Assembly: GCA_965208545.1 (NCBI GenBank) | Contig: OZ242341.1 | Location: forward strand, 543,380 to 607,379 | Direction of reading: 5' to 3' | DNA length: 64,000 nt | Origin: Candidatus Poriferisocius sp. | Lineage (GTDB): Bacteria; Actinomycetota; Acidimicrobiia; Acidimicrobiales; Bin134 | Part shown: piece by piece, positions 1 through 64,000 of the stretch | How positions within the stretch are numbered: position 1 is the first letter of the stretch | How the letters are laid out: every line of letters begins with the position of its first letter | Translations under genes and position numbers: made by a program | Notes under the pieces: model-generated | Databases searched by the model: none | What the model was told of the DNA's origin: nothing | The model's input: only the letters and a program-made list of their open reading frames with translations

Positions 1-858
1 GAATCGGTGGTCGTTGCCGACTTGGACCTGTCCCTGTTTGAACCCGACCGGCTGGAGGGGCGACGGCCCCAGGTGTACGGCCCGCTGGCCCAGACCCACA
101 CCACTCGGCCCGACGTGGAGCGGGACTTTGATGTGATCGTGGGATGCGTTCCCGGCGCCCGGTCAAATACCGAGTTGGTCGGGGAGGCCATCGACGCCGG
201 GGCCTCCCTAGTGGTGCTGCCCGAGCTGACACCGCCGCCGTCCAACATATCTCCCGGACTGCTGGTGGTGACCTCCGCCCGTCGAGACGACCAGCATCTC
301 GGCCAGGTGTGGTCGGCCGACGGCCTCGTCCACGAACAAGCGCAGGTCCACCTCAGCGTCCGCCACCCAAATGCCACCCGGTTGGGCACCGAAGTGAGCC
401 TGCACCCGACCCCCTTCGGCGACTTGGCGGTGATTGTGGGGGACGATCACCGCTATCCCGAGATTTTCCGACTGGCGGCAATCGCCGGAGCCCACCTGGT
501 GGCCGTTTGCTGGCAACCGGAAAATCGCTGGGAGTGCGACCTGGCTCTGGTTGAGCGGGCCGCGGAGAACCGGATCAGTGTGGCAGCGTGCGGATCCCCG
601 GGACCGCTGGCCGCCACCATGCTGCTCGACCCGCCGGCCGATTCGCTGTGGAATCCCGATCGGTCGAGCCCCTACAACGGGACCATCAACACCCCGATCA
701 GCCAGCGGGCCGAACCCGACGACGAACTCCTGATCGGCAAGATGCACCCCGGCCGAGCAGTGAACCGAGAGGTGTCCAAGGACACCGACCTCGTGGGCGG
801 GAGACCGTGGCAGGCTTCAGCGGTGCTCGCCGAAAGCACTTCAGGGGTTGGCGACTAG
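1..858 (+). CDS. carbon-nitrogen hydrolase (nitrilase-superfamily) protein, C-terminal part; the gene starts upstream of the window
   Basis: Frame 1 is open from the window edge to the stop at 858. The first ~30 residues (VVVADLDLSL..RRPQVYGPL) look like the end of one CN-hydrolase domain. A second CN-hydrolase-like domain follows, with the glutamate motif VVLPELT. The usual Cys-motif position reads VIVGDDHRYPE. Confidence 0.55.
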   Translation, partial: ESVVVADLDLSLFEPDRLEGRRPQVYGPLAQTHTTRPDVERDFDVIVGCVPGARSNTELVGEAIDAGASLVVLPELTPPPSNISPGLLVVTSARRDDQHLGQVWSADGLVHEQAQVHLSVRHPNATRLGTEVSLHPTPFGDLAVIVGDDHRYPEIFRLAAIAGAHLVAVCWQPENRWECDLALVERAAENRISVAACGSPGPLAATMLLDPPADSLWNPDRSSPYNGTINTPISQRAEPDDELLIGKMHPGRAVNREVSKDTDLVGGRPWQASAVLAESTSGVGD

Positions 859-1673
859 TGGGAAGGCACCCGAGCAAGCACCGCTCGGGCCCAGCGCATC
901 ACCGCGGCGTCGATGAACTCACCGTCGATCACCGCCACCGCCCGACCGTCGGCCGTCGCCTCCTCGAAGGCGGCTACGACCCCCTTAGCTCGGGCGATCT
1001 CGTCGTCTGATGGGGTAAAGGCCGCGTTGACCGCGTCCACCTGCTTGGGGTGTATCACCGACCGGCCACCGAAGCCGTGGCGGCGAAGCGACTCGCTGGT
1101 GGCGACCAGCCCCGCATGGTCGTCGAGGTTGGTGAACACCGGCCCACACGGTGCTTCGAGACCCTCGCCCACCGATGCCACCACCACCCGAGTGCGGATC
1201 GGCCACATCTCCAAGGCGTCGGGCGAAGGCTCCATGCCCATGTCGGCGGCCAGATCGGCCTCGCCCAAGGCCAGGCGCACCACTTCGGTGACGGCAGCGA
1301 TGTCGTAGATCTGGGCCACTCCAACCGCTGACTCGATCAGCGCGGTCACCGGGCAGCCGCCGAAGTCGATAGAGCAAGCGGTGGCGTCGGCCTTGGGCAC
1401 CACCACCCCGGCAAATCCCACTCCGTCAGAAACCAGCGACCGCACCAGTTCGGCATCTTCGCCCACCAAGTCGGGGCGGTTGTTGATCCGCACCCAAGCC
1501 GGCACGCCGGGATTGGCCCGCAGCCATTGGCCGACCGCCTCCCGGGCAGTGGCCTTGGCCGCTTCGGCCACCGCGTCCTCAAGATCGCAGATGATGGCGT
1601 CAGCCCCCGACTTGAGCGCCTTGTCGAAGCGGTCGGGACGATCTCCGGGGACATAAAGCGTGGTGCGGCTCAT
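855..1673 (-). CDS. HpcH/HpaI aldolase / citrate-lyase beta-subunit-like (CitE-type) lyase
   Basis: ATG at 1673. The N-terminus MSRTTLYVPGDRPDRFDKALKSGADAIICDLEDAV matches the CitE/HpcH signature. The stop overlaps the convergent upstream gene by 4 nt. Confidence 0.8.
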   Translation of the reverse strand: MSRTTLYVPGDRPDRFDKALKSGADAIICDLEDAVAEAAKATAREAVGQWLRANPGVPAWVRINNRPDLVGEDAELVRSLVSDGVGFAGVVVPKADATACSIDFGGCPVTALIESAVGVAQIYDIAAVTEVVRLALGEADLAADMGMEPSPDALEMWPIRTRVVVASVGEGLEAPCGPVFTNLDDHAGLVATSESLRRHGFGGRSVIHPKQVDAVNAAFTPSDDEIARAKGVVAAFEEATADGRAVAVIDGEFIDAAVMRWARAVLARVPSH

Positions 1674-1736
1674 CGCAGTCTTGGCTCCTCCCGGTTGGTT
1701 GACACTGGTTTTGCCCGGCCCTACTGTCAGACTAAC

Positions 1737-1762
1737 GAAACGTTGTTCCGCTTACCGGAACA
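1737..1762 (+). promoter_or_regulatory. operator-like motif copy S1: GAAAC-gt-TGTTCC-gcttac-CGGAACA
   Basis: It lies in the 117-bp divergent intergenic region, 28 nt upstream of ATG 1791. The same block spacing occurs at 8394, 20278 and 23853. TGTTCCG/CGGAACA form a 7-bp inverted repeat. Confidence 0.6.
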
Positions 1763-1790
1763 GTGTGCCGCTGACGACACCGGAGCACCA

Positions 1791-2603
1791 ATGCGCGAGA
1801 CGCTGAAGGGCGTCCAAGACATCTTTGACGAGCGGGGCCCGACAGATGCCACGGGCACGTTCAATCGGCTGTGGTCGATCACCGAAGAGCTCATGGTAAA
1901 GATCGAGGCCCGGTTCGAACTGGTACGAGATCCCAGTACGGAGGACTTGGAGTCGTACCGAGGCGACGCCGAATACCCCGCAGGGCGGCTGGCTGGCTAC
2001 ACCGGACCGGAGATGGACTGGCTGGTCCACTCATGGATCGGCAACCCCCCGCTGGGGTTCACCAACATGCACGTCACCGCCTGGCTCGGGCCCCATATCG
2101 ACGTGCCCCATCTAGGCATCGCCTGGGGGACACTGCCGGACTTGTGGTTCTACATCGACTTCAATCCTCGCTCCGATCTCATGCTCGACACCGATTCGCT
2201 CGACAAGTTCTGGGGTCCGCTCAACGAGGAGTTCTTAGAGCTGCGGGCCGATGAGGGGCTGGCCCCGTTCACCTCCCGGGCGCTGTACGTTCGCCAGGCC
2301 CTGAGCGAAGTGGCCATCTGCTTCACTACCCCGGGCATCGTCTACGACGAGAGCCGGCTGAACCAGGTGAGCGAATTGGCCCACCGCCGGGTCGACCAGT
2401 GGCTGGCGTGGGTGGACGAGGCCGAGCCCGTGCCGCTTGAGCGCCGGGAACAGCTGGCCGCCGGCGATCTGGCCCGGCGGCGTAACATCGCCGAGAGAGA
2501 CCCGGCCAACATCATGGGCGTTCGTTTCTTCGGAGAGGAGATGACCGACCGTCTCGTGCGTGCCCTGTGGGGCGGCGACCGGGTGTTGCCCCGACCAAGC
2601 TGA
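1791..2603 (+). CDS. red chlorophyll catabolite reductase (RCCR)-like / bilin-reductase-fold protein, paralogue 1
   Basis: ATG 1791 is preceded by GGAG. It resembles plant RCCR at motif level, recalled from memory: HSWIGNPPLG, VPHLGIAWG..LWFYIDFNPRSDLMLDTDSLDKFWGPL, SRALYVRQALS, and the C-terminal ARRRNIAERDP..FFGEEMTDRLVRAL. The long 5' extension of the tracked ORF (from 1527) overlaps the divergent gene and was discarded. Confidence 0.6.
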   Translation: MRETLKGVQDIFDERGPTDATGTFNRLWSITEELMVKIEARFELVRDPSTEDLESYRGDAEYPAGRLAGYTGPEMDWLVHSWIGNPPLGFTNMHVTAWLGPHIDVPHLGIAWGTLPDLWFYIDFNPRSDLMLDTDSLDKFWGPLNEEFLELRADEGLAPFTSRALYVRQALSEVAICFTTPGIVYDESRLNQVSELAHRRVDQWLAWVDEAEPVPLERREQLAAGDLARRRNIAERDPANIMGVRFFGEEMTDRLVRALWGGDRVLPRPS

Positions 2604-2614
2604 GGGGAACTGGG

Positions 2615-3754
2615 ATGTTGATCAAGAACCAGTGGTACGCCGTGGAATTCGGGCAGTGGGTGACCGACCAGCCGGTGCTGGCCCGGGTCCACGGCCACGA
2701 TCTGGTGCTGTGGCGCAGCCCGAACGGCACGGTCAACGCCCAGTCCGATTTGTGCGTCCACCGGGGCGGGTCCCTGGCCGGCGGCTCGGTGGTGGGCGAT
2801 TGCGTGCAGTGCCCCTACCACGGCTGGCGCTACGGAGCCGATGGGGCCTGCGTGGAGATTCCGGCCAACCGCCCCGACCTGCCCATTCCCAAGAAGGCCC
2901 GGATCGACACCTATCCTTGCATCGAGCGCTACGGCTTCGTGTGGGTATTTCTCGGCGATCTGGCGCCCGAACAGCGGCCCCCGGCGCCGGAATTGGAGGG
3001 CCTTGAGGAGCACACTGAGGCCAGGGCCGAGGGATACCGGGCGGTCATCGGAGAGTTCACCTGGCAGGCCAACTACGACCGGGTGCTGGAGAACGCGGTG
3101 GACATCGCCCATACCCCCTTCGTGCACTCCGGCTCGTTCGGCAACAAAGACGAGCCCGAGATCCAAGACTTCGACCTCGACGAAACCCGGGTCAACGGCC
3201 ACTTGGCGTCGGTCACCGCCACCGTGGAACTCGAACCGCCCCGCCCGTCGGGGCTGTGGCGGTTCATCTCCAAGAAAGACCGACCGCCGGTGAGCACCTC
3301 CACCGGGTTCTACCCGCCCAATGTGTCGATGCTCATCGTGCGGCTGCCCATGGGCGAGATCCGCATCTTCACCGCCGCGGTGCCCCGCGACGAGCACGTC
3401 ACCGTCTCCAAGTTCTGCATGTTGCGCACCTTCTTCACCGGGGGCTGGGCCGACAAGAACTCCTACGAGCGCACAATCAAGATCTTCCTGGAGGACCAGC
3501 CCACAGTCGAGGGCCAGCGCCCGGAGCTGCTGCCGTTCGACCTGTCGGCCGAGCTGCACGTCAAGTCCGACTCCATCCAACTGGCCTACCGTCGCTGGCG
3601 CCAGGAGCAGATCGACAAGGGCTGGGCGCTGCAGATCCCGTCGGATGAGGAGGCCATGAGGGCCGCGGCGGTGATTCCCTCTCCGGGACGCTCCAACGAC
3701 CCCGAGTTGGCCAACGCCTGGGTGTTCCCCACCGTGGGGGAGGACCGATCATGA
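2615..3754 (+). CDS. Rieske [2Fe-2S] non-heme-iron oxygenase, alpha-only type (PaO/CAO/Tic55/VanA-like group)
   Basis: Rieske motif CVHRGGSL-x-CPYHGWRY and mononuclear-iron motif ENAVDIAHTPFVH are present. ATG 2615 follows GAGGGG. Confidence 0.85.
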   Translation: MLIKNQWYAVEFGQWVTDQPVLARVHGHDLVLWRSPNGTVNAQSDLCVHRGGSLAGGSVVGDCVQCPYHGWRYGADGACVEIPANRPDLPIPKKARIDTYPCIERYGFVWVFLGDLAPEQRPPAPELEGLEEHTEARAEGYRAVIGEFTWQANYDRVLENAVDIAHTPFVHSGSFGNKDEPEIQDFDLDETRVNGHLASVTATVELEPPRPSGLWRFISKKDRPPVSTSTGFYPPNVSMLIVRLPMGEIRIFTAAVPRDEHVTVSKFCMLRTFFTGGWADKNSYERTIKIFLEDQPTVEGQRPELLPFDLSAELHVKSDSIQLAYRRWRQEQIDKGWALQIPSDEEAMRAAAVIPSPGRSNDPELANAWVFPTVGEDRS

Positions 3755-4470
3755 GTCTGTCGGCTGACCTCAGCATTGGCACGGTGGAGGCCATCGCCGA
3801 TCGCCTGGGGTTGGAGGAGACGGTGAACACTCCCTTGGTCTCGGCCATGGACGGTTCACCGGTGGGCGCCCATCGGGTGCTGGCCCGCGACGGGGTGGCG
3901 GCGCTGGTGTACGCGGGCATGAAGGTTGATGCCTTCGGGCTGGACAGCCACATGTGCTTCGCCTTCACCCCCGCGGCCAGCCCGGTGCCCCATTTCACCG
4001 TGGACTCGGTGCTGGCCGGACCGCACTATGCGTTCCACTTGGACTTGATCCCCCGCCTGGACCCGGGCGCCAACCTGGCCTACATCGACCACTGCTATGG
4101 CCCGCTCACCGAGGTTCACGACGAGACCATGCAGATCGAGGGACTCACCCCGGCACACCTGTCACCCCGCCAATGGCAGCTCATGTCGGCGTGGATGCTG
4201 GCCCACCGGGCTGACGAGGACGGATTTCGGGCGGTGTTCGGTGCGGTGGCCTCCTATCGGGACCACTGGCTAGACCTGGTGGCCGATGGTGTACCCGACG
4301 AGGCCACCGGCGGGGCCACTGCCGAGCAGCTGGCTGAACGGGATGCCCGCAACCGGGCTGCCATCTTCAATCCAGCGGTCGATCCCGTGTGGGCCCGGGT
4401 CGATCAGCTGCTCGGCCCCGAGACGAGCGCCGTCATCCAGGCCAGCCTCAAAACCGCGGCCCGCTCCTAG
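3751..4470 (+). CDS. RCCR-like / bilin-reductase-fold protein, paralogue 2
   Basis: ATGA overlap with the Rieske gene. It aligns by eye with the 1791 gene: SPVPHFTVDSV..YAFHLDLIPRLDPGANLAYIDHCYGPL against DVPHLGIAWGT..LWFYIDFNPRSDLMLDTDSLDKFWGPL. The C-terminal ERDARNRAAIF..LLGPETSAVIQASLK resembles the RCCR C-terminus. Confidence 0.55.
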   Translation: MSLSADLSIGTVEAIADRLGLEETVNTPLVSAMDGSPVGAHRVLARDGVAALVYAGMKVDAFGLDSHMCFAFTPAASPVPHFTVDSVLAGPHYAFHLDLIPRLDPGANLAYIDHCYGPLTEVHDETMQIEGLTPAHLSPRQWQLMSAWMLAHRADEDGFRAVFGAVASYRDHWLDLVADGVPDEATGGATAEQLAERDARNRAAIFNPAVDPVWARVDQLLGPETSAVIQASLKTAARS

Positions 4471-4491
4471 CCGATCACGAGGGAGAGCACC

Positions 4492-5433
4492 ATGAGCGAA
4501 TCCGAAGCCTCCGAGTGGCAGCAGCGCATCACCGGTGAGTGGTACGGCCTGCCGTCGGTGTTCGACGCCGAGGGAAACCACACCGGGTTCAACAAGGTCA
4601 GCCGGGCCAGCGTTTTCGCCGACGGCAAAGTCACCTACTGGATGCAGTGCAACTTCATGAACACCGGCCCGCTTCGCAACCGGTTCGAGATCAAGGACTT
4701 CGAGTTCGGCGTGGACGACCGGGGCGACGACCGCATCTACCAGGGTCCCGACTTCTACGGCGCCGGCCATCCCTATGGCTCACTGGTGGACTCGCACTAC
4801 TACGCGCCGGGGTGGCGGGCCGACCTCAACACCATGAACCAGATCCTGCCCGACGGAGTGACCCAGGTGTACTCGTCGCTGCTGTACGAGGGACCCACCA
4901 TCTTCTCGGTGTTCAACGGCGTTTACCTGAACGCCCACGACTACGACACCAACCCCGAGACCAAGGCGTGGATCGACGCCCACATCGAGGCCGAACGGGA
5001 GATGGCGGCCTGGCCCCACACCGTGCCCGACCGCACCGGGGGTGAGTGGACCGGGGAGTGCGAGGTGTTCGGGGCCGACCAGCAGCGCCGCGGATCAGTG
5101 AGCGTGCGCCTGCGCCATGACCCCATCGATCTGGTGCGCGCCACCCACGCTCTGGAGCTCACCGGGGCGATCGACTACTCGCACACCTACATCCGCACCC
5201 GGTCGCACGGCAACCGCTACACCTACGACGGCCCCGACCTCTGGGGCAACGCCATCGCCTACGGCCGAGCCCTCTACACCTCTCAGCACCACGTCAGCGA
5301 AGCATTCAAGGTCAAAGGCCGAGAGTTCATCATCGACCGCGACTACACCCTGGCCGTGGCTTGGAAGCTCTACTCCGGCGACCGGATGACCGACATCGTC
5401 TTCGGCCCCCTCACCTTCACCCCCGACGCCTAA
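4492..5433 (+). CDS. calycin/lipocalin-like beta-barrel protein, two GxWxG modules, function unknown
   Basis: ATG 4492 follows GAGGGAGAG. GxWxG motifs are ITGEWYGLPSVFDAEG and TGGEWTGECEVF. It resembles the three neighbouring minus-strand genes. Confidence 0.55.
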   Translation: MSESEASEWQQRITGEWYGLPSVFDAEGNHTGFNKVSRASVFADGKVTYWMQCNFMNTGPLRNRFEIKDFEFGVDDRGDDRIYQGPDFYGAGHPYGSLVDSHYYAPGWRADLNTMNQILPDGVTQVYSSLLYEGPTIFSVFNGVYLNAHDYDTNPETKAWIDAHIEAEREMAAWPHTVPDRTGGEWTGECEVFGADQQRRGSVSVRLRHDPIDLVRATHALELTGAIDYSHTYIRTRSHGNRYTYDGPDLWGNAIAYGRALYTSQHHVSEAFKVKGREFIIDRDYTLAVAWKLYSGDRMTDIVFGPLTFTPDA

Positions 5434-6089
5434 CCGACCACCACCGATACCGAGCGGTTCCCGTCGTCAATGACTTCGGTGATCTCGATGCCGGTGGCTC
5501 CGATGGTGTCGTGCATGGCCCAGAGGCGGCGGCGCTGGGAGGGGGAGGGCCAATCGGTGGCTACCAGCATGGGCCCGACGGCCCGGCGCAGCGGCCAGGT
5601 GCCATCGGGATCGGGGGGCGGGGCCGACAGGTCCAGGCGTGGCTCCTCGCTGGAGGCCTCGGGGACGGCCACCCCCACGATGTCGGCTACTGATCGGCCG
5701 GCCAGGGAGAAGAATCCGCCGGTGAGTTGGCGGTCGGGGGCCACCAGCACGCTGTAGGACTCGAATTCGTAGCCGAATCGGGGCCAGAGACCCTGTCCGG
5801 TAAGGGCGCCGGGCTGCCACAGGGTGCCGGAGCCCACCACGTCGGGGCCGAGATAGCGACGCTGGTCTCCGTCTATCTCCAGATCGAATACCCACTCGCC
5901 CGCGAAGGCGGCCATGGGGTGGCCGGCCAGTTGGGACGAGGGTTGGCACTGCTGGGTGACCACCAGCCGACCCTCTCCGGCCTGTTCCACGATCCGGCGC
6001 TGAGCGACCTCGCCGCGAAACGTGCCGTCGGGGTCGTAGACGTACTCGACGATCAGCCAGTCACCGCCGAAGCGGTCTCTCTCGGTCAT
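5430..6089 (-). CDS. calycin/lipocalin-like beta-barrel protein (GxW motif), function unknown
   Basis: The internal ATG 6089 (MTERDRFGGDWLIVEYVYDPDG) forms an ATGA overlap with the stop of the upstream gene at 6086. The longer tracked ORF (to 6203) would overlap that gene. Confidence 0.6.
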   Translation of the reverse strand: MTERDRFGGDWLIVEYVYDPDGTFRGEVAQRRIVEQAGEGRLVVTQQCQPSSQLAGHPMAAFAGEWVFDLEIDGDQRRYLGPDVVGSGTLWQPGALTGQGLWPRFGYEFESYSVLVAPDRQLTGGFFSLAGRSVADIVGVAVPEASSEEPRLDLSAPPPDPDGTWPLRRAVGPMLVATDWPSPSQRRRLWAMHDTIGATGIEITEVIDDGNRSVSVVVG

Positions 6090-6988
6090 GCCGGTTCGAA
6101 GGCCAAGGCCCCGTAGGCCGCTCCGATTCGCTGCTCGCCCCGATACCAGGTGTGGAGCACCGCCTTCATGGTGCCGTCTCGCGACACCACCTCGCGCCGC
6201 CACACCCGGAGTCCTTCGGAGAGGAGGTGGAATTGTCCGCTGAATCCCCTCCCGCCACTGAGGCTGCCGCTGCCCATCAGATCACCCGCCGGAGTCCACG
6301 CCGTCCAACCGTCTGACAGCAAGGTAAACGACAAGCCAGACGAGTAGTCCGCCCCCGACAGCTCCACATCCCAAGAGTTGCCCAGGGCCGCGACCGATTC
6401 GATGTAGTCAGCGGGGCCGGTTGGCGTGTACTCGGCGTCCAGGCGATGCAGCTGCCCCGACCAGCGGCCGGGTCGCAGCAACAACAGCTCACCTCGTCCT
6501 GCCGATGGGTCGTCACGCAGCCACTCGGGATCCATCGCCGCCACCGGGGGAGGCACAGGATCCGACGGGTCGACCTGGCGCTGGTATTCACCCACCACCG
6601 TCCATTGGAGCCGATCGCCCCGGCTGAGCAGGGCCAGCGAGAGTTGATGAGAGCCGTCGGGCAGCACCATCAAGAAGAAGCGCTGCGACAGCCCCAGGTC
6701 GGGCCAGTAGTTGTGGGCGGCTACCAGGCCGTCGCCCAGCGCCTCGGCATAGCCGATGTTGAGGGGCCCCTCGTAGGTCCGGTGCGAGCCGTGATCGGCG
6801 ATGGTGTAGACGCCCGACAGCGAGAACGGCCCGTCGAACTCGACCTCCACCGTCACCCGCCCGGCCTGGTCGTCGGCCTTGACCGATCGGGTGTCTCGCC
6901 CTATGCCGGCAAAGCGTCCGTCGCCGTCATAGACCTCAGCGGCGCCGATCCACTCTCCAACTCCCTGGGAGAACGACCCTTGGCTCAC
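6086..6988 (-). CDS. calycin/lipocalin-like beta-barrel protein, two GxWxG modules, function unknown
   Basis: Motifs GVGEWIGAAEVYDGDG and RPGRWSGQLHRLDAEY. The GTG start at 6988 is inferred from the duplicated ancestral GTGA junction, and GAAGG lies upstream. An alternative ATG start is at 7009. Confidence 0.55.
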   Translation of the reverse strand: MSQGSFSQGVGEWIGAAEVYDGDGRFAGIGRDTRSVKADDQAGRVTVEVEFDGPFSLSGVYTIADHGSHRTYEGPLNIGYAEALGDGLVAAHNYWPDLGLSQRFFLMVLPDGSHQLSLALLSRGDRLQWTVVGEYQRQVDPSDPVPPPVAAMDPEWLRDDPSAGRGELLLLRPGRWSGQLHRLDAEYTPTGPADYIESVAALGNSWDVELSGADYSSGLSFTLLSDGWTAWTPAGDLMGSGSLSGGRGFSGQFHLLSEGLRVWRREVVSRDGTMKAVLHTWYRGEQRIGAAYGALAFEPA

Positions 6989-7062
6989 ATTCGGACCTTC
7001 GCAGCCCATGAGACGATGGGCCGGTCGCCCTGGGAGAGCGATCCCTTACTCACATTCGGACC
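6963..7062. repeat. 35-bp imperfect direct repeat (6963-6997 and 7028-7062, 30/35 identical, offset 65 bp) duplicating a gene-gene junction
   Basis: Both copies read ccctgggaga.cga.cc....ctcacattcggacc. Copy 2 holds the stop of gene 7050-7868. Copy 1 holds the start of gene 6086-6988. Confidence 0.85.
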
Positions 7063-7868
7063 AAGCGCACCGTCTGCGTGGCCACAGGGGTGGCGGTCAG
7101 CACCGCGCCGAGGTCGGTATCGGGAGGCTGGGGGGCCAGATACCGGCCCTCGGTGGCCAGCGCAAGCCCGTCTTCGCCAAACGGGTAGGGATCCAGCCCG
7201 TATTCCCCGCCGGGACGCTCGACCACCGAGATGGTCACGTCGTCGCCCACCGCTCGGGGCACGTTGGGGAAGTCGGAGGTGCCCCGCTCGCCTTCGGGAG
7301 CCAGGTGGAAGTACAGGGAGATGGTGTCGAAGAACTGGAGCTGCTTGTAGGCGTGGAACAGATATTCGTCGGTGGCGTGATCGGGATCGTCGGCGGCCAA
7401 CTGCTCCTTCAGGCGGCGCTGGCGGCTCTCCTCGTTGCCCAGCATGGCGTCGACTTCGGGGCGCAACTCGTCGGGGATCACGTCCAAAAAGATCTTGTCG
7501 CTCAACCCGTACCGTCCCCGGTAGAGGCCATAGGTGTGCATCGAAGAGATGATGCCGCTGAACGGATGATGGGATTCGTTGAACGCCGGAGAGCCCGCTG
7601 AGGTGGTCACGATCTGGGGCAGCGGGGTGGCGGTCAGGTTGTAGGGCAAGCCGGTGTCGGGATTCTGAGGGGCTTGGGCGTCGAGGTCGGCCCAGCCCTG
7701 GTCGTGATGGTCGACGATGAACTGCATCGGCTCGGCCGGTTCGAGCCCGTCGAACTCCTCGTTGCCGAAGTTGGCGGCCAGCGACCCGGCGAAGGCGGTG
7801 TGCTGGTGCATGGCGATAACGAAATGGGGGGCGTCGGCGATTCCTCCGGGGGCGCTTTGGACGATCAT
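7050..7868 (-). CDS. His-rich hypothetical protein (DUF3891-like by recollection)
   Basis: ATG 7868. His clusters: AMHQHTAF, VDHHDQGWADLD, NESHHPFSG, SSMHTYG. No confident family assignment. Confidence 0.5.
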   Translation of the reverse strand: MIVQSAPGGIADAPHFVIAMHQHTAFAGSLAANFGNEEFDGLEPAEPMQFIVDHHDQGWADLDAQAPQNPDTGLPYNLTATPLPQIVTTSAGSPAFNESHHPFSGIISSMHTYGLYRGRYGLSDKIFLDVIPDELRPEVDAMLGNEESRQRRLKEQLAADDPDHATDEYLFHAYKQLQFFDTISLYFHLAPEGERGTSDFPNVPRAVGDDVTISVVERPGGEYGLDPYPFGEDGLALATEGRYLAPQPPDTDLGAVLTATPVATQTVRLVRM

Positions 7869-7946
7869 GGCCGCTGCACCCGGGTGAAGTCTTGGATCTG
7901 GAAACTCATGGCCGCTGCACCCGGGTGAAGTCCTGAATCTGGAACA
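7865..7946. repeat. 41-bp tandem duplication (7865-7905 and 7906-7946, about 37/39 identical) of an ATGA gene junction
   Basis: tcatggccgctgcacccgggtgaagtc(t/c)tg(g/a)atctggaa occurs twice. It duplicates the last 12 codons plus stop of gene 7906-8361 and the ATGA overlap with the next gene. Confidence 0.9.
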
Positions 7947-8361
7947 GGTTGGTGGCGCCGTCGCGCACCTTGTGGGTGATTATGCGACGGGTGTCGGGGT
8001 CCAAGAAGTAGTGGTTGTTGTAGACGATGTTGTTGCTCACCCGGCTGTCGATGGTGAAGACGTAGTTGTAGGGCGTGAGCTCGGCGCCTTCGAGGCTGAG
8101 CTGGTCGCTGTCGGCAAAGCACCGCTTGCCGTCGACTTGGATTGGGGTGTCGAAGATGGTTTCGCCCACCCCGTAGAGGTTCTCGAAGTGCTCGTGAAGG
8201 TGCCAGGTGCTGTTGTTGAGCCAATACACGTCCATGTGAACGGCGCTGGACTCGAGGAAATCGCCATGGGGGGTGAAGCTCTTGCACAACCCCTCCCAGT
8301 GGCCCATAAAGCACTGATAGGGCCGAGGTGAGGGTGGTCCGTAGTTTCTCGTATCGCTCAC
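7906..8361 (-). CDS. calycin/lipocalin-like beta-barrel protein, single GxWxG module, function unknown
   Basis: GTG 8361. Motif FMGHWEGLCKSFTPHG. It is the first gene of the minus-strand operon of the cluster. Confidence 0.55.
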   Translation of the reverse strand: MSDTRNYGPPSPRPYQCFMGHWEGLCKSFTPHGDFLESSAVHMDVYWLNNSTWHLHEHFENLYGVGETIFDTPIQVDGKRCFADSDQLSLEGAELTPYNYVFTIDSRVSNNIVYNNHYFLDPDTRRIITHKVRDGATNLFQIQDFTRVQRP

Positions 8362-8393
8362 GTTGGGAAGCGTAGAGTGTGCTGGAACTTGAT

Positions 8394-8419
8394 GAAACCG
8401 TGTTCCTCTGAGCGAAACA
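8394..8419 (+). promoter_or_regulatory. operator-like motif copy S2: GAAAC-cg-TGTTCC-tctgag-CGAAACA
   Basis: It lies in the 80-bp divergent intergenic region between 8361 (-) and 8442 (+), with the same spacing as S1, S3 and S4. Confidence 0.6.
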
Positions 8420-8441
8420 AAGCAATGGCAATGAGCGCCGC

Positions 8442-9401
8442 ATGATCGTCCGAGGGCTGCACTTCTCCTTCGATGCTGGCGGAGATGCCGCGCTGGCCAC
8501 CCTTTTCTACCCCGGCGACGATGGCCGACTGGACGAAGCCAGACTGACCGGGCAAGTTCCGGCCGACGACACCGATGCTCCGTGGCCGGTGGTTGTGCTG
8601 CTGCCGGGCATCAACGTGGTGCCCGACGGCTATCGGTGGCTGGCCCATCGACTGGTGGCCGACGGACTGTGCATGGTGACCTATGCGGCCATCGGGTCGC
8701 TGGGACCGGCGGGTCGGGGCATAACCCCCGGCATCGACCTGGCCGCTTTGGCCCCCGACACCATCGGCACCCGGCCGTCGGCCACCGCCCTCGGACCGCT
8801 GCTCGCCCATCTGGCTGAGCAGGCCGCCGATGAGCACAGCCCAGTAGCCGGGCGGGTGGATCTGGACCACGTAGTCGTGGGGGGCCATTCGGCGGGGGGC
8901 ACGGCCGCGTTGCACAACAGCGATCCGGGTTGGGTGCCGGGATTGCAGGCAGTGTTCGCCTACGCGGCCCACACCATGATGGCCACGGCGTTGGGCCATG
9001 GCGAGGCCGCCGTGGTGCCCATTCCGGCCCAGGTGCCGATAATGCTGCTGGGCGGTGCCGACGACGGCGTTATCGCCGCCAGCCGCGACCGATATCGCAC
9101 CGACGACGAAGCCCACGATCCCGTTCGCCGCACCTTTGCCGAGGCCATTGATCGGCAGCAGGGAGATTCTTGGCTGGTCGAGTTGGCCGATGCCGGACAC
9201 TTCGCCATGTGCGACCCGGTGGACACCACCAGCGGCCGCTCCTTCTTGGAGCCCGATCCCACGACGGTCGACCCATCCATCCGCAACCTGCTCGGCGACC
9301 TCATCGCCGGGTTCGTCGCCACCAGCCTGGGAAGACCAACCGACGCGAGCCTCGACCGGCTGGTCGAACAACCATCGATCAGGCACTGGGATCGACGCTG
9401 A
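8442..9401 (+). CDS. alpha/beta hydrolase, chlorophyllase / dienelactone-hydrolase-like
   Basis: Nucleophile elbow VVGGHSAGGTAAL. The layout parallels plant chlorophyllase as recalled: WPVVVLLPGI..Y.WLAHRLVADG, ADAGHFAMCDP, and C-terminal IRNLLGDLIAGFVATSL. Confidence 0.65.
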   Translation: MIVRGLHFSFDAGGDAALATLFYPGDDGRLDEARLTGQVPADDTDAPWPVVVLLPGINVVPDGYRWLAHRLVADGLCMVTYAAIGSLGPAGRGITPGIDLAALAPDTIGTRPSATALGPLLAHLAEQAADEHSPVAGRVDLDHVVVGGHSAGGTAALHNSDPGWVPGLQAVFAYAAHTMMATALGHGEAAVVPIPAQVPIMLLGGADDGVIAASRDRYRTDDEAHDPVRRTFAEAIDRQQGDSWLVELADAGHFAMCDPVDTTSGRSFLEPDPTTVDPSIRNLLGDLIAGFVATSLGRPTDASLDRLVEQPSIRHWDRR

Positions 9402-9426
9402 GAACTAGCAACAGGAGGGAAATGAA

Positions 9427-10233
9427 ATGACCAAGCGCATCGTCATCACCGGCAGCACCAGGGGGATCGGCAACGGGTTGGCCCGCGAGTTCTTGAAGCG
9501 CCGATGCCAGGTGGCGGTGAGCGGCCGTTCAGCAAGTCAGGTCGACGATGTGGTGGCCGAGCTGGGCCAGTACTACGGCGAGTCCAAAGTTTGCGGCGCG
9601 GCCTGCGACATCACCAATCCCGAACAGCTCCAGCGGCTGTGGGACTGTGCAGCAGGGGCTTTCGGCGGCGTCGATGTGTGGGTCAACAACGCGGGGGTCA
9701 GCATCACCCGCCAGCCGTTGTGGGAGCAGCAGGATGGAGAACTGGCCGCGCTGGTTGACACCAACCTCACCGGCGCGCTGCTGGCCAGCAAGACCGCTGT
9801 CGCCAATATGGTGCGCCAAGGCCACGGTCAAGTTTGGAACACCGAGGGATTCGGGTCCGACGGCGCCACCCAGCCCGGCATGGCCGCCTATGGGGCCACC
9901 AAGCGGGCGGTGCGGTATCTGCAAAAGGCCCTGCGCAAGGACACCGCCGACACCCCGGTGCAGGTGTGCACGGTGTCACCAGGCATCGTGGTGACAGACT
10001 TGCTCACCGGCGACTACGACCTCACCTCCGAGCAATGGGAAAAGTCGAAGAAGATCTTCAACATCCTGGGCGACCACGTCCACACTGTGACTCCCTGGCT
10101 GGCCGACCACATTCTGGCCGCCGACAAGTCAGGCGCCCGGGTGGTGTGGCTGACCCGGCGCAAGGCCTTCGCCCGGTTCATGACCGCCTCGTTCCGAAGG
10201 CGCGACCTCTTCAGGGAGATCGAGGGGGCTTAG
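9427..10233 (+). CDS. short-chain dehydrogenase/reductase, chlorophyll b reductase NOL/NYC1-like subfamily
   Basis: AGGAGG RBS. ITGSTRGIGNGLAREFL, NNAG, GFGSDGATQPGMAAYGATKR (YxxxK) and VSPGIVVTDLL closely parallel the recalled Arabidopsis NOL motifs ITGSTKGIGYALAREFL, GAGSDGRPTPRFAAYGATKR and LSPGMVTTDLL. Confidence 0.7.
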   Translation: MTKRIVITGSTRGIGNGLAREFLKRRCQVAVSGRSASQVDDVVAELGQYYGESKVCGAACDITNPEQLQRLWDCAAGAFGGVDVWVNNAGVSITRQPLWEQQDGELAALVDTNLTGALLASKTAVANMVRQGHGQVWNTEGFGSDGATQPGMAAYGATKRAVRYLQKALRKDTADTPVQVCTVSPGIVVTDLLTGDYDLTSEQWEKSKKIFNILGDHVHTVTPWLADHILAADKSGARVVWLTRRKAFARFMTASFRRRDLFREIEGA

Positions 10234-10299
10234 CTGAGCCTGGCGCTAGGGATTCTGAGGGGGCTTAGCTGAGCCTGGCGCTAGGGATTCTGAGGGGGC
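10222..10299. repeat. perfect 35-bp tandem duplication x2 plus an 8-bp partial third copy, at a convergent gene junction
   Basis: gagggggcttagctgagcctggcgctagggattct occurs at 10222-10256 and 10257-10291, followed by gagggggc. Each unit contains the stop codons of both convergent genes. Confidence 0.95.
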
Positions 10300-13049
10300 G
10301 TGATCGAGCCGCTGCGAGCGATGGCGGTGGGGTCGCCGCCCAAATAGCTCTGGACCACCGCAGGATCAGCTTGGACCTCGGCTGGGGTTCCCTCGGCGAT
10401 CACCGCACCCACTTCCAAGGCGAGGAGGCGATCGCACACCGAGGCCAATAACGGCATGTCGTGCTCGATCACCACCAGGGTGAGGCCATAGACCTCGCGG
10501 ACTTGTTCAATGGCTGCCCCGAGGGCCTCCGTCTCGGCTTGGGCAATGCCCGCCGACGGTTCGTCCATGAGCAGAAGACGGGGGCGCAGAGCCACATTGG
10601 CAGCCAACTCGACCAGGCGGCGGGTGCCGGTGGACAGCGCGCTGACAGGTTGGTCGACCAGGCTGCTCAGGCCGAACATGGCCAGCGTCTCAGCAGTTTC
10701 GTCTTCGAGTTCCCGCTCAGTGCGAGATCCGCCGACCACGAACCCATGCTGGTGCGCCCGCTGGTTGGCCAGAAAGATGATGTCTCGAGGGGTCATGGTC
10801 GGGAACAGCGGCGCATTCTGGAATGAGCGCACCAACCCCCGGCGGCTGCGGTTCTCCGGGGTCAATCGGGTGATGTCGTCTCCTTCGAAGAGCACCGCGC
10901 CAGCATGGGGCCGCAGGTAGCCGCTGATCAGCTCGAACAGGGTGGTCTTGCCCGCGCCGTTTGGTCCGATCAGCCCCAGTGTCTCTCCCGCGTCGACTCG
11001 GAACGACACATCATCCACTGCGACGAGGTCCCCAAAACTCCTGGTGAGACCCCTCACCTCCAGCATGATTCCTTCCGATCTTGAAGCCTGGACCGAAGCT
11101 GCCGCTGCCACCGATGCCATGCCTGCCTCGTGGTCGCCTGCCTCACTCCGGGCTTGAATCGGATCGATGCCCCGCAGCCGGGCGATCTGGTCGATGAGGT
11201 TGCGCCGAGTGGTGGCCAGCAGGCCGTGGAAACCCCGGGGCTGCTCCAGAATCAAGATCAGCCATGCGGCATTCAAACCAGCGAGAGCCGACAGCTCGAG
11301 ATCGAAGAACTCGCGAATGCCGATCAGATAGGCCGCGCCGATTAGGGGGCCGGTCAGCTCTGAGAGCCCGCCGATGACGGCCAGCGAGACCACGTTGATG
11401 CTGTCGCTGGGGGTGAAGATGCTGCGGGTGACAAAGGTGTTGCTCATGGCCAGGATCACACCGCCGACACCGGCCACGAACCCGGCGAAGGCATAGGCCT
11501 GCAACAGCAGCCGCCGAGGGGCGATCTGCAACACCCGGGCCGCCGCCTCGTTGTCGCGCACCGCCACCAGCGAGCGCCCGAAAGAGGATCGGCGCAGCAC
11601 ATTAGCGATAGCTAGCACGGCCACGAACACCGCCAGCGCCACGAAGTAGAAGGCCCGCGACGTGGTGAGATCGATTCCGAAGACGCTGGCCGGGCGCGAC
11701 GACAGTCCAACGCCGAACGCCCAGTCTTGGCGGAGCAGCCAGCTGAAGGTGGCCAGGGCGAAGGCCAGCGTTGCGATGGCCAGCAGCAGGCCCCTCACCC
11801 TTAGGGCCGGCAACCCGACCGCGGCCGATGCCGCCGCGCCAACCACCCCGCCGCACAGCAGGCCCAGCACCAGGCTGCCGGTGTCGGTGGCCACCCGTAC
11901 CCCGGCCACGGCGCCGAGGGCGGCAAAGGCCACTTGGCCCAGCGACAGCTGGCCGGCCAGACCAGTGAGAAAGCTCACCGAGATGCCGATGGTGGCAAAA
12001 GCCACGATGGTCGACAGCACGAACGCCGACCGGTTGCTGATCCCCAGAGGCACCAGAGCCGCCGCCACCGCGGCTACCCCTCCCACAACCCAGCCCAAGT
12101 TCCGGATCATCCAGACGTCGCGATACGAGTCGGGCAGTCGCCGGCTGGGGGACAGGCTGGACCAGCGCTCCGGCAATTCGCGGCCGACGCGCACTTGCAT
12201 GCCCACCCCGATCAGGATGAGCAGGAACAGGGCCACTTCGAACCATCCGGTGGCTTCGGAGTTGGACGCCAGAATCTGCTCGACCACGCCGATCCCCAGA
12301 CCGGCGAGAAGGGCGATGGGCAGGTTGGCGAATCGGGCCAGGGCTGCCACGGCCAGGCCGCGGATGATGAAGTCGGGCCCGAGGGCGTCAGCGGTGACCG
12401 TCGACTGGTTGGGGATGATGAGCATGGCCGCGAACGCGGCGATGCCCCCGGCCAGCGCCCACGACAGCATGGCCATGTGCCGGGGGTCCACCCCGGCCAA
12501 AGTGGCTGAGTCGGGGTTGGCGGCCGCCCCCCGAATGGCCAGGCCGAACCGGCTCCGCTGGAGAAACAGGTAGAGCCCGCCCACCACCACCGGCGACAGG
12601 CACAGCAGCGCGGTGGCCGACGGCGACACGAACACGGTGAGGTCGAATTGGGGGAACCCCGACGGCTGAGGGAAGTTGCCCCCGCCCAGGCCCCCTTTGG
12701 AAAATGACAGGGCCAATAGCAGCAATGCCTCGGCCGCCCCGAGAGTGGCCACCATCGACAGCACTTTGGGCGCCGAAGCCAGCTTCCGCACCACGAAGGC
12801 CTCTATGCCGGCGGCGATCAGCGCAGCCACGATCAGCGCGCCGACAAAGCCCAACCAGTAGGGCACCCCGTAGTCCTTGACCACCACCGACATCATCGAG
12901 GCGGCTACCAGGCCAATCGAGCCATGGGCGAAGTTGATGAATCCGCTGGATCGGTAGGCCAACACCAAGCCGATGCCCAAGAGGGCATAGCCGAGACCGA
13001 AGATCGTTCCCAGCAGAAGCAGCGGGCCGGAGATGTCGAAGGAGCCCAT
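10281..13049 (-). CDS. fused branched-chain-amino-acid-type ABC transporter: LivH-like permease + LivM-like permease + LivG-like ATPase in one 922-aa polypeptide
   Basis: The N-terminus [26 protein letters not shown] is LivH-like and a second permease block follows. The C-terminal ATPase has [16 protein letters not shown] and LLLMDEP. Confidence 0.85.
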
Positions 13050-15043
13050 CAGCGCACTCCCTGTTCACCGCCGTCGCTGCCGAGGGCTTTGGCCAATCCC
13101 TCGAGATAGGCGGCCTGCAACAGGTCGGGTCTGGACCGGAGATCCTCCGCGGGGCCCGAATAGCCGATCTCACCCTTCTCCATCACGTAGGCGTGGTCGG
13201 CAACCGACAGCGCGATATTGACCGACTGCTCCACCAGCAGCACCGCGGCCCCCTGATCGGCGATGCGCCGAACCACCGGCAACAGGTCGGCGATCACCGT
13301 CGGGGCCAAGCCCAGCGAGAACTCGTCGATCAGCAGCAGGCGGGGAGGGGCGATGATGGCCTTGGCCAACGAGAGCATCTGCTTCTCCCCGCCCGAAAGG
13401 GTGGCCGCCCGCTGGTTCGACCGTTCGGCCAAACGGGGGAATAAGTCGTAGGCCTCGGCGATGCCCAAATCGCGTTCGGATCGGCCGACCTCGTGGCCGA
13501 AGAGGTTGAGATTCTCGGCCACGGTTAGAGGGCCGACAACCGCCTCTCCTCCGACGATCTGATGCAAACCCATGCCCACCCGCCATGTGGGACGGGTCTT
13601 GGTGATGTCCAGCCCGGCGTACACGATGCGTCCGCCGATGGTCGGTTCCAGACCGGAGATCGAGCGCAACAGGGTGGTCTTGCCCGCGCCGTTGGTGCCC
13701 AGCAGGGCCACTACCGCGCTCTCCTCAACCTGGAGGTCCACATCGAACAGAACCTGCACCGACCCATAGGCCACCGACACCTGCTCAACCGCGAGCAGCG
13801 GCCCTTGGGACTCGGCGCCATAGACCCGTCGAGGCACGGTGGTGGCCTGCGCCTGGGCTGCTGCTGTTTCGGCATCGCGTGCTGGGGTTGCGAAGCGGCG
13901 AATTGCCCAGCCGGCAACTAAAAGGGGCAGTCCCAGCCATCCGATCTTCCACTGATCCGACCACGATCCGATGACATGGGCGTTGACCAGCGACCCGGCC
14001 AGCCCTCCCGCTCCTGCCCAGAGCACCTGGCGGGCGGACACTGCCCGTCGAACCGCGGGGGCCAGCGATGGGAAGACGGCCGCATCCAGCCCAGAAGCGG
14101 CCAGAGCAATGGCTCCCCCGGCGAACAACCAGCAAACCACCAGCCCGATGTAGGTGAACGACATGCCCCCCAGAAACACCAAGAGACCGGCCATCAGCAA
14201 CTGGGTTCCGATGGCGTCTGATCGACGGCTGCCGGTGAGCCGGTGCAGCCGGTGATACCACGGGCCGAATAGGCAGATCAGGGCGGCTGCCCCGGTTCCG
14301 GCGGCCAGCACCGCGGCATTTTGCACCGCACTGCGCTGCCATTCCCCCAGCAGAAGCGACTGGGCGGCGTCGGCCCCGCCGATGACCACCGCCCCCACGG
14401 CGAAGGCCGCCCCGTACGATCGACGGGCCCAGGGAACGTCGGGACGGGCAACACTGACTTCAACCTCCTGGTCTTCGTCATGGGCCAAAGCGTGGCGGCC
14501 GACCAGGAGCGCACCCATCAGCATCAACGCGGCACTGATCCACAGCATCGTGCCGTACCCCACCGGGTGGAATATGCGAATCAACAGTGGCCACGACGCG
14601 CCCACAGCCACCGCGGCCCAATACCACGACATGGTGCGGAACCGATCGGCAGGGCGAGCATCGGTGGCCAGCAGGATCCGATGGGCTACCAGCCCAGGAG
14701 CTGCCCCCATCGCCAACAACACGCCGCCGACAGTGAACAAAGCCAGCTCTACCGTCCAGGCCATCAGCGCCAAGCCCACCGCCGCTGCCAGCCCGCCCAG
14801 CATCAGCATCGCCCCCGCCGGCAACTTGTCGCGCAGCAGGGGCACGGCCAGTGCCGCCACCACGGCCACCGCGCCGATCAGCGCGATCTCTCCGGTTACC
14901 GCCCCCAATCGGTCTAGGCGCTCGGCGATCTCTTCTCGCCGGAACAGCAGAACCGGCAGGGGTGAAGCCAGAGCCGCCCCTTGCCAGGCAACCGCAGCCA
15001 ACAACCGAGGATTGCCGGGGCGCCCCTCAGCCTCGTTGTCCAT
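13049..15043 (-). CDS. multi-pass membrane domain (MFS-like, about 400 aa) fused to a LivF-like ABC ATPase
   Basis: The N-terminal half is hydrophobic. The C-terminal half has [16 protein letters not shown] and LLLIDEF. The stop overlaps the start of the downstream gene (TGATG). Confidence 0.75.
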   Translation of the reverse strand: MDNEAEGRPGNPRLLAAVAWQGAALASPLPVLLFRREEIAERLDRLGAVTGEIALIGAVAVVAALAVPLLRDKLPAGAMLMLGGLAAAVGLALMAWTVELALFTVGGVLLAMGAAPGLVAHRILLATDARPADRFRTMSWYWAAVAVGASWPLLIRIFHPVGYGTMLWISAALMLMGALLVGRHALAHDEDQEVEVSVARPDVPWARRSYGAAFAVGAVVIGGADAAQSLLLGEWQRSAVQNAAVLAAGTGAAALICLFGPWYHRLHRLTGSRRSDAIGTQLLMAGLLVFLGGMSFTYIGLVVCWLFAGGAIALAASGLDAAVFPSLAPAVRRAVSARQVLWAGAGGLAGSLVNAHVIGSWSDQWKIGWLGLPLLVAGWAIRRFATPARDAETAAAQAQATTVPRRVYGAESQGPLLAVEQVSVAYGSVQVLFDVDLQVEESAVVALLGTNGAGKTTLLRSISGLEPTIGGRIVYAGLDITKTRPTWRVGMGLHQIVGGEAVVGPLTVAENLNLFGHEVGRSERDLGIAEAYDLFPRLAERSNQRAATLSGGEKQMLSLAKAIIAPPRLLLIDEFSLGLAPTVIADLLPVVRRIADQGAAVLLVEQSVNIALSVADHAYVMEKGEIGYSGPAEDLRSRPDLLQAAYLEGLAKALGSDGGEQGVR

Positions 15044-15052
15044 GGCGGCCGA

Positions 15053-15148
15053 TCATCCGTCGAAATCCACCGAGTTGGCGGTCAGCGCCACGCACTCGCA
15101 TCACCCGTCGAAGTCCACCGGGTCGCCGGTCAGCGCCATGCACTCGCA
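15053..15148. repeat. 48-bp imperfect tandem duplication (42/48 identical) of the 3' end of the binding-protein gene
   Basis: 15101-15148 encodes CECMALTGDPVDFDG-stop. 15053-15100, just past that stop and in frame, encodes CECVALTANSVDFDG-stop. Confidence 0.9.
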
Positions 15149-16537
15149 CTCAGGGTCGAACCGGAATCGCCGATAGAGATCGCCTCCGGCGTAGCTGCCC
15201 TCGGTGAACTCCACCCCGTAGACCGAAGCCGCCTCAAAGCTGTCGCCCAGGGCCCACATCGCCTCGCTGACCCCCTGGGCGCTCACCTCGGTCATATGGG
15301 GGGCGGCGGCTCTCAGCAGACGCAAGACGTCGCAGAACATGAGGCCGGTGCGGATATTGGCCCGCTCGACGAACTCCAGACCCGCGGCGGCGAAGATGTC
15401 GGCGCACTCCTGTTCAGCTGGGCTGGCGGGGAACGAATACTGCTCGTCGTTCACGTCGTAGCCGGGAAGCACGCTGATGCCGCTAGACCCCGGCATCATC
15501 TCCGGGTAGTTGAACACGTTGAACTCGGGGGCGTCATAGCTGGATACTGCGTAGGCAGGGGCGTAGTTCTGGGTGATGCTGGTGTCGATGAACCACGACA
15601 CCAGCCGAGATCCGCCAATGGCCACCACCTTGTCCACGCCCGCCTCCTTGAAGTTGATGATGGCTTGGAGCTGGTCGTTGTTGAACGACGTCCCGTCGGT
15701 GGGGTCGATGGTGTTGTAGGAAGCGACTTCTACCCCGGCGGCGGCCAGACGGGGGGCGAACTGCTCGTCGTAGACCCGCTGGCTTAGCTCGGATTCGATA
15801 GCGATGATGCCCAGGGTGGCCCCGTCGAACCAGCCATCCTCGATGAGTCCGGTGGCCAGTCCGGCTACGAGGTCGTCATAAGAGGGGAGCATCGGTGACC
15901 AGTAGTAGGGGGCCAGCTCTTCGAATCCGGCGTTGTCCACCGGATACAGCGCGGCGTCGAACATGAGGGTGTTGGCGTTGTGATAGCAGGGACGGGCGTT
16001 CTCCTGGAACTGACCGGTCATCACCACGGCGAAGGCCTTGTCGTCTTGAGTGATGGCATTGCAAATGGCTTCCTCCGACACCGGGCTGTCGGTGATGGCG
16101 TTGAACACCGTAACTTTGGGGTCTATCTGGCGGCCGGCGATACCGCCGGCGGCGTTGAAGTGATCGACCAGCGCGGCCACTTGGGCCTCGCGGTCACCCT
16201 CGTCGGGGGTCTCCCAGCCGAATGCGGCGGCAACCGCCGAGGTGTCGGTGATGATGAACGAGATGGTGATGGTGTCGTCGCTGACCCCGGGGGTGTCCGG
16301 GCCGGCAGGTACCGGACCGGCGGTGGTGTCCTCGGGTTCAGCTATAGGCGCATCCGGTTCATCAGGTGTGTCGGGTACGGCTGCCGTCGTGGGGGCTTCG
16401 GTAGGAGCTGCGGTGGAGGCGGCGGGCGGATCGTCGGCGGCTTGCGAGCAAGCTGAGGCTACCAATCCGGCGACCAGCAGCAGCCCCAGTAGCCGAGCGC
16501 AAACCGACAGAGAGCGGCGATTGGCGGAATGGATCAT
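15101..16537 (-). CDS. ABC transporter substrate-binding lipoprotein (Leu/Ile/Val-binding family)
   Basis: Lipobox LVASAC, a Pro/Thr/Ala-rich linker, then a periplasmic-binding-protein type I body. ATG 16537 is used here. An alternative GTG start is at 16546. Confidence 0.8.
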   Translation of the reverse strand: MIHSANRRSLSVCARLLGLLLVAGLVASACSQAADDPPAASTAAPTEAPTTAAVPDTPDEPDAPIAEPEDTTAGPVPAGPDTPGVSDDTITISFIITDTSAVAAAFGWETPDEGDREAQVAALVDHFNAAGGIAGRQIDPKVTVFNAITDSPVSEEAICNAITQDDKAFAVVMTGQFQENARPCYHNANTLMFDAALYPVDNAGFEELAPYYWSPMLPSYDDLVAGLATGLIEDGWFDGATLGIIAIESELSQRVYDEQFAPRLAAAGVEVASYNTIDPTDGTSFNNDQLQAIINFKEAGVDKVVAIGGSRLVSWFIDTSITQNYAPAYAVSSYDAPEFNVFNYPEMMPGSSGISVLPGYDVNDEQYSFPASPAEQECADIFAAAGLEFVERANIRTGLMFCDVLRLLRAAAPHMTEVSAQGVSEAMWALGDSFEAASVYGVEFTEGSYAGGDLYRRFRFDPECECMALTGDPVDFDG

Positions 16538-16565
16538 CGGACACACTCTTTCACGGGGATGGAGT

Positions 16566-16820
16566 TCATGGATTCGAAGACCGGGTTGTGTGGGCGGCCC
16601 GGATTGCCGAGCGGTAGGCCGAGCGCCGGCGATTGAGGGCGTCCAGCGTGAAGTAGGCCACTAAGGCCAGCAGGGCCAGCACCACCCCGGTCTGCCCCCA
16701 GCGACCGACGTCCAGCCACAAATCGCCGACGATGTGCAGGAATTCGTCGTTCATCCCCGTCAAATACAGAAACGCCCCCAACCCGGGAAAGAACCAGGGG
16801 AGCTTCCGCAGCGGGTTCAC
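16566..16820 (-). CDS. small membrane protein, hypothetical
   Basis: Two hydrophobic segments. The GTG start forms a GTGA overlap with the upstream acyl-CoA dehydrogenase stop. Confidence 0.45.
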   Translation of the reverse strand: MNPLRKLPWFFPGLGAFLYLTGMNDEFLHIVGDLWLDVGRWGQTGVVLALLALVAYFTLDALNRRRSAYRSAIRAAHTTRSSNP

Positions 16821-18061
16821 CGTTCGCCCTTTGCGGTGCCGAACTGATCGCCTTCTTTGCCGAATACCAGATAGGAGGCTGCTTCCAAACGGCCCCGCTC
16901 GGCGGGAAAGCCTTGTACCAATCCCATCGATAGGTCGCGCAGACCCCGCGAAATCGCCCCCGCCATCCCGGTGTTGCCGGTGCCGCAGGCCTTGAGGGCC
17001 TGTACCGCTACCTGGAAGCAGTTGTCGGCGATCTCTCCCTTGGCCACTCGCCAGTTGGCCACCACATCGTCTTTGGGAATGATCTCGGGGTCGGCCGTTT
17101 CCAGCAGGATCTGGCGCCGGGCCCAGAGGTAGGCGGTGTCGAGGTGGGCTCGCATCTTGCCGATGAGCTGCCGGTGGAGGTCGCTGCCGCCGATGGGCTC
17201 ATCGGTGCCGTGGTAGGTGGTGGTGGTCAAGAAGTGCAGCGCAAAGTCGTACACCGCTTGGGCGGCGCCGATGTACACCGACGACAGCGCCACCTGGTTG
17301 CCGACGAAGCTGCCCCGACTCACCTGGGTCATCTTGACAAACGTTGCTGGCACGGTGAGCGCATTCTCTTCAGGCACGAAGGCGTTTTCAAGAACGATGC
17401 CGTGGGTGGCGGTTGCCCGCATCCCGATGGCATCCCACTTGGCCCGCTCGCTCACCCCCGGCGTGTCCCGGGGAATCAAGAACACGGCCAAGTGCTCCGC
17501 GGTGTCGCCGGTGTCAAGCTTGGCCGTCACCAGGTAGTCGTCGGCCACTCCGGTGGCGCAACCGAACGACTTCACGCCGTTCAGCAGCCAACCGCCATCG
17601 GTGCGCGAGGCCTCAGTGGCGATGGTTACCGCAGCGTCCTTCGACCGGACTGACTCGCTGGCGAAATTGGCCACCCAGCGGCCCTCTTCACCCATGCGGC
17701 GCAGCACCTTCTCGCCGAACGACCGCACCACCGGCACCTCGTCGTCGGCGAACAGACCGGCCTCGATGGCGGCCAAGGGGAGCAAGCCCCGAGATGAGCC
17801 GCTGCACTGGAAGAAGTAGGCCAGCGACGTTGACGGACAGGCTGTGGCCATGGCGAAAGTGGCTGCGGCCAGATCGCGCAGCCCTCCTCCGAGTCCCCCA
17901 TAGGCGGTGGGAACGGTGAGACCCAACAGGCCCGCCTCCGAGATGGTGCGGACATGCTCGAGGGGGAACTCTCCCAGCCCGTCGGCTTCAACGGCTCGCT
18001 CGGCCAAGGCGGGCAGCACCTGGTCAACCCGACAGGCCCGCTCACGCTCAGCTTCGGTCAT
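16817..18061 (-). CDS. acyl-CoA dehydrogenase family protein
   Basis: The GLLGLTVPTAYGGLGG motif and overall ACAD layout. ATG 18061 is chosen. An alternative TTG start is at 18112. Confidence 0.75.
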   Translation of the reverse strand: MTEAERERACRVDQVLPALAERAVEADGLGEFPLEHVRTISEAGLLGLTVPTAYGGLGGGLRDLAAATFAMATACPSTSLAYFFQCSGSSRGLLPLAAIEAGLFADDEVPVVRSFGEKVLRRMGEEGRWVANFASESVRSKDAAVTIATEASRTDGGWLLNGVKSFGCATGVADDYLVTAKLDTGDTAEHLAVFLIPRDTPGVSERAKWDAIGMRATATHGIVLENAFVPEENALTVPATFVKMTQVSRGSFVGNQVALSSVYIGAAQAVYDFALHFLTTTTYHGTDEPIGGSDLHRQLIGKMRAHLDTAYLWARRQILLETADPEIIPKDDVVANWRVAKGEIADNCFQVAVQALKACGTGNTGMAGAISRGLRDLSMGLVQGFPAERGRLEAASYLVFGKEGDQFGTAKGER

Positions 18062-18121
18062 GTCCTCAACCAGTGTCTCGCCGGTTGCCCGATTCGTGGC
18101 CTCAGCTTCCAATGCCGCTCC

Positions 18122-19396
18122 TCATTCTCTGGCTGCCAGCAAGCCAAGCATGAGGTCGGCCTCGCCGGCGTTAGCCCCTTGGAAAGAGCCAAACGTGTGG
18201 CCGCTCCAGACAACCCACCCATCGGCGGCCGCATCCAGACCGGTGGCGTCATCGACGGCACCGGTGCCAAATTGCTGTATTTCGACCAATTTGCCATCGA
18301 GGTCGAGCCAGACCAACGCCGCGTCCCGCTCGCCCCGCGAACTGCCCTCTCCCACCAGGTCGCCGACAACGCTCCCGGTGACAACGATGTGACTTCCGGC
18401 CTGGCGAATCTCGAATGCCGAATCGGCGCCTGGTGTTCCCCCCTGCCAGCGCCATTGCTCGTTGCCGTCGGCATCGAGCGACACCACGATCATGTCCCGC
18501 TCACCGGCGTGGTCGGCCGCGAAGGAACCCTCGGTGGAACCGGCCAACAGCACTCCGCCATCAGGGCCCAAGCCCACTCCCTGGGTCCAGTCGAGGGCCG
18601 ACGTACCCAGCTGAACAGCCCATGCCTGGTTGCCGTCGGGCCGGAGACGCACCACAAACAGGTCCTTGTCGCCAGCATTGGTCCCGCCGAGATCACCCTC
18701 GGTGTACCCGGTCAAGTACAGCCCGCCATCGGGGGCCAGCGCCGAGCCCTGGCCCCAGTCAGTGGCGTCGGTGCCTATGTGGCGGATCCACTCCTGGTTG
18801 CCGTCGGCGTCGAATTTGGCGGCAAAGCCATCGAATCCCCCAAGGTCGGTGTCGGGGTCGAGCGCTCCAGCGGAGTAGCCGGTGATGTAGGCACCGCCGT
18901 CAAAGGCGGCTACGTCGAAACCGCGGTCCCAGGCGGGCCCGCCGAACTGCCGGCGCCACTGCTCATTGCCGTCGGCGTCGAACCGGGCCAGCCACACGTC
19001 GGCCGATCCCTGATTGGGGGAGGCAAAGTCGCCTTCGGTGAAGCCACCGACGTAGATCGAACCGTCAGGCGCCACCGACACCCCCAGAGGCGAGTCGTTC
19101 TTGGGCCCGCCGTCCTGCCACGACCACCGAAGCTCGCCGGTGGGCGAATACCGGGCCAGATACACATCCCGCTGACCCTGGTTTTCGCTGGCCAGGCTGC
19201 CCTCAGTGGCCGCGGCCAGTACCACATCGCCATTGGGGGCAACCGACACGCCAAATGTGGTATCGGGCATCTCGCTGCCGGATTGGATGCTCCAATCCTG
19301 TGGAGCGGCGGCTTTTGGTTCGGAATCGCCCCCACAGGCCACCGAGGCAACAGCGACGACCCCGACAACAGCCAGAGCCGTCTTGATGCTGATCAC
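18122..19396 (-). CDS. secreted lipoprotein with beta-propeller repeats (SBBP-like)
   Basis: Signal plus lipobox VASVACGG. About 8 repeats of the pattern GxxVAPDGxxYxxGxTxGxLxxxNxGxxDxxLxRxxxxGxxxW. Confidence 0.7.
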   Translation of the reverse strand: MISIKTALAVVGVVAVASVACGGDSEPKAAAPQDWSIQSGSEMPDTTFGVSVAPNGDVVLAAATEGSLASENQGQRDVYLARYSPTGELRWSWQDGGPKNDSPLGVSVAPDGSIYVGGFTEGDFASPNQGSADVWLARFDADGNEQWRRQFGGPAWDRGFDVAAFDGGAYITGYSAGALDPDTDLGGFDGFAAKFDADGNQEWIRHIGTDATDWGQGSALAPDGGLYLTGYTEGDLGGTNAGDKDLFVVRLRPDGNQAWAVQLGTSALDWTQGVGLGPDGGVLLAGSTEGSFAADHAGERDMIVVSLDADGNEQWRWQGGTPGADSAFEIRQAGSHIVVTGSVVGDLVGEGSSRGERDAALVWLDLDGKLVEIQQFGTGAVDDATGLDAAADGWVVWSGHTFGSFQGANAGEADLMLGLLAARE

Positions 19397-19397
19397 A

Positions 19398-20162
19398 TCA
19401 GGCCGCAGCGCGGCCGCTCCTGCGCTGGCGGATCCACAGCGCCAAAAGGGCGAGCACGACGACCACGATGATCACGGGAAGCAGCCAGACCAAAACTGAG
19501 CTGCCGTCGTCGTCATCGTCGTCGGCGGGTGTGGCGGCTTGAACCGGGGCCTCAGTTGGCTCGGGCTCCGGGGCCGGGGCAGCCGCGGCCTCGGTTGGCT
19601 CCGGCTCGGGTTCTGGAGTGGGTTCGGGCTCGGGGGCCTCGGTTGGCTCCGGTTCCGGTTCTGGTGTGGGTTCGGGCTCGGGGGCCTCGGTTGGCTCCGG
19701 CTCCGGTTCGGGCTCGGGCTCGGCTGCGCTGGCGGCGGCAAAAGTAATCGCCTGCCCGGCGTAGTTGGCGTTACCGCCAATGCCGTCCCCAGCCACGATG
19801 AAACACGAGTTGTCTACATCGCACCGTCCGGGTACCACGGCCACCGGATAGTCGTAGGTGGCGGTGCCGTCGTCGCCGATCGTCACGATGTGCATCCCGT
19901 AATTGCTCAGCTCGCAATCGGCTGGCCCAACAGCCGGGAAGTTGAAGCAGGTGACGATCGTGGCGGTATTGCCCGGCAGCCAACTGGTAAGCGTTACGGT
20001 TACAACCTCGCCGTCTTCGATGTCCTCGCTCTTGGAGAGCTCCAGGGTTTCTCCGTTGTGCCCCAAACCGTGGTCGGCAGTTGCCACCGGTACAACAGAC
20101 AAACCGACAAGGGTGATGGCGACACCAGCAATCAGCAACCGTCGAATAGTGCGATCCAACAT
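19398..20162 (-). CDS. membrane-anchored secreted protein: neocarzinostatin-like Ig-fold domain + PEPT-rich linker + poly-Asp tract + C-terminal TM helix
   Basis: AGGAGG RBS and a signal peptide. The Cys pattern (TCFN..ADCE..GRCDVDNSCF..AITF) resembles apo-neocarzinostatin family proteins. The C-terminus has LLPVIIVVVVLALLALW followed by RQRR. Confidence 0.55.
   Translation of the reverse strand: MLDRTIRRLLIAGVAITLVGLSVVPVATADHGLGHNGETLELSKSEDIEDGEVVTVTLTSWLPGNTATIVTCFNFPAVGPADCELSNYGMHIVTIGDDGTATYDYPVAVVPGRCDVDNSCFIVAGDGIGGNANYAGQAITFAAASAAEPEPEPEPEPTEAPEPEPTPEPEPEPTEAPEPEPTPEPEPEPTEAAAAPAPEPEPTEAPVQAATPADDDDDDGSSVLVWLLPVIIVVVVLALLALWIRQRRSGRAAA
19545..19721 (-). repeat. in-frame 48-bp (16-aa TEAPEPEPTPEPEPEP) tandem repeats encoding a Pro/Glu/Thr linker
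   Basis: Two perfect 16-aa units plus partial flanking units are visible in the translation and the DNA. Confidence 0.85.
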
Positions 20163-20277
20163 TTGTTTCCCCTCCTAGTGCCCCGTGAGCGGCATTGGAT
20201 TTCTTGGCATTTCGAATTGCGTAGCGGCGTTGCGGACAAGTGTGCCATTGCCCGCAATGACGGACTTAGGCTAGAAC

Positions 20278-20303
20278 GAAACAGTGTTCCGGTCAACGAA
20301 ACA
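20278..20303 (+). promoter_or_regulatory. operator-like motif copy S3: GAAAC-ag-TGTTCC-ggtcaa-CGAAACA
   Basis: Same spacing as S1, S2 and S4. It lies at the end of the 121-bp divergent intergenic region and overlaps the GTG start (20284) of the FG-GAP gene. Confidence 0.55.
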
Positions 20304-21870
20304 CATAGGGCTTGCCCTGGGCATGGCGTTTGCCCTGCTCATCTCGTCCTGTGGTGGCAGCAGCCCGCAGCAGCCGGCCGCAGTCAGCCCTCAGCCGACT
20401 GCTCCCCCTGAATCGGCCACGCCTCCGCCGACTGCTTCTGCTGAACCCGCTCCCCCTGAATCGGCCACGCCTCCGCCGATTGCTCCCCCTGAACCCGCTA
20501 CTGAAGAGGCGGCCCCGGATGACGAGAGCCCCGATGAAGCGGCCCCGGCGGGAGAGAGCCCTGGTGAAGCAGCCCCGTCGGACGACCCGGTGCCCCGCGA
20601 CGTCGAGGGCAACATCATTCCCCCCGATGTGCCACCGACAACAGCAGCCGACCAGCGGTTTTCGATCACGGTGGTCGAAGACTTCGCCGATGGTCCGGCA
20701 GGCGCCGAAGCGGCCGACATGGACGGTGACGGAGATCTCGACCTGGTGGTCAACTCCTTCGGCTGGCGGGGGATCAACCCAACACCAGTGCAATTCCCCC
20801 CGGGTTCCCTCACGGTGTACTGGAACGGCGGCCGCGGACTGGCCGACTGGACTCCACAGCCCCTGATCACCCGTGAAGACGGGATCTACTTTCCCAACGA
20901 AGCACTGCCCCATGACATCGACGGTGACGGCGATCTCGACTTGCTGATCAGCGGCGGCTTCTTCGTGTGCGAGTTCAACCCGGCGGTGGGCCCTTGCGGC
21001 GCGCTGTTCTGGCTGGAGAACTCCGAGGGCGACTGGATTCGCCGGGACATCGTTCCCAGCGGGTCACCGCACTTCTACCACCGGGCGGAGTTCGTCGACA
21101 TCGACCACGACGGCGTGGACGATCTCATCACTGTGGCCGAGCTACTCGACGACGCCGAGGCGCAGTGGTTCAAAGGCACCGAGGGGCCCAACCGGTTCGA
21201 GCCGACGCCGCGAGTCATCGGCCGGGGAGGGGGAAGCCTCCCGGTGGTCTATGACGTGGACGGCGACGGCGACATGGACTTGGCCTCCGGCCAATACTTC
21301 TTGGAAGGCCAGTCGTATGTGTGGTTTGAGAATGTCGAGCCGCCCTCGGACACCCGTCCCGAAGGAGTTTGGGAGCGTCACGACATCACCGACTCACAGG
21401 GCCGCACCATCCAGCTGTCGGTGATTCCCGATCTGTACGGCGATGGCACCGAGGGCTGGATAGGTTCCAACCACGTTCCCACTCCCGAGACCCCCGATGA
21501 CCACGAAGCCGGTATCTACATCATGGAGCCGCCATCTGACCCCCGGCTGCCCTGGGGTCAGAGGATGATCAGCCATGGCATCGAGTCGCGTCCCACAGTC
21601 GGGGCCGCGTTTCAGGCCGCGCCTGGGGTGTTCTCATGGGGCGACGTGGACAACGACGGCGACATCGACCTCACCGTTTCTGGAGACGGCGACGACCGGG
21701 TGTTCTGGTTCGAACAGACAACCCCCGGCCAGTTCACCCAGCATGTACTGGCTGAGTCGTTCGCCCAAGCGGCCGGCGGGACGGTGGCCGACCTCGACGG
21801 TGATGGCGACAACGAAGTCGTGTTCACCAGCTATGAGACCCACGAGGTGCTGATCTTCAGCCTCTCCTGA
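20284..21870 (+). CDS. FG-GAP/VCBS-repeat lipoprotein
   Basis: Signal plus lipobox LLISSCGG. Ca-binding repeat cores DMDGDGDLDL, DIDGDGDLDL, DIDHDGVDDL, DVDGDGDMDL, DVDNDGDIDL, DLDGDGDNEV. Confidence 0.8.
   Translation: MFRSTKHIGLALGMAFALLISSCGGSSPQQPAAVSPQPTAPPESATPPPTASAEPAPPESATPPPIAPPEPATEEAAPDDESPDEAAPAGESPGEAAPSDDPVPRDVEGNIIPPDVPPTTAADQRFSITVVEDFADGPAGAEAADMDGDGDLDLVVNSFGWRGINPTPVQFPPGSLTVYWNGGRGLADWTPQPLITREDGIYFPNEALPHDIDGDGDLDLLISGGFFVCEFNPAVGPCGALFWLENSEGDWIRRDIVPSGSPHFYHRAEFVDIDHDGVDDLITVAELLDDAEAQWFKGTEGPNRFEPTPRVIGRGGGSLPVVYDVDGDGDMDLASGQYFLEGQSYVWFENVEPPSDTRPEGVWERHDITDSQGRTIQLSVIPDLYGDGTEGWIGSNHVPTPETPDDHEAGIYIMEPPSDPRLPWGQRMISHGIESRPTVGAAFQAAPGVFSWGDVDNDGDIDLTVSGDGDDRVFWFEQTTPGQFTQHVLAESFAQAAGGTVADLDGDGDNEVVFTSYETHEVLIFSLS
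20401..20496 (+). repeat. in-frame 48-bp tandem repeat x2 encoding APPESATPPP(T/I)A..EP linker
   Basis: gctccccctgaatcggccacgcctccgccga.tgct.c..ctgaaccc occurs twice in succession. Confidence 0.9.
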
Positions 21871-23071
21871 GAATGCCGACCTCCTCGAGTTCGCCCCGCA
21901 TGGCGTTCACTGCATTGATCATGCTGGCTTGGAGCATGTAGGCCCGGGCCTCATCGGGGTCGGCAGCCCGAGCCGCCATCTGGTCGAGGGCCCGTTGGCG
22001 GGCCGCGCCGTCGGGAGCGGCCAGGCTCTGGGCGTTCTCGTGGGTATGCCGTCTGACGTAGTCGATGGCCAGGTTCCGCCGCAGCTCGGCGTGGTGAGCC
22101 AGTCGATCAGCGCCGATGCCGCCCCGCAGCACGGCGGCCAATGACGCTCCCAGCAGCACAGCATCGTGGATGCCCCCGTTCATGCCCATGCCCCCCAGCG
22201 GATTGTTGATGTGGGCGGCATCACCCATGAGGGCCACCCGGCCGACCAGGAAGCGATCGGCCACCCGCTGGTGGACCCGGTAGATGGTTCGATGGGCTAC
22301 TTCGTAGGGCTCATGGCGGGCCACAATCCCCTGGAGCCTTCGTTGGGCGCTCTGGTCGCTGAGCGCCTCGGCGTCGGTCTCGTCATCGCCAACGGGAAAC
22401 AGCGCCCGCCAAAGATCCAGGGTTCGCAGCAGCACCAGCCACTCATCCGGATCGGAGATGTAGTTGACGTAGGCCAGGTCGTCGAGGTAGTCGGCCATCT
22501 CGAATGGGGTGGACAGAACCAGGTAGCGGTCTTCGTAGGTCATGCCTTCGAATTCCAGCCCCAGTGATTTGCGCACCGCGCTGGCCGCGCCGTCGGCCGC
22601 CACCACCGCATCGGCGACCAGCGTTTCGCCCGAGGCCAGGCGGGCCGAGGCGGAATCGCCGCGATCGACAGCACCCACCACCTCGGCGCCGAATCTGACG
22701 GCGACATTGGCCATCGAGCGGAATCGGTCGAGCATGATCTCGCACAGCTTGTACTGCTCGCATTGCAGTCGGTACGGGTGGTTGGTCACATCGGCCAGAG
22801 TTCCGAGGTCGAACTCGGCCACCACTCCCTGACGCCGATCCCGATAGGCGAAACGGGGGGCGATCAGGCCGCGGCGGACCATCTCATCGTTGACGCCGAA
22901 GCGGTCGAGCAGATCCAGCGTGGCGGGGTGAAAGGTGGATGCCCGCAACTCTCGGGGCAGCTCGGGAGCAGCTTCCAGCAGCGTCACCTCGATGCCGCCC
23001 GACGCCAGCATGGCGCTGGCCACACACCCGACCGGGCCGGCGCCGACAACGATGGCGTGGGGCGGCCGCAC
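21857..23071 (-). CDS. FAD-dependent aromatic-ring monooxygenase (UbiH/PheA family)
   Basis: GTG start. Dinucleotide-binding motif IVVGAGPVGCVASAML, and GDAAH at MGDAAHINNPLGGMGMN. Confidence 0.8.
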   Translation of the reverse strand: MRPPHAIVVGAGPVGCVASAMLASGGIEVTLLEAAPELPRELRASTFHPATLDLLDRFGVNDEMVRRGLIAPRFAYRDRRQGVVAEFDLGTLADVTNHPYRLQCEQYKLCEIMLDRFRSMANVAVRFGAEVVGAVDRGDSASARLASGETLVADAVVAADGAASAVRKSLGLEFEGMTYEDRYLVLSTPFEMADYLDDLAYVNYISDPDEWLVLLRTLDLWRALFPVGDDETDAEALSDQSAQRRLQGIVARHEPYEVAHRTIYRVHQRVADRFLVGRVALMGDAAHINNPLGGMGMNGGIHDAVLLGASLAAVLRGGIGADRLAHHAELRRNLAIDYVRRHTHENAQSLAAPDGAARQRALDQMAARAADPDEARAYMLQASMINAVNAMRGELEEVGILRRG

Positions 23072-23077
23072 GACCGG

Positions 23078-23824
23078 TCAGAACTCGCGCAGCATCATCC
23101 CGTGGCCCACGAACTGGTCGTTGATGTCCAGCGTGCGCAACGCGTGCCACAGGCAGATGGCGTTGATGGCCAGCACCGGCTTGTCCAGCCAGCGTTCGGC
23201 CTGGTCGGCCACCTCGACCATCGACAAGTTGGTGCCGCACTGCACGATGGCGTCGATGTCGTCGCCATCGAGCTCTTTGAGCACCCCGACCAGTGTCTCG
23301 GGAGTCACGTCGGCGATGGATGTGGCCGAATCGCAGCGCAGGCCGTGCACCCGCTTCACCTCGTAGCCGCACTCGGTGAAGTAGCCGTACACCTGCTCGT
23401 CGGCCGCTGGCTGGTAGGGCGTCAGGCAGGCGATGCGCGACACGCCGAGGCGTTCCAATGCGGCGTTGCAGGCCGCCGCGCCGGATGTGATCCCGATGTC
23501 GCCGGCGATTTCCGCCACCCGAGCCTGGAAGGCGGCGTTGCCCTCTTTGCCTCCCCAGAATGTCTCGGCCGACATCCCCATGAGCAGGTGATCGGGTTTG
23601 CAGGTCATAAGGTCGTGTACCGCGGTGGGGATGGTCTGGCGGATCAGGTCCAGAAAGTGCAGGAATGCCTCGTCGGTGCTCAAGTCGGGTGCCTCCACCA
23701 AGAAGCGCCCACTGTGGAACGTGACGCCCGGGGGCCGCACCCGGGCGAAGTCGTGCTCGACCACCGTGTTGGTCGACGGCACGATGACCCCGATCTTGGC
23801 CCGGTAGCCGACAACATCAGGCAT
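23078..23824 (-). CDS. Asp/Glu/hydantoin-racemase-fold protein, maleate cis-trans isomerase / arylmalonate decarboxylase-like
   Basis: IGVIVPSTNTVVEHDF at the N-terminus and a second half-domain with CGTNLS, typical of maleate isomerase-like proteins. Confidence 0.65.
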   Translation of the reverse strand: MPDVVGYRAKIGVIVPSTNTVVEHDFARVRPPGVTFHSGRFLVEAPDLSTDEAFLHFLDLIRQTIPTAVHDLMTCKPDHLLMGMSAETFWGGKEGNAAFQARVAEIAGDIGITSGAAACNAALERLGVSRIACLTPYQPAADEQVYGYFTECGYEVKRVHGLRCDSATSIADVTPETLVGVLKELDGDDIDAIVQCGTNLSMVEVADQAERWLDKPVLAINAICLWHALRTLDINDQFVGHGMMLREF

Positions 23825-23852
23825 TGGCGTCCCTCTCGACTCGCTCTATTGC

Positions 23853-23878
23853 GGAATGATGTTCCGCTCTAAGGAACA
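23853..23878 (+). promoter_or_regulatory. operator-like motif copy S4 (degenerate): GGAAT-ga-TGTTCC-gctcta-AGGAACA
   Basis: Same block spacing as S1-S3, with 3 mismatches. It lies 28 nt upstream of the minus-strand gene start 23824 and 72 nt upstream of the tRNA. Confidence 0.45.
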
Positions 23879-23949
23879 CTAGCCGTCCCTGTCTGAGCAG
23901 CAATTGTCGGCCCCTGACCGTTGCCGGTTGGCTATAGTGCCGGGCACCC

Positions 23950-24023
23950 GCGGGTGTAGTTCAGTGGTAGAACCCCAGCTTCCCAAGCTGATGACGCGAG
24001 TTCGATTCTCGTCACCCGCTCCA
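23950..24023 (+). tRNA. tRNA-Gly (anticodon CCC), CCA encoded
   Basis: A cloverleaf can be folded by hand. Acceptor GCGGGTG/CACCCGC, D arm GTTC-AGTGGTA-GAAC, anticodon loop TTCCCAA, T arm GCGAG-TTCGATT-CTCGT, discriminator T, then CCA. Confidence 0.9.
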
Positions 24024-24025
24024 CG

Positions 24026-24832
24026 ATGAGCAGCTATCTCGGAGAGATCTACCTGGGCACGGTGGCCATCGAGCCCAACCGTTGGGGATTGGCCGAACCC
24101 GGCGGCCACCCCCTTGCTCGGGTGTCCGAGTGGCTAACGAGCATTGCCGATGCCGGATTCGACGGCTTGGAGCTGTGGGAGCGCCACGCCCGGTCGGTGC
24201 CCGGCGAGGAACTCGACGCGCTGCTGGCCTCGGAGGTCCCCATCAGGATCCTGAGTTGCTATACGAGTTGGGACGAACCCGATGATGCCGATCGGGCCGA
24301 GACGGCGGCGTGGATTGAGCGGGTGGGAGCACAGGGTGTCAAGTTCAATGTGGGTAGCGACCCCGACTCCATCGCCGACTACACCGAACGGCTCCGGCGG
24401 TTTGAAGCCGAGGTGCCCGACGGCGCCCGGCTGCTGTGCGAGTGCCACTTCGGCACGGTGGCCGAGGATCCCAACGTGGCCCGCGACATGTTCGACTCCA
24501 TCGCCGACGCCGATCGATTGGGGGCCATCGTCCACGTCCACCCCGGAGCCAGAGACGAGTGGTCGGAGCCGTTGGGGGTGCTCGGAGATCGGGTCCGACA
24601 CGTTCACGTTCAGGTTGCCGAATACCCCCAAAACACCAGTGCCGACGAGCTGGGCGAAGTACTGCGGCCGGCCGCCGAAGCCATAAGCGCCACATCACCG
24701 ACCGCCACCTGGACCATTGAGTTTTCATACGGCATGTGGGGCTTCGGTCGCGACGACGCCGAACTCGACAACCCGGCCTACATCCTTCAATCCGCCCAGC
24801 GCGACCTCGCAGCCCTCCGAGCAGCTCTCTAG
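24026..24832 (+). CDS. sugar phosphate isomerase/epimerase (xylose-isomerase-like TIM barrel)
   Basis: ADAGFDGLELWERH and later conserved His/Glu positions. The ATG lies only 2 nt after the tRNA CCA end. Confidence 0.65.
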   Translation: MSSYLGEIYLGTVAIEPNRWGLAEPGGHPLARVSEWLTSIADAGFDGLELWERHARSVPGEELDALLASEVPIRILSCYTSWDEPDDADRAETAAWIERVGAQGVKFNVGSDPDSIADYTERLRRFEAEVPDGARLLCECHFGTVAEDPNVARDMFDSIADADRLGAIVHVHPGARDEWSEPLGVLGDRVRHVHVQVAEYPQNTSADELGEVLRPAAEAISATSPTATWTIEFSYGMWGFGRDDAELDNPAYILQSAQRDLAALRAAL

Positions 24833-24880
24833 TTCCGAATGCCGAGGGAACCCGCGACGGGTCTGAGGCGTCAAACAGGT

Positions 24881-26167
24881 ATGACCAAGCTGATCGGTTT
24901 GCTTGTCGTGCTCGGCACCATCGCGCTGGCCTGCGGTTCTTCGGAAACGACTCAGACCACGGGCCCAACCACAACCATTGAAGTTCCAGCCAATGCAACC
25001 GTCGCTCTTGAGCCCACGGTCTCGGCCGTGTTGGCGCCGACCGTTGCTCGACAGCCCGCTGATTCATCGGCCCCCGCAGGCGAGTGGGTTGCCGGAGTCA
25101 ACGCCGCTGGGTGGGAATTCCACCGACAACTGAAGGGCAACGCGGTGTCCAGCCCATTGAGCATCGGTCTCGCGTTCAGCCTGAGCCGGGCCGGGGCCTC
25201 TGCGGATTCCGGAGCCCAACTCGACAGGATCTTCGGATTTCCGGGTGTTGGAGTACACCGTGCCGCCAACACCGTTGATCTCCGATTGGCCAAGGCCTCG
25301 GTAGAGACCACCACCTTGGAGGTGGCCAACCGGCTCTTCCCCGACGACGGGTTTTCGCCGCTGCCCGCCTTCATCGACACTGCCTCAGCCCACTACGGAG
25401 CATCCATCCAGCCGGTCGACACTGCTGATGCCGAAAGTGCGGCCAATGCCATCAACCGCTGGGTGTCGGAGGGCACCCGCGGCCTGATCCCAACCATCGT
25501 GAGCGAAAGCGTCGTCAGAGACCAGAAGCTGATCTTGGTGAACACCGTTTACCTCAAGGCCGACTGGCTTGTGCCGTTCTTGGCCGACCTGACCCGCGTC
25601 GACGAGTTCACCACCGCCGAGGGCCAGCCGGTGGCAGTGCCCTTCATGCGCGACTACGACCCCGTTGAACGCCGCTTTGTCCGGCTGATCCACTCCGATG
25701 TTGTGGAGCTCCCCTACCAAGGCGGCGAATTGGCAATGTGGCTGATCGTCCCCCACGAATCCATCGGACTAGGCGCGGTCGAGGAATCACTCAGCGCCGG
25801 GACACTGACTGGGCTGGCCGATATGGCGCAGGAGGGATTGGTGCACCTCACCATGCCCAAGTGGGAGCAGACCCTTCCACCCACCGACCTGTTCGAGTGG
25901 CTCTGTCCTCAGGGTTTCTGCGCTGGTGCGGGCTTCGACGGCATCGCCCCCGGCATTTTCATCACCGCCGCGCTGCACGGCGCCAAGGTGATTGTGGACG
26001 AGAAAGGCACCGAAGCCGCCGCCGCTACTGCCGCGGCCTTTGCCGAATCCGCACCGCCTGAGCCCGATCTCACCGTCGTCGCCGACCGCCCCTTCCTTTG
26101 GGCCATCACCCACAAGGACACTGGCGCAATTCTGTTCATCGGCCGCCTCGTCGATCCCGCGGTATAG
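24881..26167 (+). CDS. serpin (serine protease inhibitor) lipoprotein
   Basis: Lipobox TIALACGS. Serpin body SPLSIGLAFSL and LVNTVYLKADW. Inhibitory-type hinge and reactive-centre loop KGTEAAAATAAAFAESAPP, followed by DRPFLWAI. Confidence 0.85.
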   Translation: MTKLIGLLVVLGTIALACGSSETTQTTGPTTTIEVPANATVALEPTVSAVLAPTVARQPADSSAPAGEWVAGVNAAGWEFHRQLKGNAVSSPLSIGLAFSLSRAGASADSGAQLDRIFGFPGVGVHRAANTVDLRLAKASVETTTLEVANRLFPDDGFSPLPAFIDTASAHYGASIQPVDTADAESAANAINRWVSEGTRGLIPTIVSESVVRDQKLILVNTVYLKADWLVPFLADLTRVDEFTTAEGQPVAVPFMRDYDPVERRFVRLIHSDVVELPYQGGELAMWLIVPHESIGLGAVEESLSAGTLTGLADMAQEGLVHLTMPKWEQTLPPTDLFEWLCPQGFCAGAGFDGIAPGIFITAALHGAKVIVDEKGTEAAAATAAAFAESAPPEPDLTVVADRPFLWAITHKDTGAILFIGRLVDPAV

Positions 26168-26182
26168 CCGCGGCTGGGACCG

Positions 26183-26383
26183 TCAGTAGCGGATGGCGCG
26201 GCTGGGGCAGAGTGTGGCGGCTTCCTCGACTACATCCCGCTCGGATTCGGGGGGATGGCTGTCGATGACATGCGACAGTGTGTCGTCACCTAGTCGGAAC
26301 ACCAGGGGCGCAACCCGCTCGCAGTAGCCGACCCCCTGGCACTGCTGGTGGTCGACGGTGACGTGCAACTGCTCTTTTCCCAT
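26183..26383 (-). CDS. small ferredoxin (single 3Fe-4S/4Fe-4S cluster type), P450 partner
   Basis: CQGVGYC ... CPSRAI cysteine pattern. It lies directly downstream of a P450 gene. Confidence 0.8.
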   Translation of the reverse strand: MGKEQLHVTVDHQQCQGVGYCERVAPLVFRLGDDTLSHVIDSHPPESERDVVEEAATLCPSRAIRY

Positions 26384-26389
26384 GTGCGT

Positions 26390-27688
26390 CTACAACTTGG
26401 TCAGCAAAATCGGGAAGCGTCCGTAGGCGTCGTGGTGGCTGGCCTCGGTGTAGGTGGGCGGATCGTCGGCGTCGATCTCTATGCCAGCCTCGTAGAGCGC
26501 ACTGGCGATGTTGACCAGGGTGCCGTCGGTGCCCTCGTCGTTGTCGGTGCGGGCCGAGAGGCCGGTGACCAGGGTGCGCCCGATGCAGATGTGCTCGCCG
26601 CCGCCGAAGGTGAGTCCCCAGGGCTTTACTGAGCTGACCTCCCGGTAGGGGTTGAATTCCCCGGCATCGGGGCCGAACACCTCGGGATCGCGGTTGGCCG
26701 GGGTAAACAGGCAGGCCACCCGCTCGTCGGTGGCGATGGTCTTTCCGTTGCTCAACTCCACGTCCTCGTTGGCAATCCGCAGCAGAGCAGGCGACGGCAG
26801 GTGCAGCCGCAGGGCCTCGTGGGCAGCCCGCTTGATGTACTCCCGGTCGGTTACCTTGGACCGGTCCTCGGGGTGGCTGTCGAACCACTCGTCGAGGTGG
26901 GCGATGAGGTGCGGCACAGAGTGGGTAGTGGTCTGGGTAGCAGCCACCAAGAACAGGCAGGCCTCCCGGATGGGCAGCCCCTCGTCCCAGTCGTCGTTCC
27001 AGTGCAGATAGAGCATGGTGATCAGATCGACAGGCAGCTCGTCCCGTTCGATCTCACCATGGTGAAACTGCTCGATGAGAGCTCGGCGGCGGGCCACTGA
27101 TGAGGCAAAGAAGTCGCGGTCGAAGTCATCGCGTACCGCCAAGATGCGCCTTATCACCTCGTCATGGTCCTCGGTGGACCACTCAACTGTGGCCCCCGTA
27201 CCCAGTTGCTCGACGTACTCCCGGAATGCGGTGGTTCGCTCAGGGGTGTCCACTCCGTCGATGCCGGTGGTGGCGGCGGCTATGCGGGCCAGCATGGTGC
27301 GCAGCAGCACGCAGAGGTCGGCTCGCACCACACCGTCGGCATCCCGATTGTCGCGACACTCCTCCAGCGTCTTGTCGATGAGCGGAATCAGCTCGGTGTG
27401 CTCGTAGTACTCGAGTGCGGCCTTGGCGAACAGCGGGGCCTCGAGCCGGCGGCGCTCGAAGTGCTCGTCGCCGTCGATGGTCAACAGGGAGCGCCCGAAG
27501 AACGGCTGGCTCTCCTGATGTGACCCCTGCCGGAAATTCCGCGACCGAAGAATCTCGTCGATTTCGGCATAGGTGGTGAAGTGCTGCAACCCCACAATGT
27601 GCGGAGGCGGCGGCATCTCTCGGATGGTGAGCTCTCGAGTCGGCAAAATGGGACCTCCCTGGCGAACCAGAACATAGCCGGTGAGCAA
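26390..27688 (-). CDS. cytochrome P450
   Basis: Heme-binding loop FGGGEHICIGRTL. TTG start at 27688, with an alternative ATG at 27616. Confidence 0.85.
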   Translation of the reverse strand: MLTGYVLVRQGGPILPTRELTIREMPPPPHIVGLQHFTTYAEIDEILRSRNFRQGSHQESQPFFGRSLLTIDGDEHFERRRLEAPLFAKAALEYYEHTELIPLIDKTLEECRDNRDADGVVRADLCVLLRTMLARIAAATTGIDGVDTPERTTAFREYVEQLGTGATVEWSTEDHDEVIRRILAVRDDFDRDFFASSVARRRALIEQFHHGEIERDELPVDLITMLYLHWNDDWDEGLPIREACLFLVAATQTTTHSVPHLIAHLDEWFDSHPEDRSKVTDREYIKRAAHEALRLHLPSPALLRIANEDVELSNGKTIATDERVACLFTPANRDPEVFGPDAGEFNPYREVSSVKPWGLTFGGGEHICIGRTLVTGLSARTDNDEGTDGTLVNIASALYEAGIEIDADDPPTYTEASHHDAYGRFPILLTKL

Positions 27689-27723
27689 TCGGGCATCCCT
27701 TTGGCCACTAGCGTGCGGGGGGC

Positions 27724-28551
27724 ATGCCGGTATTGCTGGGGGCCTTGGCGTCGGCGCTGATCGGCGTTTCCGACTATTTCGGGCGGTATTGCAGTCGGCG
27801 CGCCCATGCGATGACCACGGTGGGTACCGCCTTCGTGGGCGGGTTGGGCATCACCTTGGTGCTGGTGTTGATCGTGCCCAGCGCCATCACTGCTGCCGAC
27901 CTCCTTCTCGGCGCGGCCTCGGGAGTGCTAATCGCCATTGCCCTCTCGGCCATGTGGCACAGCTTGGCCGTGTCCTCGTCGGCCATCGCGTCGCCCATCG
28001 TGGCCGCCTTCACAGCATTGGGGCCTCTGACCTACGGATTTGCCACCGGCGAGCGCCCCACGCAGTTGGCCAACGTCGGCATTGCGGTGGCTGTGTTCGG
28101 GCTGCTTTTGGCGGTGATCGTGCCCCAATCCGTGACCAACGTCGGCACGGGCATTGCCTATGCCGTGCTGGGCGGCCTTGCCTTCACGGCGCTCATCGTG
28201 CTGTTGGATAAAACCAGCGTGGACAGCGGGATGTGGCCGGCGGTTACCCAGCGAGCGGCCGCCCTGGTGGTCATGCTGCTGGTAACTAGGGCCAGTCGCA
28301 TCCCTCAGATCCTGCCCCGCTCACTGCGGTTGGCCGCCCTGGCCGGGGGCATCGCCGGCGGCTCGGGCATGGCGTCGTTCATTGCTGGGGTGCAGCGGGG
28401 CCCGGTTGGGGAGGTCTCGGTGGCCGGGTCGCTCTATCCGGTGGTCACCATCGCCCTGGCGGTGATTTTGGATGACGACACCCTACGGTGGTGGCAAGCT
28501 GTGGGCATCGCCGCCGTGCTGGCCGGCACCACCCTGATCACCATCGGGTAG
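27724..28551 (+). CDS. EamA/DMT-family membrane transporter
   Basis: About 10 hydrophobic helices in a two-repeat layout. Confidence 0.65.
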   Translation: MPVLLGALASALIGVSDYFGRYCSRRAHAMTTVGTAFVGGLGITLVLVLIVPSAITAADLLLGAASGVLIAIALSAMWHSLAVSSSAIASPIVAAFTALGPLTYGFATGERPTQLANVGIAVAVFGLLLAVIVPQSVTNVGTGIAYAVLGGLAFTALIVLLDKTSVDSGMWPAVTQRAAALVVMLLVTRASRIPQILPRSLRLAALAGGIAGGSGMASFIAGVQRGPVGEVSVAGSLYPVVTIALAVILDDDTLRWWQAVGIAAVLAGTTLITIG

Positions 28552-28561
28552 AGGGCAGGAT

Positions 28562-29728
28562 TCAGGAGATCTCGTCGCCGTCTTGGGGCGCGGGCGGAAC
28601 ATGGGGGAACAGTTCCTCGAAGACGCCGATGGTGATGCGCCGCCGGACTTCTGGGCTCACATCGTCGAACAGCTCGTGCAGCGTCTTCTGGGTATGGCCG
28701 TACGTTCCCTCAAGGTGGGGGTAGTCGCTGCCCCAGCACACGTTCTTCCAGCCCATCGCGGTGTGGGCGGCTACCGCAGAGCGGTCGTGCTGGAAGGAGG
28801 CATAGATGTGCTCATACAGGTACTCGCTGGGCAGGCGACGCAGCTTGGGCCGCACCATGGAGGCGTGCTGGCGGTAGGCCTCATCGAGGCGGTCGGCCAC
28901 AAACGGGCCCCAGGTGGCACCCCCCTCCGACACGATCACCCTGATGTCGGGGTGGCGGTCGAAAACCCCTGAGGCGATCATCTTCGACACCGCCCGCTGC
29001 CCGCCGTAGGTGGTCTCCATATAGTTCAGCACCGCGCCGCCCGGCCCCCGCAGGTAGGCGCCGTGCATGGTGGAATCGTCGTGGGGCTCGGTGCCGATGT
29101 GAATGCCGACTACCAGGCCCGTCTCTTGGATGGCCGACCACACCGGCTCCCAGTCGTCGGTGTAATGCCAGTCTCGAGTGCCCAGCGGCGGCGCCACCGG
29201 GAAATAGACGGCCTTGAAACCGATATCGGTCGCCCGATGGATCTCCGCCACCGCGCTCTCCGCGGTGAGCAGCGGAATGGTGGCGGTGCAGACGTACCGG
29301 GGGGAATGCCGTTGGAAGTCGATGGCCCAGTCGTTGATGGCCTGGCTGCCGGCCGCCAGCAGTTCGGGGTCTTTGATCGATCCCGACCAGATGCCGATAG
29401 ACGGGTAGATCAACTCAGCCCAGATCCCCTCCTGGTTGAGATCCTTGATCCGCAGTTCTTTGTCGTTGGACCCCGGGGCGCGGCCCCCAACCGACAGCCC
29501 ATCCTCGTCGGTCAGGAACTTCGCGGCCGCGGGTATGGGCCGACGGAACTGTTGGCCGTCCACATGGATGGTCTCGTGAACCCCGTCGGGGTCCTTCACG
29601 CTTCGAGGCATCCGCTCAGCCAGCGACCGCGGCAGGCTTTGCTCAAACAGATCGTCTGGTTCAACGAGATGCGAGTCGCCCGAATTGGCCCAGATCTTGG
29701 TGGTCATGTGCTGTCCTTGTCGGCTCAC
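28562..29728 (-). CDS. amidohydrolase-2 family (ACMSD-like metal-dependent hydrolase/decarboxylase)
   Basis: N-terminal DSHLVEP and C-terminal WGSDYPHLEG motifs. GTG 29728 forms a GTGA overlap. An alternative ATG start is at 29707. Confidence 0.75.
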   Translation of the reverse strand: MSRQGQHMTTKIWANSGDSHLVEPDDLFEQSLPRSLAERMPRSVKDPDGVHETIHVDGQQFRRPIPAAAKFLTDEDGLSVGGRAPGSNDKELRIKDLNQEGIWAELIYPSIGIWSGSIKDPELLAAGSQAINDWAIDFQRHSPRYVCTATIPLLTAESAVAEIHRATDIGFKAVYFPVAPPLGTRDWHYTDDWEPVWSAIQETGLVVGIHIGTEPHDDSTMHGAYLRGPGGAVLNYMETTYGGQRAVSKMIASGVFDRHPDIRVIVSEGGATWGPFVADRLDEAYRQHASMVRPKLRRLPSEYLYEHIYASFQHDRSAVAAHTAMGWKNVCWGSDYPHLEGTYGHTQKTLHELFDDVSPEVRRRITIGVFEELFPHVPPAPQDGDEIS

Positions 29729-30192
29729 CCTCGCCGTTCAGCCGGTCGAGACCGGGGTACGGACATCTCCTCGTTGACGTGTTCGAACACGATCTCAACC
29801 CGGTCGCCAATAGCGACCGTCTCAGGATCGCAGTCGATGATGTTCACCAACATTCTCGCACCTGCGCCCTGGGTGCCGTCGAGTTCGACCACCCCCACCA
29901 CATAGGGCACCACCGGAGAAAGACCGGGGTGCAGCGGGTGGCGGACGACAATGCGAGAGAAGACGGTCCCGGTGCCAGGGAGCTCAACCCACTCCACCTC
30001 GCGGTGCTGGCATTCGAAGCAGAACGATTCGGGTGGGAGCCGGAAAGTGCCGCAGTGGGTGCAGCGGGGGGCCACCAGCCGATCCTGCTTGGCCGCGTCC
30101 CAAAACGGCTGGGTGCTCTCGTCGGCATGGGTTTCGGCCAGGAGCGTGGGAAAGACACCGGGCCGGACATCTCCGAAGGGGTTGGCGGTCAT
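29725..30192 (-). CDS. DUF35 Zn-ribbon/OB-fold protein (thiolase-associated)
   Basis: CTHCGTFRLPPESFCFEC zinc ribbon followed by an OB-fold segment. Confidence 0.75.
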   Translation of the reverse strand: MTANPFGDVRPGVFPTLLAETHADESTQPFWDAAKQDRLVAPRCTHCGTFRLPPESFCFECQHREVEWVELPGTGTVFSRIVVRHPLHPGLSPVVPYVVGVVELDGTQGAGARMLVNIIDCDPETVAIGDRVEIVFEHVNEEMSVPRSRPAERRG

Positions 30193-30193
30193 C

Positions 30194-31414
30194 TCACCTC
30201 CTCAACAACGTTCCGCTCACCGGCAGACTGGCCGGACCCCCGGTGACCAGCGCGATCTCCGCACCCTCCACCTGGTTGATGGCCGTGCCCCGCAGCTGCT
30301 CAACCGCCTCGACGATGTGGGTCATGCCGATGATGTAGGAGTCGGACAGGTTGCCACCGTGGGTGTTGACCGGAATCGTCCCGGTGCCAAACCGGATGTT
30401 GCCGTCTTCGACAAACGAACCGCCTTCGCCGACAGGGCAGAACCCGTAGTCCTCCAGCTGCAAGACCACTAGCGGGGAGAAGTGGTCGTACAGCAGCGCC
30501 ACATCCACATCCTCTGGACCGACTCCAGCCATCCCGTACAAGCGCTGGGCCACCGGCCGGTGGCCCGAGGAGGCGAACTCCTCATCGGGGGTTTGGCAAT
30601 ACCGGAAGATGCCTGGACCCCAGCGTCCGGTTCCCCCGTGGGCCGAGGCCATGATGTAGGCGGGCGGCTGCTTGAGGTGCTTGGCCCGATCCGCGCTTAC
30701 GGTGATCACCGCCACCGCGCCGTCGCTCTCCATGGTGTAGTCGAGCAGGCACAGCGGATCGGAGACCATGCGGGCATCGAAGTAGTCATCGACGGTCAGC
30801 GGCTCTCGGCGAAGCGACATCGGCCGCTTCATGGCGTTTTCCCGTTGCGAGATGCACACTTCAGCGAACGCCTCGCGGCGCGTCCCGTAGAGGTGCATGT
30901 GCCGGGCGGTGATCATCGAGAAGCTGTGACCCGGAGAGAGCAGGCCGTTGTTGGCGGTGAAGGCGGCTGTGGGTGGCATTCCGCCTCGCCCGTAGGCGCC
31001 GCCACCCCCCTCGCTCATCAAGGCGTAGGCCAGCATGCCGTCTACCGCGGTTCCGCCCAATCGTCGGTTGAGCTGCTGGAGCGACATCAGCGTCACACAG
31101 CAGGTGGCCATGCCTCCGGCAATGGCCGAGGCGGCCAGCCCTAGGGCACCGGCGCTTCCTCCGCCTCCCGAGGTGGTAGAGGCGGCGTAGCGGATTTCGG
31201 GAATCCCGAGGGTGGCGGCCACCGTCGCTGGATCACAGGCGTGGGCATAGATGGCGAATCCGTCGATGTCGGCCACAGTGAGCCCGGCGTCGTCCAGTGC
31301 GGCCAGGATCGCAGTGCAGGCCATCGACATCTCGGTCTCGGGGTATGACTGCCCCCGCTTCCAGTACGGCGTCCGGCCGATTCCGACGACCGCGGCCTGG
31401 TCCTTGATGGTCAC
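30194..31414 (-). CDS. thiolase-like protein (SCP-x / lipid-transfer-protein type)
   Basis: AAVVGIGRTPY at the N-terminus, the thiolase fold pattern, and pairing with DUF35. GTG start. Confidence 0.75.
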   Translation of the reverse strand: MTIKDQAAVVGIGRTPYWKRGQSYPETEMSMACTAILAALDDAGLTVADIDGFAIYAHACDPATVAATLGIPEIRYAASTTSGGGGSAGALGLAASAIAGGMATCCVTLMSLQQLNRRLGGTAVDGMLAYALMSEGGGGAYGRGGMPPTAAFTANNGLLSPGHSFSMITARHMHLYGTRREAFAEVCISQRENAMKRPMSLRREPLTVDDYFDARMVSDPLCLLDYTMESDGAVAVITVSADRAKHLKQPPAYIMASAHGGTGRWGPGIFRYCQTPDEEFASSGHRPVAQRLYGMAGVGPEDVDVALLYDHFSPLVVLQLEDYGFCPVGEGGSFVEDGNIRFGTGTIPVNTHGGNLSDSYIIGMTHIVEAVEQLRGTAINQVEGAEIALVTGGPASLPVSGTLLRR

Positions 31415-31419
31415 GGCGC

Positions 31420-33873
31420 TCAGCCTACGATTCCGCGCTCGCGCAGACCGGCGATCTCTTCTGCGCTCCTGCCCAGCTCGGCCAGGATGGCATCGGTGGA
31501 TTGCCCGGCCAGCACGCCGGGCCTGGCTTGGGTGGCCGAGCGGGAGAAACGCACGAATGGCGCCAGTCGGGGATGCTCCTCAAAGGTCGGATGCACAACA
31601 TCGACGATGTAGCCGCTGGCCCGGCCGAAGTCCTCGGCCAGCATCATCTCCTCGGAGAAACCCAGATGCAGTTTTGTGCAGCCAATGCCTTGGGCCAACA
31701 GCTCTGTCTCCCAAGCCGCCGCTGTACGGCGGGCGAACACGCGGGCCAGTGCCTCGCGCAGGGCATCGGCGTTGGCTGTTCGGCTCTCGGCATCGACGAA
31801 CCGGTCGTCCCTCCCGAGATTGACGTCGTTGCCCAGCGCGTCCACCAACCGGTCCCAATCCCCGTTGCCAGAGGCAGCCAGCATCACGTAGCCCTCCTGG
31901 GATTCATAGATGCTGTGCAGCGGACTCAGTCCTCGCAACTGGTCATCGGGGGTCGGCGGTGGCGGCGCGCCGTCGTAGGTCACGGTGTGAGCCGACATGG
32001 CGTGAGCGCCGGTGTTGAGCATCGACGAGAAGAGTTCCTGCCCTCCCGCCCCCGCATCCCGTGCCACCAGCCCGAACAGGATCGCCGAGGCCACCCCGAG
32101 GGCGGCAAAGCCATCCGCTTGGGCGTTGGCCGAGGTGTTGGCGGCCGATAGACGGCGCATACCGTCGCGGATCTGCTCAATGGTGAGGTCGGGGTGCTCG
32201 GGCACGGTGGTGCCGACGTTGGCCAGCGGAATGCCGCTGGCCGCTCCAATGCTGGGCGCGAATGCCGGCCGGTCGCCAAAGGGGCCATCCACTCCGTACC
32301 CGGGCGCATTGACGTAGATCAGGTCGGGGTTCAGCTTCTTCAGGCTCTGGTAGTCGAGCTGCATCCGCTGGACTGCTCCGGCTCGGAATCCCTGGACCAC
32401 AACATCGACGTCCTTGATGATCTCCTGGACCAGAGCCCGTCCCTCATCGGTCGAGAGGTCCACGCAGATGCTCTCTTTGCCCTGCATCACCTTGGCCCCG
32501 CCCGCTTCGGGGAAGGGGATTATGGCGCGGATCACGTCACCCGACATCTGCTCGACCTTGATGACTCGGGCTCCGAGATCGGTGAGCATGGTGGTGCCAT
32601 GGGGGGCGGCGAACAGCACTGCGAGCTCGAGGATCTTCACTCCGGACAGCGGCAGTTCGCTGGGGCCGTTCGATGTGCTGCTGGCCAGTGCAGGCCCGTC
32701 GGCCATTGCCGATAGCTCATCCAAGATCTCTTGGCGGTGCTGGTCCAATGCCGGTGCGCTGCGCTCCAAAAGAGCCGGCGTTGTCCCCGCCTTGACCAGT
32801 GCGCCGGGCTGGCGCACCGGGCCGCGCCCAATGTCGTGGAGTTCGGCCACCATCTGGTCGTGGACGAGCTGGGGGTGCTCCAGCACCCTTGGTCCGTTGC
32901 GGAACTGCTCGGCGAACACGTTGTGGTCCTGTTCGAACACCTCATGCCATTCGGCCAAGGTCTTCTGCTTGGCCGCTTCCAGCATTCGGGTCCACAGCTC
33001 CATGCGCTTTCCGGCGTCGCTCAGCACCGGAATGCCCTCCCACTCTTCGTCGGCGAACATCCAATCCAAGCCGAGCGCCTTCATCTTGGCGGCAAACAGG
33101 TGGGGGCCGACCGAGGCAAACTGAAGCCAGTGCCCGTCAGCAGTGAGGGCCACGATCAACATGATGATGAGGGGGCTGATCGGACAGCCTTGATCGTCGT
33201 AGGCCTCGGTCGGAGAGTAGGCGTCGGGCCACCGCTGGGCGATCAGGTACTCGAACCAGCCCCACGGATCAAGGGTGGCGAATCCTTGGGCCAAGTTGGT
33301 TTCGACCAGTTGCCCCCGACCGCTTCGCGACCGCTCGTAGAGAGCGGCAAGAGTGCCATGAAGCGCCACCTGGCTGGCCGAGAAGGCGGCGAAGGGCGCG
33401 GTTACGAAAGGGGGTGCGTCGTAGGGGCTCATCCGCCCGAACAGGTAGTTGATGCCCAACTTGGCCAACACCAGATCCTCGTCGACGGGTACGTCGACAT
33501 AGGGCCCTTGTCGTCCGAACGCGGTGATCGACGTGTGGATGAGTCCAGGGTTGGCTTCGGCCAGAGAGTCGTGGGACAGGCCGAGCTCATCGATTACCCC
33601 CGGCTTGAACGTTTCGATCAGCACATCGGCCTGGATGGCGAGCCGACGCACGATCTCTCGGTCATGGGCTTCGTGGAGGTCCAATGAAATGCTGCGCTTG
33701 CCCCGGCACCAAAACGGGTATGCCGCCTCCCGGCGCATGGCCGAACCCCCTGGCGGCTCCACCCACACCACATCGGCGCCGAAGTCAGAAAAAAACTGGC
33801 TGACCTGGGCGCCGATCCGGTTGGGCGACAGATCGAGCACCCGAAGATTGCCGAAGGGGTCCACAAATCGCAC
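31420..33873 (-). CDS. tandem (fused two-domain) family III CoA-transferase (CaiB/BaiF type)
   Basis: Two N-terminal signatures: LRVLDLSPNRIGAQVSQFFSDFGADVVWVEPPGG and GVKILELAVLFAAPHGTTMLTDLGARVIKVEQ. 817 aa. GTG start. Confidence 0.75.
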   Translation of the reverse strand: MRFVDPFGNLRVLDLSPNRIGAQVSQFFSDFGADVVWVEPPGGSAMRREAAYPFWCRGKRSISLDLHEAHDREIVRRLAIQADVLIETFKPGVIDELGLSHDSLAEANPGLIHTSITAFGRQGPYVDVPVDEDLVLAKLGINYLFGRMSPYDAPPFVTAPFAAFSASQVALHGTLAALYERSRSGRGQLVETNLAQGFATLDPWGWFEYLIAQRWPDAYSPTEAYDDQGCPISPLIIMLIVALTADGHWLQFASVGPHLFAAKMKALGLDWMFADEEWEGIPVLSDAGKRMELWTRMLEAAKQKTLAEWHEVFEQDHNVFAEQFRNGPRVLEHPQLVHDQMVAELHDIGRGPVRQPGALVKAGTTPALLERSAPALDQHRQEILDELSAMADGPALASSTSNGPSELPLSGVKILELAVLFAAPHGTTMLTDLGARVIKVEQMSGDVIRAIIPFPEAGGAKVMQGKESICVDLSTDEGRALVQEIIKDVDVVVQGFRAGAVQRMQLDYQSLKKLNPDLIYVNAPGYGVDGPFGDRPAFAPSIGAASGIPLANVGTTVPEHPDLTIEQIRDGMRRLSAANTSANAQADGFAALGVASAILFGLVARDAGAGGQELFSSMLNTGAHAMSAHTVTYDGAPPPPTPDDQLRGLSPLHSIYESQEGYVMLAASGNGDWDRLVDALGNDVNLGRDDRFVDAESRTANADALREALARVFARRTAAAWETELLAQGIGCTKLHLGFSEEMMLAEDFGRASGYIVDVVHPTFEEHPRLAPFVRFSRSATQARPGVLAGQSTDAILAELGRSAEEIAGLRERGIVG

Positions 33874-33954
33874 GTTAGTTGTTGATGGGAGAATCCACCG
33901 CTGGCCTTGGGTCGCCGTGCGGAATTCGTGCTCAGCGTCTAAATTACGGCCGAG

Positions 33955-33995
33955 CCGGGGAGAGGAGGACGGGAGGGGGGCAATCCTCTCCCCGG
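33955..33995 (-). terminator. candidate hairpin terminator downstream of the phosphomannomutase gene
   Basis: 12-bp perfect stem CCGGGGAGAGGA / TCCTCTCCCCGG with a 17-nt loop. There is no clear U-tract. Confidence 0.3.
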
Positions 33996-34098
33996 CCCGA
34001 ACCGCGAATCATTCCTGGTAACCCTCATCCTCTCGGGGAGACCGCCAGAAAGCAACGAGATTGGCGGGCATCTTGCGCCTATCTTGGGAGCGGGCGGG

Positions 34099-35442
34099 TT
34101 AGGCGATGAGGGCTTGGACCTCGGCCACCCGCTGTTCGACTTCATCAGGGGTGGGGGCTTCGAGATTCAGCCGCAGCAGGGGCTCGGTGTTGGAGGGCCG
34201 CAGATTGAACCACCAGTCGCCCAGGTCCACGGTGAGTCCGTCGAGTCGGTCTTGGCGGGCACTCGGGTAGGCGGCTGCCACCCGCTCGATCACCTTTGCC
34301 GCGTCGTCCACTGTGGAGTTGAGTTCGCCCGACGCCGCGTAGCGGTCAAGATCAGACACCAGGTCAGATAGGCCAGCCGGGTGGTGGCTAAGGGCTTCTA
34401 ACACCACCAGGGCGGCAATCAGCCCACTGTCGGCCCGATAGTTGTCCCTGAAGTAGTAGTGGCCCGAGTGCTCTCCTCCGAATACCGCGCCGGTGTCGGC
34501 CATGGACTGCTTGATGATGGAGTGGCCCACTCTGGTTCGCACCGCCGTGCCGCCCCCTTCGGCGATCACCTCGGGAACCGTTCGGGAGCAGATCAGATTG
34601 TGGATGATGGTGGCGCCGGGATCGCGGTCGAGAATCGAGCGGGCGATGATGGCGGTGGTGAGCGACCCCGAAACCGGTCGGGCGTTCTCATCCACCAAGA
34701 ACATTCGGTCGGCGTCTCCATCGAAGGCCATTCCCACGTCGGCATCCAATGCCAACACCCGATCCTGGAGGTCCCGCAGATTCTCGGGTTGGAGAGGGTC
34801 GGCCGGATGGTGGGGAAAGGTGCCGTCCAGTTCGGGGTACAAATGGTCGAGGACCAGGGGCAGTCCCTCGAAAACCGCGGGCACCACTAGGCCGCCCATG
34901 CCATTGGCGGTGTCAGCCACCACCAGCAGCGGTGCCAGTGCACCAACGTCAACAAACGAGCGGACATGAGCCACATAGTCGTCCAGCAAGTCGCGGGTGG
35001 TGCGGGCTCCCCTGGCCGCGCCAGGATCGGGGCCGGCGATCGCCATGGCCTTGATGGCTTCCAAGCCGGTGTCAGAGCTGATTGGAGCGGCCCCGGCCCC
35101 GCACATCTTGATCCCGTTGTAGCCGGCAGGATTGTGGGAGGCAGTGAACACTGCGCCGGGCAGGCCGAGGCTTCCCGAGGCGTAGTAGAGCATGTCGGTA
35201 GCACACAACCCCACGTCCACCACGTCGATGCCGTGGCCCATCACTCCATCGCCGAAGGCGGCGGCGAATTCCTCGCCCTCGGGGCGCATGTCCCGCCCGA
35301 CCAGCACTGCTTCGGCTCCCGATGAGGCCACGAAACGGGCGAAGGCACCGCCGATGGCCCGGGCGCCGTCGGCGTCGATCTGATCGCCCACGGTGCCCCT
35401 TATGTCGTAGGCCTTGAAAATGGCGTCGTAGTCGGTGGCCAT
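34099..35442 (-). CDS. phosphomannomutase/phosphoglucomutase
   Basis: FKAYDIRG at the N-terminus and the active-site loop TASHNPAGYNGIK. Confidence 0.9.
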   Translation of the reverse strand: MATDYDAIFKAYDIRGTVGDQIDADGARAIGGAFARFVASSGAEAVLVGRDMRPEGEEFAAAFGDGVMGHGIDVVDVGLCATDMLYYASGSLGLPGAVFTASHNPAGYNGIKMCGAGAAPISSDTGLEAIKAMAIAGPDPGAARGARTTRDLLDDYVAHVRSFVDVGALAPLLVVADTANGMGGLVVPAVFEGLPLVLDHLYPELDGTFPHHPADPLQPENLRDLQDRVLALDADVGMAFDGDADRMFLVDENARPVSGSLTTAIIARSILDRDPGATIIHNLICSRTVPEVIAEGGGTAVRTRVGHSIIKQSMADTGAVFGGEHSGHYYFRDNYRADSGLIAALVVLEALSHHPAGLSDLVSDLDRYAASGELNSTVDDAAKVIERVAAAYPSARQDRLDGLTVDLGDWWFNLRPSNTEPLLRLNLEAPTPDEVEQRVAEVQALIA

Positions 35443-35486
35443 GTCGGGTGGGCTAGCGCTTCAGGCGGTCGAGCGCCATCGGGTTC

Positions 35487-36314
35487 CTATTGCTTCTTGA
35501 GGTTCTGCTTCATCTCGTCGAGCTGCATCAAGATGGGATAGCCGCTGACGCTGATGGCGTTGCCGTGGCCGGTGTGATGGACGTCGAACACCGACTGAAG
35601 GGCGGTATAGAAGCCCTGCACGTCGAGGGTCTGGTTCACCGCCCGCTTGGCCTGGGCCAAGCCGAATGCGTTGTTCGTGGCGATCTGCGCGGCCAGCTCG
35701 TGAGTGCGCTCCCACAATTGGTCGCGGGGGACAACCTCTCGGGCCAGACCGATCTGGTGGGCTTCTTCGGCACCCAGTGTGCGCTGGGAGAACAGCAGGT
35801 CCTTGGCCCGGCGGGCGCCCAGCTCCCAGGTGTGGCCGTGGTATTCCACCCCACCGATGGCCATCAGCACCACCGGGTCGGAGAATTCCACGTCGTCGGC
35901 CACCACCAGCAGGTCCAGCGGCCAGATCAGGTTGAGGGCGCCAGCGATGGCCTTGCCCTGGATGGCGCCGATGGTGGGCTTGGGGATGTTGCGCCAGTGC
36001 CACGAATAGCCCAGGTACTTGCGGGCCTCCCACCGGTAGATCTTGTTCAACTGCCAGCTGCCGTCGGGCTCAGCCAGCGACACCGCGTCAGGATCGGGGG
36101 CGCCGCCCCCCAGATCGTGGCCAGCGGAGAAATGCCTGCCCTCGCCCCGCAGCACTATCACCTTCACATCGTCGTCGTACTCGGCGGCCAAGAAATGGTG
36201 GTGCAGCTCGTCGAGCATCCGCTCGTTTTGGGCGTTGGCCTTCTCGGGCCGAGCCAAAGTTATGGTGGCCACGGCGTCAGCGGTCTCGTAATCGACGTAT
36301 TTGTAGTCGTCCAT
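35487..36314 (-). CDS. enoyl-CoA hydratase/isomerase (crotonase) family
   Basis: ATITLARPEKANAQN plus crotonase-fold motifs. ATG 36314 is preceded by AAAGAGGA. Confidence 0.8.
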   Translation of the reverse strand: MDDYKYVDYETADAVATITLARPEKANAQNERMLDELHHHFLAAEYDDDVKVIVLRGEGRHFSAGHDLGGGAPDPDAVSLAEPDGSWQLNKIYRWEARKYLGYSWHWRNIPKPTIGAIQGKAIAGALNLIWPLDLLVVADDVEFSDPVVLMAIGGVEYHGHTWELGARRAKDLLFSQRTLGAEEAHQIGLAREVVPRDQLWERTHELAAQIATNNAFGLAQAKRAVNQTLDVQGFYTALQSVFDVHHTGHGNAISVSGYPILMQLDEMKQNLKKQ

Positions 36315-36366
36315 AGCGTGTCCTCTTTCGATGCTTGCAAATGGGAGTTTTACCACGATCTCGGTG

Positions 36367-39027
36367 TTAGGCCTTGTTGAGGGCGGCGGCTTCCAGAACG
36401 GCCAAGGTTTGATCGGCGATGGGTTCCCAGTCGAAAGCAGGGCGGCGCTCGATCAGGGCCTGGCGGGAGCGGTCCAGCTCTTGAGGGGTGAGCTCGTCGA
36501 GACACCGGGTGAGGTCTTCGACAGTTGAGCCGTAGCGGATGTCGGCGTCGGTGAAGGTCTCGTCGAAGAAATCCCAGTCGCTGGTGATGGCGGGCACCCC
36601 CGCCCCCAGGCAGTCGAACGCGGTGCCGGTGGTGAGCATCCCGGAGGGGGCAAACGGGAGAATGACAGCGTCAAAGGCCTTCATGCGCCGCAGATACTGG
36701 TTGAAGTCAAGATGGCCATGCTCAGCGATGATGCGGGGATCGTCGGGCACGGCCACCGACAGGTCCACCCGGATGACCAGTTGGATGTCGTCTCGGGCAC
36801 AGGCCGCCACCGCGTCCACCACCAGTTGCAGGTCCTTCTCCACTCGGGGGGTGCCGATCACAGCTACTCGGAGACCGCACGGCGCCCATCCCTCGGACAG
36901 TTCTACGTCTTGCCGGGTGGTGTTGGCCACCGCTTCGTATTCGCGGCCCCAGTGGCCGTGAGGAATGACATGGTGCTCGGTGTGAGCGCCGTAGCGGTAG
37001 GTGCCCAGGGCCACGTCCCGACCCACTTCGCTGTGATGGATGACCGCGTCGGCCGCCTCGGCCCACAGTTGATAGCTGGCCGCGGCCTCGTCAGTCTTGA
37101 AGAAGTGGGGGAGCAGGTTGTGCTGGGTCCACACGACGGCGGTGCCGGTGGCCTTGACCTGCTCCAGCACTTCGGCGGTGCGCTCGGGGTCGACACCGCT
37201 CCACCACTCGGGCCAGGCCATGTGCAGCACGTCGATGTCCCGCAGCCTTCTGATCAGCTTGTCGTCGGGAATGCCCGCGCCGGATGCCACCACTCGGTCG
37301 GCCAGCGGGTCGTACAGCGATCGGTCGTAGGGGTGGCCGTGAATGGTGCTGGCCACCCGCAGCCGGGGAGTGATCCTCCAGGTGAAGTCCACCGAAGCGG
37401 CTGGTTCGATCTCAGCCTGGATCACCCGGGGCAGCTCGCCCCAGAAACTGCGCCACTCAGCTACCCCGGCGGTGTCAATGGCCTGAACCCGACCGGTGTC
37501 GATCCCCACGTCAATCGGCCGAGCATCGGATTCGGCCACCGAAAGGGTGAGGGGGCCGGGCAGGGCGTCGGGGTCGTCAAATCGGAGTTGTTCGGACACG
37601 ACCAGCGAACGGCCTTCTACCTTGTATGTGGCGGTTCTGCTTCCGGCCACCACCGGATCGCTGCTTCCCGCTGGTGCCCATCCGTCGTGGACCACTGTGA
37701 CTGCCCCAGGAGTGTGCTCCACCGATACGGGCAGACCGGCGGGAATCAGCGGGGCACTGCTGGTGCCAGCCATTTCGTCTCGCCCCCGGGGGGAAATCAC
37801 CGGCAGCATAACCGGATGCCCGGAAGTGGGCTGCTCCAACAGACCAGGTCCCCGAGGGGAAGAGGCGTAATCGGCGGAGAAGCCAAAAACGGTGGGCAGC
37901 GCCAACGACAGTGACTTCGACCGGTACGACCACACCGTGGCCCGCCCGGAATCGTCGAATCGGACGAATCGCTCGGCCGGCAGGAAGGCATCGGTAGATG
38001 GCGCGCCCGTCACCTCTGGTCTGCGGCGCAGCTCCAGGGCCGACAGAAGGAGCTTTCCATAGATGTCCAAGGTCATCTGAAGCCGCCGGGCCGGGCCCCG
38101 GTAGAACATTGCCGCCCGGTTCTGGTGGGCGGCGATCACCCCGTTGGGGAACCATTCCAGTAAATCGCCGAGCGTGGCGTCGGCCCGGGCCAACCAGCGG
38201 TCTTGCGGGGCGTTCAGGTCGCGCCCGGCCGCAATGGCGGCCAGTTCAATGGTTATGGCCATGCCCAGCGCGCCGATGGAGCGCCCCCACATAACGGCCC
38301 CGCCCGGCTGGGCCACCTCGTCGAGATCGCGAAGCACCTGGGACAGCCCGTCGGCCCATCCGGGACCGAGTTGGTCTACGAGGGGCTCGGCGAACAGGTA
38401 CATGTCGGGGGTGTAGATGTCGAAGTGGACGAAGGCCCCCATGCCGTCGTTGAGCCAGCCGGTGGGGCTAGTGAACATGGAGCGCACCCGATCCAGCAGC
38501 TGAGGAAGCTCGGCCGGTTCGTCGTCTCCCTGGAGGCGAGCCAGAGCCCGCAGACATCGGGTGGCCACCACCGCGAAATTTGGGGGGATGGCATCGGTGT
38601 CCTCGAGCCGGGCGATGATCTCTTTGGAGTGCACGGCGTCGAGCACAGGTTGGCGCAGCTCGGCGGGCAGCGTATCCAGGCCGCCCAACCGCAACACGGT
38701 CTCGCCAACCCGGTAGCTGTAGAAGCCCTCGACGGCGGCAGGGTCTAGCGAGGCGATAAGCGGCGGGATTCGGTCTTGCAGGGCGCACCCGGCAACCTCG
38801 TCAACCCCGCATTCGATGAGCAGCCCCAGCACGTACATGAGGTCGGCAGTGGTGTCGTCGAGCACTGGATGCCCGGCGTACAGGCCGGGCAGGTTGAAGC
38901 CGGGAGCGGCCGACTGCTCGAACTCGGCCATCTTCTCGGCTGTCGCCGTCACCAGGCGGTCGGCCAGCGCCCCGGCGGTGGTGGCCTCAGCCAGCGGGAG
39001 TTCGGGAAAGCGAAAATCCAGGCTCAT
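36367..39027 (-). CDS. large two-part protein: unknown N-terminal region of about 560 aa fused to a GT-B-type glycosyltransferase-like C-terminal domain
   Basis: ATG 39027 forms an ATGA overlap with the upstream gene stop. The C-terminal part has a two-Rossmann layout (VAVIGTPRVEKD.., ..LPFAPSGMLTTGTAFDCLGAGVPAITSD). Confidence 0.5.
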   Translation of the reverse strand: MSLDFRFPELPLAEATTAGALADRLVTATAEKMAEFEQSAAPGFNLPGLYAGHPVLDDTTADLMYVLGLLIECGVDEVAGCALQDRIPPLIASLDPAAVEGFYSYRVGETVLRLGGLDTLPAELRQPVLDAVHSKEIIARLEDTDAIPPNFAVVATRCLRALARLQGDDEPAELPQLLDRVRSMFTSPTGWLNDGMGAFVHFDIYTPDMYLFAEPLVDQLGPGWADGLSQVLRDLDEVAQPGGAVMWGRSIGALGMAITIELAAIAAGRDLNAPQDRWLARADATLGDLLEWFPNGVIAAHQNRAAMFYRGPARRLQMTLDIYGKLLLSALELRRRPEVTGAPSTDAFLPAERFVRFDDSGRATVWSYRSKSLSLALPTVFGFSADYASSPRGPGLLEQPTSGHPVMLPVISPRGRDEMAGTSSAPLIPAGLPVSVEHTPGAVTVVHDGWAPAGSSDPVVAGSRTATYKVEGRSLVVSEQLRFDDPDALPGPLTLSVAESDARPIDVGIDTGRVQAIDTAGVAEWRSFWGELPRVIQAEIEPAASVDFTWRITPRLRVASTIHGHPYDRSLYDPLADRVVASGAGIPDDKLIRRLRDIDVLHMAWPEWWSGVDPERTAEVLEQVKATGTAVVWTQHNLLPHFFKTDEAAASYQLWAEAADAVIHHSEVGRDVALGTYRYGAHTEHHVIPHGHWGREYEAVANTTRQDVELSEGWAPCGLRVAVIGTPRVEKDLQLVVDAVAACARDDIQLVIRVDLSVAVPDDPRIIAEHGHLDFNQYLRRMKAFDAVILPFAPSGMLTTGTAFDCLGAGVPAITSDWDFFDETFTDADIRYGSTVEDLTRCLDELTPQELDRSRQALIERRPAFDWEPIADQTLAVLEAAALNKA

Positions 39028-40022
39028 GCCATGGTGGCCAATCGGTTGCGGGTCACCTCGTTGAGGGCCGGTTCGCCGGCGGACCAACGGCGGACCTCTT
39101 CGATCGCGTAGTCGGTCATGCGGGCCAGCTCGGTGCCCTGGCTCCCGGCCAGATGGGGGCTGATCCACACGTTGGGCAATTCCAGTAGCGGGCTGTCTTC
39201 GGGCAGCGGCTCGGGATCGGTGACGTCCAAGATGGCGTAGAGCCGCCCCGATTCCAGATGGGACGTGAGCGCCTCGTGGTCGATCAGCGGGCCGCGGGCG
39301 GTGTTGATCACCGTGGCGCCGTCGGGCAGTGCCGAGAGCTGGTCGGCGCCGATCATGTGCATGGTCTCAGGCAGGGCCGGCGCGTGGATGGACAACACGT
39401 CGGCGCTGGCGCACAGCTCGTTGAGCTCCAGCTTCTCAACCCCCAGAGAGGCTGCTTCTTCGGAGGCGACGTAGGGGTCATACAGAGTCACCTTCAAGTG
39501 AGGGAAGGGCCGCAGCAACTCGATCACCCGCCGGCCGATCAACGAGGCCCCGACAATGCCGATGGTGCGGCCATGGTTGCCCCACTGGCGGTCGCCCATG
39601 GCCGACATGGCCGAGAAGTCCGCCGGGCCCCGGCGCCACAGAATGCCCTTGTTGGCAAACAAGATGGCGGCCAAGGTGAACTCGGCCACCGGTTCGGCAT
39701 TGGCATTGGCTCCGCTGGTCACCCGAATGTCGCGATCCCACACCGCATCGGTCAAGGTCATCTTTACCGTGCCCGCGGCGTAGGCAAAGAGCCCCAGTTT
39801 CGGGGCCCGATCCAGCATGGCGGCGTCCAGCGGCGGGCACCCCCAATGGCCGACGATCACCTCGGCTTCGGCCAGCACGGCGCTGGCTTCATCGTCCCAT
39901 GCCCCGATGGGCTCGTCATTCAACAGCGAACCCAAAGCCCGCAGCCGGTCGAGATCGGCCTCGCCGAACAAATCCATGCCCGGCCAGTGGGCGATTGCGA
40001 TGTTGGGTTGCCCTCGGCTCAT
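39024..40022 (-). CDS. D-isomer-specific 2-hydroxyacid dehydrogenase family
   Basis: NAD-binding motif IGIVGASLIGRRV and catalytic region SPHLAGS. An alternative start is at 40064. Confidence 0.75.
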   Translation of the reverse strand: MSRGQPNIAIAHWPGMDLFGEADLDRLRALGSLLNDEPIGAWDDEASAVLAEAEVIVGHWGCPPLDAAMLDRAPKLGLFAYAAGTVKMTLTDAVWDRDIRVTSGANANAEPVAEFTLAAILFANKGILWRRGPADFSAMSAMGDRQWGNHGRTIGIVGASLIGRRVIELLRPFPHLKVTLYDPYVASEEAASLGVEKLELNELCASADVLSIHAPALPETMHMIGADQLSALPDGATVINTARGPLIDHEALTSHLESGRLYAILDVTDPEPLPEDSPLLELPNVWISPHLAGSQGTELARMTDYAIEEVRRWSAGEPALNEVTRNRLATMA

Positions 40023-40084
40023 TGTCAGCAGTCTCCCAATATCGGCTAGACCATTCACAAGCAAGACCGAAAAGGGGAACGGAT

Positions 40085-40936
40085 ATGGCCGATCTGGTCA
40101 ACTACGAGGGCAAGCGGGTGCTGGTGGTGGGCGGGGCCACCGGGATGGGAGCGGCGGCCGCCCAGAAAGCGGCCTCGCTGGGAGCTCACACCATCGTTTT
40201 GGACATTGCCGACGTCGCCTACGAGTGCGGGGAGTACATCCATGTCAACCTGGGCGATCAGGCCAGTGTTGACGCGGCCGTCGAGGCCATCGAAGGGCCA
40301 GTGCACACCGTGTTGGCGTGTGCGGGGGTGGCCGACGGCACCGGCAATCTGATGCTGATCAACTTCACCTCCCAGCGCCATCTCATTGAAGCGCTGATCA
40401 AGGGCGGCAAGCTGGGCCGAGGCAGCTCGGTGAGCTTTATCTCGTCGGCGGCCGGGTTGGGCTGGATGAGCAACCTCGAGCAGGTGCAGGACTTTCTGGC
40501 CACCCCCGACTGGGACACCGCGGCGGCGTGGATCGACGAGCACGAGGGCACCGACAGCTACATGTTCAGCAAGCAGGCCATCAATGGCTATGTGGCCGCG
40601 CAGGCGTTCCCCTTCCTGCAAAAGGGCATGCGCATCAACTCCATCATGCCCGGCCCCACCGACACCCCCTTGGCCCGGGCCAACGCCGACCTGTGGCTGG
40701 CGTTTGGAGCCAGTTACCGGGAGGCCGCCGATGTGCCCACCCTGGTTCCCGAGCAGATGGGCGACACGCTGCTGTTCTTGAGCAGCGACGCGGCCAGCGG
40801 CATCAACGGGATCAACCTGCTGGTGGACCAGGGCCACACCAACGCCTCACTGGTGGACGCCTGGGACGACCCGTTTGTGAAGGTCATGGCCGGGATGATG
40901 GATTTCGATCCGGCCATGTTCGGGATGGACGAGTGA
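40085..40936 (+). CDS. short-chain dehydrogenase/reductase
   Basis: AAGGGGA RBS. VLVVGGATGMGAAAA glycine motif. Confidence 0.75.
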   Translation: MADLVNYEGKRVLVVGGATGMGAAAAQKAASLGAHTIVLDIADVAYECGEYIHVNLGDQASVDAAVEAIEGPVHTVLACAGVADGTGNLMLINFTSQRHLIEALIKGGKLGRGSSVSFISSAAGLGWMSNLEQVQDFLATPDWDTAAAWIDEHEGTDSYMFSKQAINGYVAAQAFPFLQKGMRINSIMPGPTDTPLARANADLWLAFGASYREAADVPTLVPEQMGDTLLFLSSDAASGINGINLLVDQGHTNASLVDAWDDPFVKVMAGMMDFDPAMFGMDE

Positions 40937-40949
40937 GGCATAACGCTCT

Positions 40950-41789
40950 ATGAGCGGCGAACTGCCTGACATCTTGGAGCTCACCGAAGTCGGTGAGCGT
41001 CGCTATCACGTTTTCCAGCCGGCGGAGTCGGCTGAGGGGCGCGATGTGGTGTTCAGCGGCCAGCTCATGGCCCAGATGATGATGGCGTCGGATCGGGAGG
41101 TGGGCGGGGCCAAGGACATTCGCTCCGTTCACTCCATCTTCGCCCGGGCCGGCACCTACACCCTGCCCATCGAAGTCGACGTCGACTCCATGCAGGCCGG
41201 GCGCACTTGGGCCAGCGATGCGGTGACCGCCACCCAGGGGGGCAGGCTGCTCAGCCGGGCGCTGATCTTGATGAGCACGGTGGACGACGACTTGATGCGC
41301 CACGAGCCTGCAATGCCCGATGTGCCCGGTCCCGACGGCTTGGACCCCGGATTCGCCTTCATCTTCCCCGGGGCCGAGTGGCGGCCGGTGCTGGGCGAGC
41401 CGGAAATCGACGGAATGCCGGTGGAGCGGGCCTGGCACCGCTACGAACCGGGGGTTGACTCTCAGGCGGCCAACCAGGGCATCGCGGGTTGGGCCACCTG
41501 CGGCAACATCATCGGTTTGGCCATGCGCCCCCACCGGGACACAATCCGCATCGAGGACGCCCACCGCACCCTCTCTACCGGGGTGATCGCCCACACCCTC
41601 CACTTTCTGGATCGCCTAGACGTTTCTCAGTGGCTGCTCATCCAGATGCTGGGCACCAAGGCGGCCAATGGACGGGTCTATGGCCAGGGCGAGGTGTTTA
41701 CCGCTGAGGGCCAGTTGGTGGCTACCTTCCAACAAGACTCCATGGCCAAAGCCGCCCCCGCCCCCATGGACCCCTCCCGCTCCATGTAG
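40950..41789 (+). CDS. acyl-CoA thioesterase II (TesB-like double hotdog)
   Basis: Size and motifs: FSGQLMAQMMMAS, and a second hotdog half with HTLHF. Confidence 0.7.
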   Translation: MSGELPDILELTEVGERRYHVFQPAESAEGRDVVFSGQLMAQMMMASDREVGGAKDIRSVHSIFARAGTYTLPIEVDVDSMQAGRTWASDAVTATQGGRLLSRALILMSTVDDDLMRHEPAMPDVPGPDGLDPGFAFIFPGAEWRPVLGEPEIDGMPVERAWHRYEPGVDSQAANQGIAGWATCGNIIGLAMRPHRDTIRIEDAHRTLSTGVIAHTLHFLDRLDVSQWLLIQMLGTKAANGRVYGQGEVFTAEGQLVATFQQDSMAKAAPAPMDPSRSM

Positions 41790-41806
41790 CAGGCATTACT
41801 CGGCGA

Positions 41807-43261
41807 TTACACAGTGGTGTCGTCGAGGATCATCAGGGTCTTGAGATCGCTGTGGAAGTCGAGGGCGTAGTCGCCGCCCTCTCGGCCTATACCGGAGATG
41901 CCGCAGCCGCCGAATGGGGCGGTGAGGTCGCGCACCAAGAAGGTGTTGACCCACACCAGACCAGCCCGCACCGCCGCGCCCACCCGTTCGGCCTTTGACT
42001 GTGACGCTGTCCAGATCTGGGCGGCCAGCCCGTAGTCGGTGCTGTTGGCCAAAGCGACGGCTTCGGCCTCGTCGGCAAAAGTCTGGAAGGTGAGCACCGG
42101 GCCGAAGATCTCCCGCTGCACCACCTCGCTGTCGTTGGACGCCGGTTCGATGAGCGTCGGCTCGTAGTGGAGGCTCTCGTCAACCGGGTGGCCACCCCGC
42201 ACGATGACATCGCCCGCTTCCCGGGCCCGCTCCACGAACCCGTGGACTCGATCGAGGTGGTCGGGGTGGGCCAATGGGGCGATGTCGGTTGCTGGATCCC
42301 GGGGGTCGCCCAGCACTAGAGCATCCGCGTGGTGGTGGAACCGTTCCAAGAACTCGTCTCTGACCTCGGCAGCCACCAGCAGCCGGGTGCCGGCCAGACA
42401 CACCTGTCCCGAGTCGTCGAACTGCCAGGCCGCTCGGTGGGCGGCAGCATCGAGATCGGCGTCGGCGAACACCACCAACGGTCCCTTGCCGCCAAGTTCT
42501 GCGGTGAACGGGACGATGTTGGCCGCCGCGGCCCGCCCGATGTGACGGGCGGTCTCCGGCGATCCGGTGAAGGTGATGCGGCGCATTCGGGGGTCGGCCA
42601 CCAGCGCGGCCCCCACCTCCTCGCCGATGCCCTGCACCAGGTTGTAGGCGCCGGGCGGGAATCCGGCCTCCAGGGTGAGCTCGGCCAGGAGCGCTGCCGA
42701 CAGCGGAGACCACTCGGCCGGTTTGTGGATGACGCTGTTTCCGGCGGCCAGCGCAGGGGCCAGCTTCCAGGTGCTGAGCATGAACGGCGCATTCCAGGGG
42801 GTGATGACTAACGCCGGGCCAGCGGGCATGCGCTGCACCTGGTTCCGCATGCTCTTGGCGTCCCAGGTGCGGTTCTCGTGCTCGGTGATCAGGTCGGCAT
42901 AAGTGCGGAAGTTCAGCGCGCCCCGAGCCACCAGCCGCTGCTTCATGGACTCATAGAGAAAGCCCATGTCCAGGGTCTCCACCAGGGCGATGTCGTCGTT
43001 GCGGGCCTCAATCAGATCGGCCAGTCGGTGGAGCGCGTCGGCTCGCTCCCCGACGCTGAAGGCGCTCCAGGCCTCGAAGCCCTCCACCGCGGCAGCAACC
43101 GCGGCGTCCGTCGTGGCGTCGTCGCCCCGAGCGACATCGGCCAGGTGCTCCCAGCCCATCGGCGACCGGGTCTCGAACCGGTGAGGCGAGGACACCCACG
43201 ATCCCCCAATCAAATGGTCGACCGGCACCGACACCCCGCCGACGTCATGGCGGGTCCCCAT
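41807..43261 (-). CDS. NAD(P)-dependent aldehyde dehydrogenase
   Basis: FTGS, ELGGK and the catalytic-Cys region GQVCLAGTR. The internal ATG 43261 is chosen because the longer ORF overlaps the upstream gene. Confidence 0.85.
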   Translation of the reverse strand: MGTRHDVGGVSVPVDHLIGGSWVSSPHRFETRSPMGWEHLADVARGDDATTDAAVAAAVEGFEAWSAFSVGERADALHRLADLIEARNDDIALVETLDMGFLYESMKQRLVARGALNFRTYADLITEHENRTWDAKSMRNQVQRMPAGPALVITPWNAPFMLSTWKLAPALAAGNSVIHKPAEWSPLSAALLAELTLEAGFPPGAYNLVQGIGEEVGAALVADPRMRRITFTGSPETARHIGRAAAANIVPFTAELGGKGPLVVFADADLDAAAHRAAWQFDDSGQVCLAGTRLLVAAEVRDEFLERFHHHADALVLGDPRDPATDIAPLAHPDHLDRVHGFVERAREAGDVIVRGGHPVDESLHYEPTLIEPASNDSEVVQREIFGPVLTFQTFADEAEAVALANSTDYGLAAQIWTASQSKAERVGAAVRAGLVWVNTFLVRDLTAPFGGCGISGIGREGGDYALDFHSDLKTLMILDDTTV

Positions 43262-43277
43262 GCCAATCTTCACCGCG

Positions 43278-44162
43278 TCATTCCTCCTCGACAGTGGACT
43301 CGTAGTGCTGGGCGCCAGGGCCGAGGGGGGCGCGGATGCCCCGAAACTCCCAATCCCCGCCCTTGGCGGTGGACTGCACTTCCTCGGAATTCGACGGCTG
43401 CGCGCCCACATCGTCTCGGATGGGGGTGGGGCCGGAGACGATGGTGTTGGTGAGCGCGCCCAGGCCCTCCACCTCCACAGTGACCACATCGCCGGGCACC
43501 ACCGGTCGGGAATGGGCCGGCGTTCCCGACAAGAGGATGTCGCCCGGCACCAGCGTGATGGTCCGGGCGATGTCGGCCACGATGTAGTGCATGTCCCACT
43601 CCATCTCGTCGGTGGTGGCATCTTGTTTGACCTCACCGTTCACGATGGTCTGGATGCGCTTGCCCCGGAAGTCCCAATCGGTGACCAGGCCGGGGCCCAC
43701 CGGGCACAAGGTGTCGCTGCCCTTCACCCGCAGCATCGACCCGGCATCGGTGTCCCGAAAGTCGTGGAGGCCGTAGTCGTTGGCCACGCTGTAGCCGGCG
43801 ATGTAGTTACCGGCGTCGGCGGGGGACACGTTGCGGCAGGTTTTGCCGATCACGATGGCGATCTCGCCCTCGTAGTTGAGCCATTCACAGCCGATTGGGC
43901 GCACGACGTCGCTTTTGTGGCCGGTGAGTGCGGTGATCGGCTTATGGAAGTAGGTCGGCGCGGGCGGGAGCTTGGTCATGAACTCCTCCACACGGCTGCG
44001 GTAGTTCAGGTGGATGCAGATGATCTTGGTAGGCGTGACCGGCGCCAAATGGACGGCATCATCGATGGTCACCGATCGGCCGTCACCAGAGACCAGCCGG
44101 TTTCCGATGCGTTCGACATCGCAGGGATAACCGTCGAGGAGGATGCGGCGGAATTCGGGCAT
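43278..44162 (-). CDS. fumarylacetoacetate hydrolase (FAH) family hydratase/isomerase/decarboxylase
   Basis: KIICIHLNY, YEGEIAIVIGK and TGTPAHS-type motifs. ATG 44162. Confidence 0.8.
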   Translation of the reverse strand: MPEFRRILLDGYPCDVERIGNRLVSGDGRSVTIDDAVHLAPVTPTKIICIHLNYRSRVEEFMTKLPPAPTYFHKPITALTGHKSDVVRPIGCEWLNYEGEIAIVIGKTCRNVSPADAGNYIAGYSVANDYGLHDFRDTDAGSMLRVKGSDTLCPVGPGLVTDWDFRGKRIQTIVNGEVKQDATTDEMEWDMHYIVADIARTITLVPGDILLSGTPAHSRPVVPGDVVTVEVEGLGALTNTIVSGPTPIRDDVGAQPSNSEEVQSTAKGGDWEFRGIRAPLGPGAQHYESTVEEE

Positions 44163-44187
44163 GTCTGGCAATCTACCTAGGGATCCC

Positions 44188-44694
44188 ATGCCGACAGACT
44201 CCACTCCCAACGAACGCCTCCTCGACGCTGAGGTTGACATCCAGGCCCGACTGGGCGACGAGCCTCTTGACTTCGATTCGATGCAGGCCATCTCCAACAT
44301 CTATCGAGCTGCCGCGGCGGTCCGCCGCCGGGCCGAGCGGGAGGTGCTGGCCGAAGCCGGTTTGTCGTGGGGAGGCTTCACCATCTTGTGGGTGCTGTGG
44401 GTGTGGGGAGAGATGGAAGCCGCTCAACTGGCCTCCGAGTGCGATCTGGCCAAAGGCACGTTGACGGGGATGGTGACCACCCTGGAAAAGCAGGGCCGGG
44501 TGGAGCGCACCCGCATGCAGTCGGACCGCCGCCGAGTGACCGTGGCCCTCACCTCGGCTGGACTGCGGACAATTGAGCAGCTGTTTCCCCAGTTCAACGA
44601 ATTCGAGGGCAAGATGAGCGGGGGGCTCAGCGTTGCCGAGAAACACGATCTGGCCCGGCTCCTGCGAGCAGTCACGACGAACGCCTCTGAGTAG
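44188..44694 (+). CDS. MarR-family transcriptional regulator
   Basis: Winged-helix segment QLASECDLAKGTLTGMVTTLEKQGRVERTRMQSDRRRVTVALT. An alternative ATG start is at 44161. Confidence 0.8.
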   Translation: MPTDSTPNERLLDAEVDIQARLGDEPLDFDSMQAISNIYRAAAAVRRRAEREVLAEAGLSWGGFTILWVLWVWGEMEAAQLASECDLAKGTLTGMVTTLEKQGRVERTRMQSDRRRVTVALTSAGLRTIEQLFPQFNEFEGKMSGGLSVAEKHDLARLLRAVTTNASE

Positions 44695-44696
44695 GG

Positions 44697-46160
44697 TCAT
44701 CCGATCACAAACGGGTCGCGGGTGGCCCCGGTGAGCTCGATCCAGACGGTTTTGGTCTGGAGGAAGCCGTCGAGGGCTTCGAGCCCGTTGTCCCGGCCGT
44801 AACCTGACTGCTTGAAGCCGCCGAAGGGGGCCATGTAGCTCACGTTGCGGTAAGTGTTGATCCACACCGTGCCTACCCGGAGTGCTCTCGACACTCGGTG
44901 GGCCCGGCGGATGTCGTTGGTCCAGATGCCGGCGGCGAGCCCGTAGTCGCTGTCGTTGGCCAGCTTGATCACCTCGTCCTCGTCTTCGAAGTCGAGCACC
45001 GCCAGCACCGGGCCGAACACCTCCTCTCGGACGATGGTGGATTGGTTGGTCACCCCGGTGATCACGGTGGGGCGAACGAACCGTCCACCGAGTTCGGGGT
45101 CGACCACACCACCGGCGGCAATGGTGGCCCCCTCGGTACGGGCCTGGTCGATCATGGCCAGGATCCGGTCCCGCTGGGCATCCGACGCCGACGGTCCCAT
45201 CTCGGTGGCCGTATCGGCAGGATCGCCCAGCACCAGCTCATTGGCTCGGGCCACCACCCGGCCCACCACCTCGTCGACGATGTCCCGGTGGATGTAGGCC
45301 CTCGATCCGGCAATGCAGGTCTGACCGCTGGCCGCGAAGATCCCGGCCAGGAGCCCGTTGGTCACCGCTTCGGGGTCGGCATCGGAGAAGATGATCTGGG
45401 GCGACTTGCCACCCAGCTCCAGCACCGTGGGTGTCAGGTTGTCGGCTGCGGCCCGGGCCACGTGCTTGGCGGTGGCCCCGCCGCCGGTGAAGGTGATCTT
45501 GTCGATGTCGGGATGAGAGGTGATGGCCGCCCCAACCTCGGCGCCGCCGGTCACCACGTTGATGACCCCGGGGGGAATTCCGGCCTCTGCCGTCCGCTCG
45601 GCCAGCAACAGGGCGGTGACCGGGGTGATGTCCGAAGGCTTGACAACAACGGTGCATCCGGCGGCCAGCAGCGGAGCCAGCTTCCAGGTCAACAGGGCCA
45701 GCGGCGAGTTCCATGGGACGATGGCTCCCACCACGCCGATGGGCTCGCGCTCGGTGTACACCAAGAAGTTGGGCGACGGGCTGGGAAGCTGCTCCCCACC
45801 GATCTTGTCGGCCATCCCGGCGAAAAAGTCGTAGTAGCCCTGCAAGCCCTTGGCCTGGGCCGACGTCTCGCGGATGATCTTGCCGTTGTCCCTGGTCTCG
45901 ACCTGGCCCAACAGCTCGGCGTCTCGGGTCAGCAGCTCGCCGAGGCGGCGCATCAGCCGGGCCCGCTCGGTGGCGGCCATGGTGGCCCAGGGGCCGTCGG
46001 TGAATGCCCGCCGAGCGGCCCGGACGGCGTCGTCTACCGCCGCGGGGTCGTCGGCCACCTCAGCCCAGGGCTCCCCAGAGTACGGATTGGTTGTGGCCAT
46101 GCGCCGGCCATTGGGCGGGGGAGCGAACTCCCCGTCGATCCAGTTGTCGTATATCTCCAT
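44697..46160 (-). CDS. NAD(P)-dependent aldehyde dehydrogenase
   Basis: FTGG, ELGGKSP and GQTCIAGSR motifs. ATG 46160 overlaps the ferredoxin stop (TGATG). Confidence 0.85.
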   Translation of the reverse strand: MEIYDNWIDGEFAPPPNGRRMATTNPYSGEPWAEVADDPAAVDDAVRAARRAFTDGPWATMAATERARLMRRLGELLTRDAELLGQVETRDNGKIIRETSAQAKGLQGYYDFFAGMADKIGGEQLPSPSPNFLVYTEREPIGVVGAIVPWNSPLALLTWKLAPLLAAGCTVVVKPSDITPVTALLLAERTAEAGIPPGVINVVTGGAEVGAAITSHPDIDKITFTGGGATAKHVARAAADNLTPTVLELGGKSPQIIFSDADPEAVTNGLLAGIFAASGQTCIAGSRAYIHRDIVDEVVGRVVARANELVLGDPADTATEMGPSASDAQRDRILAMIDQARTEGATIAAGGVVDPELGGRFVRPTVITGVTNQSTIVREEVFGPVLAVLDFEDEDEVIKLANDSDYGLAAGIWTNDIRRAHRVSRALRVGTVWINTYRNVSYMAPFGGFKQSGYGRDNGLEALDGFLQTKTVWIELTGATRDPFVIG

Positions 46161-46378
46161 CAAGACACTCCTTCCACTATGGAAATGGCCCTTCCGGGGC
46201 AGCGATCCACTACTACGTCGGCTCGGTCTCGGGGCAAGAGTCCGTCGCTGATCACCGAAGAGATGACTATGTCGTCATCCAACTCGAACACCTCGGGTTC
46301 GAGCATCTCGCAGATCCCGCCGCCGATGCACAGCTCCCGGTCCACCGCCACCCGCACCAAATCATCGCCCCCAGCCAT
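46160..46378 (-). CDS. small ferredoxin (P450 partner type)
   Basis: CIGGGICE ... CPGRAI pattern. The internal ATG 46378 overlaps the upstream stop. Confidence 0.7.
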   Translation of the reverse strand: MAGGDDLVRVAVDRELCIGGGICEMLEPEVFELDDDIVISSVISDGLLPRDRADVVVDRCPGRAISIVEGVS

Positions 46379-47658
46379 CAGCCGGCCGCCAGAGCCTGGT
46401 CGAGGATGGCCATGCCCTCGTCTATGTCCGATTGGGTGGCCACCAGCGGCACCAGCACCCGGATGCAATTGGAGTACACCCCGGCCCCCATGAGGATGAG
46501 CCCGCGGTCGAAGGCCTCATTAATCACCCGGGCGGCCCGTTCGGCGTCGGGCTCTTTGCTGTCGGGGTCCTTCACCAGCTCGATGGCCAGCATGGCCCCC
46601 AGACCCCGTATCTCGCCGATGCTGGGGTGACGGGCGGCCAGCGCATCAAGCCGGGTCCGAAGCTGCTCACCGAGGGCTTGGGCTGTCTCCTGGAATTCGG
46701 GGTCGAGCACCTGGGAGATGGCTGCCTGAGCGGCTGCGCACGACAGGGGATTGCCGCCGTAGGTCCCCCCGATGCCGCCGGCATGCACCGAGTCCATGAT
46801 CTCGGCGCGGCCAGTGACCCCGGAGATGGGCAGCCCACCGCCCATGGCCTTGCCCCAGGTACACAGATCAGGCTCGATTCCGTAATGGGCGCACGCTGCG
46901 GGCAGACCGGTGCGGCCCATACCGGCCTGCACCTCGTCAGAGATCAGCAGTATTCCGTGCTCAGCGGCGATCTCGGCCACCCGGGAGGGATAGTCCTTGG
47001 GCATGGGAATGAAACCGCCTTCGCCCTGGACCGGCTCGAAGATGATGGCGGCCACATTCGCCGGGTCGACTTGGTTCTTGAACAGTCGGTGCAGGCCGGC
47101 GATGGCGTCGTCGCTGGTGACGCCCCGGTAGGGGTAGGGCCCTGGCGCTCGGTATATCTCGGGGGCGAATGGCCCAAAGCCCAGCTTGTAGGGCCGCACT
47201 TTGGCGGTGAGCGACATGGTGAGCAGGGTCCGCCCGTGGAAGGCGTTGTCGAGGCAGATGATGCCCTGGCGGCCGGAGTGGTAGCGGGCGATCTTCACCG
47301 CGTTCTCCACCGCCTCGGCTCCCGAGTTCAACAGCAGCCCCTTCTTGTCGAAGTCGCCGGGATGGCACTGGGCCAGCAGCCGGCACACCTCCACGTACGG
47401 CTCATAGGACGACAGCGAGAAGCACTGGTGCAGATAGGCATCGAGCTGCTCGCGGATGGCGGCCACGATCTCGGGATTGGTATGTCCATGGTTGGCGGTG
47501 CCCACGCCGCCCACGAAGTCGATGAACTCTCGGCCGTCCACATCCCAGATGCGGGCGCCCGACGCCCGAGCGACGAAGAACGGCCGTCCTGCCGTGCCCG
47601 CCGCAACCCAGCGGGAGCGTTCGGCGGCCAACCGGTCGGTGTTGGGTGTCTCGGTCAT
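46378..47658 (-). CDS. class III (omega/GABA-type) PLP-dependent aminotransferase
   Basis: DFVGGVGTANHGH and DEVQAGMGRTG motifs. ATG 47658 forms an ATGA overlap with the P450 stop. Confidence 0.85.
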   Translation of the reverse strand: MTETPNTDRLAAERSRWVAAGTAGRPFFVARASGARIWDVDGREFIDFVGGVGTANHGHTNPEIVAAIREQLDAYLHQCFSLSSYEPYVEVCRLLAQCHPGDFDKKGLLLNSGAEAVENAVKIARYHSGRQGIICLDNAFHGRTLLTMSLTAKVRPYKLGFGPFAPEIYRAPGPYPYRGVTSDDAIAGLHRLFKNQVDPANVAAIIFEPVQGEGGFIPMPKDYPSRVAEIAAEHGILLISDEVQAGMGRTGLPAACAHYGIEPDLCTWGKAMGGGLPISGVTGRAEIMDSVHAGGIGGTYGGNPLSCAAAQAAISQVLDPEFQETAQALGEQLRTRLDALAARHPSIGEIRGLGAMLAIELVKDPDSKEPDAERAARVINEAFDRGLILMGAGVYSNCIRVLVPLVATQSDIDEGMAILDQALAAG

Positions 47659-48914
47659 GACGCCTTGGCCGGTTGCATGCCCACCGACTGCACGCCGTGG
47701 ACGAAGTTCGACCGGGCTCGTACCGGCTCCGAGGTCTGCTCCAAGCAGATCGACCGCTTGGCCATCTCCTCCAGCAGCACGGTGACTTCCAGCCGGGCCA
47801 GAAAGGCCCCTAGGCACAGGTGGGGACCGCCGCCGCCGAAGGCGAAGTGGTCGCTGTTGGCCCGGCTTACGTCGAACCTGAATGGGTTCTCGAACACGGT
47901 CTCGTCGCGGTTGGCCGAGGCGTACCACATCACCACCTTGTCGCCCTTGGCGATGCGGGTGCCGGCCAGTTCGGTATCGGCGGTGACGGTGCGCCGCATG
48001 TGCATCACCGGGGTGGCCCAACGCAGGATCTCTTCGGCGGCCGACTCGATGAGCGATGGGTCGTCCAGAACCCGCTGCCACTCATCGGGGTTGGCGGCCA
48101 GCGCCAACGCCCCATGGCTGATGGCGGTGCGAGTGGTCTCATTCCCAGCGAACACCAGCAGGTGGAACATGTTGCGGTACTCGCTCCTCGACATCCGCTC
48201 GTCCTCGGATTCGGCCTGCACCAAGTGAGATACCAGATCGTCTTGGGGATCATCTTGGCGCTGTTGGCGCATCCCCTCGCCATACTTGAACAGCGCGTGG
48301 CTGGCCGGGCTGTTGAACGGCAGCAGGCGCAGCTCGGTGGTGTTCCCAAACGCATCGGGAGGAATCGACTGGGCGTCGCCGGTGCCCTCCACCAGGTAGT
48401 TGGACAGCTCCACCAGGTAGTCGGCGTCCTCGACCGGTACGCCGAGCATGTTCAAGATGACCTGAATGGGCAGCGGGGCGGCCACCATTTCCACCCAGTC
48501 GCCTCCGCCCTGGGCGGCGAACTCGTCGAGCAACTCAATGGTGATGGCCCGCACCGTCTCCTCCCACCGGCGGATGTTCTTGGGAGTGAAGGCACCGGCC
48601 ACCAGTCTTCGGAGCCGGGTGTGGTCGGGGGCGTCGGTATCGATCAGCGATCGGCGGGCCTCCAGCGCGTCGGCCTCCAGATCCCACAGGTTGGTATGGC
48701 CGATGGCTGAGGAGAACAGCTCGGGGGTCCGGGACACATAGCGCACCTCGGCGTGGCGGGTCACCGCCCAGAAGCCCCCGTCTTCGTAGGGGTGCCAGGC
48801 CAGGCCGGGGATGGCCCGCAGTTGGGTGAAGCGGTCGTGGGGGATCCCCTCGAGATACAGGCTGGGCTCGGTGACGTTGGGTGTCTCCACCACGGCGGCC
48901 GATGTCGCAGCCAT
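47655..48914 (-). CDS. cytochrome P450
   Basis: Heme loop FGGGGPHLCLGAFLA. ATG 48914 lies 1 nt after the upstream stop. Confidence 0.85.
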   Translation of the reverse strand: MAATSAAVVETPNVTEPSLYLEGIPHDRFTQLRAIPGLAWHPYEDGGFWAVTRHAEVRYVSRTPELFSSAIGHTNLWDLEADALEARRSLIDTDAPDHTRLRRLVAGAFTPKNIRRWEETVRAITIELLDEFAAQGGGDWVEMVAAPLPIQVILNMLGVPVEDADYLVELSNYLVEGTGDAQSIPPDAFGNTTELRLLPFNSPASHALFKYGEGMRQQRQDDPQDDLVSHLVQAESEDERMSRSEYRNMFHLLVFAGNETTRTAISHGALALAANPDEWQRVLDDPSLIESAAEEILRWATPVMHMRRTVTADTELAGTRIAKGDKVVMWYASANRDETVFENPFRFDVSRANSDHFAFGGGGPHLCLGAFLARLEVTVLLEEMAKRSICLEQTSEPVRARSNFVHGVQSVGMQPAKAS

Positions 48915-48915
48915 C

Positions 48916-50259
48916 TCAGCAGTGCTCCGCATACCGGGCCCGCTCCCAGTTGTTCACCTCGTCGGGATGGGGCGAGTTCTCCGCGGCCAACGAAAGCTCG
49001 TGATCGGCCAAGCACAGGAAACCCTCGGAGAACATCTCTCCCAGAAGCTCGGACAGCGGGCTGTTCCGGTAGGTGGCAATGGCCCCGGCCAGATCGGTGG
49101 GCAGGGCCAGAGAGTCGCCGGGTTCGGCGTACATGTCGCCCTCGCTCATGGCCGGCAGGGGCAGCGCCCGCTCGATCCCGTCGAGTCCGGCGGCCAGGAT
49201 GGCGGCAATCATCAAATAGGGATTGGCGTCGGCCCCCGCGGCCCGGTGCTCCACCCGGTTGGCTGTTGAATCGGGCTCGCAGATGCACCGGCAATACACC
49301 GAGCGGTTGTCCAGGCCCCAGTGCACGTGGGTGGGCACGAACGTGTAGGGGCGGATGCGCTTGGGTCCGTTGATGGTGGGGGCACCCAGCAGCGTCATGG
49401 ATTCGGCGTGCTCGAGCAGCCCGGCGACCCAGTGCGTCATGAGCTGGTTGGGTATGCCGTCGGAGTCGGCAAACGCATTGGCTCCGCCCTCGGACAGGCT
49501 GGTGTGGATGTGCATGCCCGAACCCGACGGCTCGGTCCACAGTTTGGGCATGAAGGTGGCCCGCATTCCGTGCTGGACGGCCACCTGCTTGACGATGCTC
49601 TTGAGCAGCACGGTGTTGTCGGCGCAGGTCATGGCGTCGGCGTGGCCGATGTTGATCTCCATCTGCCCGGGTCCGTACTCGGGGTTGGACGACTCCAACT
49701 CCAGCCCAGCGGCCAGCAAACCGTGGCGCATGTCTCGCACACAGTCCTCCAACTCCAGGGCGTCGGTGAGCGAGGAGTATTGGATGTGGTTCTGCACCGG
49801 CGTCCAGTCGGGGGCGCAGATATAGAACTCCAATTCGGTGGCCACCACCGGGTCCAAACCGGCTTGGCGGCACCGTTCGATCTGGTTGGCCAACACGTTG
49901 CGGGGGGCGGCGAAGTGAGGTTGGCCGTGGGGGTCGAAGGTGTCGGCGAACACCAGGGCATAGCCCGGACGATGCGAGAAGATGCGCCCGGTGGAGACGT
50001 CGGGCACGAGGTGGCAGTCGAGAAAGCCCGACTCCATGTTGATGTAGGGGTGATCGGGGAGGTCGTTCTGCATGTCGAACGTGAAGATGGCATCGGCGAT
50101 GTTGAGGCCGCCATCGACGGTCGTCGAGAAGAACCGCTCCACCGGTACCCGCTTGCCCCGGATATGGCCCAGAGTGTCGAGTGTGGCCACCTCGACGGTG
50201 TGAACCTCGGCCTGCTCACAGGCGGTGCGGAAGTCGTCGACGCTGGTGGTCTCAGCCAT
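48916..50259 (-). CDS. glutamine-synthetase-family enzyme (gamma-glutamyl-amine synthetase-like)
   Basis: GS beta-grasp plus catalytic-domain layout (e.g. ATFMPK, GSGMHIH). ATG 50259. Confidence 0.75.
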   Translation of the reverse strand: MAETTSVDDFRTACEQAEVHTVEVATLDTLGHIRGKRVPVERFFSTTVDGGLNIADAIFTFDMQNDLPDHPYINMESGFLDCHLVPDVSTGRIFSHRPGYALVFADTFDPHGQPHFAAPRNVLANQIERCRQAGLDPVVATELEFYICAPDWTPVQNHIQYSSLTDALELEDCVRDMRHGLLAAGLELESSNPEYGPGQMEINIGHADAMTCADNTVLLKSIVKQVAVQHGMRATFMPKLWTEPSGSGMHIHTSLSEGGANAFADSDGIPNQLMTHWVAGLLEHAESMTLLGAPTINGPKRIRPYTFVPTHVHWGLDNRSVYCRCICEPDSTANRVEHRAAGADANPYLMIAAILAAGLDGIERALPLPAMSEGDMYAEPGDSLALPTDLAGAIATYRNSPLSELLGEMFSEGFLCLADHELSLAAENSPHPDEVNNWERARYAEHC

Positions 50260-50282
50260 GTTTCGAATACCTCTCTGACGGT

Positions 50283-51263
50283 TCAGTTGGCATGGGCTTG
50301 GTCGATCAGCAGTACCAGTCGGCCTTGAACGTCGCCGGTGCGCAGGCGGTCGTGGGCGAGTTGGGCATCGGTGAAGGGCATGGTCTCCACCGGGGCGATG
50401 ATGGACGGCTCCCGGCGGGCCAAGTCGAGGAGTTCCCCCAGCTGCGGCCGGGTGCCCCAGATGCTGGACATGAAGTGGGCCTCGTGGGGAACGGCCCCAA
50501 CGCCGAACGGTATGCGGCCGCCGTACAAGCCGACTGCCACCACCAGGCCCTGCCTGGCCACCGCACTGGCCGCTATGGCCAGCGTGGCATCGCTACCCAC
50601 GAAATCGATCACTGCATCGCACAGCGGCAGTTCGTCGTCAGCGTCAAGCGCCCCGTCGGCGCCCATGTCCAGCGCCGTGGCCCGCTTGTCGGCGGCCCGG
50701 TCGAGGACCAGCACTTCGGCGTCGGACAGCAGCTTGAGGTAGCGAAGGGCGAACTGGCCGATCCCGCCGACGCCGATGACCAGCACCCGGCGCTTCCGAC
50801 CAGGACGGCGCAGCGTCTCCAGAGTCTGCTGCACAGCCCGGTAGCCGGTGAGGCCTCCGCAGGCCAGCGGCGCGCTGGCCACCGGATCGAGATCGCCCAG
50901 CGGATACAGGTACGCCCGATCGGCGATGGCCATGCGCTCGGCGTAACCACCGTCGACCACCAGACCGGCCTCGGTGGCATCCGCGCAGATCATCTCGTTG
51001 CCATCGGCGCACTCCCGGCATCGCCCGCATCCCCAGGGGGCGTACACCATCACCGGTCCCAGGTCGGGGTGAAACCCGGTGACCTCGTGGCCCAACACGA
51101 TGGGCAGGGGACTGGGGAATTCGCCCGCCACCACATGCAGGTCGGAGTGGCACAGCCCGCAGGCAATGACGTCGATGACCTCGCTGCCGTCGGCACCGGG
51201 CTCGAGGTAGTCGTCAACCACCACGAGGGGCGAATTCCGAGCTTCAAGGACGACGGCGCGCAT
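50283..51263 (-). CDS. zinc-dependent alcohol dehydrogenase (MDR family)
   Basis: ACGLCHSDLH and GHEVTG motifs. Confidence 0.85.
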   Translation of the reverse strand: MRAVVLEARNSPLVVVDDYLEPGADGSEVIDVIACGLCHSDLHVVAGEFPSPLPIVLGHEVTGFHPDLGPVMVYAPWGCGRCRECADGNEMICADATEAGLVVDGGYAERMAIADRAYLYPLGDLDPVASAPLACGGLTGYRAVQQTLETLRRPGRKRRVLVIGVGGIGQFALRYLKLLSDAEVLVLDRAADKRATALDMGADGALDADDELPLCDAVIDFVGSDATLAIAASAVARQGLVVAVGLYGGRIPFGVGAVPHEAHFMSSIWGTRPQLGELLDLARREPSIIAPVETMPFTDAQLAHDRLRTGDVQGRLVLLIDQAHAN

Positions 51264-51264
51264 A

Positions 51265-52431
51265 TCAGTAGCTCTTGGGCAGGCCGAGGCACTTCTGGGC
51301 CACGAAGGCCAGCACCAGGTTGTTATTGACCGGGGCTATTTGATACAGCCGCGTCTCGCGGAACTTGCGCTCGATGTCGTACTCCACCGCAAACCCGAAT
51401 CCGCCGTGGGTGTTGAGAGCGGCATTCCCGGCCTCCCAGGAGGCCTCCGACGCCAGCAGCTTGGCCATGTTGGCCTCGGCCCCGCACGGCTCCCCGGCGT
51501 CGAACAGGTTGGCCGCCTTCCACCGCATGAGGTTGGCGGCCTCGAGGTTGGCGTAGGCCCGGGCCAGCGGGAAGGCCACCCCCTGGTTCATGCCGATGGG
51601 CCGTCCGAACACCTCTCGCCCTCTGGCGTACTCGCTGGCCCTTTCCAGGAAGAACCGGCCGTCGCCGATGCACTCCGCGGCGATGAGAATCCGCTCGGCG
51701 TTCATGCCGTCGAGGATGTGGCGGAAGCCCTGGCCCTCGGTGCCCACCAGGGCATCGCCGGGCACCACCACGTCGTCGAAGAACACCTCGGTGGTGTTGT
51801 GGTTCATCATTGTGGGGATGGGGTTGATGGTCAGCCCCGGCACCAGCTCGCCGTCGTCATCTCTCAGCTCGATCAGGAACACCGACAGGCCGTCAGTGCG
51901 GTTTTTCACGTCGTCTGACGGGGCGGTGCGGGCCAGCAGGATCATCAGATCGGAGTACAGCGCCCGCGACGTCCAGATCTTCTGGCCACTGATGCGCCAG
52001 CTGTCCCCATCTCGAACTGCCCGAGTCTGGATGGCGGTGGTCTCCGACCCGGCGGTGGGCTCGGTGACTCCGAATGCCTGCAATCGCTTGCGTCCGTCGG
52101 CCACCAGGGGCAGGTACTTCTGCTTCTGCTCCTCCGACCCGTGGCGCAGCAGTGTGCCCATCACGTACATCTGGGCATGGCAGGCGCTGGGATTGCCCCC
52201 GCTGGCCGAAATCTCCTCCACGATCACCGACGCCCCCGCCAGGCTGAGCCCGCCGCCGCCGTACTGCTCGGGGATCAGCGATCCGAGCCAACCGTGGGCG
52301 GTCAGCTCGGCCACAAACTCCTCCGGGTAGCCGCTGGGCTCGAGCTCACGCCAGTACTCGTTGCCGAACTTGTCGCACAGTCGGCGCACCTCAGTGCGGA
52401 TGAGTTCGAAGTCGTCGGGTGTGGCGGCCAC
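51265..52431 (-). CDS. acyl-CoA dehydrogenase
   Basis: Typical ACAD layout (GWLGSLIPEQYGGGGLS, C-terminal helical domain). GTG start adjacent to the GntR stop. Confidence 0.85.
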   Translation of the reverse strand: MAATPDDFELIRTEVRRLCDKFGNEYWRELEPSGYPEEFVAELTAHGWLGSLIPEQYGGGGLSLAGASVIVEEISASGGNPSACHAQMYVMGTLLRHGSEEQKQKYLPLVADGRKRLQAFGVTEPTAGSETTAIQTRAVRDGDSWRISGQKIWTSRALYSDLMILLARTAPSDDVKNRTDGLSVFLIELRDDDGELVPGLTINPIPTMMNHNTTEVFFDDVVVPGDALVGTEGQGFRHILDGMNAERILIAAECIGDGRFFLERASEYARGREVFGRPIGMNQGVAFPLARAYANLEAANLMRWKAANLFDAGEPCGAEANMAKLLASEASWEAGNAALNTHGGFGFAVEYDIERKFRETRLYQIAPVNNNLVLAFVAQKCLGLPKSY

Positions 52432-53124
52432 TCAGTCCTCCCAGAATCCTTGGCGCTCCAAATGGGCTACGGCGGCCACCCCCGACTCGTGGAGGTGGTG
52501 CTCCATCCGTCGGCGGGCCTCGTCGGGGTCGCGGTCGACGATGGCCTCGAGGATGGCGGCGTGGTGCTGAACGGCCTGAGCGTCCCATCCGTCGGTGAAC
52601 TCGTAGTAGTCGGCCGGGACCGAGCGCTCCAGCAGGCGAAGGAGCCAGCGGGTCCGGCGGGGAGCGGTGCGGTTGATGATGCGGTGGAAAGCCCAGTTCA
52701 GAGCAGAGAGGTCGTCGCTGGTGCCGTCGACGAACCGCTCGTGAATGGCTCGCAGTTGCTCGATCTCATCTTCGCCCAGGGTGTCGGCCGCAATGGCCGC
52801 GGCCCGGCCCCCAACCACGCCGAACAGCTCGTAGTGGTCGACGATGTCTTCGGGGGTCAGATCGGCCACCACGGCGCCCCGCCGGGGAATCAGGTCCAAC
52901 AGGCCTTCCTGGCCGAGGATGACCAGCGCCTCCCGGATCGGGCTCCGGCTTACGTCAAGCGCGGCGGCCAGAGCTTCTTGGTCGATCTTGGTTCCCGGCT
53001 TCAACGCACCGGTGAGGATCTGCTCCCTCACATAGAGCACCACGTCGTCGGCCAATCCGCCCCGCCGCCGTGTCGGCGGCCGGGTGCCCTGGTAGGGGTC
53101 ACCGAAGACGGCTAGCTCGGTCAT
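52432..53124 (-). CDS. GntR-family (FadR/FCD-type) transcriptional regulator
   Basis: Helix-turn-helix region ALAAALDVSRSPIREALVILGQEGLLDLIPRRGAVV with a helical C-terminal domain. ATGA overlap with the upstream gene. Confidence 0.85.
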   Translation of the reverse strand: MTELAVFGDPYQGTRPPTRRRGGLADDVVLYVREQILTGALKPGTKIDQEALAAALDVSRSPIREALVILGQEGLLDLIPRRGAVVADLTPEDIVDHYELFGVVGGRAAAIAADTLGEDEIEQLRAIHERFVDGTSDDLSALNWAFHRIINRTAPRRTRWLLRLLERSVPADYYEFTDGWDAQAVQHHAAILEAIVDRDPDEARRRMEHHLHESGVAAVAHLERQGFWED

Positions 53125-55076
53125 TTCAATGGAGGTCCGTGTTCTGAGCGTTCTTGCATTGACGAAGTTCTCTCTGGGGACCCTTCCGCCGACGATCCGA
53201 GGTAGGCGGCCTGCACCGAGGGGTCGGCTTGGATCTCCTCGGGGGTGCCTGTGGCGATGACCGAACCGCGGTCGAGGCAGTAGATGCGGTCGCAGATGCC
53301 GATGATGAAGTCCAAGTCGTGGTCGATCACCACCACGCCGGCGCCCACCAGCGCGGCCATGGTCTGCACCTGCTCGACCATGGCCAACGACTCAGTGTCG
53401 CTCATGCCTGAGGTGGGCTCATCGAGCAGCAGGAACAACGGCCGGGCGGCGGCGGCCCGGGCCAGCTCCAGCCGGCGGGAATTGCCGTAGTCGAGCTCGC
53501 TGGCTCTCCGGTCCCGGTGGTCCCACAATCCGGCGGCGGCCACCAAAACGTCGGTTTCGGGGGTGGAGCGGTCGTCGTGTTCGGCGATGGCCACCAAACG
53601 GGTCACCTCGACGTTCTCTCGTACGGTGAGCGATCCGAACAGCCGGAGGTTCTGGAAGGTGCGGACCAGGCCGGCTCGGGCGACCTCATGCGACGGGGTG
53701 CCGATGAGATCAACACCGTTCAACTTCACTTGGCCTGACGTGGCGGGAACGAGCCCGGTGATGACGTTGAGCATCGTGGTCTTGCCCGCGCCGTTTGGGC
53801 CGATGATGCCCACCACCTCACCGCTGCTCACCTCAAAGCCCGACTGGGAGAGCGCTTGGAACCCGCCAAAGACCACGCTGACATCGCTTACTTCCAGCCG
53901 GGCCTCTTGGTCGGCTCCCATGGTGGCCTGCGGTACAGGGGGCGCACTTTGGGTCCTGGTGAATCGACGGTAGAGCCATTCGTCGAATTCCCAGTCGCTG
54001 AGAATGCCCTTGGGCCGCCAGATCATGAAACCGAGCATGGCCACGCCGAGGAACACGGTTTGGAGGTTCTCCCGGAAGATCCAGTCCAGCGGCTCGCTGT
54101 CGAGCCCGAGGCCGAAGACTTCGAACCCGTCTTGGCCCATTCGGCGGGCCAATTCCCGTCCCACCGTGATCACAGCCACGCCGAACAGCGCCCCGGTGAC
54201 GCTGTTGCGACCTCCCACAATGAGCATTGTCAGCGTCAACAAGGTGAAGAAGAAAAAGAAGTCTTCGGGGAGGAGCGAGCCATCCTCATACACCTTCAAG
54301 CTGGCCCCCACCGACACCACGGCCACCGAAGTCAACAAAGCGATCATTTGTTGCACCAAGGGGTTCACGCCCATGGCCCGGGCCGCCAAGTCGTCCTCCC
54401 GCCCTGCCTTTGCCAGTCGGCCCCGCCGACTCTGGGCAAAGAGACGGGCCAGCACCAGCGCACCGGCCAGCGCCAAATAGATGGGTACACGGGTGTCGAG
54501 CTTGCCCCCGATGCGGAACGACAGACCGGCGCGCTCTCCACCAGTTAACTCCGGCCAATGACGGGCCACCTCGTGGGTGACAAACAACAGGGCGAGAGTG
54601 ATGACGGTGGCAGCTACCGCTCCCGACTCAGCCCCGGAGCGAGCCAAACCGATGCCTACGAAAAAGGCCACCACCACCGTGACGGCGATGGCGACGCCTA
54701 CTGCGCCCCAAGAACCCATGTCCACATCGGTCAGCCCCAGTGGTGCATCGGGAATGCGCTTGACCTTTTCGGCTGGGGCGATGGCAAAGATGGCGAACGT
54801 GTAGCCGGCGATTGCCCCGAACCCGATATGCCCAAACGACAGCACCCCGGTGTTTCCGACGTAGATCTGGATGCCCAGCACGATGATGGCGTTGATCATG
54901 GCGGTGGTGACCAGACGCTCGCCCGCTCCGCCGAAATAGCTCTGATACAGCAACCCGAAGGCAATGAAGACTCCGAACAGCAGCCCCACCCCGACAATGG
55001 GGAAGGCCACGTCACGGCGCAAGTTGGGGAACATCCCCGCGTGGGCGGCATTGGGGCCGCGCGGCTCAGCCATCAC
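53121..55076 (-). CDS. fused LivM-like permease + LivG-like ABC ATPase
   Basis: Hydrophobic N-terminal half. The C-terminal half has GPNGAGKTT and LLLDEPT. The start is GTG 55076 or ATG 55073. Confidence 0.85.
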   Translation of the reverse strand: MMAEPRGPNAAHAGMFPNLRRDVAFPIVGVGLLFGVFIAFGLLYQSYFGGAGERLVTTAMINAIIVLGIQIYVGNTGVLSFGHIGFGAIAGYTFAIFAIAPAEKVKRIPDAPLGLTDVDMGSWGAVGVAIAVTVVVAFFVGIGLARSGAESGAVAATVITLALLFVTHEVARHWPELTGGERAGLSFRIGGKLDTRVPIYLALAGALVLARLFAQSRRGRLAKAGREDDLAARAMGVNPLVQQMIALLTSVAVVSVGASLKVYEDGSLLPEDFFFFFTLLTLTMLIVGGRNSVTGALFGVAVITVGRELARRMGQDGFEVFGLGLDSEPLDWIFRENLQTVFLGVAMLGFMIWRPKGILSDWEFDEWLYRRFTRTQSAPPVPQATMGADQEARLEVSDVSVVFGGFQALSQSGFEVSSGEVVGIIGPNGAGKTTMLNVITGLVPATSGQVKLNGVDLIGTPSHEVARAGLVRTFQNLRLFGSLTVRENVEVTRLVAIAEHDDRSTPETDVLVAAAGLWDHRDRRASELDYGNSRRLELARAAAARPLFLLLDEPTSGMSDTESLAMVEQVQTMAALVGAGVVVIDHDLDFIIGICDRIYCLDRGSVIATGTPEEIQADPSVQAAYLGSSAEGSPERTSSMQERSEHGPPLK

Positions 55077-55960
55077 ACTCGCTCCGCGTGGGCTACCCGA
55101 ATGAGGCCCTGCGGCCGGAAGATGAACAGCAGGGCGATCAGCAAGAACACGAATCCCTCGGTCAGGCTGGCCACCGAATCGGGCAGCCGAGACCGCAACA
55201 GAACCTCAGCCAGGCCGAGCACGAAGCCACCCAGCACTGCGCCTCGCAGACTGCCCAAGCCCCCGATCAGCGCGGCCAGCACCCCCTTGAGCATGGGAGT
55301 GATCCCGACAGTTGGAGTGGTGTGCCCTGATCGCATGAGCCAAAACACGCCGGCAATACCGGCCAGCAGGCCAGAGAGGGCAAATGCCCCCCGGATCACC
55401 GTGTCGGAGCGCACCCCCATGAGCCGGGCGGTATCGAAGTCGGCGGCGGCCGCTCGGAGGGCCAGTCCGAACATGGTGCGCTGAACGAGCCAGGACGTGC
55501 CCAACAGGGTCACCAGCGTCACCCCGATCACCACCGCGTCGTAAACCTCAACGTTCAGCGAACCGACCGGGAAGGTGTTGGCAACCCATCCTGGTTCTGA
55601 GAACGTCTTGACCGACGCGGACACGTAGAGCAAGAAGATGGCCGACACCACGAAATGGACGCCGAAAGACGTCAACAACAGGGTGAAGTCGGAGCTGCCT
55701 CGGACCCGGCTGAATGCCACCCGCTCGATCACCAGCGAAGTGACGATGGCGGTGCCGATGATGACCGGGGCGACCAGGTACCACGACCAGCCCTCATTGA
55801 TGGTCCAGAACGCCACATAGCCCGAGACGGTGATCAACTCGCCATGGGCGAAGTTGAGCAGGTGCATGACGCCGAAGATCACCGCCACGCCCAGGGCCAG
55901 CAGGGCGTAAATGCTGCCCCGACCTAGGCCGTCGATGAGGTTCTGGAGCAGCTCGGTCAT
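55073..55960 (-). CDS. LivH-like branched-chain-amino-acid ABC permease
   Basis: GSIYALLALGVAVIFGVMHLLNFAHGE signature. ATGA overlap with the upstream gene. Confidence 0.85.
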   Translation of the reverse strand: MTELLQNLIDGLGRGSIYALLALGVAVIFGVMHLLNFAHGELITVSGYVAFWTINEGWSWYLVAPVIIGTAIVTSLVIERVAFSRVRGSSDFTLLLTSFGVHFVVSAIFLLYVSASVKTFSEPGWVANTFPVGSLNVEVYDAVVIGVTLVTLLGTSWLVQRTMFGLALRAAAADFDTARLMGVRSDTVIRGAFALSGLLAGIAGVFWLMRSGHTTPTVGITPMLKGVLAALIGGLGSLRGAVLGGFVLGLAEVLLRSRLPDSVASLTEGFVFLLIALLFIFRPQGLIRVAHAERV

Positions 55961-56667
55961 TGCCCGTTGCCTCCGACGAAGGTGTCGAACAGGTCGGGGC
56001 GCTCCCGCAGCTCAGCTCCCGTCCCTTCGGCCACGATCTCCCCTGATCGCAGCACGTAGGCCCGGTCGGCCACCTCCAGCATGCGAGTGGCGTTCTGCTC
56101 CACCACCAGCAGGGTTCGCCCTTGGCTCCGGAGGGACTCGATCAGCTCGAACACCACATCCACCAGCACGGGGGCCAGCCCCAGCGAGGGCTCGTCCATC
56201 ATCAGCAGTCGGGGCTTGGACATCAGGGCCCGGGCGATGGCCAGCTGCTGGGACTCCCCGCCCGAGAGATAGCCCGCGGCCACCGTCCGCTTTTCTCGCA
56301 ACACCGGGAACCGTTCACCCATCTCGTCGAGCAAATCGGCCCGCTCGTCGCGGGACTGGGTGATGCCGCCGATCTTCAGGTTCTCCTCCACGGTGAGGTC
56401 GCCGAAGATCCGCCGATGCTCGGGGACCAACGCCACACCGAGGCGCAGCAGCTTCTCCGGAGAGTGGCCGGTGATGTCGGCCCCCTCGAAGGTGACCGAT
56501 CCGGCCGCGGGGGAGAGCAGCCCGGCGATCGAACCTAGAAGCGTGGTCTTTCCGGCGCCGTTGGGTCCGATGAGGCCGACCACCTCACCGGACCCAACAC
56601 GCAGACCGGCGTCTCGAAGCGCTGAGATCGCACCGTAGCGGGTAGTCAATCTCGAGACTTCGAGCAT
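55957..56667 (-). CDS. LivF-like ABC ATPase
   Basis: [16 protein letters not shown] and LLMMDEPS. Confidence 0.9.
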   Translation of the reverse strand: MLEVSRLTTRYGAISALRDAGLRVGSGEVVGLIGPNGAGKTTLLGSIAGLLSPAAGSVTFEGADITGHSPEKLLRLGVALVPEHRRIFGDLTVEENLKIGGITQSRDERADLLDEMGERFPVLREKRTVAAGYLSGGESQQLAIARALMSKPRLLMMDEPSLGLAPVLVDVVFELIESLRSQGRTLLVVEQNATRMLEVADRAYVLRSGEIVAEGTGAELRERPDLFDTFVGGNGQ

Positions 56668-56714
56668 GGTGCTAATCGTATGTGAGCAACAGGCCTGAGT
56701 TTTTCGGCCTGCGG

Positions 56715-58022
56715 TTACCCGATGGTGGCAACCAGGGTGTCCACGCCGTCGACGATCCGGTTGATCGGCACAGCCTTGGGTGGGATGCCGTTGGTGCCAG
56801 CGAAGGTGATCTCACCGGTCAGGCCCTGGAAGCCCTCGATCTGGGCCACCGCGGCGCCGATGTCGGCCGGGTTGGTGCAACCGCAGTCCAGGATGCCCTG
56901 AATGCCCAGGAACATCGAGTCCACATACAGAGCCATGAAGCCCCGGCTATCCAGCGCCTCACCTTTGGCCGCTTCGTAGTCGGCCAGCATGGTGTCGATG
57001 CGGTCGCCCGGGGCGATGCTGGTATGCGGAGTGTGGGCAATGCCCTCGTTGTTGGCCTCGAATTGGATGCCGGTGGCGTCCAAGGCGTCAGTGCCGATGT
57101 AGGTCAAGCCGTCGAGGCCTTGACCCTCAAGCTGGCCCCGCAGTGCGGTGACCTGGAATCCGAGGGCAGCGGAGAACACCACCTCGTTGTTCTGGGAGAC
57201 GCCAACAATCTCGTTTACCTGGGCCGAGAAGTCGGTGTCAACCGCCCACACGTAGGTCTGGACGCTGACCACCTCGCCGCCGAGTTCTTCGAACTTGGCG
57301 ATGAAGGCATCGGGATTCACGCCGGTGTAGGGGATACCCTCGCCCTCGGTGAACACGATGGCCCGGGTGATGCCCTGGTCATAGGCCCACTGGGCCGCCG
57401 CCCCGGACATGCCGAAGTCGTCGAAGGTCACCAGGAACGAGTTGATTGAGGCGTCGGCCAGAGTCGGCTCGGTCGAGGCGGCCACGAACAGCGGGACCTG
57501 GCCTTCGGTGGTCTGGAGGATCGGCAGGGCGAAGTCGGCGAACGGCGGGCCAATCAGGAAGTGAGCGCCCCAGTCCAGGAGCTCCTGAGTAGCCAGCACG
57601 GCGTCGTCGCCCACCTCGGCCACTCGAACCTCAACGGGAGAGCCGTTGATACCGCCAGTGCAGTTGACCTTTTCGGCGATGAACGGCACCAGTTTCGAGC
57701 CGGGGATGTCCACGAACCCGACCACGTCGCTGAAGTCCATGGCCATGCCCACCCGAATGGGATCGCCGGTGGGCGGTGCGGCGCAGTTGTTCAGATCGGC
57801 GGCCAGGATGCCGTCGATGTCGATGCTGTCGGCCATTGGCTCCGGCTCAGGCTCCGGTTCCGGGGCGGGCGCCTCGGTTGGGGCCGGGGCCGGAGCCTCC
57901 GTGGGAGCTTCGGTTGGTGCGGGCGCCGGTGCGGCACCGTCGCCATCGTCATTGCCGCAGGCGGACACCACCAAGGCGAATACCGCCAGCAAAGCGATCA
58001 AGAACTTGAACTTGAGTTTCAT
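56715..58022 (-). CDS. ABC substrate-binding lipoprotein (Leu/Ile/Val-binding family)
   Basis: Lipobox VVSACG, a PAPTEAP/PEPEP linker and a type I periplasmic-binding-protein body. GAGGAGGGGG RBS. Confidence 0.85.
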   Translation of the reverse strand: MKLKFKFLIALLAVFALVVSACGNDDGDGAAPAPAPTEAPTEAPAPAPTEAPAPEPEPEPEPMADSIDIDGILAADLNNCAAPPTGDPIRVGMAMDFSDVVGFVDIPGSKLVPFIAEKVNCTGGINGSPVEVRVAEVGDDAVLATQELLDWGAHFLIGPPFADFALPILQTTEGQVPLFVAASTEPTLADASINSFLVTFDDFGMSGAAAQWAYDQGITRAIVFTEGEGIPYTGVNPDAFIAKFEELGGEVVSVQTYVWAVDTDFSAQVNEIVGVSQNNEVVFSAALGFQVTALRGQLEGQGLDGLTYIGTDALDATGIQFEANNEGIAHTPHTSIAPGDRIDTMLADYEAAKGEALDSRGFMALYVDSMFLGIQGILDCGCTNPADIGAAVAQIEGFQGLTGEITFAGTNGIPPKAVPINRIVDGVDTLVATIG

Positions 58023-58062
58023 GAACTCCCCCTCCTCGGTCAGGTTTCGCGAACCTTACGGG

Positions 58063-58086
58063 AAAAGTCGTTTGGGAGCAAACGAC
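58063..58086 (-). terminator. intrinsic-terminator-like hairpin (also a possible 5'-leader attenuator)
   Basis: On the minus strand: GTCGTTTG-CTCC-CAAACGAC followed directly by TTTT. It lies between the NicX-like gene stop (58140) and the binding-protein gene start (58022). Confidence 0.45.
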
Positions 58087-58087
58087 C

Positions 58088-58099
58088 TTTGTATACAAA
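58088..58099. promoter_or_regulatory. perfect 12-bp palindrome TTTGTATACAAA, a GntR-type operator candidate
   Basis: It sits in the only AT-rich stretch I noticed in the window. The core TTGTATACAA equals the core of the classical B. subtilis GntR operator, as recalled. It lies just downstream of the putative -10 element. Confidence 0.55.
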
Positions 58100-58103
58100 A
58101 TTA

Positions 58104-58132
58104 AAAATACAGATTATGGCTGATGCTGTCAA
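58104..58132 (-). promoter_or_regulatory. candidate sigma-70-like promoter TTGACA-17 nt-TATTTT for the transporter/catabolic array
   Basis: On the minus strand, TTGACA is at 58132-58127, followed by a 17-nt spacer and TATTTT at 58109-58104. Confidence 0.35.
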
Positions 58133-58139
58133 TGGCTCT

Positions 58140-59180
58140 TCATGAAGGCAGCAGTTCGGCGGCCAACTCGCCTGCCACCACCACGGGATTGCCGTCCAAA
58201 GTCACCGTGCAGCCCCGCATGGGCAGGTCAAAGTGGCCTCGGCAATATCGCCCCGCCACCTCGTTGGCCCCGGTCGAGTACAAGAAGTTGCCGGCGAATG
58301 CTCGGAGCTCGGTCCCGTTGTGGTCGGCCTTGTCCCACAGGGCCATGGCCTCCCACCGGGCCGAGGTGTTCATGCCCCAACCCACGTGGCTCACGGCATA
58401 GGCGTCAGGCTCATCGAAGGCAGCCAGATAGGAGCGGAACAACTCGGCGTCCACCCCGCTCCCCTCGATGGCGGTGATGTAGTCGTCCACCACGGTCAGA
58501 GTCACCGGGTCGCGGACGTACTCCTTGAAGGTGAGGTTCACGTCGCCGGGAGCCAGCACCACCGTGCCGTTCACTTTCCCCGAGGCGGGGAACGCCAGCA
58601 CCAGACCGCCGGGCCAGTGGGCGATGGTCCCTGGATCGGTACACCAGCCGTGCGACCCGGCCCGCACCGCGCCGGCGAGGTCGACGGTCAGGTCGGTGCC
58701 CGCGTCGGAGGCCACCTCCATCACTTCGGCCTGTTCCAACAGGGCGACCCCGGCAGCCACTCGATCAGCCAGGGCCGGATCATGGGGCCACCGCTCGGTG
58801 TTCTCGGGATGCTCGTTGGAGATCATCAGCACCCGGGCCCCGCTGGCCAAGATCTGGCCGAGCTCGGGAGCGTGGAGCAGCCCCTCCACCGTGCAGTCCA
58901 CGATGAACTCGGCGTTGGTCAGCGCCCCTATTGCCGCTGGGTTGGCGGCCAGCGCCACCGACGCTCCGGTGGAGCGGATGGGCAGCGGCCCCGGGTTGGG
59001 CGGGGTGGTGACCACGACGTCGACGGGGGTAACCCCGCATTGCGACAGGGCCAGGCGGGCGGTCTGCACGATCTCGGGTCGGCTCCGGGTCTCCGACAGC
59101 ACAACCGCAGTCTCGGTGGGAACCAGCTTGCAGGCTTCGAACTGCTCGGCGTATCGCCTCACCCAGGCGCTCTCGATCAT
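58140..59180 (-). CDS. 2,5-dihydroxypyridine 5,6-dioxygenase (NicX)-like / aminopeptidase-T-fold ring-cleavage enzyme
   Basis: HWPGGLVLAFP..GTVVLAPGD..YAVSHVGWGMN..RAFAGNFLYSTG..HFDLPMRGCTVTLDG closely parallels the recalled P. putida NicX motifs (HWPSGFLFTWP, ISHIGWGL, RAFYGNFLFSTG, HLDIPLRNC). The internal ATG 59180 is chosen. Confidence 0.7.
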   Translation of the reverse strand: MIESAWVRRYAEQFEACKLVPTETAVVLSETRSRPEIVQTARLALSQCGVTPVDVVVTTPPNPGPLPIRSTGASVALAANPAAIGALTNAEFIVDCTVEGLLHAPELGQILASGARVLMISNEHPENTERWPHDPALADRVAAGVALLEQAEVMEVASDAGTDLTVDLAGAVRAGSHGWCTDPGTIAHWPGGLVLAFPASGKVNGTVVLAPGDVNLTFKEYVRDPVTLTVVDDYITAIEGSGVDAELFRSYLAAFDEPDAYAVSHVGWGMNTSARWEAMALWDKADHNGTELRAFAGNFLYSTGANEVAGRYCRGHFDLPMRGCTVTLDGNPVVVAGELAAELLPS

Positions 59181-59196
59181 CGATGATCGCCCTTGC

Positions 59197-60408
59197 TCAC
59201 ACCGGGGTCTCGGTGGCGTCGTCGAAGAGGCCGGCGCGGCCCAGGCGCTCCAGGCACACATCCATGCTCCAAGGGTGCATGGCCGCGCCGCATCGGGCGT
59301 CGCGGTAGAACTGCTCCAGACGAGACGGCCGCAGCAGCGCCCGTCCCCCGCACACCCGCAGCGCGAGGGAGGCGAGCTGCGGAGCGCCGTCCATGGTGGA
59401 GACCATCGAGCTCCACGCCCGCCGCACCGCATCTGGCTCAGGATCGACGCCAGACTCGGCCAGCACTCGATAGCACAGCGCTTGGGCCCGGTCGTAGATG
59501 AGGTTCATTTCGGCCCAGCCCTGCTGCTTGATGGGGTTGGAGCGCCGGGCGGTGGTTTCGCCGTCTCCGATGAGGTATTCGGCAGTGGCGTCCATGATGG
59601 CTCCCATCAGGCCGAGGTAGGCGAACGACAGGGTCATGAAGAAGTACGGCCAGCGGGCCGCGGCCTGATCGAACATCCCCGTGGGGATCCACTCCCGCTC
59701 GGCGGGGACGAACACATCCTCCAGCACCAGGTTTCGGGAATCGGTGGCCCGCATGCCCAGTGAATCCCACTCGCCCTCGATGTGCAGGCCGTCGGAGTCG
59801 GCGGCCACCCCCAGCAGGCGCACCCTGGGGTCGCCTTCGACGACGCACACGACGTTGTGGATGTCGGCCGCCCCGCTGAGCGAAGCGAATATCTTCCGAC
59901 CGCTTACCCGGTAGCCATTGTCAACGGGAACGGCGGTGGTGGCGTACCCCTCGGTGGCCCCAGCGGCGATCCCCTCGGAGAAAGGCTGGCTGTGGATGCG
60001 TCCATGCTCGACGATGCCCTGCCACAGCTCGGCCCGACGTGAGAGCAGCGCGGACCGATCTTGGGAGTCGAGCTCCATGTCGTCGGCGATCTGGCCCACC
60101 AGCAGCGTGGTGCACACGTGCATGTTGAACGTCAGCCCGGTGGCGGCACAGTGTCGCCCGAGTTCCTCGGACGCCAGGGCATAGCCCACGAAGTCGGCGC
60201 CCAAGCCGCCCGCCGATTTGGGAATGCAGATAGCTAGCAAGCCGGCGTCGGCCAGGTCCTGCCAATTCTCATAGGGAAAGGCCGCATCGCGGTCGTACTT
60301 TGCCGACCTTGCCGCTAGCGCCGGCCCTAATGCTCGAACCCGCTCCACGACGGCTTCCCGCTCTGGGGTCAGCACACCGTCGCGCGCCGCGAGATCGGCA
60401 AGCGTCAC
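59197..60408 (-). CDS. acyl-CoA-dehydrogenase-fold protein (possibly a flavin-dependent monooxygenase)
   Basis: ACAD-like N-terminal and middle domains (AGLLAICIPKSAGGLG). GTG start at 60408. Confidence 0.65.
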   Translation of the reverse strand: MTLADLAARDGVLTPEREAVVERVRALGPALAARSAKYDRDAAFPYENWQDLADAGLLAICIPKSAGGLGADFVGYALASEELGRHCAATGLTFNMHVCTTLLVGQIADDMELDSQDRSALLSRRAELWQGIVEHGRIHSQPFSEGIAAGATEGYATTAVPVDNGYRVSGRKIFASLSGAADIHNVVCVVEGDPRVRLLGVAADSDGLHIEGEWDSLGMRATDSRNLVLEDVFVPAEREWIPTGMFDQAAARWPYFFMTLSFAYLGLMGAIMDATAEYLIGDGETTARRSNPIKQQGWAEMNLIYDRAQALCYRVLAESGVDPEPDAVRRAWSSMVSTMDGAPQLASLALRVCGGRALLRPSRLEQFYRDARCGAAMHPWSMDVCLERLGRAGLFDDATETPV

Positions 60409-60499
60409 TGGGTTGCCTCACATTTTTCGGCAGCAAAACCGTTTTCCACAGCCTCGACTCTATTTCCAGGATGTCGTGGAGCGTTAGCCCAGTTGAATC

Positions 60500-60513
60500 G
60501 TTTGGTACCAAAC
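60500..60513. promoter_or_regulatory. perfect 14-bp palindrome GTTTGGTACCAAAC, a GntR/FadR-type operator candidate
   Basis: It lies in the divergent intergenic region, 37 nt upstream of ATG 60550. It shares the TTTG.TA.CAAA frame with the palindrome at 58088. Confidence 0.5.
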
Positions 60514-60549
60514 AAATATACTGCCGACGTGGCCGAACTTGAGGGGTTC

Positions 60550-61344
60550 ATGTATCCCCGTACGCCGACTGGCGCCGGAAGCATTCTGCCCGGTCCGCCG
60601 TGGCACTACTCGGGCGACATGTTGACCGTGGAGTTCCGCACTGATCCGGCCAACGTGGCCGAGCTGCTTCCCGAGCCGCTGGAGCTGGTCGACGACGATC
60701 CCGGTGCCGTCGCCCTCATCTGGGCCGATTGGCAGAGTTGCAGCGACAGTTTCGAGGAGATCCTCGATCCGGCCCGAGCCCAGTACAAAGAGGTGTTCTT
60801 GGTGGTGCGATGCTCCTACCAGGGCCAGATCTTTAGCAGGGCGGCCTATATCTGGGTAGACAAGGACTTCGCCATGGCCCGGGGCCACATCCAGGGCTAT
60901 CCCAAGAAGATGAGCGAGATCTGGATGACTCGGCCGGTGGCCTACGGCAAGGCCGGACCCCGCCTCGAGCCTGGCGGGCGGTTTGGCGCCACCCTCAGCA
61001 CATGGGGGCGGCGGATCGCCGAGGCCCGGTTCACCATCCGGGGCACCGCCGAGTCGCCCGGATTCGTCAACAGCCATCCCATGCTTCACAGCCGCCAAAT
61101 GCCGGCCATCGAGATGGACGGGCGTGACTCTCTGGACGAGCTGGTGACAATGCGGGGCTATGACGCCGACCTCGGCCCCGTGTTCAGCGGCGACGCGGAG
61201 CTGGTGCTGCCGGAGAATCCCACCGAGGAGCTCACCCGCTTGGCGCCCACCGAGGTCATCGGCGGCTACTACCGGCAAGTGGGCAACTCCATGGCTGGGG
61301 GCACCACGCTGTGGGCCGCCCCCAACCCAATGGAATCCGAGTGA
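60550..61344 (+). CDS. acetoacetate decarboxylase (ADC) family protein
   Basis: GAGGGG RBS. N-terminal PGPPWHYSGDMLTVEFRTDP and a beta-cone-like layout typical of the ADC family. Confidence 0.7.
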   Translation: MYPRTPTGAGSILPGPPWHYSGDMLTVEFRTDPANVAELLPEPLELVDDDPGAVALIWADWQSCSDSFEEILDPARAQYKEVFLVVRCSYQGQIFSRAAYIWVDKDFAMARGHIQGYPKKMSEIWMTRPVAYGKAGPRLEPGGRFGATLSTWGRRIAEARFTIRGTAESPGFVNSHPMLHSRQMPAIEMDGRDSLDELVTMRGYDADLGPVFSGDAELVLPENPTEELTRLAPTEVIGGYYRQVGNSMAGGTTLWAAPNPMESE

Positions 61345-62615
61345 TGGCCGAGCCAGCCTTTGTCGATGACTACCTGGCCGACCTCGGCCCCGACGACGCA
61401 GACATCACAAACCACGACACGTATGTAGCCGGCGTCCCCCACGCCACGTTCTCCCGGCTGCGGGCCGAAGATCCGGTGCATTGGACTGAAGAGGCCGATG
61501 GCGCCGGTTTCTGGTCGATCCTGCGCTACGACGACTGCCTGGCGGTGAGCCGCGACGTCGAGACGTTCACGTCGTCACTGGGCATTCGCCTGGAGGAGAT
61601 GGACGCCGAGCAGACCGAGGCCCGGCGGACCATGATGGAGATGGACCCCCCCGAGCACACCCGGCTGCGGCGCCTGGTGAACAAGGGCTTCACCCGCCGG
61701 ACCGTCGAGACCTTCGAAGACTCCATCCGGGAGCTGGTGGGGGAGGTGCTCGACAGGGCGCTGGCCAACGACGAGTTCGACTTCGTCCACGACATTGCCG
61801 AGGAGCTCCCCATGAGGATGCTCGGCCGCCTTCTCGGCACCGACGATGAAGACGGCCGCAATCTGGTGGCCTGGGGCGATGCGCTGCTGGGCAATACCGA
61901 TCCCGACTTCACCGATTATCCCGTGGACCTCACCGACACCGAGCAGTTCCGGATGGTGCCGTTTCGCAGCCCCGCCGCCATCGAGATTTTCCAGTACGCC
62001 CAAGAGCAGGCCGCCGACCGGAGGGTCTGTCCCCGAGAGGACATCATCACCAAGCTGCTCGCTCCCACAATCGACGGCGACCCGCTCACCGACCTGGAGT
62101 TCAACAACTTCTTCACCCTGCTAGTGGCTGCCGGCAACGACACCACCCGCTACACCATGACCCACGGCATGTGGACTCTGCTGAACCACCCCGAACTATG
62201 GGAGGCATGGAAGTCTGACCCCGATCTGACCACCACCGCGGTGGAGGAGATCTTGCGCACCGGGTCGGTCACCATGCACTTCCGCCGCACGGCCACCCGC
62301 GATGTTGAGATGCGGGGCTCGCAGATCCGGGCGGGCGACAAGGTGGTCATCTGGTTCGTGGCCGCCGACCACGACCCCGAGGGCTTTGAGCGGCCGTTCC
62401 GCTTCGACCTGGGCCGACAGCACAACGATCACATGGCGTTCGGCCGCAACGGGCCCCACCTGTGCCTCGGCGCCTGGCTGGCCCGCATGGAGGTAAGGCT
62501 GGTGTTCGAGGAGTTGATGAAACGGGTGAGCTGCTTGGAGCAGTCCGGCCCGATCGATCGGCTGCGCTCCAACTTCATCTCGGGGATCAAGCGGCTTCCG
62601 GTCAAGGTGGCGTGA
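61344..62615 (+). CDS. cytochrome P450
   Basis: Heme loop FGRNGPHLCLGAWLA, plus EILR (ExxR). The ATG overlaps the upstream stop (TGATG). Confidence 0.85.
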   Translation: MAEPAFVDDYLADLGPDDADITNHDTYVAGVPHATFSRLRAEDPVHWTEEADGAGFWSILRYDDCLAVSRDVETFTSSLGIRLEEMDAEQTEARRTMMEMDPPEHTRLRRLVNKGFTRRTVETFEDSIRELVGEVLDRALANDEFDFVHDIAEELPMRMLGRLLGTDDEDGRNLVAWGDALLGNTDPDFTDYPVDLTDTEQFRMVPFRSPAAIEIFQYAQEQAADRRVCPREDIITKLLAPTIDGDPLTDLEFNNFFTLLVAAGNDTTRYTMTHGMWTLLNHPELWEAWKSDPDLTTTAVEEILRTGSVTMHFRRTATRDVEMRGSQIRAGDKVVIWFVAADHDPEGFERPFRFDLGRQHNDHMAFGRNGPHLCLGAWLARMEVRLVFEELMKRVSCLEQSGPIDRLRSNFISGIKRLPVKVA

Positions 62616-63475
62616 TGGGTGCCATAGTCGGGGCTGGTTTGATCTCCCACGTCCCTCCGCTGGTGATGCCCGAGGCGACCCGCCGAGAACTCAACGATGG
62701 CGAGGACACCACGCTGTTCAGCGGGCTCCACGATCTTGGCGAACAGAAGTTGCGCCCGCTGAGCGCCGACACCGTGGTGGTGGTGGACACCCACTGGTTT
62801 ACAACCGTGGAGCACATCGTGACCTCCCACGATCGACGCTGTGGGCTGTTCACCTCCGAAGAGCTGCCCCGGGGCATGTGCCAGATGCCCTATGACATGC
62901 CTGGCGACCGGGAGCTGGCCGAGGCGTGGGCCGCTCAGGCTGCCGACCGGGACGACACCTGGATTACAGCCATCGACGACCCCCATTTGCCGGTGCACTA
63001 TCCCACCATCAACCTGCTGCCGTTCTTGCAGGGCAATGAGGCTTGGGTTTCAGCCGGCATCTGCCAGACCGCTGAGCCGGATGACTTCTTGCTGTTCGGC
63101 GAGCTGTTGGCCCAGGCGGTGGCCGAAGTCGATCGCCGGGTGGTGGTGCTGGCCAGCGGCGGCCTGAGCCACCGGTTCTGGCCCCTGCGCCAATTCCGCG
63201 ACCACGAGGCTGCTGACCCCGCGCTCCACCTCCGCACCCCCGAGGCCAGAGCCGCTGACGAGCATGTCATCGACTGCCTCATCAAGGGCGATCATGCCAG
63301 CGTGCTCGACTTCCTGCCCGAGTTCTCCACCCATGCACCTGAGGGATTCTTCGGCCACTATCTGACCATGGTCGGCGCCCTGGGCGGAGCGGCCTGCACC
63401 GTTCCCGGCGAGCAGTTCGGGGAGTATGAATCGGTCGCCGGAACCGGCCAGATCCATCTATGGTTCAGCCCGTGA
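62615..63475 (+). CDS. class III extradiol ring-cleavage dioxygenase (LigB family)
   Basis: N-terminal GLISHVPPLV, DTHWF and SGGLSHRF motifs. The ATG overlaps the upstream stop. Confidence 0.75.
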   Translation: MGAIVGAGLISHVPPLVMPEATRRELNDGEDTTLFSGLHDLGEQKLRPLSADTVVVVDTHWFTTVEHIVTSHDRRCGLFTSEELPRGMCQMPYDMPGDRELAEAWAAQAADRDDTWITAIDDPHLPVHYPTINLLPFLQGNEAWVSAGICQTAEPDDFLLFGELLAQAVAEVDRRVVVLASGGLSHRFWPLRQFRDHEAADPALHLRTPEARAADEHVIDCLIKGDHASVLDFLPEFSTHAPEGFFGHYLTMVGALGGAACTVPGEQFGEYESVAGTGQIHLWFSP

Positions 63476-64000
63476 AGCGTGCCCTGGCCATCGCCCACGA
63501 GTTGGACGGCCTCCCTGGCCAGATTGCCACTCGCTTGCGCCAGCGGGACTACGAGGTCCACATCCACGTGGTGACCCACGACTACGACCACCCCAACGTC
63601 TCTGTGCCCTTCCCGTCCAGAGACGATTACGACCTGCTGTTGCCGATGGGTTCAGTACGCACGCTCACGAACAAGGACGAGATCGACTCCTGGATCTACG
63701 ACGAGCTTGAGATGATCAAACAAGCCCATGACGAAGGGCAACCCGTTTTGGGGATCTGCTTCGGCGGTCAGCTCATTTCCGAGGCGCTGGGCGGCGTGGT
63801 CGAAGTGTCCCCGGTGACTGAGATCGGCTGGTTCGAGCTTGACGACGGCGAACACGGCCCCAACCCGGTCGGGCCGGGACCGTGGATGCAGTGGCACCAC
63901 GACCGGTTCACAGCGCCCCCCGGCGCCGAGGTTCTGGCCCGCAACGACAGCTCGGTGCAGCTCGTCAGGATCGGCCGCACGGTAGGAACGCAGTTCCATC
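63472..64000 (+). CDS. class I glutamine amidotransferase-like protein, 5' part (runs off the window)
   Basis: This gene is not in the supplied ORF track because it has no stop inside the window. I translated it by hand from GTG 63472 (GTGA overlap): VKRALAIAHELDG...PVLGICFGGQLISEALGG...GTQFH. It contains the GATase1 nucleophile motif GICFGGQ and the QFH histidine region. Confidence 0.65.
   Translation, partial: MKRALAIAHELDGLPGQIATRLRQRDYEVHIHVVTHDYDHPNVSVPFPSRDDYDLLLPMGSVRTLTNKDEIDSWIYDELEMIKQAHDEGQPVLGICFGGQLISEALGGVVEVSPVTEIGWFELDDGEHGPNPVGPGPWMQWHHDRFTAPPGAEVLARNDSSVQLVRIGRTVGTQFH

Follow-up and report, generated by a model that had tools for sequence, protein, structure and literature searches.

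To our knowledge, all characterised members of the superfamily that unites the red chlorophyll catabolite reductases (RCCR) with the ferredoxin-dependent bilin reductases (FDBR) act on linear tetrapyrroles, and we know of no pathway for N-heterocycle degradation in which FDBR-fold proteins are used. An initial annotation had proposed that homologues of four plant chlorophyll-breakdown families are combined in one bacterial locus and knew of no described bacterial cluster of this kind; our literature search likewise found none published. The locus lies in a window of 64,000 nt (the whole stretch of DNA that was analysed; contig OZ242341.1, positions 543,380 to 607,379, forward strand) from Candidatus Poriferisocius sp., a sponge-associated actinobacterium. 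All ten ORFs (g1-g10) were recovered in the three-operon layout previously described (plus strand 1791-5433, minus strand 8361-5430, plus strand 8442-10233), with start codons corrected from orthologue alignments in 2 of the 10 genes (the Rieske gene g2 starts at 2615, not 2567, and g5 at 6089, the onset of conservation). The gene content, homologies, folds, synteny and shared operator of the set are demonstrated in this analysis, and we tentatively regard it as a regulon for the catabolism of pigments derived from tetrapyrroles, compounds derived from chlorophyll being the leading candidate. Were this true, it would represent an undescribed bacterial pathway for consuming chlorophyll-like pigments, one that is open to experiment since carriers such as Thermomonospora echinospora, Aeromicrobium wangtongii and Streptomyces flavidovirens DSM 40150 are in culture.

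Homologies and folds of the ten proteins

The product of g1 (1791..2603, plus strand) matched Pfam RCC_reductase (5e-12, 46 bits; cut-off 24.9) and, weakly, Fe_bilin_red (15.8 bits), and among solved structures it matched plant RCCR (3agb) at 1.3e-7 as compared to 0.25 for bilin reductase. The second, divergent RCCR-like protein, g3 (3751..4470, plus strand; g3 start and g2 stop overlap in ATGA), had no single-sequence match in Pfam; the profile of its family aligned with the g1 family (hhalign, 97.8% probability, E 8e-13, 222 columns) and retrieved plant RCCR as the best PDB match (1.5e-4), followed by HY2 (0.034). Both proteins thus match plant RCCR better than any bilin reductase, which upholds the earlier assignments, and their predicted membership of the plant red-chlorophyll-catabolite-reductase lineage, with its bilin-reductase fold, is specifically supported. 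These two proteins flank or follow the oxygenase g2 and favour a tetrapyrrole substrate.

The classical SDR encoded by g10 (9427..10233, plus strand; Pfam adh_short 2e-39) is NYC1/NOL-like and probably NADPH-dependent. Plant and algal chlorophyll(ide) b reductases ranked among its best 150 of 93,925 SDR cluster representatives and were its nearest named relatives (reciprocal check included), which favours a chlorophyll-derived substrate. The alignment with a plant chlorophyll(ide) b reductase (36% identity, 272 residues, E 5e-53) includes the C-terminal extension of the subfamily and the motifs quoted in the initial annotation. The proposed NOL/NYC1 subfamily membership therefore holds as regards nearest named relatives and motifs, but in a neighbour-joining tree g10 falls outside the plant NYC1/NOL clade, within a bacterial one. 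Furthermore, NOL-like SDRs also sit in unrelated gene contexts (e.g. fused to an MFS transporter), which weakens the argument for chlorophyll.

The Rieske non-heme-iron monooxygenase g2 (2615..3754, plus strand) is of the alpha-only VanA/NdmA/SxtT type, with Rieske (4e-20) and VanA_C (4e-26) domains and the motifs CxH...CxxH and E-x3-D-x2-H-x4-H. Its nearest solved relatives, SxtT, SxtDIOX (2.6e-49), NdmA (2e-40) and DdmC, hydroxylate or demethylate small molecules, and none of 19 family members carried the PaO domain, both of which count against chlorophyll; on the same grounds, its classification as a PAO-type oxygenase was rejected. The cytoplasmic alpha/beta-hydrolase g9 (8442..9401, plus strand) falls in the cutinase/PETase/chlorophyllase/DLH neighbourhood and carries GHSAGG and the conserved Asp208 and His253 in alignments. 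Its family profile matched cutinases and PETases at 5.6e-10, and of 17 family members, 14 matched Pfam PETase and 8 Chlorophyllase, in every case weakly, so that g9 would be a generic esterase, chlorophyllase-like at the clan level only and below Pfam cut-offs, which again weakens a chlorophyll assignment. The attribution of four families to chlorophyll breakdown was thus worded too strongly: it is specifically supported for RCCR and the SDR and generic for the Rieske protein and the hydrolase.

The calycin-like proteins are predicted to be lipocalin-type beta-barrels resembling BFA1/DUF3598, the CpcS/CpeS bilin lyases and nitrobindins. The AlphaFold model of g4 (4492..5433, plus strand; pLDDT 93.7), for which no sequence relatives were found in Pfam or PDB, consists of two tandem beta-barrels, with BFA1 (4e-9) and DUF3598 (2o62, 5e-8) as Foldseek matches (TM 0.61-0.69). 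Its paralogue g6 (6086..7009, minus strand), also a double beta-barrel, aligned with it over 298 columns (hhalign, 100%, E 1.5e-84), and the further paralogue g5 (5430..6089, minus strand) keeps an intact N-terminal barrel (matching g6 at 95.2% in hhalign) next to a reduced C-terminal part, from which ~80 aa are deleted in alignment with a 295-aa Anaerolineae orthologue. The very strongly conserved g8 (7906..8361, minus strand; 60-88% identity across phyla, 215 homologues) was modelled as a single 10-stranded barrel (pLDDT 94.9), for which Foldseek retrieved BFA1, the CpeS bilin lyase (1.2e-5), Ycf58/CpcS and nitrobindins. The barrels, put forward initially as pigment-binding, thus have in the g4 and g8 models the fold of tetrapyrrole-binding barrels, and their match to bilin lyases and heme-binding nitrobindins favours a tetrapyrrole. 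The remaining protein, g7 (7050..7868, minus strand; DUF3891, 3e-32), has invariant His/Asp residues (H23, H55-D56, H101, H111, D124, D181), and no sequence relatives were found in PDB.

Conservation, shared operator and flanking genes

Relatives of g1 were present in 322 species genomes, and of 80 species-level loci, 72 have g1-g4 side by side, 50 have a six-gene core and 35 have the full set of ten, an arrangement far beyond chance. Conservation of the module extends over Actinomycetota, Chloroflexota and proteobacterial MAGs, and this synteny marks the genes as one conserved functional unit. In Anaerolineae (Chloroflexota) all ten genes lie within one operon, and in Thermomonospora a nine-gene operon extends from a CN-hydrolase, translationally coupled to g1, to an Amdase gene, most junctions overlapping by 4-8 bp (the hydrolase-Rieske junction is a 9-bp gap). 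In the two proteobacterial variants, the stretch seen contains no Rieske gene, which weakens the argument for chlorophyll; the habitats of the carriers (sponge symbionts, marine Acidimicrobiia, soil actinomycetes) lie alongside phototroph biomass, which we count in its favour.

The operator reported at both internal promoters proved real: GAAAC-N3-GTTCC is conserved, with three exact copies in the window (~0.07 expected) and 132 over the 80 loci (1.5 expected), at conserved promoter positions. The first copy (GAAACGTTGTTCC, 1737..1749) lies 42 bp upstream of the g1 start, and 49 of 80 loci have one within 150 bp upstream of g1; the second (GAAACCGTGTTCC, 8394..8406) occupies the g8/g9 divergent promoter, as in 32 of the 39 loci having both genes; the third (GAAACAGTGTTCC, 20278..20290) is an exact match in the divergent promoter 20162/20284 and may control a minus-strand operon running to the ACAD-like gene and the ABC transporter. 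The operator was also found upstream of a CoA-transferase/IclR pair and of a Streptomyces operon, and the IclR regulator is conserved across loci. From these sequences, the ten genes are predicted to be the upper part of a larger regulon under this regulator and operator. Overlooked initially, this larger regulon further includes hydrolases of the amide/imide type, flavin monooxygenases, CoA-transferases, C-C lyases and a protein resembling maleate isomerase.

Upstream of g1, the window edge cuts a carbon-nitrogen hydrolase (amidase superfamily; 1..858, plus strand) to its C-terminal half, which matches CN_hydrolase weakly; the full-length protein has ~550 aa and two domains, and full-length orthologues (CN_hydrolase 4e-44) lie directly upstream in nearly all loci. 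Divergent from g1, a CitE/HpcH-like acyl-CoA C-C lyase (855..1673, minus strand; HpcH_HpaI 7e-30, C-C_Bond_Lyase 2e-12) is syntenic in most Acidimicrobiia loci, as is, after the SDR, a Liv-type ABC importer (10281..16546, minus strand; fused permease-ATPase, second ATPase protein and solute-binding protein; BPD_transp_2, ABC_tran, Peripla_BP_6). The importer is a possible uptake system of the regulon, a membership that we only infer; since small polar solutes are the usual cargo of Liv-type importers, it weakens a chlorophyll assignment. An acyl-CoA-dehydrogenase-fold protein (16817..18112, minus strand; Pfam) has orthologues (55-76% identity) in the regulon of Streptomyces-type loci and of L085, L087 and L088, adjoining in the latter two a Flavin_Reduct gene, with which it would form a two-component flavin monooxygenase. 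Orthologues of a FAD_binding_3 flavoprotein monooxygenase (21857..23071, minus strand; 3e-54) belong to the regulon in actinomycete loci and L085 (46-53% identity), and those of an Amdase-family protein (arylmalonate decarboxylase / maleate cis-trans isomerase superfamily; 23078..23824, minus strand; 3.6e-16) are found shortly after the SDR in the operons of actinomycetes and Anaerolineae, in some behind a small unknown gene and in L087 and L088 translationally coupled within the operon. The lower-pathway genes of the various lineages (CitE, ICL/PEP_mutase, HMGL-like, PrpD, Aconitase_C, CoA_transf_3, Amdase, Amidohydro_1, CN_hydrolase) appear to converge on branched maleate, malate and citramalate chemistry.

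Candidate substrates and proposed pathway

It is quite possible, though short of probable, that the ten genes constitute the upper pathway of an IclR-controlled regulon that takes up and mineralises a chlorophyll-derived tetrapyrrole, the candidates being pheophorbide- or phyllobilin-like compounds, or oxidised fragments of these. As homology suggests for each upper step, the cytoplasmic esterase g9 would remove an ester group (the phytyl or, more plausibly given its location, the C13(2) methyl ester), g10 would reduce a formyl or keto group with NADPH, g2 would open or hydroxylate the pigment using O2, and g1 and g3, drawing on ferredoxin, would reduce C=C bonds in the linear tetrapyrrole so formed. 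The barrels g4, g5, g6 and g8 may bind or hand over hydrophobic, phototoxic intermediates (g8 being possibly catalytic, given its strength of conservation), and the His-rich g7 may supply a metal-dependent step. In the lower pathway, which we infer from the flanking regulon genes, flavin monooxygenases and aldehyde dehydrogenases would cut and oxidise the chain, giving substituted pyrrolinone or maleimide units, an amidohydrolase and the CN-hydrolase would open and deamidate these, and the substituted maleates would reach central metabolites via the maleate-isomerase-like protein, PrpD/aconitase-type hydratases, CoA-transferases and CitE/ICL/HMGL-type lyases. Such chemistry fits a tetrapyrrole origin because ring-derived 3,4-disubstituted maleimides would give such compounds, and mono- and dipyrrolic products of chlorophyll are on record (PMC7318184). 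The Pfam-labelled contexts contained no genes for Mg-dechelatase (Staygreen), HCAR, ferredoxin or ferredoxin reductase, which weakens the argument for chlorophyll.

We consider it rather unlikely that a non-tetrapyrrole N-heterocycle or amide (an alkaloid, or a metabolite of the indole, pyrrole or pyridine type) is degraded, with the FDBR fold and the barrels recruited for unrelated chemistry. The affinity of g10 to chlorophyll b reductases would then be a coincidence, two FDBR-fold proteins are universally retained here, and lipocalin-type barrels from four genes suggest a large hydrophobic ligand. Nevertheless, the kinship of g2 to small-molecule hydroxylases and N/O-demethylases (SxtT, NdmA, DdmC), the Liv-type transporter and the stock enzymes of the regulon (ACAD-fold monooxygenase with flavin reductase, FAD monooxygenase, two aldehyde dehydrogenases, amidases, maleate-isomerase-like protein) speak for it. 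Accessory enzymes of this sort belong to nicotinate, trigonelline and indole-3-acetate (iac) catabolism, and the likeness of the Rieske, flavin monooxygenase, aldehyde dehydrogenase and amidase set to known N-heterocycle pathways weakens a chlorophyll assignment.

It is unlikely, in our judgement, that the same architecture serves another tetrapyrrole, i.e. heme-derived bilins (biliverdin- or bilirubin-type), phycobilins of cyanobacterial or algal prey, bacteriochlorophyll derivatives or corrinoids, and the earlier caveat, which allows for substrates derived from heme or bacteriochlorophyll, stands. Bilins are general substrates of FDBR-fold proteins (g1 weakly matches Fe_bilin_red), the g8 fold is phycobilin-lyase- and nitrobindin-like, the chlorophyll-specific dechelatase was not found in labelled contexts, and sponges harbour cyanobacteria rich in phycobilins. 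On the other hand, RCCR outscores the bilin reductases for both g1 and g3, the nearest named relatives of g10 are chlorophyll b reductases, free bilins leave the esterase and the O2-dependent Rieske enzyme no obvious role, and no heme oxygenase gene was found in labelled contexts. A biosynthetic cluster, making a pigment or secondary metabolite, is highly improbable: phototroph FDBRs are biosynthetic and tailoring steps are commonly performed by Rieske enzymes and SDRs, but no enzyme that would form a scaffold (PKS, NRPS, terpene synthase, heme oxygenase) is present, amidases, CoA-transferases and C-C lyases share both regulation and translational coupling with the set, the regulator is of the IclR or GntR type, and the module is spread in one conserved form over 322 species.

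As regards the catabolism of chlorophyll-derived compounds, the translational coupling of g3 to g2 recalls the PAO-RCCR channelling of plants, and the g8 model resembles in fold the CpeS/CpcS phycobilin lyases and the nitrobindins.

Layout, conservation and protein families of the cluster

All ten open reading frames of the initial annotation (spanning 1737-10233) were found in the three-operon layout that it had described (g1-g4 on the plus, g5-g8 on the minus and g9-g10 on the plus strand), while two of its starts were moved by orthologue alignments: that of the Rieske oxygenase gene g2 to 2615, and that of the barrel-protein gene g5 to 6089, the point where orthologue conservation sets in. 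The window (G+C 66%) is most closely related to MAGs of sponge-associated Acidimicrobiia that bear the name Candidatus Poriferisocius (g1 being 97% identical in the nearest of their loci, L040), and relatives of g1 were recovered from 322 species-representative genomes. Comparison of 80 fetched loci (several of the incomplete ones being cut by contig ends or insertions) revealed that 72 have g1-g4 as a group, 50 a six-gene core and 35 the complete set of ten; the neighbourhood is conserved across relatives, and this synteny rules out chance co-localisation of the ten genes. In Streptomyces, Micromonospora, Actinomadura, Streptosporangium, Thermomonospora, Nocardioides and Aeromicrobium the genes form an operon on a single strand (g1, hydrolase, Rieske, g3, g4, SDR), in Anaerolineae (Chloroflexota) all ten are co-directional in one operon with a GntR regulator in front, and variants of the cluster reside on two proteobacterial MAG contigs. 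The Thermomonospora operon comprises nine genes (a 544-aa carbon-nitrogen hydrolase, g1, hydrolase, Rieske, g3, g4, SDR, a small unknown gene and an Amdase-family gene), the junctions of which are mostly overlaps of 4-8 bp (with a 9-bp gap between hydrolase and Rieske). A literature search, limited to papers readable without subscription, returned no published account of this cluster, in agreement with the earlier statement that no such bacterial cluster had been described.

The protein encoded by g1 (1791-2603), a member of the FDBR superfamily, scored 46 bits against the Pfam family RCC_reductase (PF06405; curated cut-off 24.9) and 15.8 bits against the general bilin-reductase family, and its residues 48-259 matched the Arabidopsis RCCR crystal structures (1.3e-7), by which we assign it to the RCCR family. 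The divergent g3 (3751-4470), translationally coupled to the O2-dependent Rieske enzyme g2, had no Pfam match as a single sequence; its orthologue profile aligned with the g1 family over 222 columns (97.8% probability, E 8e-13), and the best match of the family profile in the whole PDB was plant RCCR (1.5e-4), with phytochromobilin synthase next (0.034). Given these matches, both proteins had been correctly called RCCR-like. With regard to Glu154 and Asp291, which we take to be the catalytic acidic residues of Arabidopsis RCCR (2010 substrate-complex structures), alignment of the sequences alone puts Asp291 a single position from D237, which is invariant in the g1 family, and Glu154 within an insertion to which no g1 residue is aligned.

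The Rieske oxygenase g2 carries a VanA_C catalytic domain (Pfam), its nearest solved relatives being SxtDIOX/SxtT, NdmA/NdmB and DdmC. Its Rieske motif (CVHRGG...CPYHGW, i.e. CxH...CxxH) and mononuclear-iron motif (ENAVDIAHTPFVH, i.e. E/D-x3-D-x2-H-x4-H) are invariant in the family; since both are common to all VanA-class enzymes, they do not discriminate the PAO group. The PaO domain (PF08417), which marks the plant PAO/TIC55/PTC52/CAO group, was found in none of the 19 family members at E <= 1 (VanA_C being present in all 19), and g2 has no C-terminal membrane anchor (its C-terminus, …PSPGRSNDPELANAWVFPTVGEDRS, lacks a hydrophobic stretch), so that the proposed membership in the PAO family was given up. 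The hydrolase g9 is a cytoplasmic serine hydrolase in which GHSAGG, D208 and H253 are invariant among 17 orthologues, a Ser-Asp-His triad with GxSxG being generic to the alpha/beta-hydrolase fold. It lies in the cutinase/PETase/chlorophyllase/dienelactone-hydrolase neighbourhood and under the curated cut-off for every family: the protein of the window reached 21.8 bits against PF12740 (cut-off 28), 14 of the 17 family members matched PF12740 (best 7.8e-8) and 8 matched Chlorophyllase PF07224 (best 2e-5), with DLH, Hydrolase_4 and others matching alongside, and the precomputed matches of the orthologue in locus L087 were only faint. The chlorophyllase assignment is thereby reduced to a likeness at clan level. 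In one Acidimicrobiales genome (L026, 17052-18233), the orthologue carries a Gly/Ser-rich low-complexity insertion of ~45 residues in a surface loop.

The last gene, g10, encodes a classical SDR (TGSTRGIG and YGATK, i.e. TGxxxGxG and YxxxK) matched by 93,925 SDR cluster representatives, just 290 of them below 1e-30; the best 150 include one plant and one algal chlorophyll(ide) b reductase. The plant enzyme is 36% identical over 272 residues (E 5e-53) in an alignment that runs to residue 258, spans the C-terminal extension past the Rossmann core and recovers the motifs on which the initial NYC1/NOL assignment was based, and it scores 155 bits against g10 as compared to 73 bits against its best solved (PDB) SDR. 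In a neighbour-joining tree of 122 representatives and the syntenic orthologues (star-like, without bootstrap, and informative just for the distinctness of the plant clade), the named plant sequences (P0386 and P0366) formed a separate clade, and g10 grouped with its syntenic bacterial orthologues. As the plant sequences have a clade of their own, g10 is best described, from its sequence, as a member of the NYC1/NOL similarity group outside the plant/algal clade, with chlorophyll b reductase activity predicted at most. Two further NYC1/NOL-like SDRs (P0241 and P0247; L086 10001-12115), 44-52% identical to g10, are fused to MFS transporters on Acidobacteria-type contigs, where no other regulon gene adjoins; considered as a lead to a coupled importer, these fusions were rejected on account of their unrelated genomic context.

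The models of the proteins annotated as calycin-like showed the barrel fold in g4 (pLDDT 93.7; two tandem antiparallel beta-barrels with a helix between them) and in g8 (pLDDT 94.9; a 10-stranded barrel), and profile comparisons tied the other two to g4 (g6 as a clear paralogue, and g5 by matching the first barrel of g6, its second barrel being shortened by ~80 residues as compared to the Anaerolineae orthologue), which upholds the annotation; no Pfam or NCBIfam family was found for any of the four. The fold of g4 matched BFA1, a cyanobacterial DUF3598 protein and then lipocalins and FABPs, and that of g8 resembled BFA1, the phycobilin lyases CpeS and CpcS/Ycf58 and heme-binding nitrobindins. 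BFA1/DUF3598, CpcS/CpeS and the nitrobindins thus have the same lipocalin-type antiparallel barrel (Foldseek probability 1.00, TM 0.57-0.78 to 5yvf, 2o62, 4tq2, 3bdr and 2a13), but at 8-14% identity and with no detectable sequence similarity to g4 and g8; a search of the g4 family profile against PDB sequences likewise returned no relative. Several proteins of these types bind tetrapyrroles, and BFA1 is an ATP-synthase assembly factor. Across phyla g8 is 60-88% identical, and its invariant positions include many His, Cys, Glu and Arg. The remaining protein, g7, belongs to DUF3891 (invariant H23, H55-D56, H101, H111, D124 and D181); its family profile found no solved relative among PDB sequences, a low-threshold Pfam scan of the family gave no tie to another one, and the H...HD...H...H...D pattern leads us to suspect an HD-domain-like protein.

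A shared operator, a candidate regulator and the flanking genes

The motif GAAAC-N3-GTTCC, found by eye and with a regular expression (an inverted-repeat tool and a sigma-70/terminator scan at the promoters yielded nothing useful), has three exact copies in the window (1737, 8394 and 20278) against ~0.07 expected from base composition, all of them in divergent promoter regions. The 80 loci contain 132 copies (1.5 expected): 49 loci have the motif in the 150 bp before g1, 32 of the 39 loci with both g8 and g9 have it between these genes, and it is also present upstream of a CoA-transferase/IclR pair and, in Streptomyces, of the CN-hydrolase gene heading the operon. The shared operator noted earlier at both internal promoters was thereby substantiated, its positions at promoters being conserved in Acidimicrobiia and Streptomyces. 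Orthologues of the IclR regulator were found in 57 loci and accompany the regulon in Acidimicrobiia and actinomycetes; the motif resembles KdgR/IclR boxes, from which the regulator is predicted to bind it (putative site GAAACGTTGTTCC). A conserved regulator together with a palindromic operator at member promoters argues for an IclR-controlled catabolic regulon.

At the g1 promoter, a 7-bp perfect inverted repeat (TGTTCCG-N5-CGGAACA, 1744-1762) overlaps the first operator copy, so that two pairs of half-sites may overlap there. The third copy (20278-20290) lies between two sets of repeat proteins (18122-21870), i.e. an SBBP beta-propeller (18122-19396, minus strand) and a neocarzinostatin-like/acidic-repeat protein (19398-20162, minus strand) on one side, and an FG-GAP protein (20284-21870, plus strand) on the other. 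These proteins could be regulon members, with a possible role in binding or at the cell surface; alternatively, the copy may serve the downstream ACAD/ABC operon. A perfect palindrome at the extreme end of the window (GGAACGCAGTTCC, 63985-63997), one mismatch away from the operator on both strands, may be a further site.

Among the flanking genes, the CN-hydrolase (in the window a truncated ORF at 1-858) is found upstream in nearly all loci, and the Amdase-family gene (23078-23824) follows the SDR in actinomycetes and Anaerolineae, either directly or past a small unknown gene. The Amdase-family proteins of an Anaerolineae MAG (L081 11964-12710) and of Microtetraspora, an actinomycetotal genus (L063 15308-16153), are 80% identical, a value well above that of the other regulon proteins, which suggests strong constraint or recent transfer. 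Orthologues of the ACAD-fold protein (16817-18112) and of the FAD monooxygenase (21857-23071) adjoin core genes in actinomycete loci and on a deltaproteobacterial contig, beside two aldehyde dehydrogenases in the former and one in the latter, and a flavin reductase gene was seen in loci L087 and L088 only. Just upstream of the point matching the window start, L040 harbors, besides one small gene without assigned function, those for an HMGL-like lyase, an Amidohydro_1 protein, a PrpD-family dehydratase, a CoA-transferase and IclR (a 410-aa candidate ORF of this locus was rejected as the antisense strand of the HMGL-like gene); other lineages have alternatives, namely an ICL/PEP-mutase-type lyase or the small subunit of an aconitase. 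Between SDR and Amdase of actinomycete operons, a conserved gene of 225-237 aa (L087 15551-16228; L088 15642-16355) has no Pfam family, and no counterpart of it was found in the window.

Farther along, the window encodes a full-length, eukaryote-like serpin (24839-26167, plus strand; Pfam 2.5e-71), which in a sponge-associated actinobacterium may take part in host interaction. A minus-strand set (28562-33873) looks like sterol or branched side-chain degradation; it comprises an Amidohydro_2 protein, an OB-fold protein of the DUF35/ChsH2 type, a thiolase of the SCP-x type and a protein of 817 aa in which the CoA_transf_3 domain occurs twice. A P450 is encoded at 26390-27688.

Proposed pathway and candidate substrates

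The data show a set of genes, conserved and under common regulation, for cytoplasmic enzymes and for barrels folded like tetrapyrrole binders; among the products are two proteins of the RCCR lineage and an SDR closest to chlorophyll b reductases. The initial picture of four plant chlorophyll-breakdown families is narrowed to RCCR (g1) and the NYC1/NOL similarity group (g10), PAO and chlorophyllase having fallen away. In the pathway that we propose, an imported tetrapyrrole-derived pigment would be de-esterified by g9, reduced at a carbonyl by g10, oxygenated or ring-opened by g2, and reduced at C=C bonds by g1 and g3 in a ferredoxin-dependent manner; the barrels may hold intermediates, and g7 (DUF3891) may carry out a metal-dependent step. 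Flavin monooxygenases and aldehyde dehydrogenases would then fragment and oxidise the chain, Amidohydro_1 and CN-hydrolase proteins would open and deamidate pyrrolinone or maleimide units, and isomerase, hydratase, CoA-transferase and lyase would turn substituted maleates into central metabolites. That intermediates of the branched malate or citramalate type arise is predicted chiefly because CitE, ICL and HMGL lyases recur with the same upper module across lineages. Hematinic acid and methylethylmaleimide are documented mono-/dipyrrolic products of chlorophyll (PMC7318184).

We lean, with somewhat less than even confidence, towards a chlorophyll-derived substrate. Several observations weigh against it: the Rieske enzyme is not PAO-type and the esterase is chlorophyllase-like at clan level alone; the labelled gene contexts contain no dechelatase, HCAR or ferredoxin genes; the adjacent ABC importer is Liv-type; no Rieske gene was seen in the available stretch of the two proteobacterial variants; and NOL-like SDRs turn up in unrelated contexts too. 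A non-tetrapyrrole N-heterocycle and tetrapyrroles other than chlorophyll are less likely alternatives as the substrate, almost equal in weight with the former slightly ahead. A biosynthetic cluster is highly improbable, this reading being rejected on gene content. Taken to its full extent, a chlorophyll-derived substrate would make this the first bacterial route that mineralises chlorophyll-type tetrapyrroles completely and aerobically (RCCR/Rieske/NOL-like opening and reduction, followed by a maleimide-to-dicarboxylate module that frees nitrogen and carbon), widespread in soil actinomycetes, marine/sponge Acidimicrobiia and Chloroflexota, a proposal that we advance as possible, though less likely than not. 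If it is true, plant RCCR and NYC1/NOL share ancestry with these bacterial catabolic enzymes.

To our knowledge, the sole enzymatically defined chlorophyll breakdown is the plant/algal PAO/phyllobilin pathway, which ends at linear tetrapyrroles, and the heterotrophic microbial disposal of chlorophyll, bilins and their fragments, with the return of their nitrogen and carbon, is essentially undescribed. Chlorophyll turnover amounts to about a billion tonnes per year (figure quoted in PMC12930011), and the regulon is a genetically testable candidate for such disposal. Since cultured members of Streptomyces, Micromonospora, Thermomonospora, Nocardioides and Aeromicrobium carry it, the proposed reading is directly testable, with a candidate regulator and operator and five conserved proteins without an assigned function (g8 among them) at hand. 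Even with another substrate, the regulon would provide the first bacterial function for the RCCR branch of the bilin-reductase fold, and roles for DUF3891 and a new double-barrel family. For sponge symbionts, it suggests the handling of phototoxic pigments from the filtered or symbiotic phototrophs of the host.

Relation to known systems

In its logic, the cluster comes closest to the plant PAO/phyllobilin pathway (NYC1/NOL, PPH/CLH, PAO, RCCR), with which it shares a serine esterase, an NYC1/NOL-group SDR, an RCCR-lineage reductase beside a Rieske enzyme that depends on O2, and, as proposed here, the order of de-esterification, carbonyl reduction, oxygenation and ferredoxin-dependent reduction. 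On the other hand, the bacterial Rieske enzyme is VanA/NdmA/SxtT-type (with neither PaO domain nor membrane anchor), the RCCR-like proteins come as a pair of paralogues, the plant components SGR, HCAR and TIC55 are missing, and five extra genes have no assigned function (four barrels and DUF3891). Moreover, the bacterial set is cytoplasmic, operon-encoded and tied to a proposed full mineralising lower pathway, which plants do not have. SxtT/SxtDIOX, NdmA/NdmB, DdmC and VanA equal g2 in architecture (Rieske and VanA_C) and metal motifs (best similarity 2.6e-49 to 1e-31), whereas their systems have no counterpart of its FDBR-fold and barrel partners.

Cyclic-imide/half-amide and branched C5-C6 dicarboxylate catabolism is known from imidase and half-amidase, from the itaconate/citramalyl-CoA route, and from the dimethylmaleate hydratase and dimethylmalate lyase of nicotinate fermentation. 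The flanking genes share with these routes the families Amidohydro_1, CN_hydrolase, maleate-isomerase-like Amdase, PrpD/aconitase, CoA_transf_3 and CitE/ICL/HMGL; here, however, they have regulation, and even translational coupling, in common with an RCCR/Rieske/SDR module, and their substrates and reaction order are predicted. Bacterial FDBR clusters, in which pre-PcyA proteins have Fe-S, V4R and globin partners, are similar in being conserved clusters with bilin-reductase-fold proteins in non-photosynthetic bacteria; they are of PcyA lineage and biosynthetic or signalling, acting after heme oxygenase (PMC10151467), whereas the proteins described here are of RCCR lineage and belong to a catabolic regulon that also includes an oxygenase and hydrolases. 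In FDBR phylogenies, RCCR-related bacterial sequences served as outgroup only, with no function or context given (PMC10151467). Taken together, we rate the cluster as a bacterial counterpart of tetrapyrrole breakdown, extended in scope and divergent in mechanism.

Follow-up and report, generated by a model that had tools for sequence, protein, structure and literature searches.

Predicted three-half-site IclR-type operators at four divergent promoter regions of a sponge-associated Acidimicrobiia lineage

Four copies of a 26-nt motif in the 64-kb stretch of DNA analyzed here (the window) are, with a probability we put at roughly 85%, IclR operators whose regulator is most likely an IclR gene lying outside the window and acting most likely by repression through promoter occlusion. 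Judged from its sequence, the motif is a predicted three-half-site IclR operator and no new kind of regulatory element. All four sites are on the plus strand and share the block spacing 5-2-6-7-6:

Site 1, 1737..1762, plus strand: GAAAC-gt-TGTTCC-gcttacc-GGAACA, three-box putative operator
Site 2, 8394..8419, plus strand: GAAAC-cg-TGTTCC-tctgagc-GAAACA, three-box putative operator
Site 3, 20278..20303, plus strand: GAAAC-ag-TGTTCC-ggtcaac-GAAACA, three-box putative operator
Site 4, 23853..23878, plus strand: GGAAT-ga-TGTTCC-gctctaa-GGAACA, putative operator with a deviant box 1

The original prediction had described four sites on one strand with fixed block spacing, in excess over chance and in divergent intergenic regions. 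We confirmed all of the coordinates, and found each site (4/4) between divergently oriented features: site 1 between 855-1673(-) and 1791(+), site 2 between 7906-8361(-) and 8442(+), site 3 between 19398-20162(-) and 20284(+), and site 4 between 23078-23824(-) and a tRNA-Gly gene at 23950(+). The excess of the 11 fixed bases also held, as GAAACNNTGTTCC had three exact matches in the window against 0.02 expected, a count of three or more that was reached in 0/100 shuffles. The looser pattern TGTTCC-N7-GNAACA was present at 4/4 sites (0.67 expected in the window), and GRAAYNNYGTTYCN7GRAAC with at most one mismatch returned only the four sites and a palindromic echo of site 1 (0.00 expected in the window). 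It had been suggested that other copies may exist, but a position weight matrix built from the four sites recovered no fifth copy in the 64 kb, the best unrelated match scoring 17.5 bits against 35-40 for the sites.

The genes that flank the four sites, and that we consider candidate targets, are as follows:

855..1673, minus strand: HpcH/CitE-like C-C lyase (Pfam HpcH_HpaI, 6.9e-30), divergent from site 1
1791..5433, plus strand: candidate operon downstream of site 1, with RCC_reductase-like and Rieske/VanA_C oxygenase genes and two genes without a Pfam match
7050..8361, minus strand: 151-aa gene and DUF3891 gene, divergent from site 2
8442..10233, plus strand: alpha/beta-hydrolase-like and SDR genes, downstream of site 2
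18122..20162, minus strand: neocarzinostatin-like and beta-propeller genes, divergent from site 3
20284..21870, plus strand: FG-GAP repeat protein with a lipoprotein-type signal peptide, its start overlapping site 3
21857..23824, minus strand: Amdase/Asp-Glu-racemase-like and FAD monooxygenase genes, divergent from site 4

NCBIfam offered no equivalog for any protein of the island, and no model reached its cut-off; for the HpcH/CitE-like lyase the nearest model was RipC/Ccl, also below cut-off. Of the cluster previously called "chlorophyll-like", what stands is thus an RCC_reductase Pfam match (1.2e-11) and a Rieske/VanA_C oxygenase. The gene order of the 1791..5433 operon is kept in two distant loci (L110 and L032), the start at 8361 is backed by L009, which has an ATG at the corresponding position, and orthologues of the alpha/beta-hydrolase-like and SDR genes adjoin the L032 site.

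Phylogenetic footprinting, the check named with the original prediction, showed the boxes to be invariant in orthologous promoters of Acidimicrobiia both closely and more remotely related, with variable spacers and flanks. The conservation persists at protein identities as low as 44-53%; it reaches L110 and L032, where identity is 44-78%, and it supports the proposal that the four divergent promoters share an operator and define a regulon. Site 1 is kept in 11 orthologous Acidimicrobiia promoters and in the Microthrixaceae locus L110, and orthologous copies of site 2 are found in six loci (L102, L083, L023, L120, L009, L032). Site 3 is identical in L103, L108, L028 and L011 and differs by one change in L044, and site 4 is kept in the same four loci despite diverged flanks. 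In L044 too, a site accompanies the Amdase-like/FAD monooxygenase gene pair; its box 1 reads GGAAC and lies 14 nt upstream of the Amdase-like gene.

The arrangement of half-sites led us to compare the motif with the IclR-family operators catalogued by Suvorova and Gelfand (2021; Front Microbiol 12:675815, PMC8222616), who predicted three boxes of alternating direction for 32 orthologous groups; such sites are reported for PcaU, PobR, and HmgR. Their group 1 consensus is GKTYCRYW3-4RYGRAMC, with a GTT-11-AAC subgroup, and their group 2 consensus is TGRAACAN1-2TGTTYCA; IclR sites stand some tens of nt before start codons, in many cases within divergons, and the regulator gene is often autoregulated (PMC8222616). 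In our motif, boxes 2 and 3 (GTTCC-N7-GRAAC) form the 17-bp GTT-11-AAC palindrome of group 1, and the exact spacing, as (T/C)GTT(C/T)C-N7-G(G/A)AAC, was found at 4/4 sites and at a further site, site 0, described below. Boxes 1 and 2 (GRAAC-N3-GTTCC) reproduce the group 2 arrangement, box 1 being GAAAC at three sites, GGAAT at one and GGAAC at site 0, and standing 2 nt before TGTTCC at 4/4 sites. Compared by eye with the inner consensus positions RY-W3-RY, each site deviates at 1-2 of 7, a partial fit that we attribute to G+C-rich spacers in a 65% G+C genome. The forward-reverse-forward half-sites noted earlier correspond to a three-box IclR-family motif that was already described (PMC8222616) rather than to a new type of site.

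An association with IclR genes was also seen in unrelated genomes. A scan of genome contigs across phyla for the 26-nt pattern gave at least 120 matches, and the statistics that follow refer to the 120 listed. An IclR gene was present in the same 8-kb block for 27/120, and in 15/120 its start was no more than about 160 nt from the motif; these 15 came from Chloroflexi, Firmicutes, and Alpha-, Beta- and Deltaproteobacteria. IclR genes make up about 0.2-0.5% of genes, so a few per cent of 8-kb blocks would be expected to contain one. When the ORFs flanking the 120 listed matches were clustered without bias, IclR was the largest cross-phylum family and the only cross-phylum regulator family. Also among the matches listed, in Acidobacteria and one deltaproteobacterium, the motif directly follows TTGACA-17-TATNAT promoters.

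We found no IclR gene within the 64-kb window, in which the only regulators are a MarR gene (44143-44694) and a GntR/FCD gene (52432-53124). The earlier remark that the sites have no regulator gene beside them holds inside the window, but in L026 and four syntenic genomes an IclR gene sits just past the position of the left edge, and its absence from the window is most likely an effect of where that edge falls. The window is 92-95% identical to Candidatus Poriferisocius (Acidimicrobiales) NZ_CBDBOM010000003.1 (L026, L102, L103), and L026, a relative with 94% identity, encodes at 2669-3478(-) an IclR protein with Pfam matches to IclR_C (7.3e-45) and HTH_IclR (5.4e-13) and a full-length alignment to PDB 1mkm (1e-27). 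In relatives, which besides L026 include L065, L048, L069 and L112, the gene lies 0.75-1.5 kb beyond the position equal to the window's left edge. It is directly upstream of a CN-hydrolase gene on the same strand, and a CoA-transferase/cyclase/PrpD-like operon runs divergently from it. The window begins within that hydrolase:

7..858, plus strand: carbon-nitrogen hydrolase, C-terminal part of a 533-aa gene, directly downstream of the IclR gene in relatives

Site 0, GGAACGACGTTTCTCCCAGTGGAACA, occupies the divergent promoter region between the IclR and CoA-transferase genes and is kept in all five genomes (L026, L065, L048, L069, L112) with the same 5-2-6-7-6 spacing, which suggests autoregulation of the IclR gene. 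On the basis of this synteny, the IclR gene expected just left of the window is the likeliest regulator of these sites; the genome may also hold other IclR paralogues of the same specificity. The L026-type regulator scored 145.4 bits against the NCBIfam model TIGR02431 (pcaR_pcaU), for which the cut-off is 284.75, and this places it outside the PcaR/PcaU/PobR subfamily. Its Actinomadura orthologues (53-55% identity) lie near similar motifs among unrelated neighboring genes, and since no target genes common to these loci and the island were found, they provide no functional clue.

We then considered where the sites stand relative to promoters. The clearest case is site 1, where we predict the following element:

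1699..1727, plus strand: sigma-70-type promoter of the RCCR-like operon, with TTGACA at 1699-1704, a 17-nt spacer and TACTGT at 1722-1727

TTGAC and TACTGT are kept in 12/12 orthologues, with a variable spacer between them, and the operator starts 9 nt past the -10 box, so that the transcription start is covered. A sigma-70 consensus scanner called no promoter in any of the four site regions, and missed this one because TACTGT matches only 3/6 positions of TATAAT; the assignment at site 1 rests on orthologue conservation, and the promoters at sites 2-4 were read by eye. Site 3 overlaps the GTG at 20284, before which the FG-GAP gene cannot start, since there is an in-frame TAG at 20272, and the reading frame from 20284 is preserved in four orthologues. 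On the minus strand, site 4 overlaps TAGTGT, a conserved -10-like sequence. The Amdase-like/FAD-monooxygenase operon on that strand is a more plausible target of site 4 than the tRNA-Gly gene (23950, plus strand), which is preceded at 11 nt by a conserved TATAGT box of its own.

The operator positions at sites 1, 3 and 4 make promoter occlusion the most likely mechanism. One IclR dimer would bind the palindrome of boxes 2 and 3, and boxes 1 and 2, as in PcaU and PobR, would offer a tetramer or an alternative dimer a further point of contact. Bound at each site, the regulator would occlude the promoters and repress both divergent transcription units, until a small molecule bound the C-terminal IclR domain and brought about derepression; this effector is probably a compound that the catabolic island takes as substrate or forms as an intermediate.

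PcaU and PobR are known as activators or dual regulators, and the direction of regulation is therefore uncertain. That the sites are IclR operators used by an effector-dependent activator or dual regulator like PcaU, PobR and PcaR is a serious possibility, to which we nevertheless give clearly lower odds than repression. PcaU and PobR are the experimentally studied three-box proteins cited in PMC8222616, and the PcaR/PcaU/PobR model is the second-best NCBIfam match of the regulator, below cut-off as noted. Moreover, each site lies in a divergent region, and so is also upstream of minus-strand promoters. Against activation, an operator 9 nt after a -10 box (site 1) or on a start codon (site 3) occupies a repressor position, as does the motif directly after TATAAT-like boxes in other phyla, among the matches listed.

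Binding by a different family, either a LysR-type protein or the window's own MarR or GntR regulator, is improbable. GTTCC-N7-GGAAC does contain the T-N11-A core of LysR-type sites, and the MarR and GntR/FCD genes are at hand, but the matrix scan of the window found no motif copy near either gene, and both the cross-phylum clustering and the published three-box geometry (PMC8222616) point to IclR. An explanation at the level of nucleic-acid structure, in which the motif is a 5'-leader RNA hairpin or a minus-strand intrinsic terminator, we consider very improbable. A hairpin folds at sites 1 and 4 (z about -3), and a terminator scan flagged a hairpin with a T-rich run on the minus strand at sites 1 and 3; sites 2 and 3, however, folded no better than shuffles (z +0.75 and -1.06), so a stable stem is not common to all copies. 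Changes in the arms are non-compensatory, with C12 opposite A22 at sites 2 and 3 and T12 opposite G22 at site 0. The sites are where genes on both sides start, not where any minus-strand gene ends, and among the matches listed the link between motif and IclR genes extends across phyla. GGAAC and GAAAC resemble ECF -35 boxes and all sites are on one strand, yet it is hardly credible that the motif is an ECF-type sigma promoter with GAAAC as its -35 element, or a functionless short dispersed repeat, given the conserved sigma-70-type -35/-10 pair upstream of site 1, the dyad of boxes 2 and 3, which is not a promoter feature, the limitation of the shared stretch to 26 nt between flanks unrelated to one another, and the retention of sites at orthologous positions.

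Several other known site types were compared with the motif and rejected. The PpsR/CrtJ site of photosynthesis clusters is TGT-N12-ACA, one nt shorter than the TGT-N13-ACA of this motif, and none of the genes here is a bacteriochlorophyll gene. LexA/Cheo boxes, GlnR/PhoP direct repeats and the TetR-type sites of KstR and PsrA do not fit in spacing or symmetry, and none of the regulators LexA, GlnR, PhoP, KstR or PsrA was associated with the motif among the neighbors of the 120 listed matches.

Returning to IclR repression, the proposed regulator-operator pairing concerns an island of about 27 kb in an uncultured sponge-associated Acidimicrobiia lineage, and would join enzymes, a transporter and secreted proteins in one probable regulon; the effector of the regulator, once found, would point to the island's substrate. 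A more far-reaching reading, which we hold to be doubtful, is that a single IclR regulator coordinates this catabolic island in sponge-associated Acidimicrobiia, comprising RCC-reductase-like, Rieske oxygenase, CoA-transferase, lyase and PrpD-like genes, an ABC importer, and secreted FG-GAP, beta-propeller and neocarzinostatin-like proteins, and that the fixed orientation and 5-2-6-7-6 spacing reflect obligatory asymmetric binding by a tetramer or alternative dimer. If such binding were true, the locus would lend itself naturally to testing the "alternative dimerisation" hypothesis of IclR proteins.

Among known systems, the regulator resembles Thermotoga TM0065 (1mkm), E. coli IclR and AllR, BlcR and TtgV in its HTH_IclR and IclR_C domains and full-length alignment, but the relationship is distant (E 1e-27 or weaker). 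The third repeat of the PcaU, PobR and HmgR operators is about 10 bp away, unlike box 1 here, which is only 1-3 nt from box 2. Their boxes are of the GTNCG-N5-6-CGNAC type rather than GRAAC, and they serve the protocatechuate, 4-hydroxybenzoate and homogentisate pathways, whereas no pca or pob genes flank the sites of the island. What is shared with PcaU and PobR of Acinetobacter baylyi and HmgR of Pseudomonas putida is a palindrome with an extra external half-site, the third repeat being needed for binding by PcaU as cited in PMC8222616, and the control of catabolic operons and of the regulators' own genes from divergent regions. The parts of the PMC8222616 supplement covered here make no mention of Acidimicrobium, Actinomadura or Thermoflexus, so within those parts the orthologous group and its targets appear to be uncatalogued. 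The motif is closest to the three-box IclR motifs of that study, with alternating half-sites of which one pair follows group 1 and the other group 2. It differs from them in a G+C-rich central spacer in place of W3, and in the occurrence of five same-strand sites of identical geometry (site 0 being taken from relatives) within about 27 kb, which adds five natural fixed-geometry three-box sites to the idea that IclR proteins may have two dimerisation modes on DNA.

We found the 26-nt motif at all four places named in the original prediction, each copy on the plus strand and each lying, as had been claimed, between divergently oriented features:

1737, plus strand: site 1, GAAACGTTGTTCCGCTTACCGGAACA, between an HpcH/CitE-like lyase gene (855-1673, minus) and an RCC_reductase-like gene (from 1791, plus)
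8394, plus strand: site 2, GAAACCGTGTTCCTCTGAGCGAAACA, between a gene for a 151-aa protein (7906-8361, minus) and an alpha/beta-hydrolase-like gene (from 8442, plus)
20278, plus strand: site 3, GAAACAGTGTTCCGGTCAACGAAACA, between a neocarzinostatin-like gene (19398-20162, minus) and an FG-GAP gene (from 20284, plus)
23853, plus strand: site 4, GGAATGATGTTCCGCTCTAAGGAACA, between an Amdase-like gene (23078-23824, minus) and tRNA-Gly (from 23950, plus)

The claim that the fixed bases exceed chance also held: in the window, which has a G+C content of 64–67%, GAAACNNTGTTCC occurs three times against 0.02 expected, and none of 100 shuffles reached three. Within the same stretch, the dyad TGTTCC-N7-GNAACA picks out sites 1–4 (0.67 expected), and GRAAYNNYGTTYCN7GRAAC with at most one mismatch finds only these four and a palindromic echo of site 1 (0.00 expected). 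Further copies had been thought possible, but a position weight matrix (PWM) built from sites 1–4 located no other copy in the 64 kb, the best unrelated match scoring 17.5 bits versus 35–40.

Scanning one genome per species for GAAACNNTGTTCCN7GRAACA yielded at least 120 loci, each considered with a surrounding block of about 8 kb and given an L-number. Three of these matches (L026, L102 and L103) lie on one contig of Candidatus Poriferisocius sp. (Acidimicrobiales; NZ_CBDBOM010000003.1) with the mutual spacing of sites 1–3, and the window aligns with them on the reverse strand at 92–95% identity, window position 1 being L026 position 1919. We then aligned orthologous promoters with the motif as anchor. 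At site 1, GAAAC, TGTTCC and GGAACA were invariant in 11 non-redundant genomes, with variation at positions 7 and 14–19 and in the flanks; the same pattern was seen at site 2 (6 genomes), site 3 (6), site 4 (5) and site 0 (5), a fifth copy to the left of the window in relatives. Across 19 distinct site sequences, positions 1, 3, 4, 9–11, 13, 21 and 23–25 never vary. Among more distant relatives, a Microthrixaceae MAG (L110) has a three-box site between its lyase and RCCR-like genes (44% and 53% identical), L032 has one between its genes for the hydrolase (52%) and the 151-aa protein (78%), and L044 carries a GGAAC-box site 14 nt ahead of its Amdase-like gene. The condition named in the original prediction as refuting it, orthologous promoters lacking the motif, therefore does not hold, and the proposed shared operator and regulon is supported.

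The original prediction had stated that no regulator gene adjoins any site. Within the window this is correct: an HMM of motif-linked IclR proteins found no IclR protein encoded there, and its only regulators, MarR (44143-44694) and GntR/FCD (52432-53124), are near no site. Relatives, however, carry an IclR-family gene just past the left edge (L026 2669-3478, minus; Pfam IclR_C 7.3e-45, HTH_IclR 5.4e-13). Its product matches Thermotoga IclR 1mkm over its full length (E 1e-27), and its best NCBIfam models, BhcR and PcaR/PcaU/PobR, are both under cut-offs. In window orientation the gene order is [PrpD-like <- cyclase <- CoA-transferase III] site 0 [IclR -> CN-hydrolase] [<- lyase] site 1 [RCCR-like -> Rieske -> ...], and the window's ORF 7-858 is the C-terminal part of the 533-aa CN-hydrolase. 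As the IclR gene is syntenic in four further loci (L065, L048, L069 and L112), we infer that one would also stand beside this very window, and the regulator's absence would be explained by where the window ends. In Actinomadura, orthologues of this IclR protein (53–55% identity) are encoded beside similar motifs, but with unrelated neighbour genes.

Site 0 (GGAACGACGTTTCTCCCAGTGGAACA; L026 3559-3584, minus) was recovered by a relaxed PWM scan of the relatives and is kept in the same four loci. It shares the 5-2-6-7-6 box spacing and orientation of the window sites, and is followed by the CoA-transferase start codon after 2 nt on one side and by the IclR start after about 80 nt on the other. 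A weaker pair, CATTCC-N7-GGAACA, overlaps the IclR start codon (ATGGTCATTCCTCTGAGCGGAACA; L026 3455-3480, minus; L048 6978; L065 6710; L069 3938) and may be a second autoregulatory site or merely coding conservation. Sites 0–4 all point the same way (5/5, box 1 leftmost in window coordinates), with a chance of about 1 in 16. Copies in other phyla likewise tend to have box 1 on the side of the promoter, and boxes 2 and 3 about 10–30 nt before a start codon; an orientation rule for three-box IclR sites is possible.

The island flanking the sites encodes a CitE/RipC-like lyase, a family III CoA-transferase, a cyclase, a PrpD-like protein, a CN-hydrolase, an RCC_reductase-like protein (1.2e-11), a Rieske/VanA_C oxygenase, several proteins without a Pfam match, DUF3891, a hydrolase, an SDR, an Amdase-like protein, an FAD monooxygenase, and secreted FG-GAP, beta-propeller and neocarzinostatin-like proteins. 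The description of a chlorophyll-like cluster goes back to the RCC_reductase-like match and the Rieske/VanA_C oxygenase; since no NCBIfam model reached cut-off for the island proteins, it is a weak label only. Three further units of this region were observed:

1791-5433, plus strand: RCC_reductase-like gene, Rieske/VanA_C oxygenase gene and two genes without Pfam match; with the divergent lyase gene (855-1673, minus) and the operator, conserved across Acidimicrobiia down to the Microthrixaceae MAG (44–66% protein identity; counterparts at L110 1452-5895 and L032 5967-7999)
10281-16546, minus strand: branched-chain-amino-acid-type ABC importer with fused components (922-aa permease+ATPase, 664-aa protein with C-terminal ATPase domain, 481-aa binding protein), between sites 2 and 3; it may belong to the same regulon, read through from site 3
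24839-26167, plus strand: full-length serpin gene (Pfam Serpin 2.5e-71), uncommon in bacteria, directly downstream of tRNA-Gly and a xylose-isomerase-like TIM-barrel gene

Site 1 follows TTGACA (1699-1704), a 17-nt spacer, TACTGT (1722-1727) and 9 nt, with GGAG (1782-1785) and the ATG at 1791 beyond it; TTGAC and TACTGT are kept in 12/12 orthologues, with a drifting spacer. Beginning 9 nt past the TACTGT box, the operator would span about +2 to +27, a repressor position. A sigma-70 consensus scanner did not call the site 1 promoter, as TACTGT fits TATAAT at only 3/6 positions; actinobacterial -10 boxes are commonly TANNNT, so such a mismatch is usual. In other phyla, the motif comes immediately after TTGACA-17-TATNAT promoters (three Acidobacteria, one deltaproteobacterium) or after TATAAT-like boxes (Bacillales, Bordetella and Ralstonia). 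The spacer between the divergent genes at site 2 is 80 nt long, and a conserved TAGAGT stands 15 nt before the site. Site 3 overlaps GTG 20284, the earliest possible FG-GAP start given an in-frame TAG at 20272; the frame VFRSTKH and a lipoprotein-type signal peptide (…LLISSCGG) are kept in L103, L108, L028 and L011, and the N7 spacer may be constrained by coding as well as binding. On the minus strand, site 4 overlaps a conserved TAGTGT (23881-23876), some 50 nt before the Amdase-like start. A separate conserved TATAGT precedes tRNA-Gly by 11 nt, and site 4 is about 55 nt upstream of that box. For these reasons we assigned site 4 to the minus-strand Amdase-like operon named in the original prediction and not to the tRNA.

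From these positions we infer that an IclR dimer or tetramer would block, at every site, the promoters of the two divergent units, that an effector bound by the IclR_C domain would release it, and that the regulator would also control its own divergon. The regulator may instead act as an activator or in both ways, like PcaU and PobR.

Clustering of ORFs within 3 kb of the 120 matches listed gave one dominant cross-phylum family, IclR. Among these matches, an HMM from the clustered proteins placed an IclR gene in the same 8-kb block in 27/120; IclR genes make up about 0.2–0.5% of genes, so by chance one would turn up in just a few per cent of 8-kb blocks. At 15 of the 120 listed loci no more than about 160 nt separate the IclR start from the motif (Thermoflexus, Anaerolineae, Bacillales, Clostridium, Sporomusa, four Ralstonia, Acetobacteraceae, Rhodospirillales and a deltaproteobacterium). 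Binding by another regulator family is disfavoured, as no copy lies near the MarR or GntR gene of the window and no non-IclR family recurs beside the motif among the matches listed. In Kitasatospora (L006, L019, L042, L074, L089) and Catellatospora (L004, L022, L046), three-box sites are conserved throughout the genus and are immediately preceded by additional GTTTC/GTTC boxes, but the 8-kb blocks around them hold no IclR gene; these sites are probably controlled by IclR proteins whose genes lie past the block or elsewhere. Four cyanobacterial matches (L088, L092, L095 and L115; Leptolyngbya and three in Stenomitos frigidus) share near-identical flanks of 30–40 nt on both sides, with three copies in one genome, and look like a multi-copy element that fits the pattern by chance, not an operator.

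As for an RNA hairpin or terminator, good folding is seen at sites 1 and 4 (z about -3). Against it, the folds of sites 2 and 3 do not surpass those of shuffled sequence (z +0.75 and -1.06), substitutions in the arms do not compensate each other (C12 with A22; T12 with G22), and the minus-strand 'terminators' flagged by a scanner sit between gene starts. Dyad symmetry, upstream sigma-70-type boxes and orthologous conservation argue against both an ECF promoter and a dispersed repeat.

Judged by its architecture, the site type is very probably the known three-box IclR-family operator. Suvorova and Gelfand (2021; PMC8222616) describe IclR motif group 1 (GKTYCRYW3-4RYGRAMC, with the 'GTT-11-AAC' subgroup GTTYCRYW3RYGRAAC) and group 2 (TGRAACAN1-2TGTTYCA), and predict, for 32 orthologous groups, binding to three boxes that alternate in direction, one pair conforming to group 1 and the other to group 2. 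For PcaU, PobR and HmgR they cite three-box motifs, and in the case of PcaU also a demonstration that binding depends on the third box. The parts of the supplements available to us give many TGTTCC/GGAACA sites and do not name Acidimicrobium, Actinomadura or Thermoflexus, so this orthologous group appears to be uncatalogued in those parts. In the window, boxes 2 and 3 (GTTCC-N7-GRAAC) share the GTT-11-AAC spacing of group 1, and boxes 1 and 2 (GRAAC-N3-GTTCC) the arrangement of group 2; the sites differ from the published consensus only at degenerate inner positions, one or two per site, owing to their G+C-rich spacers.
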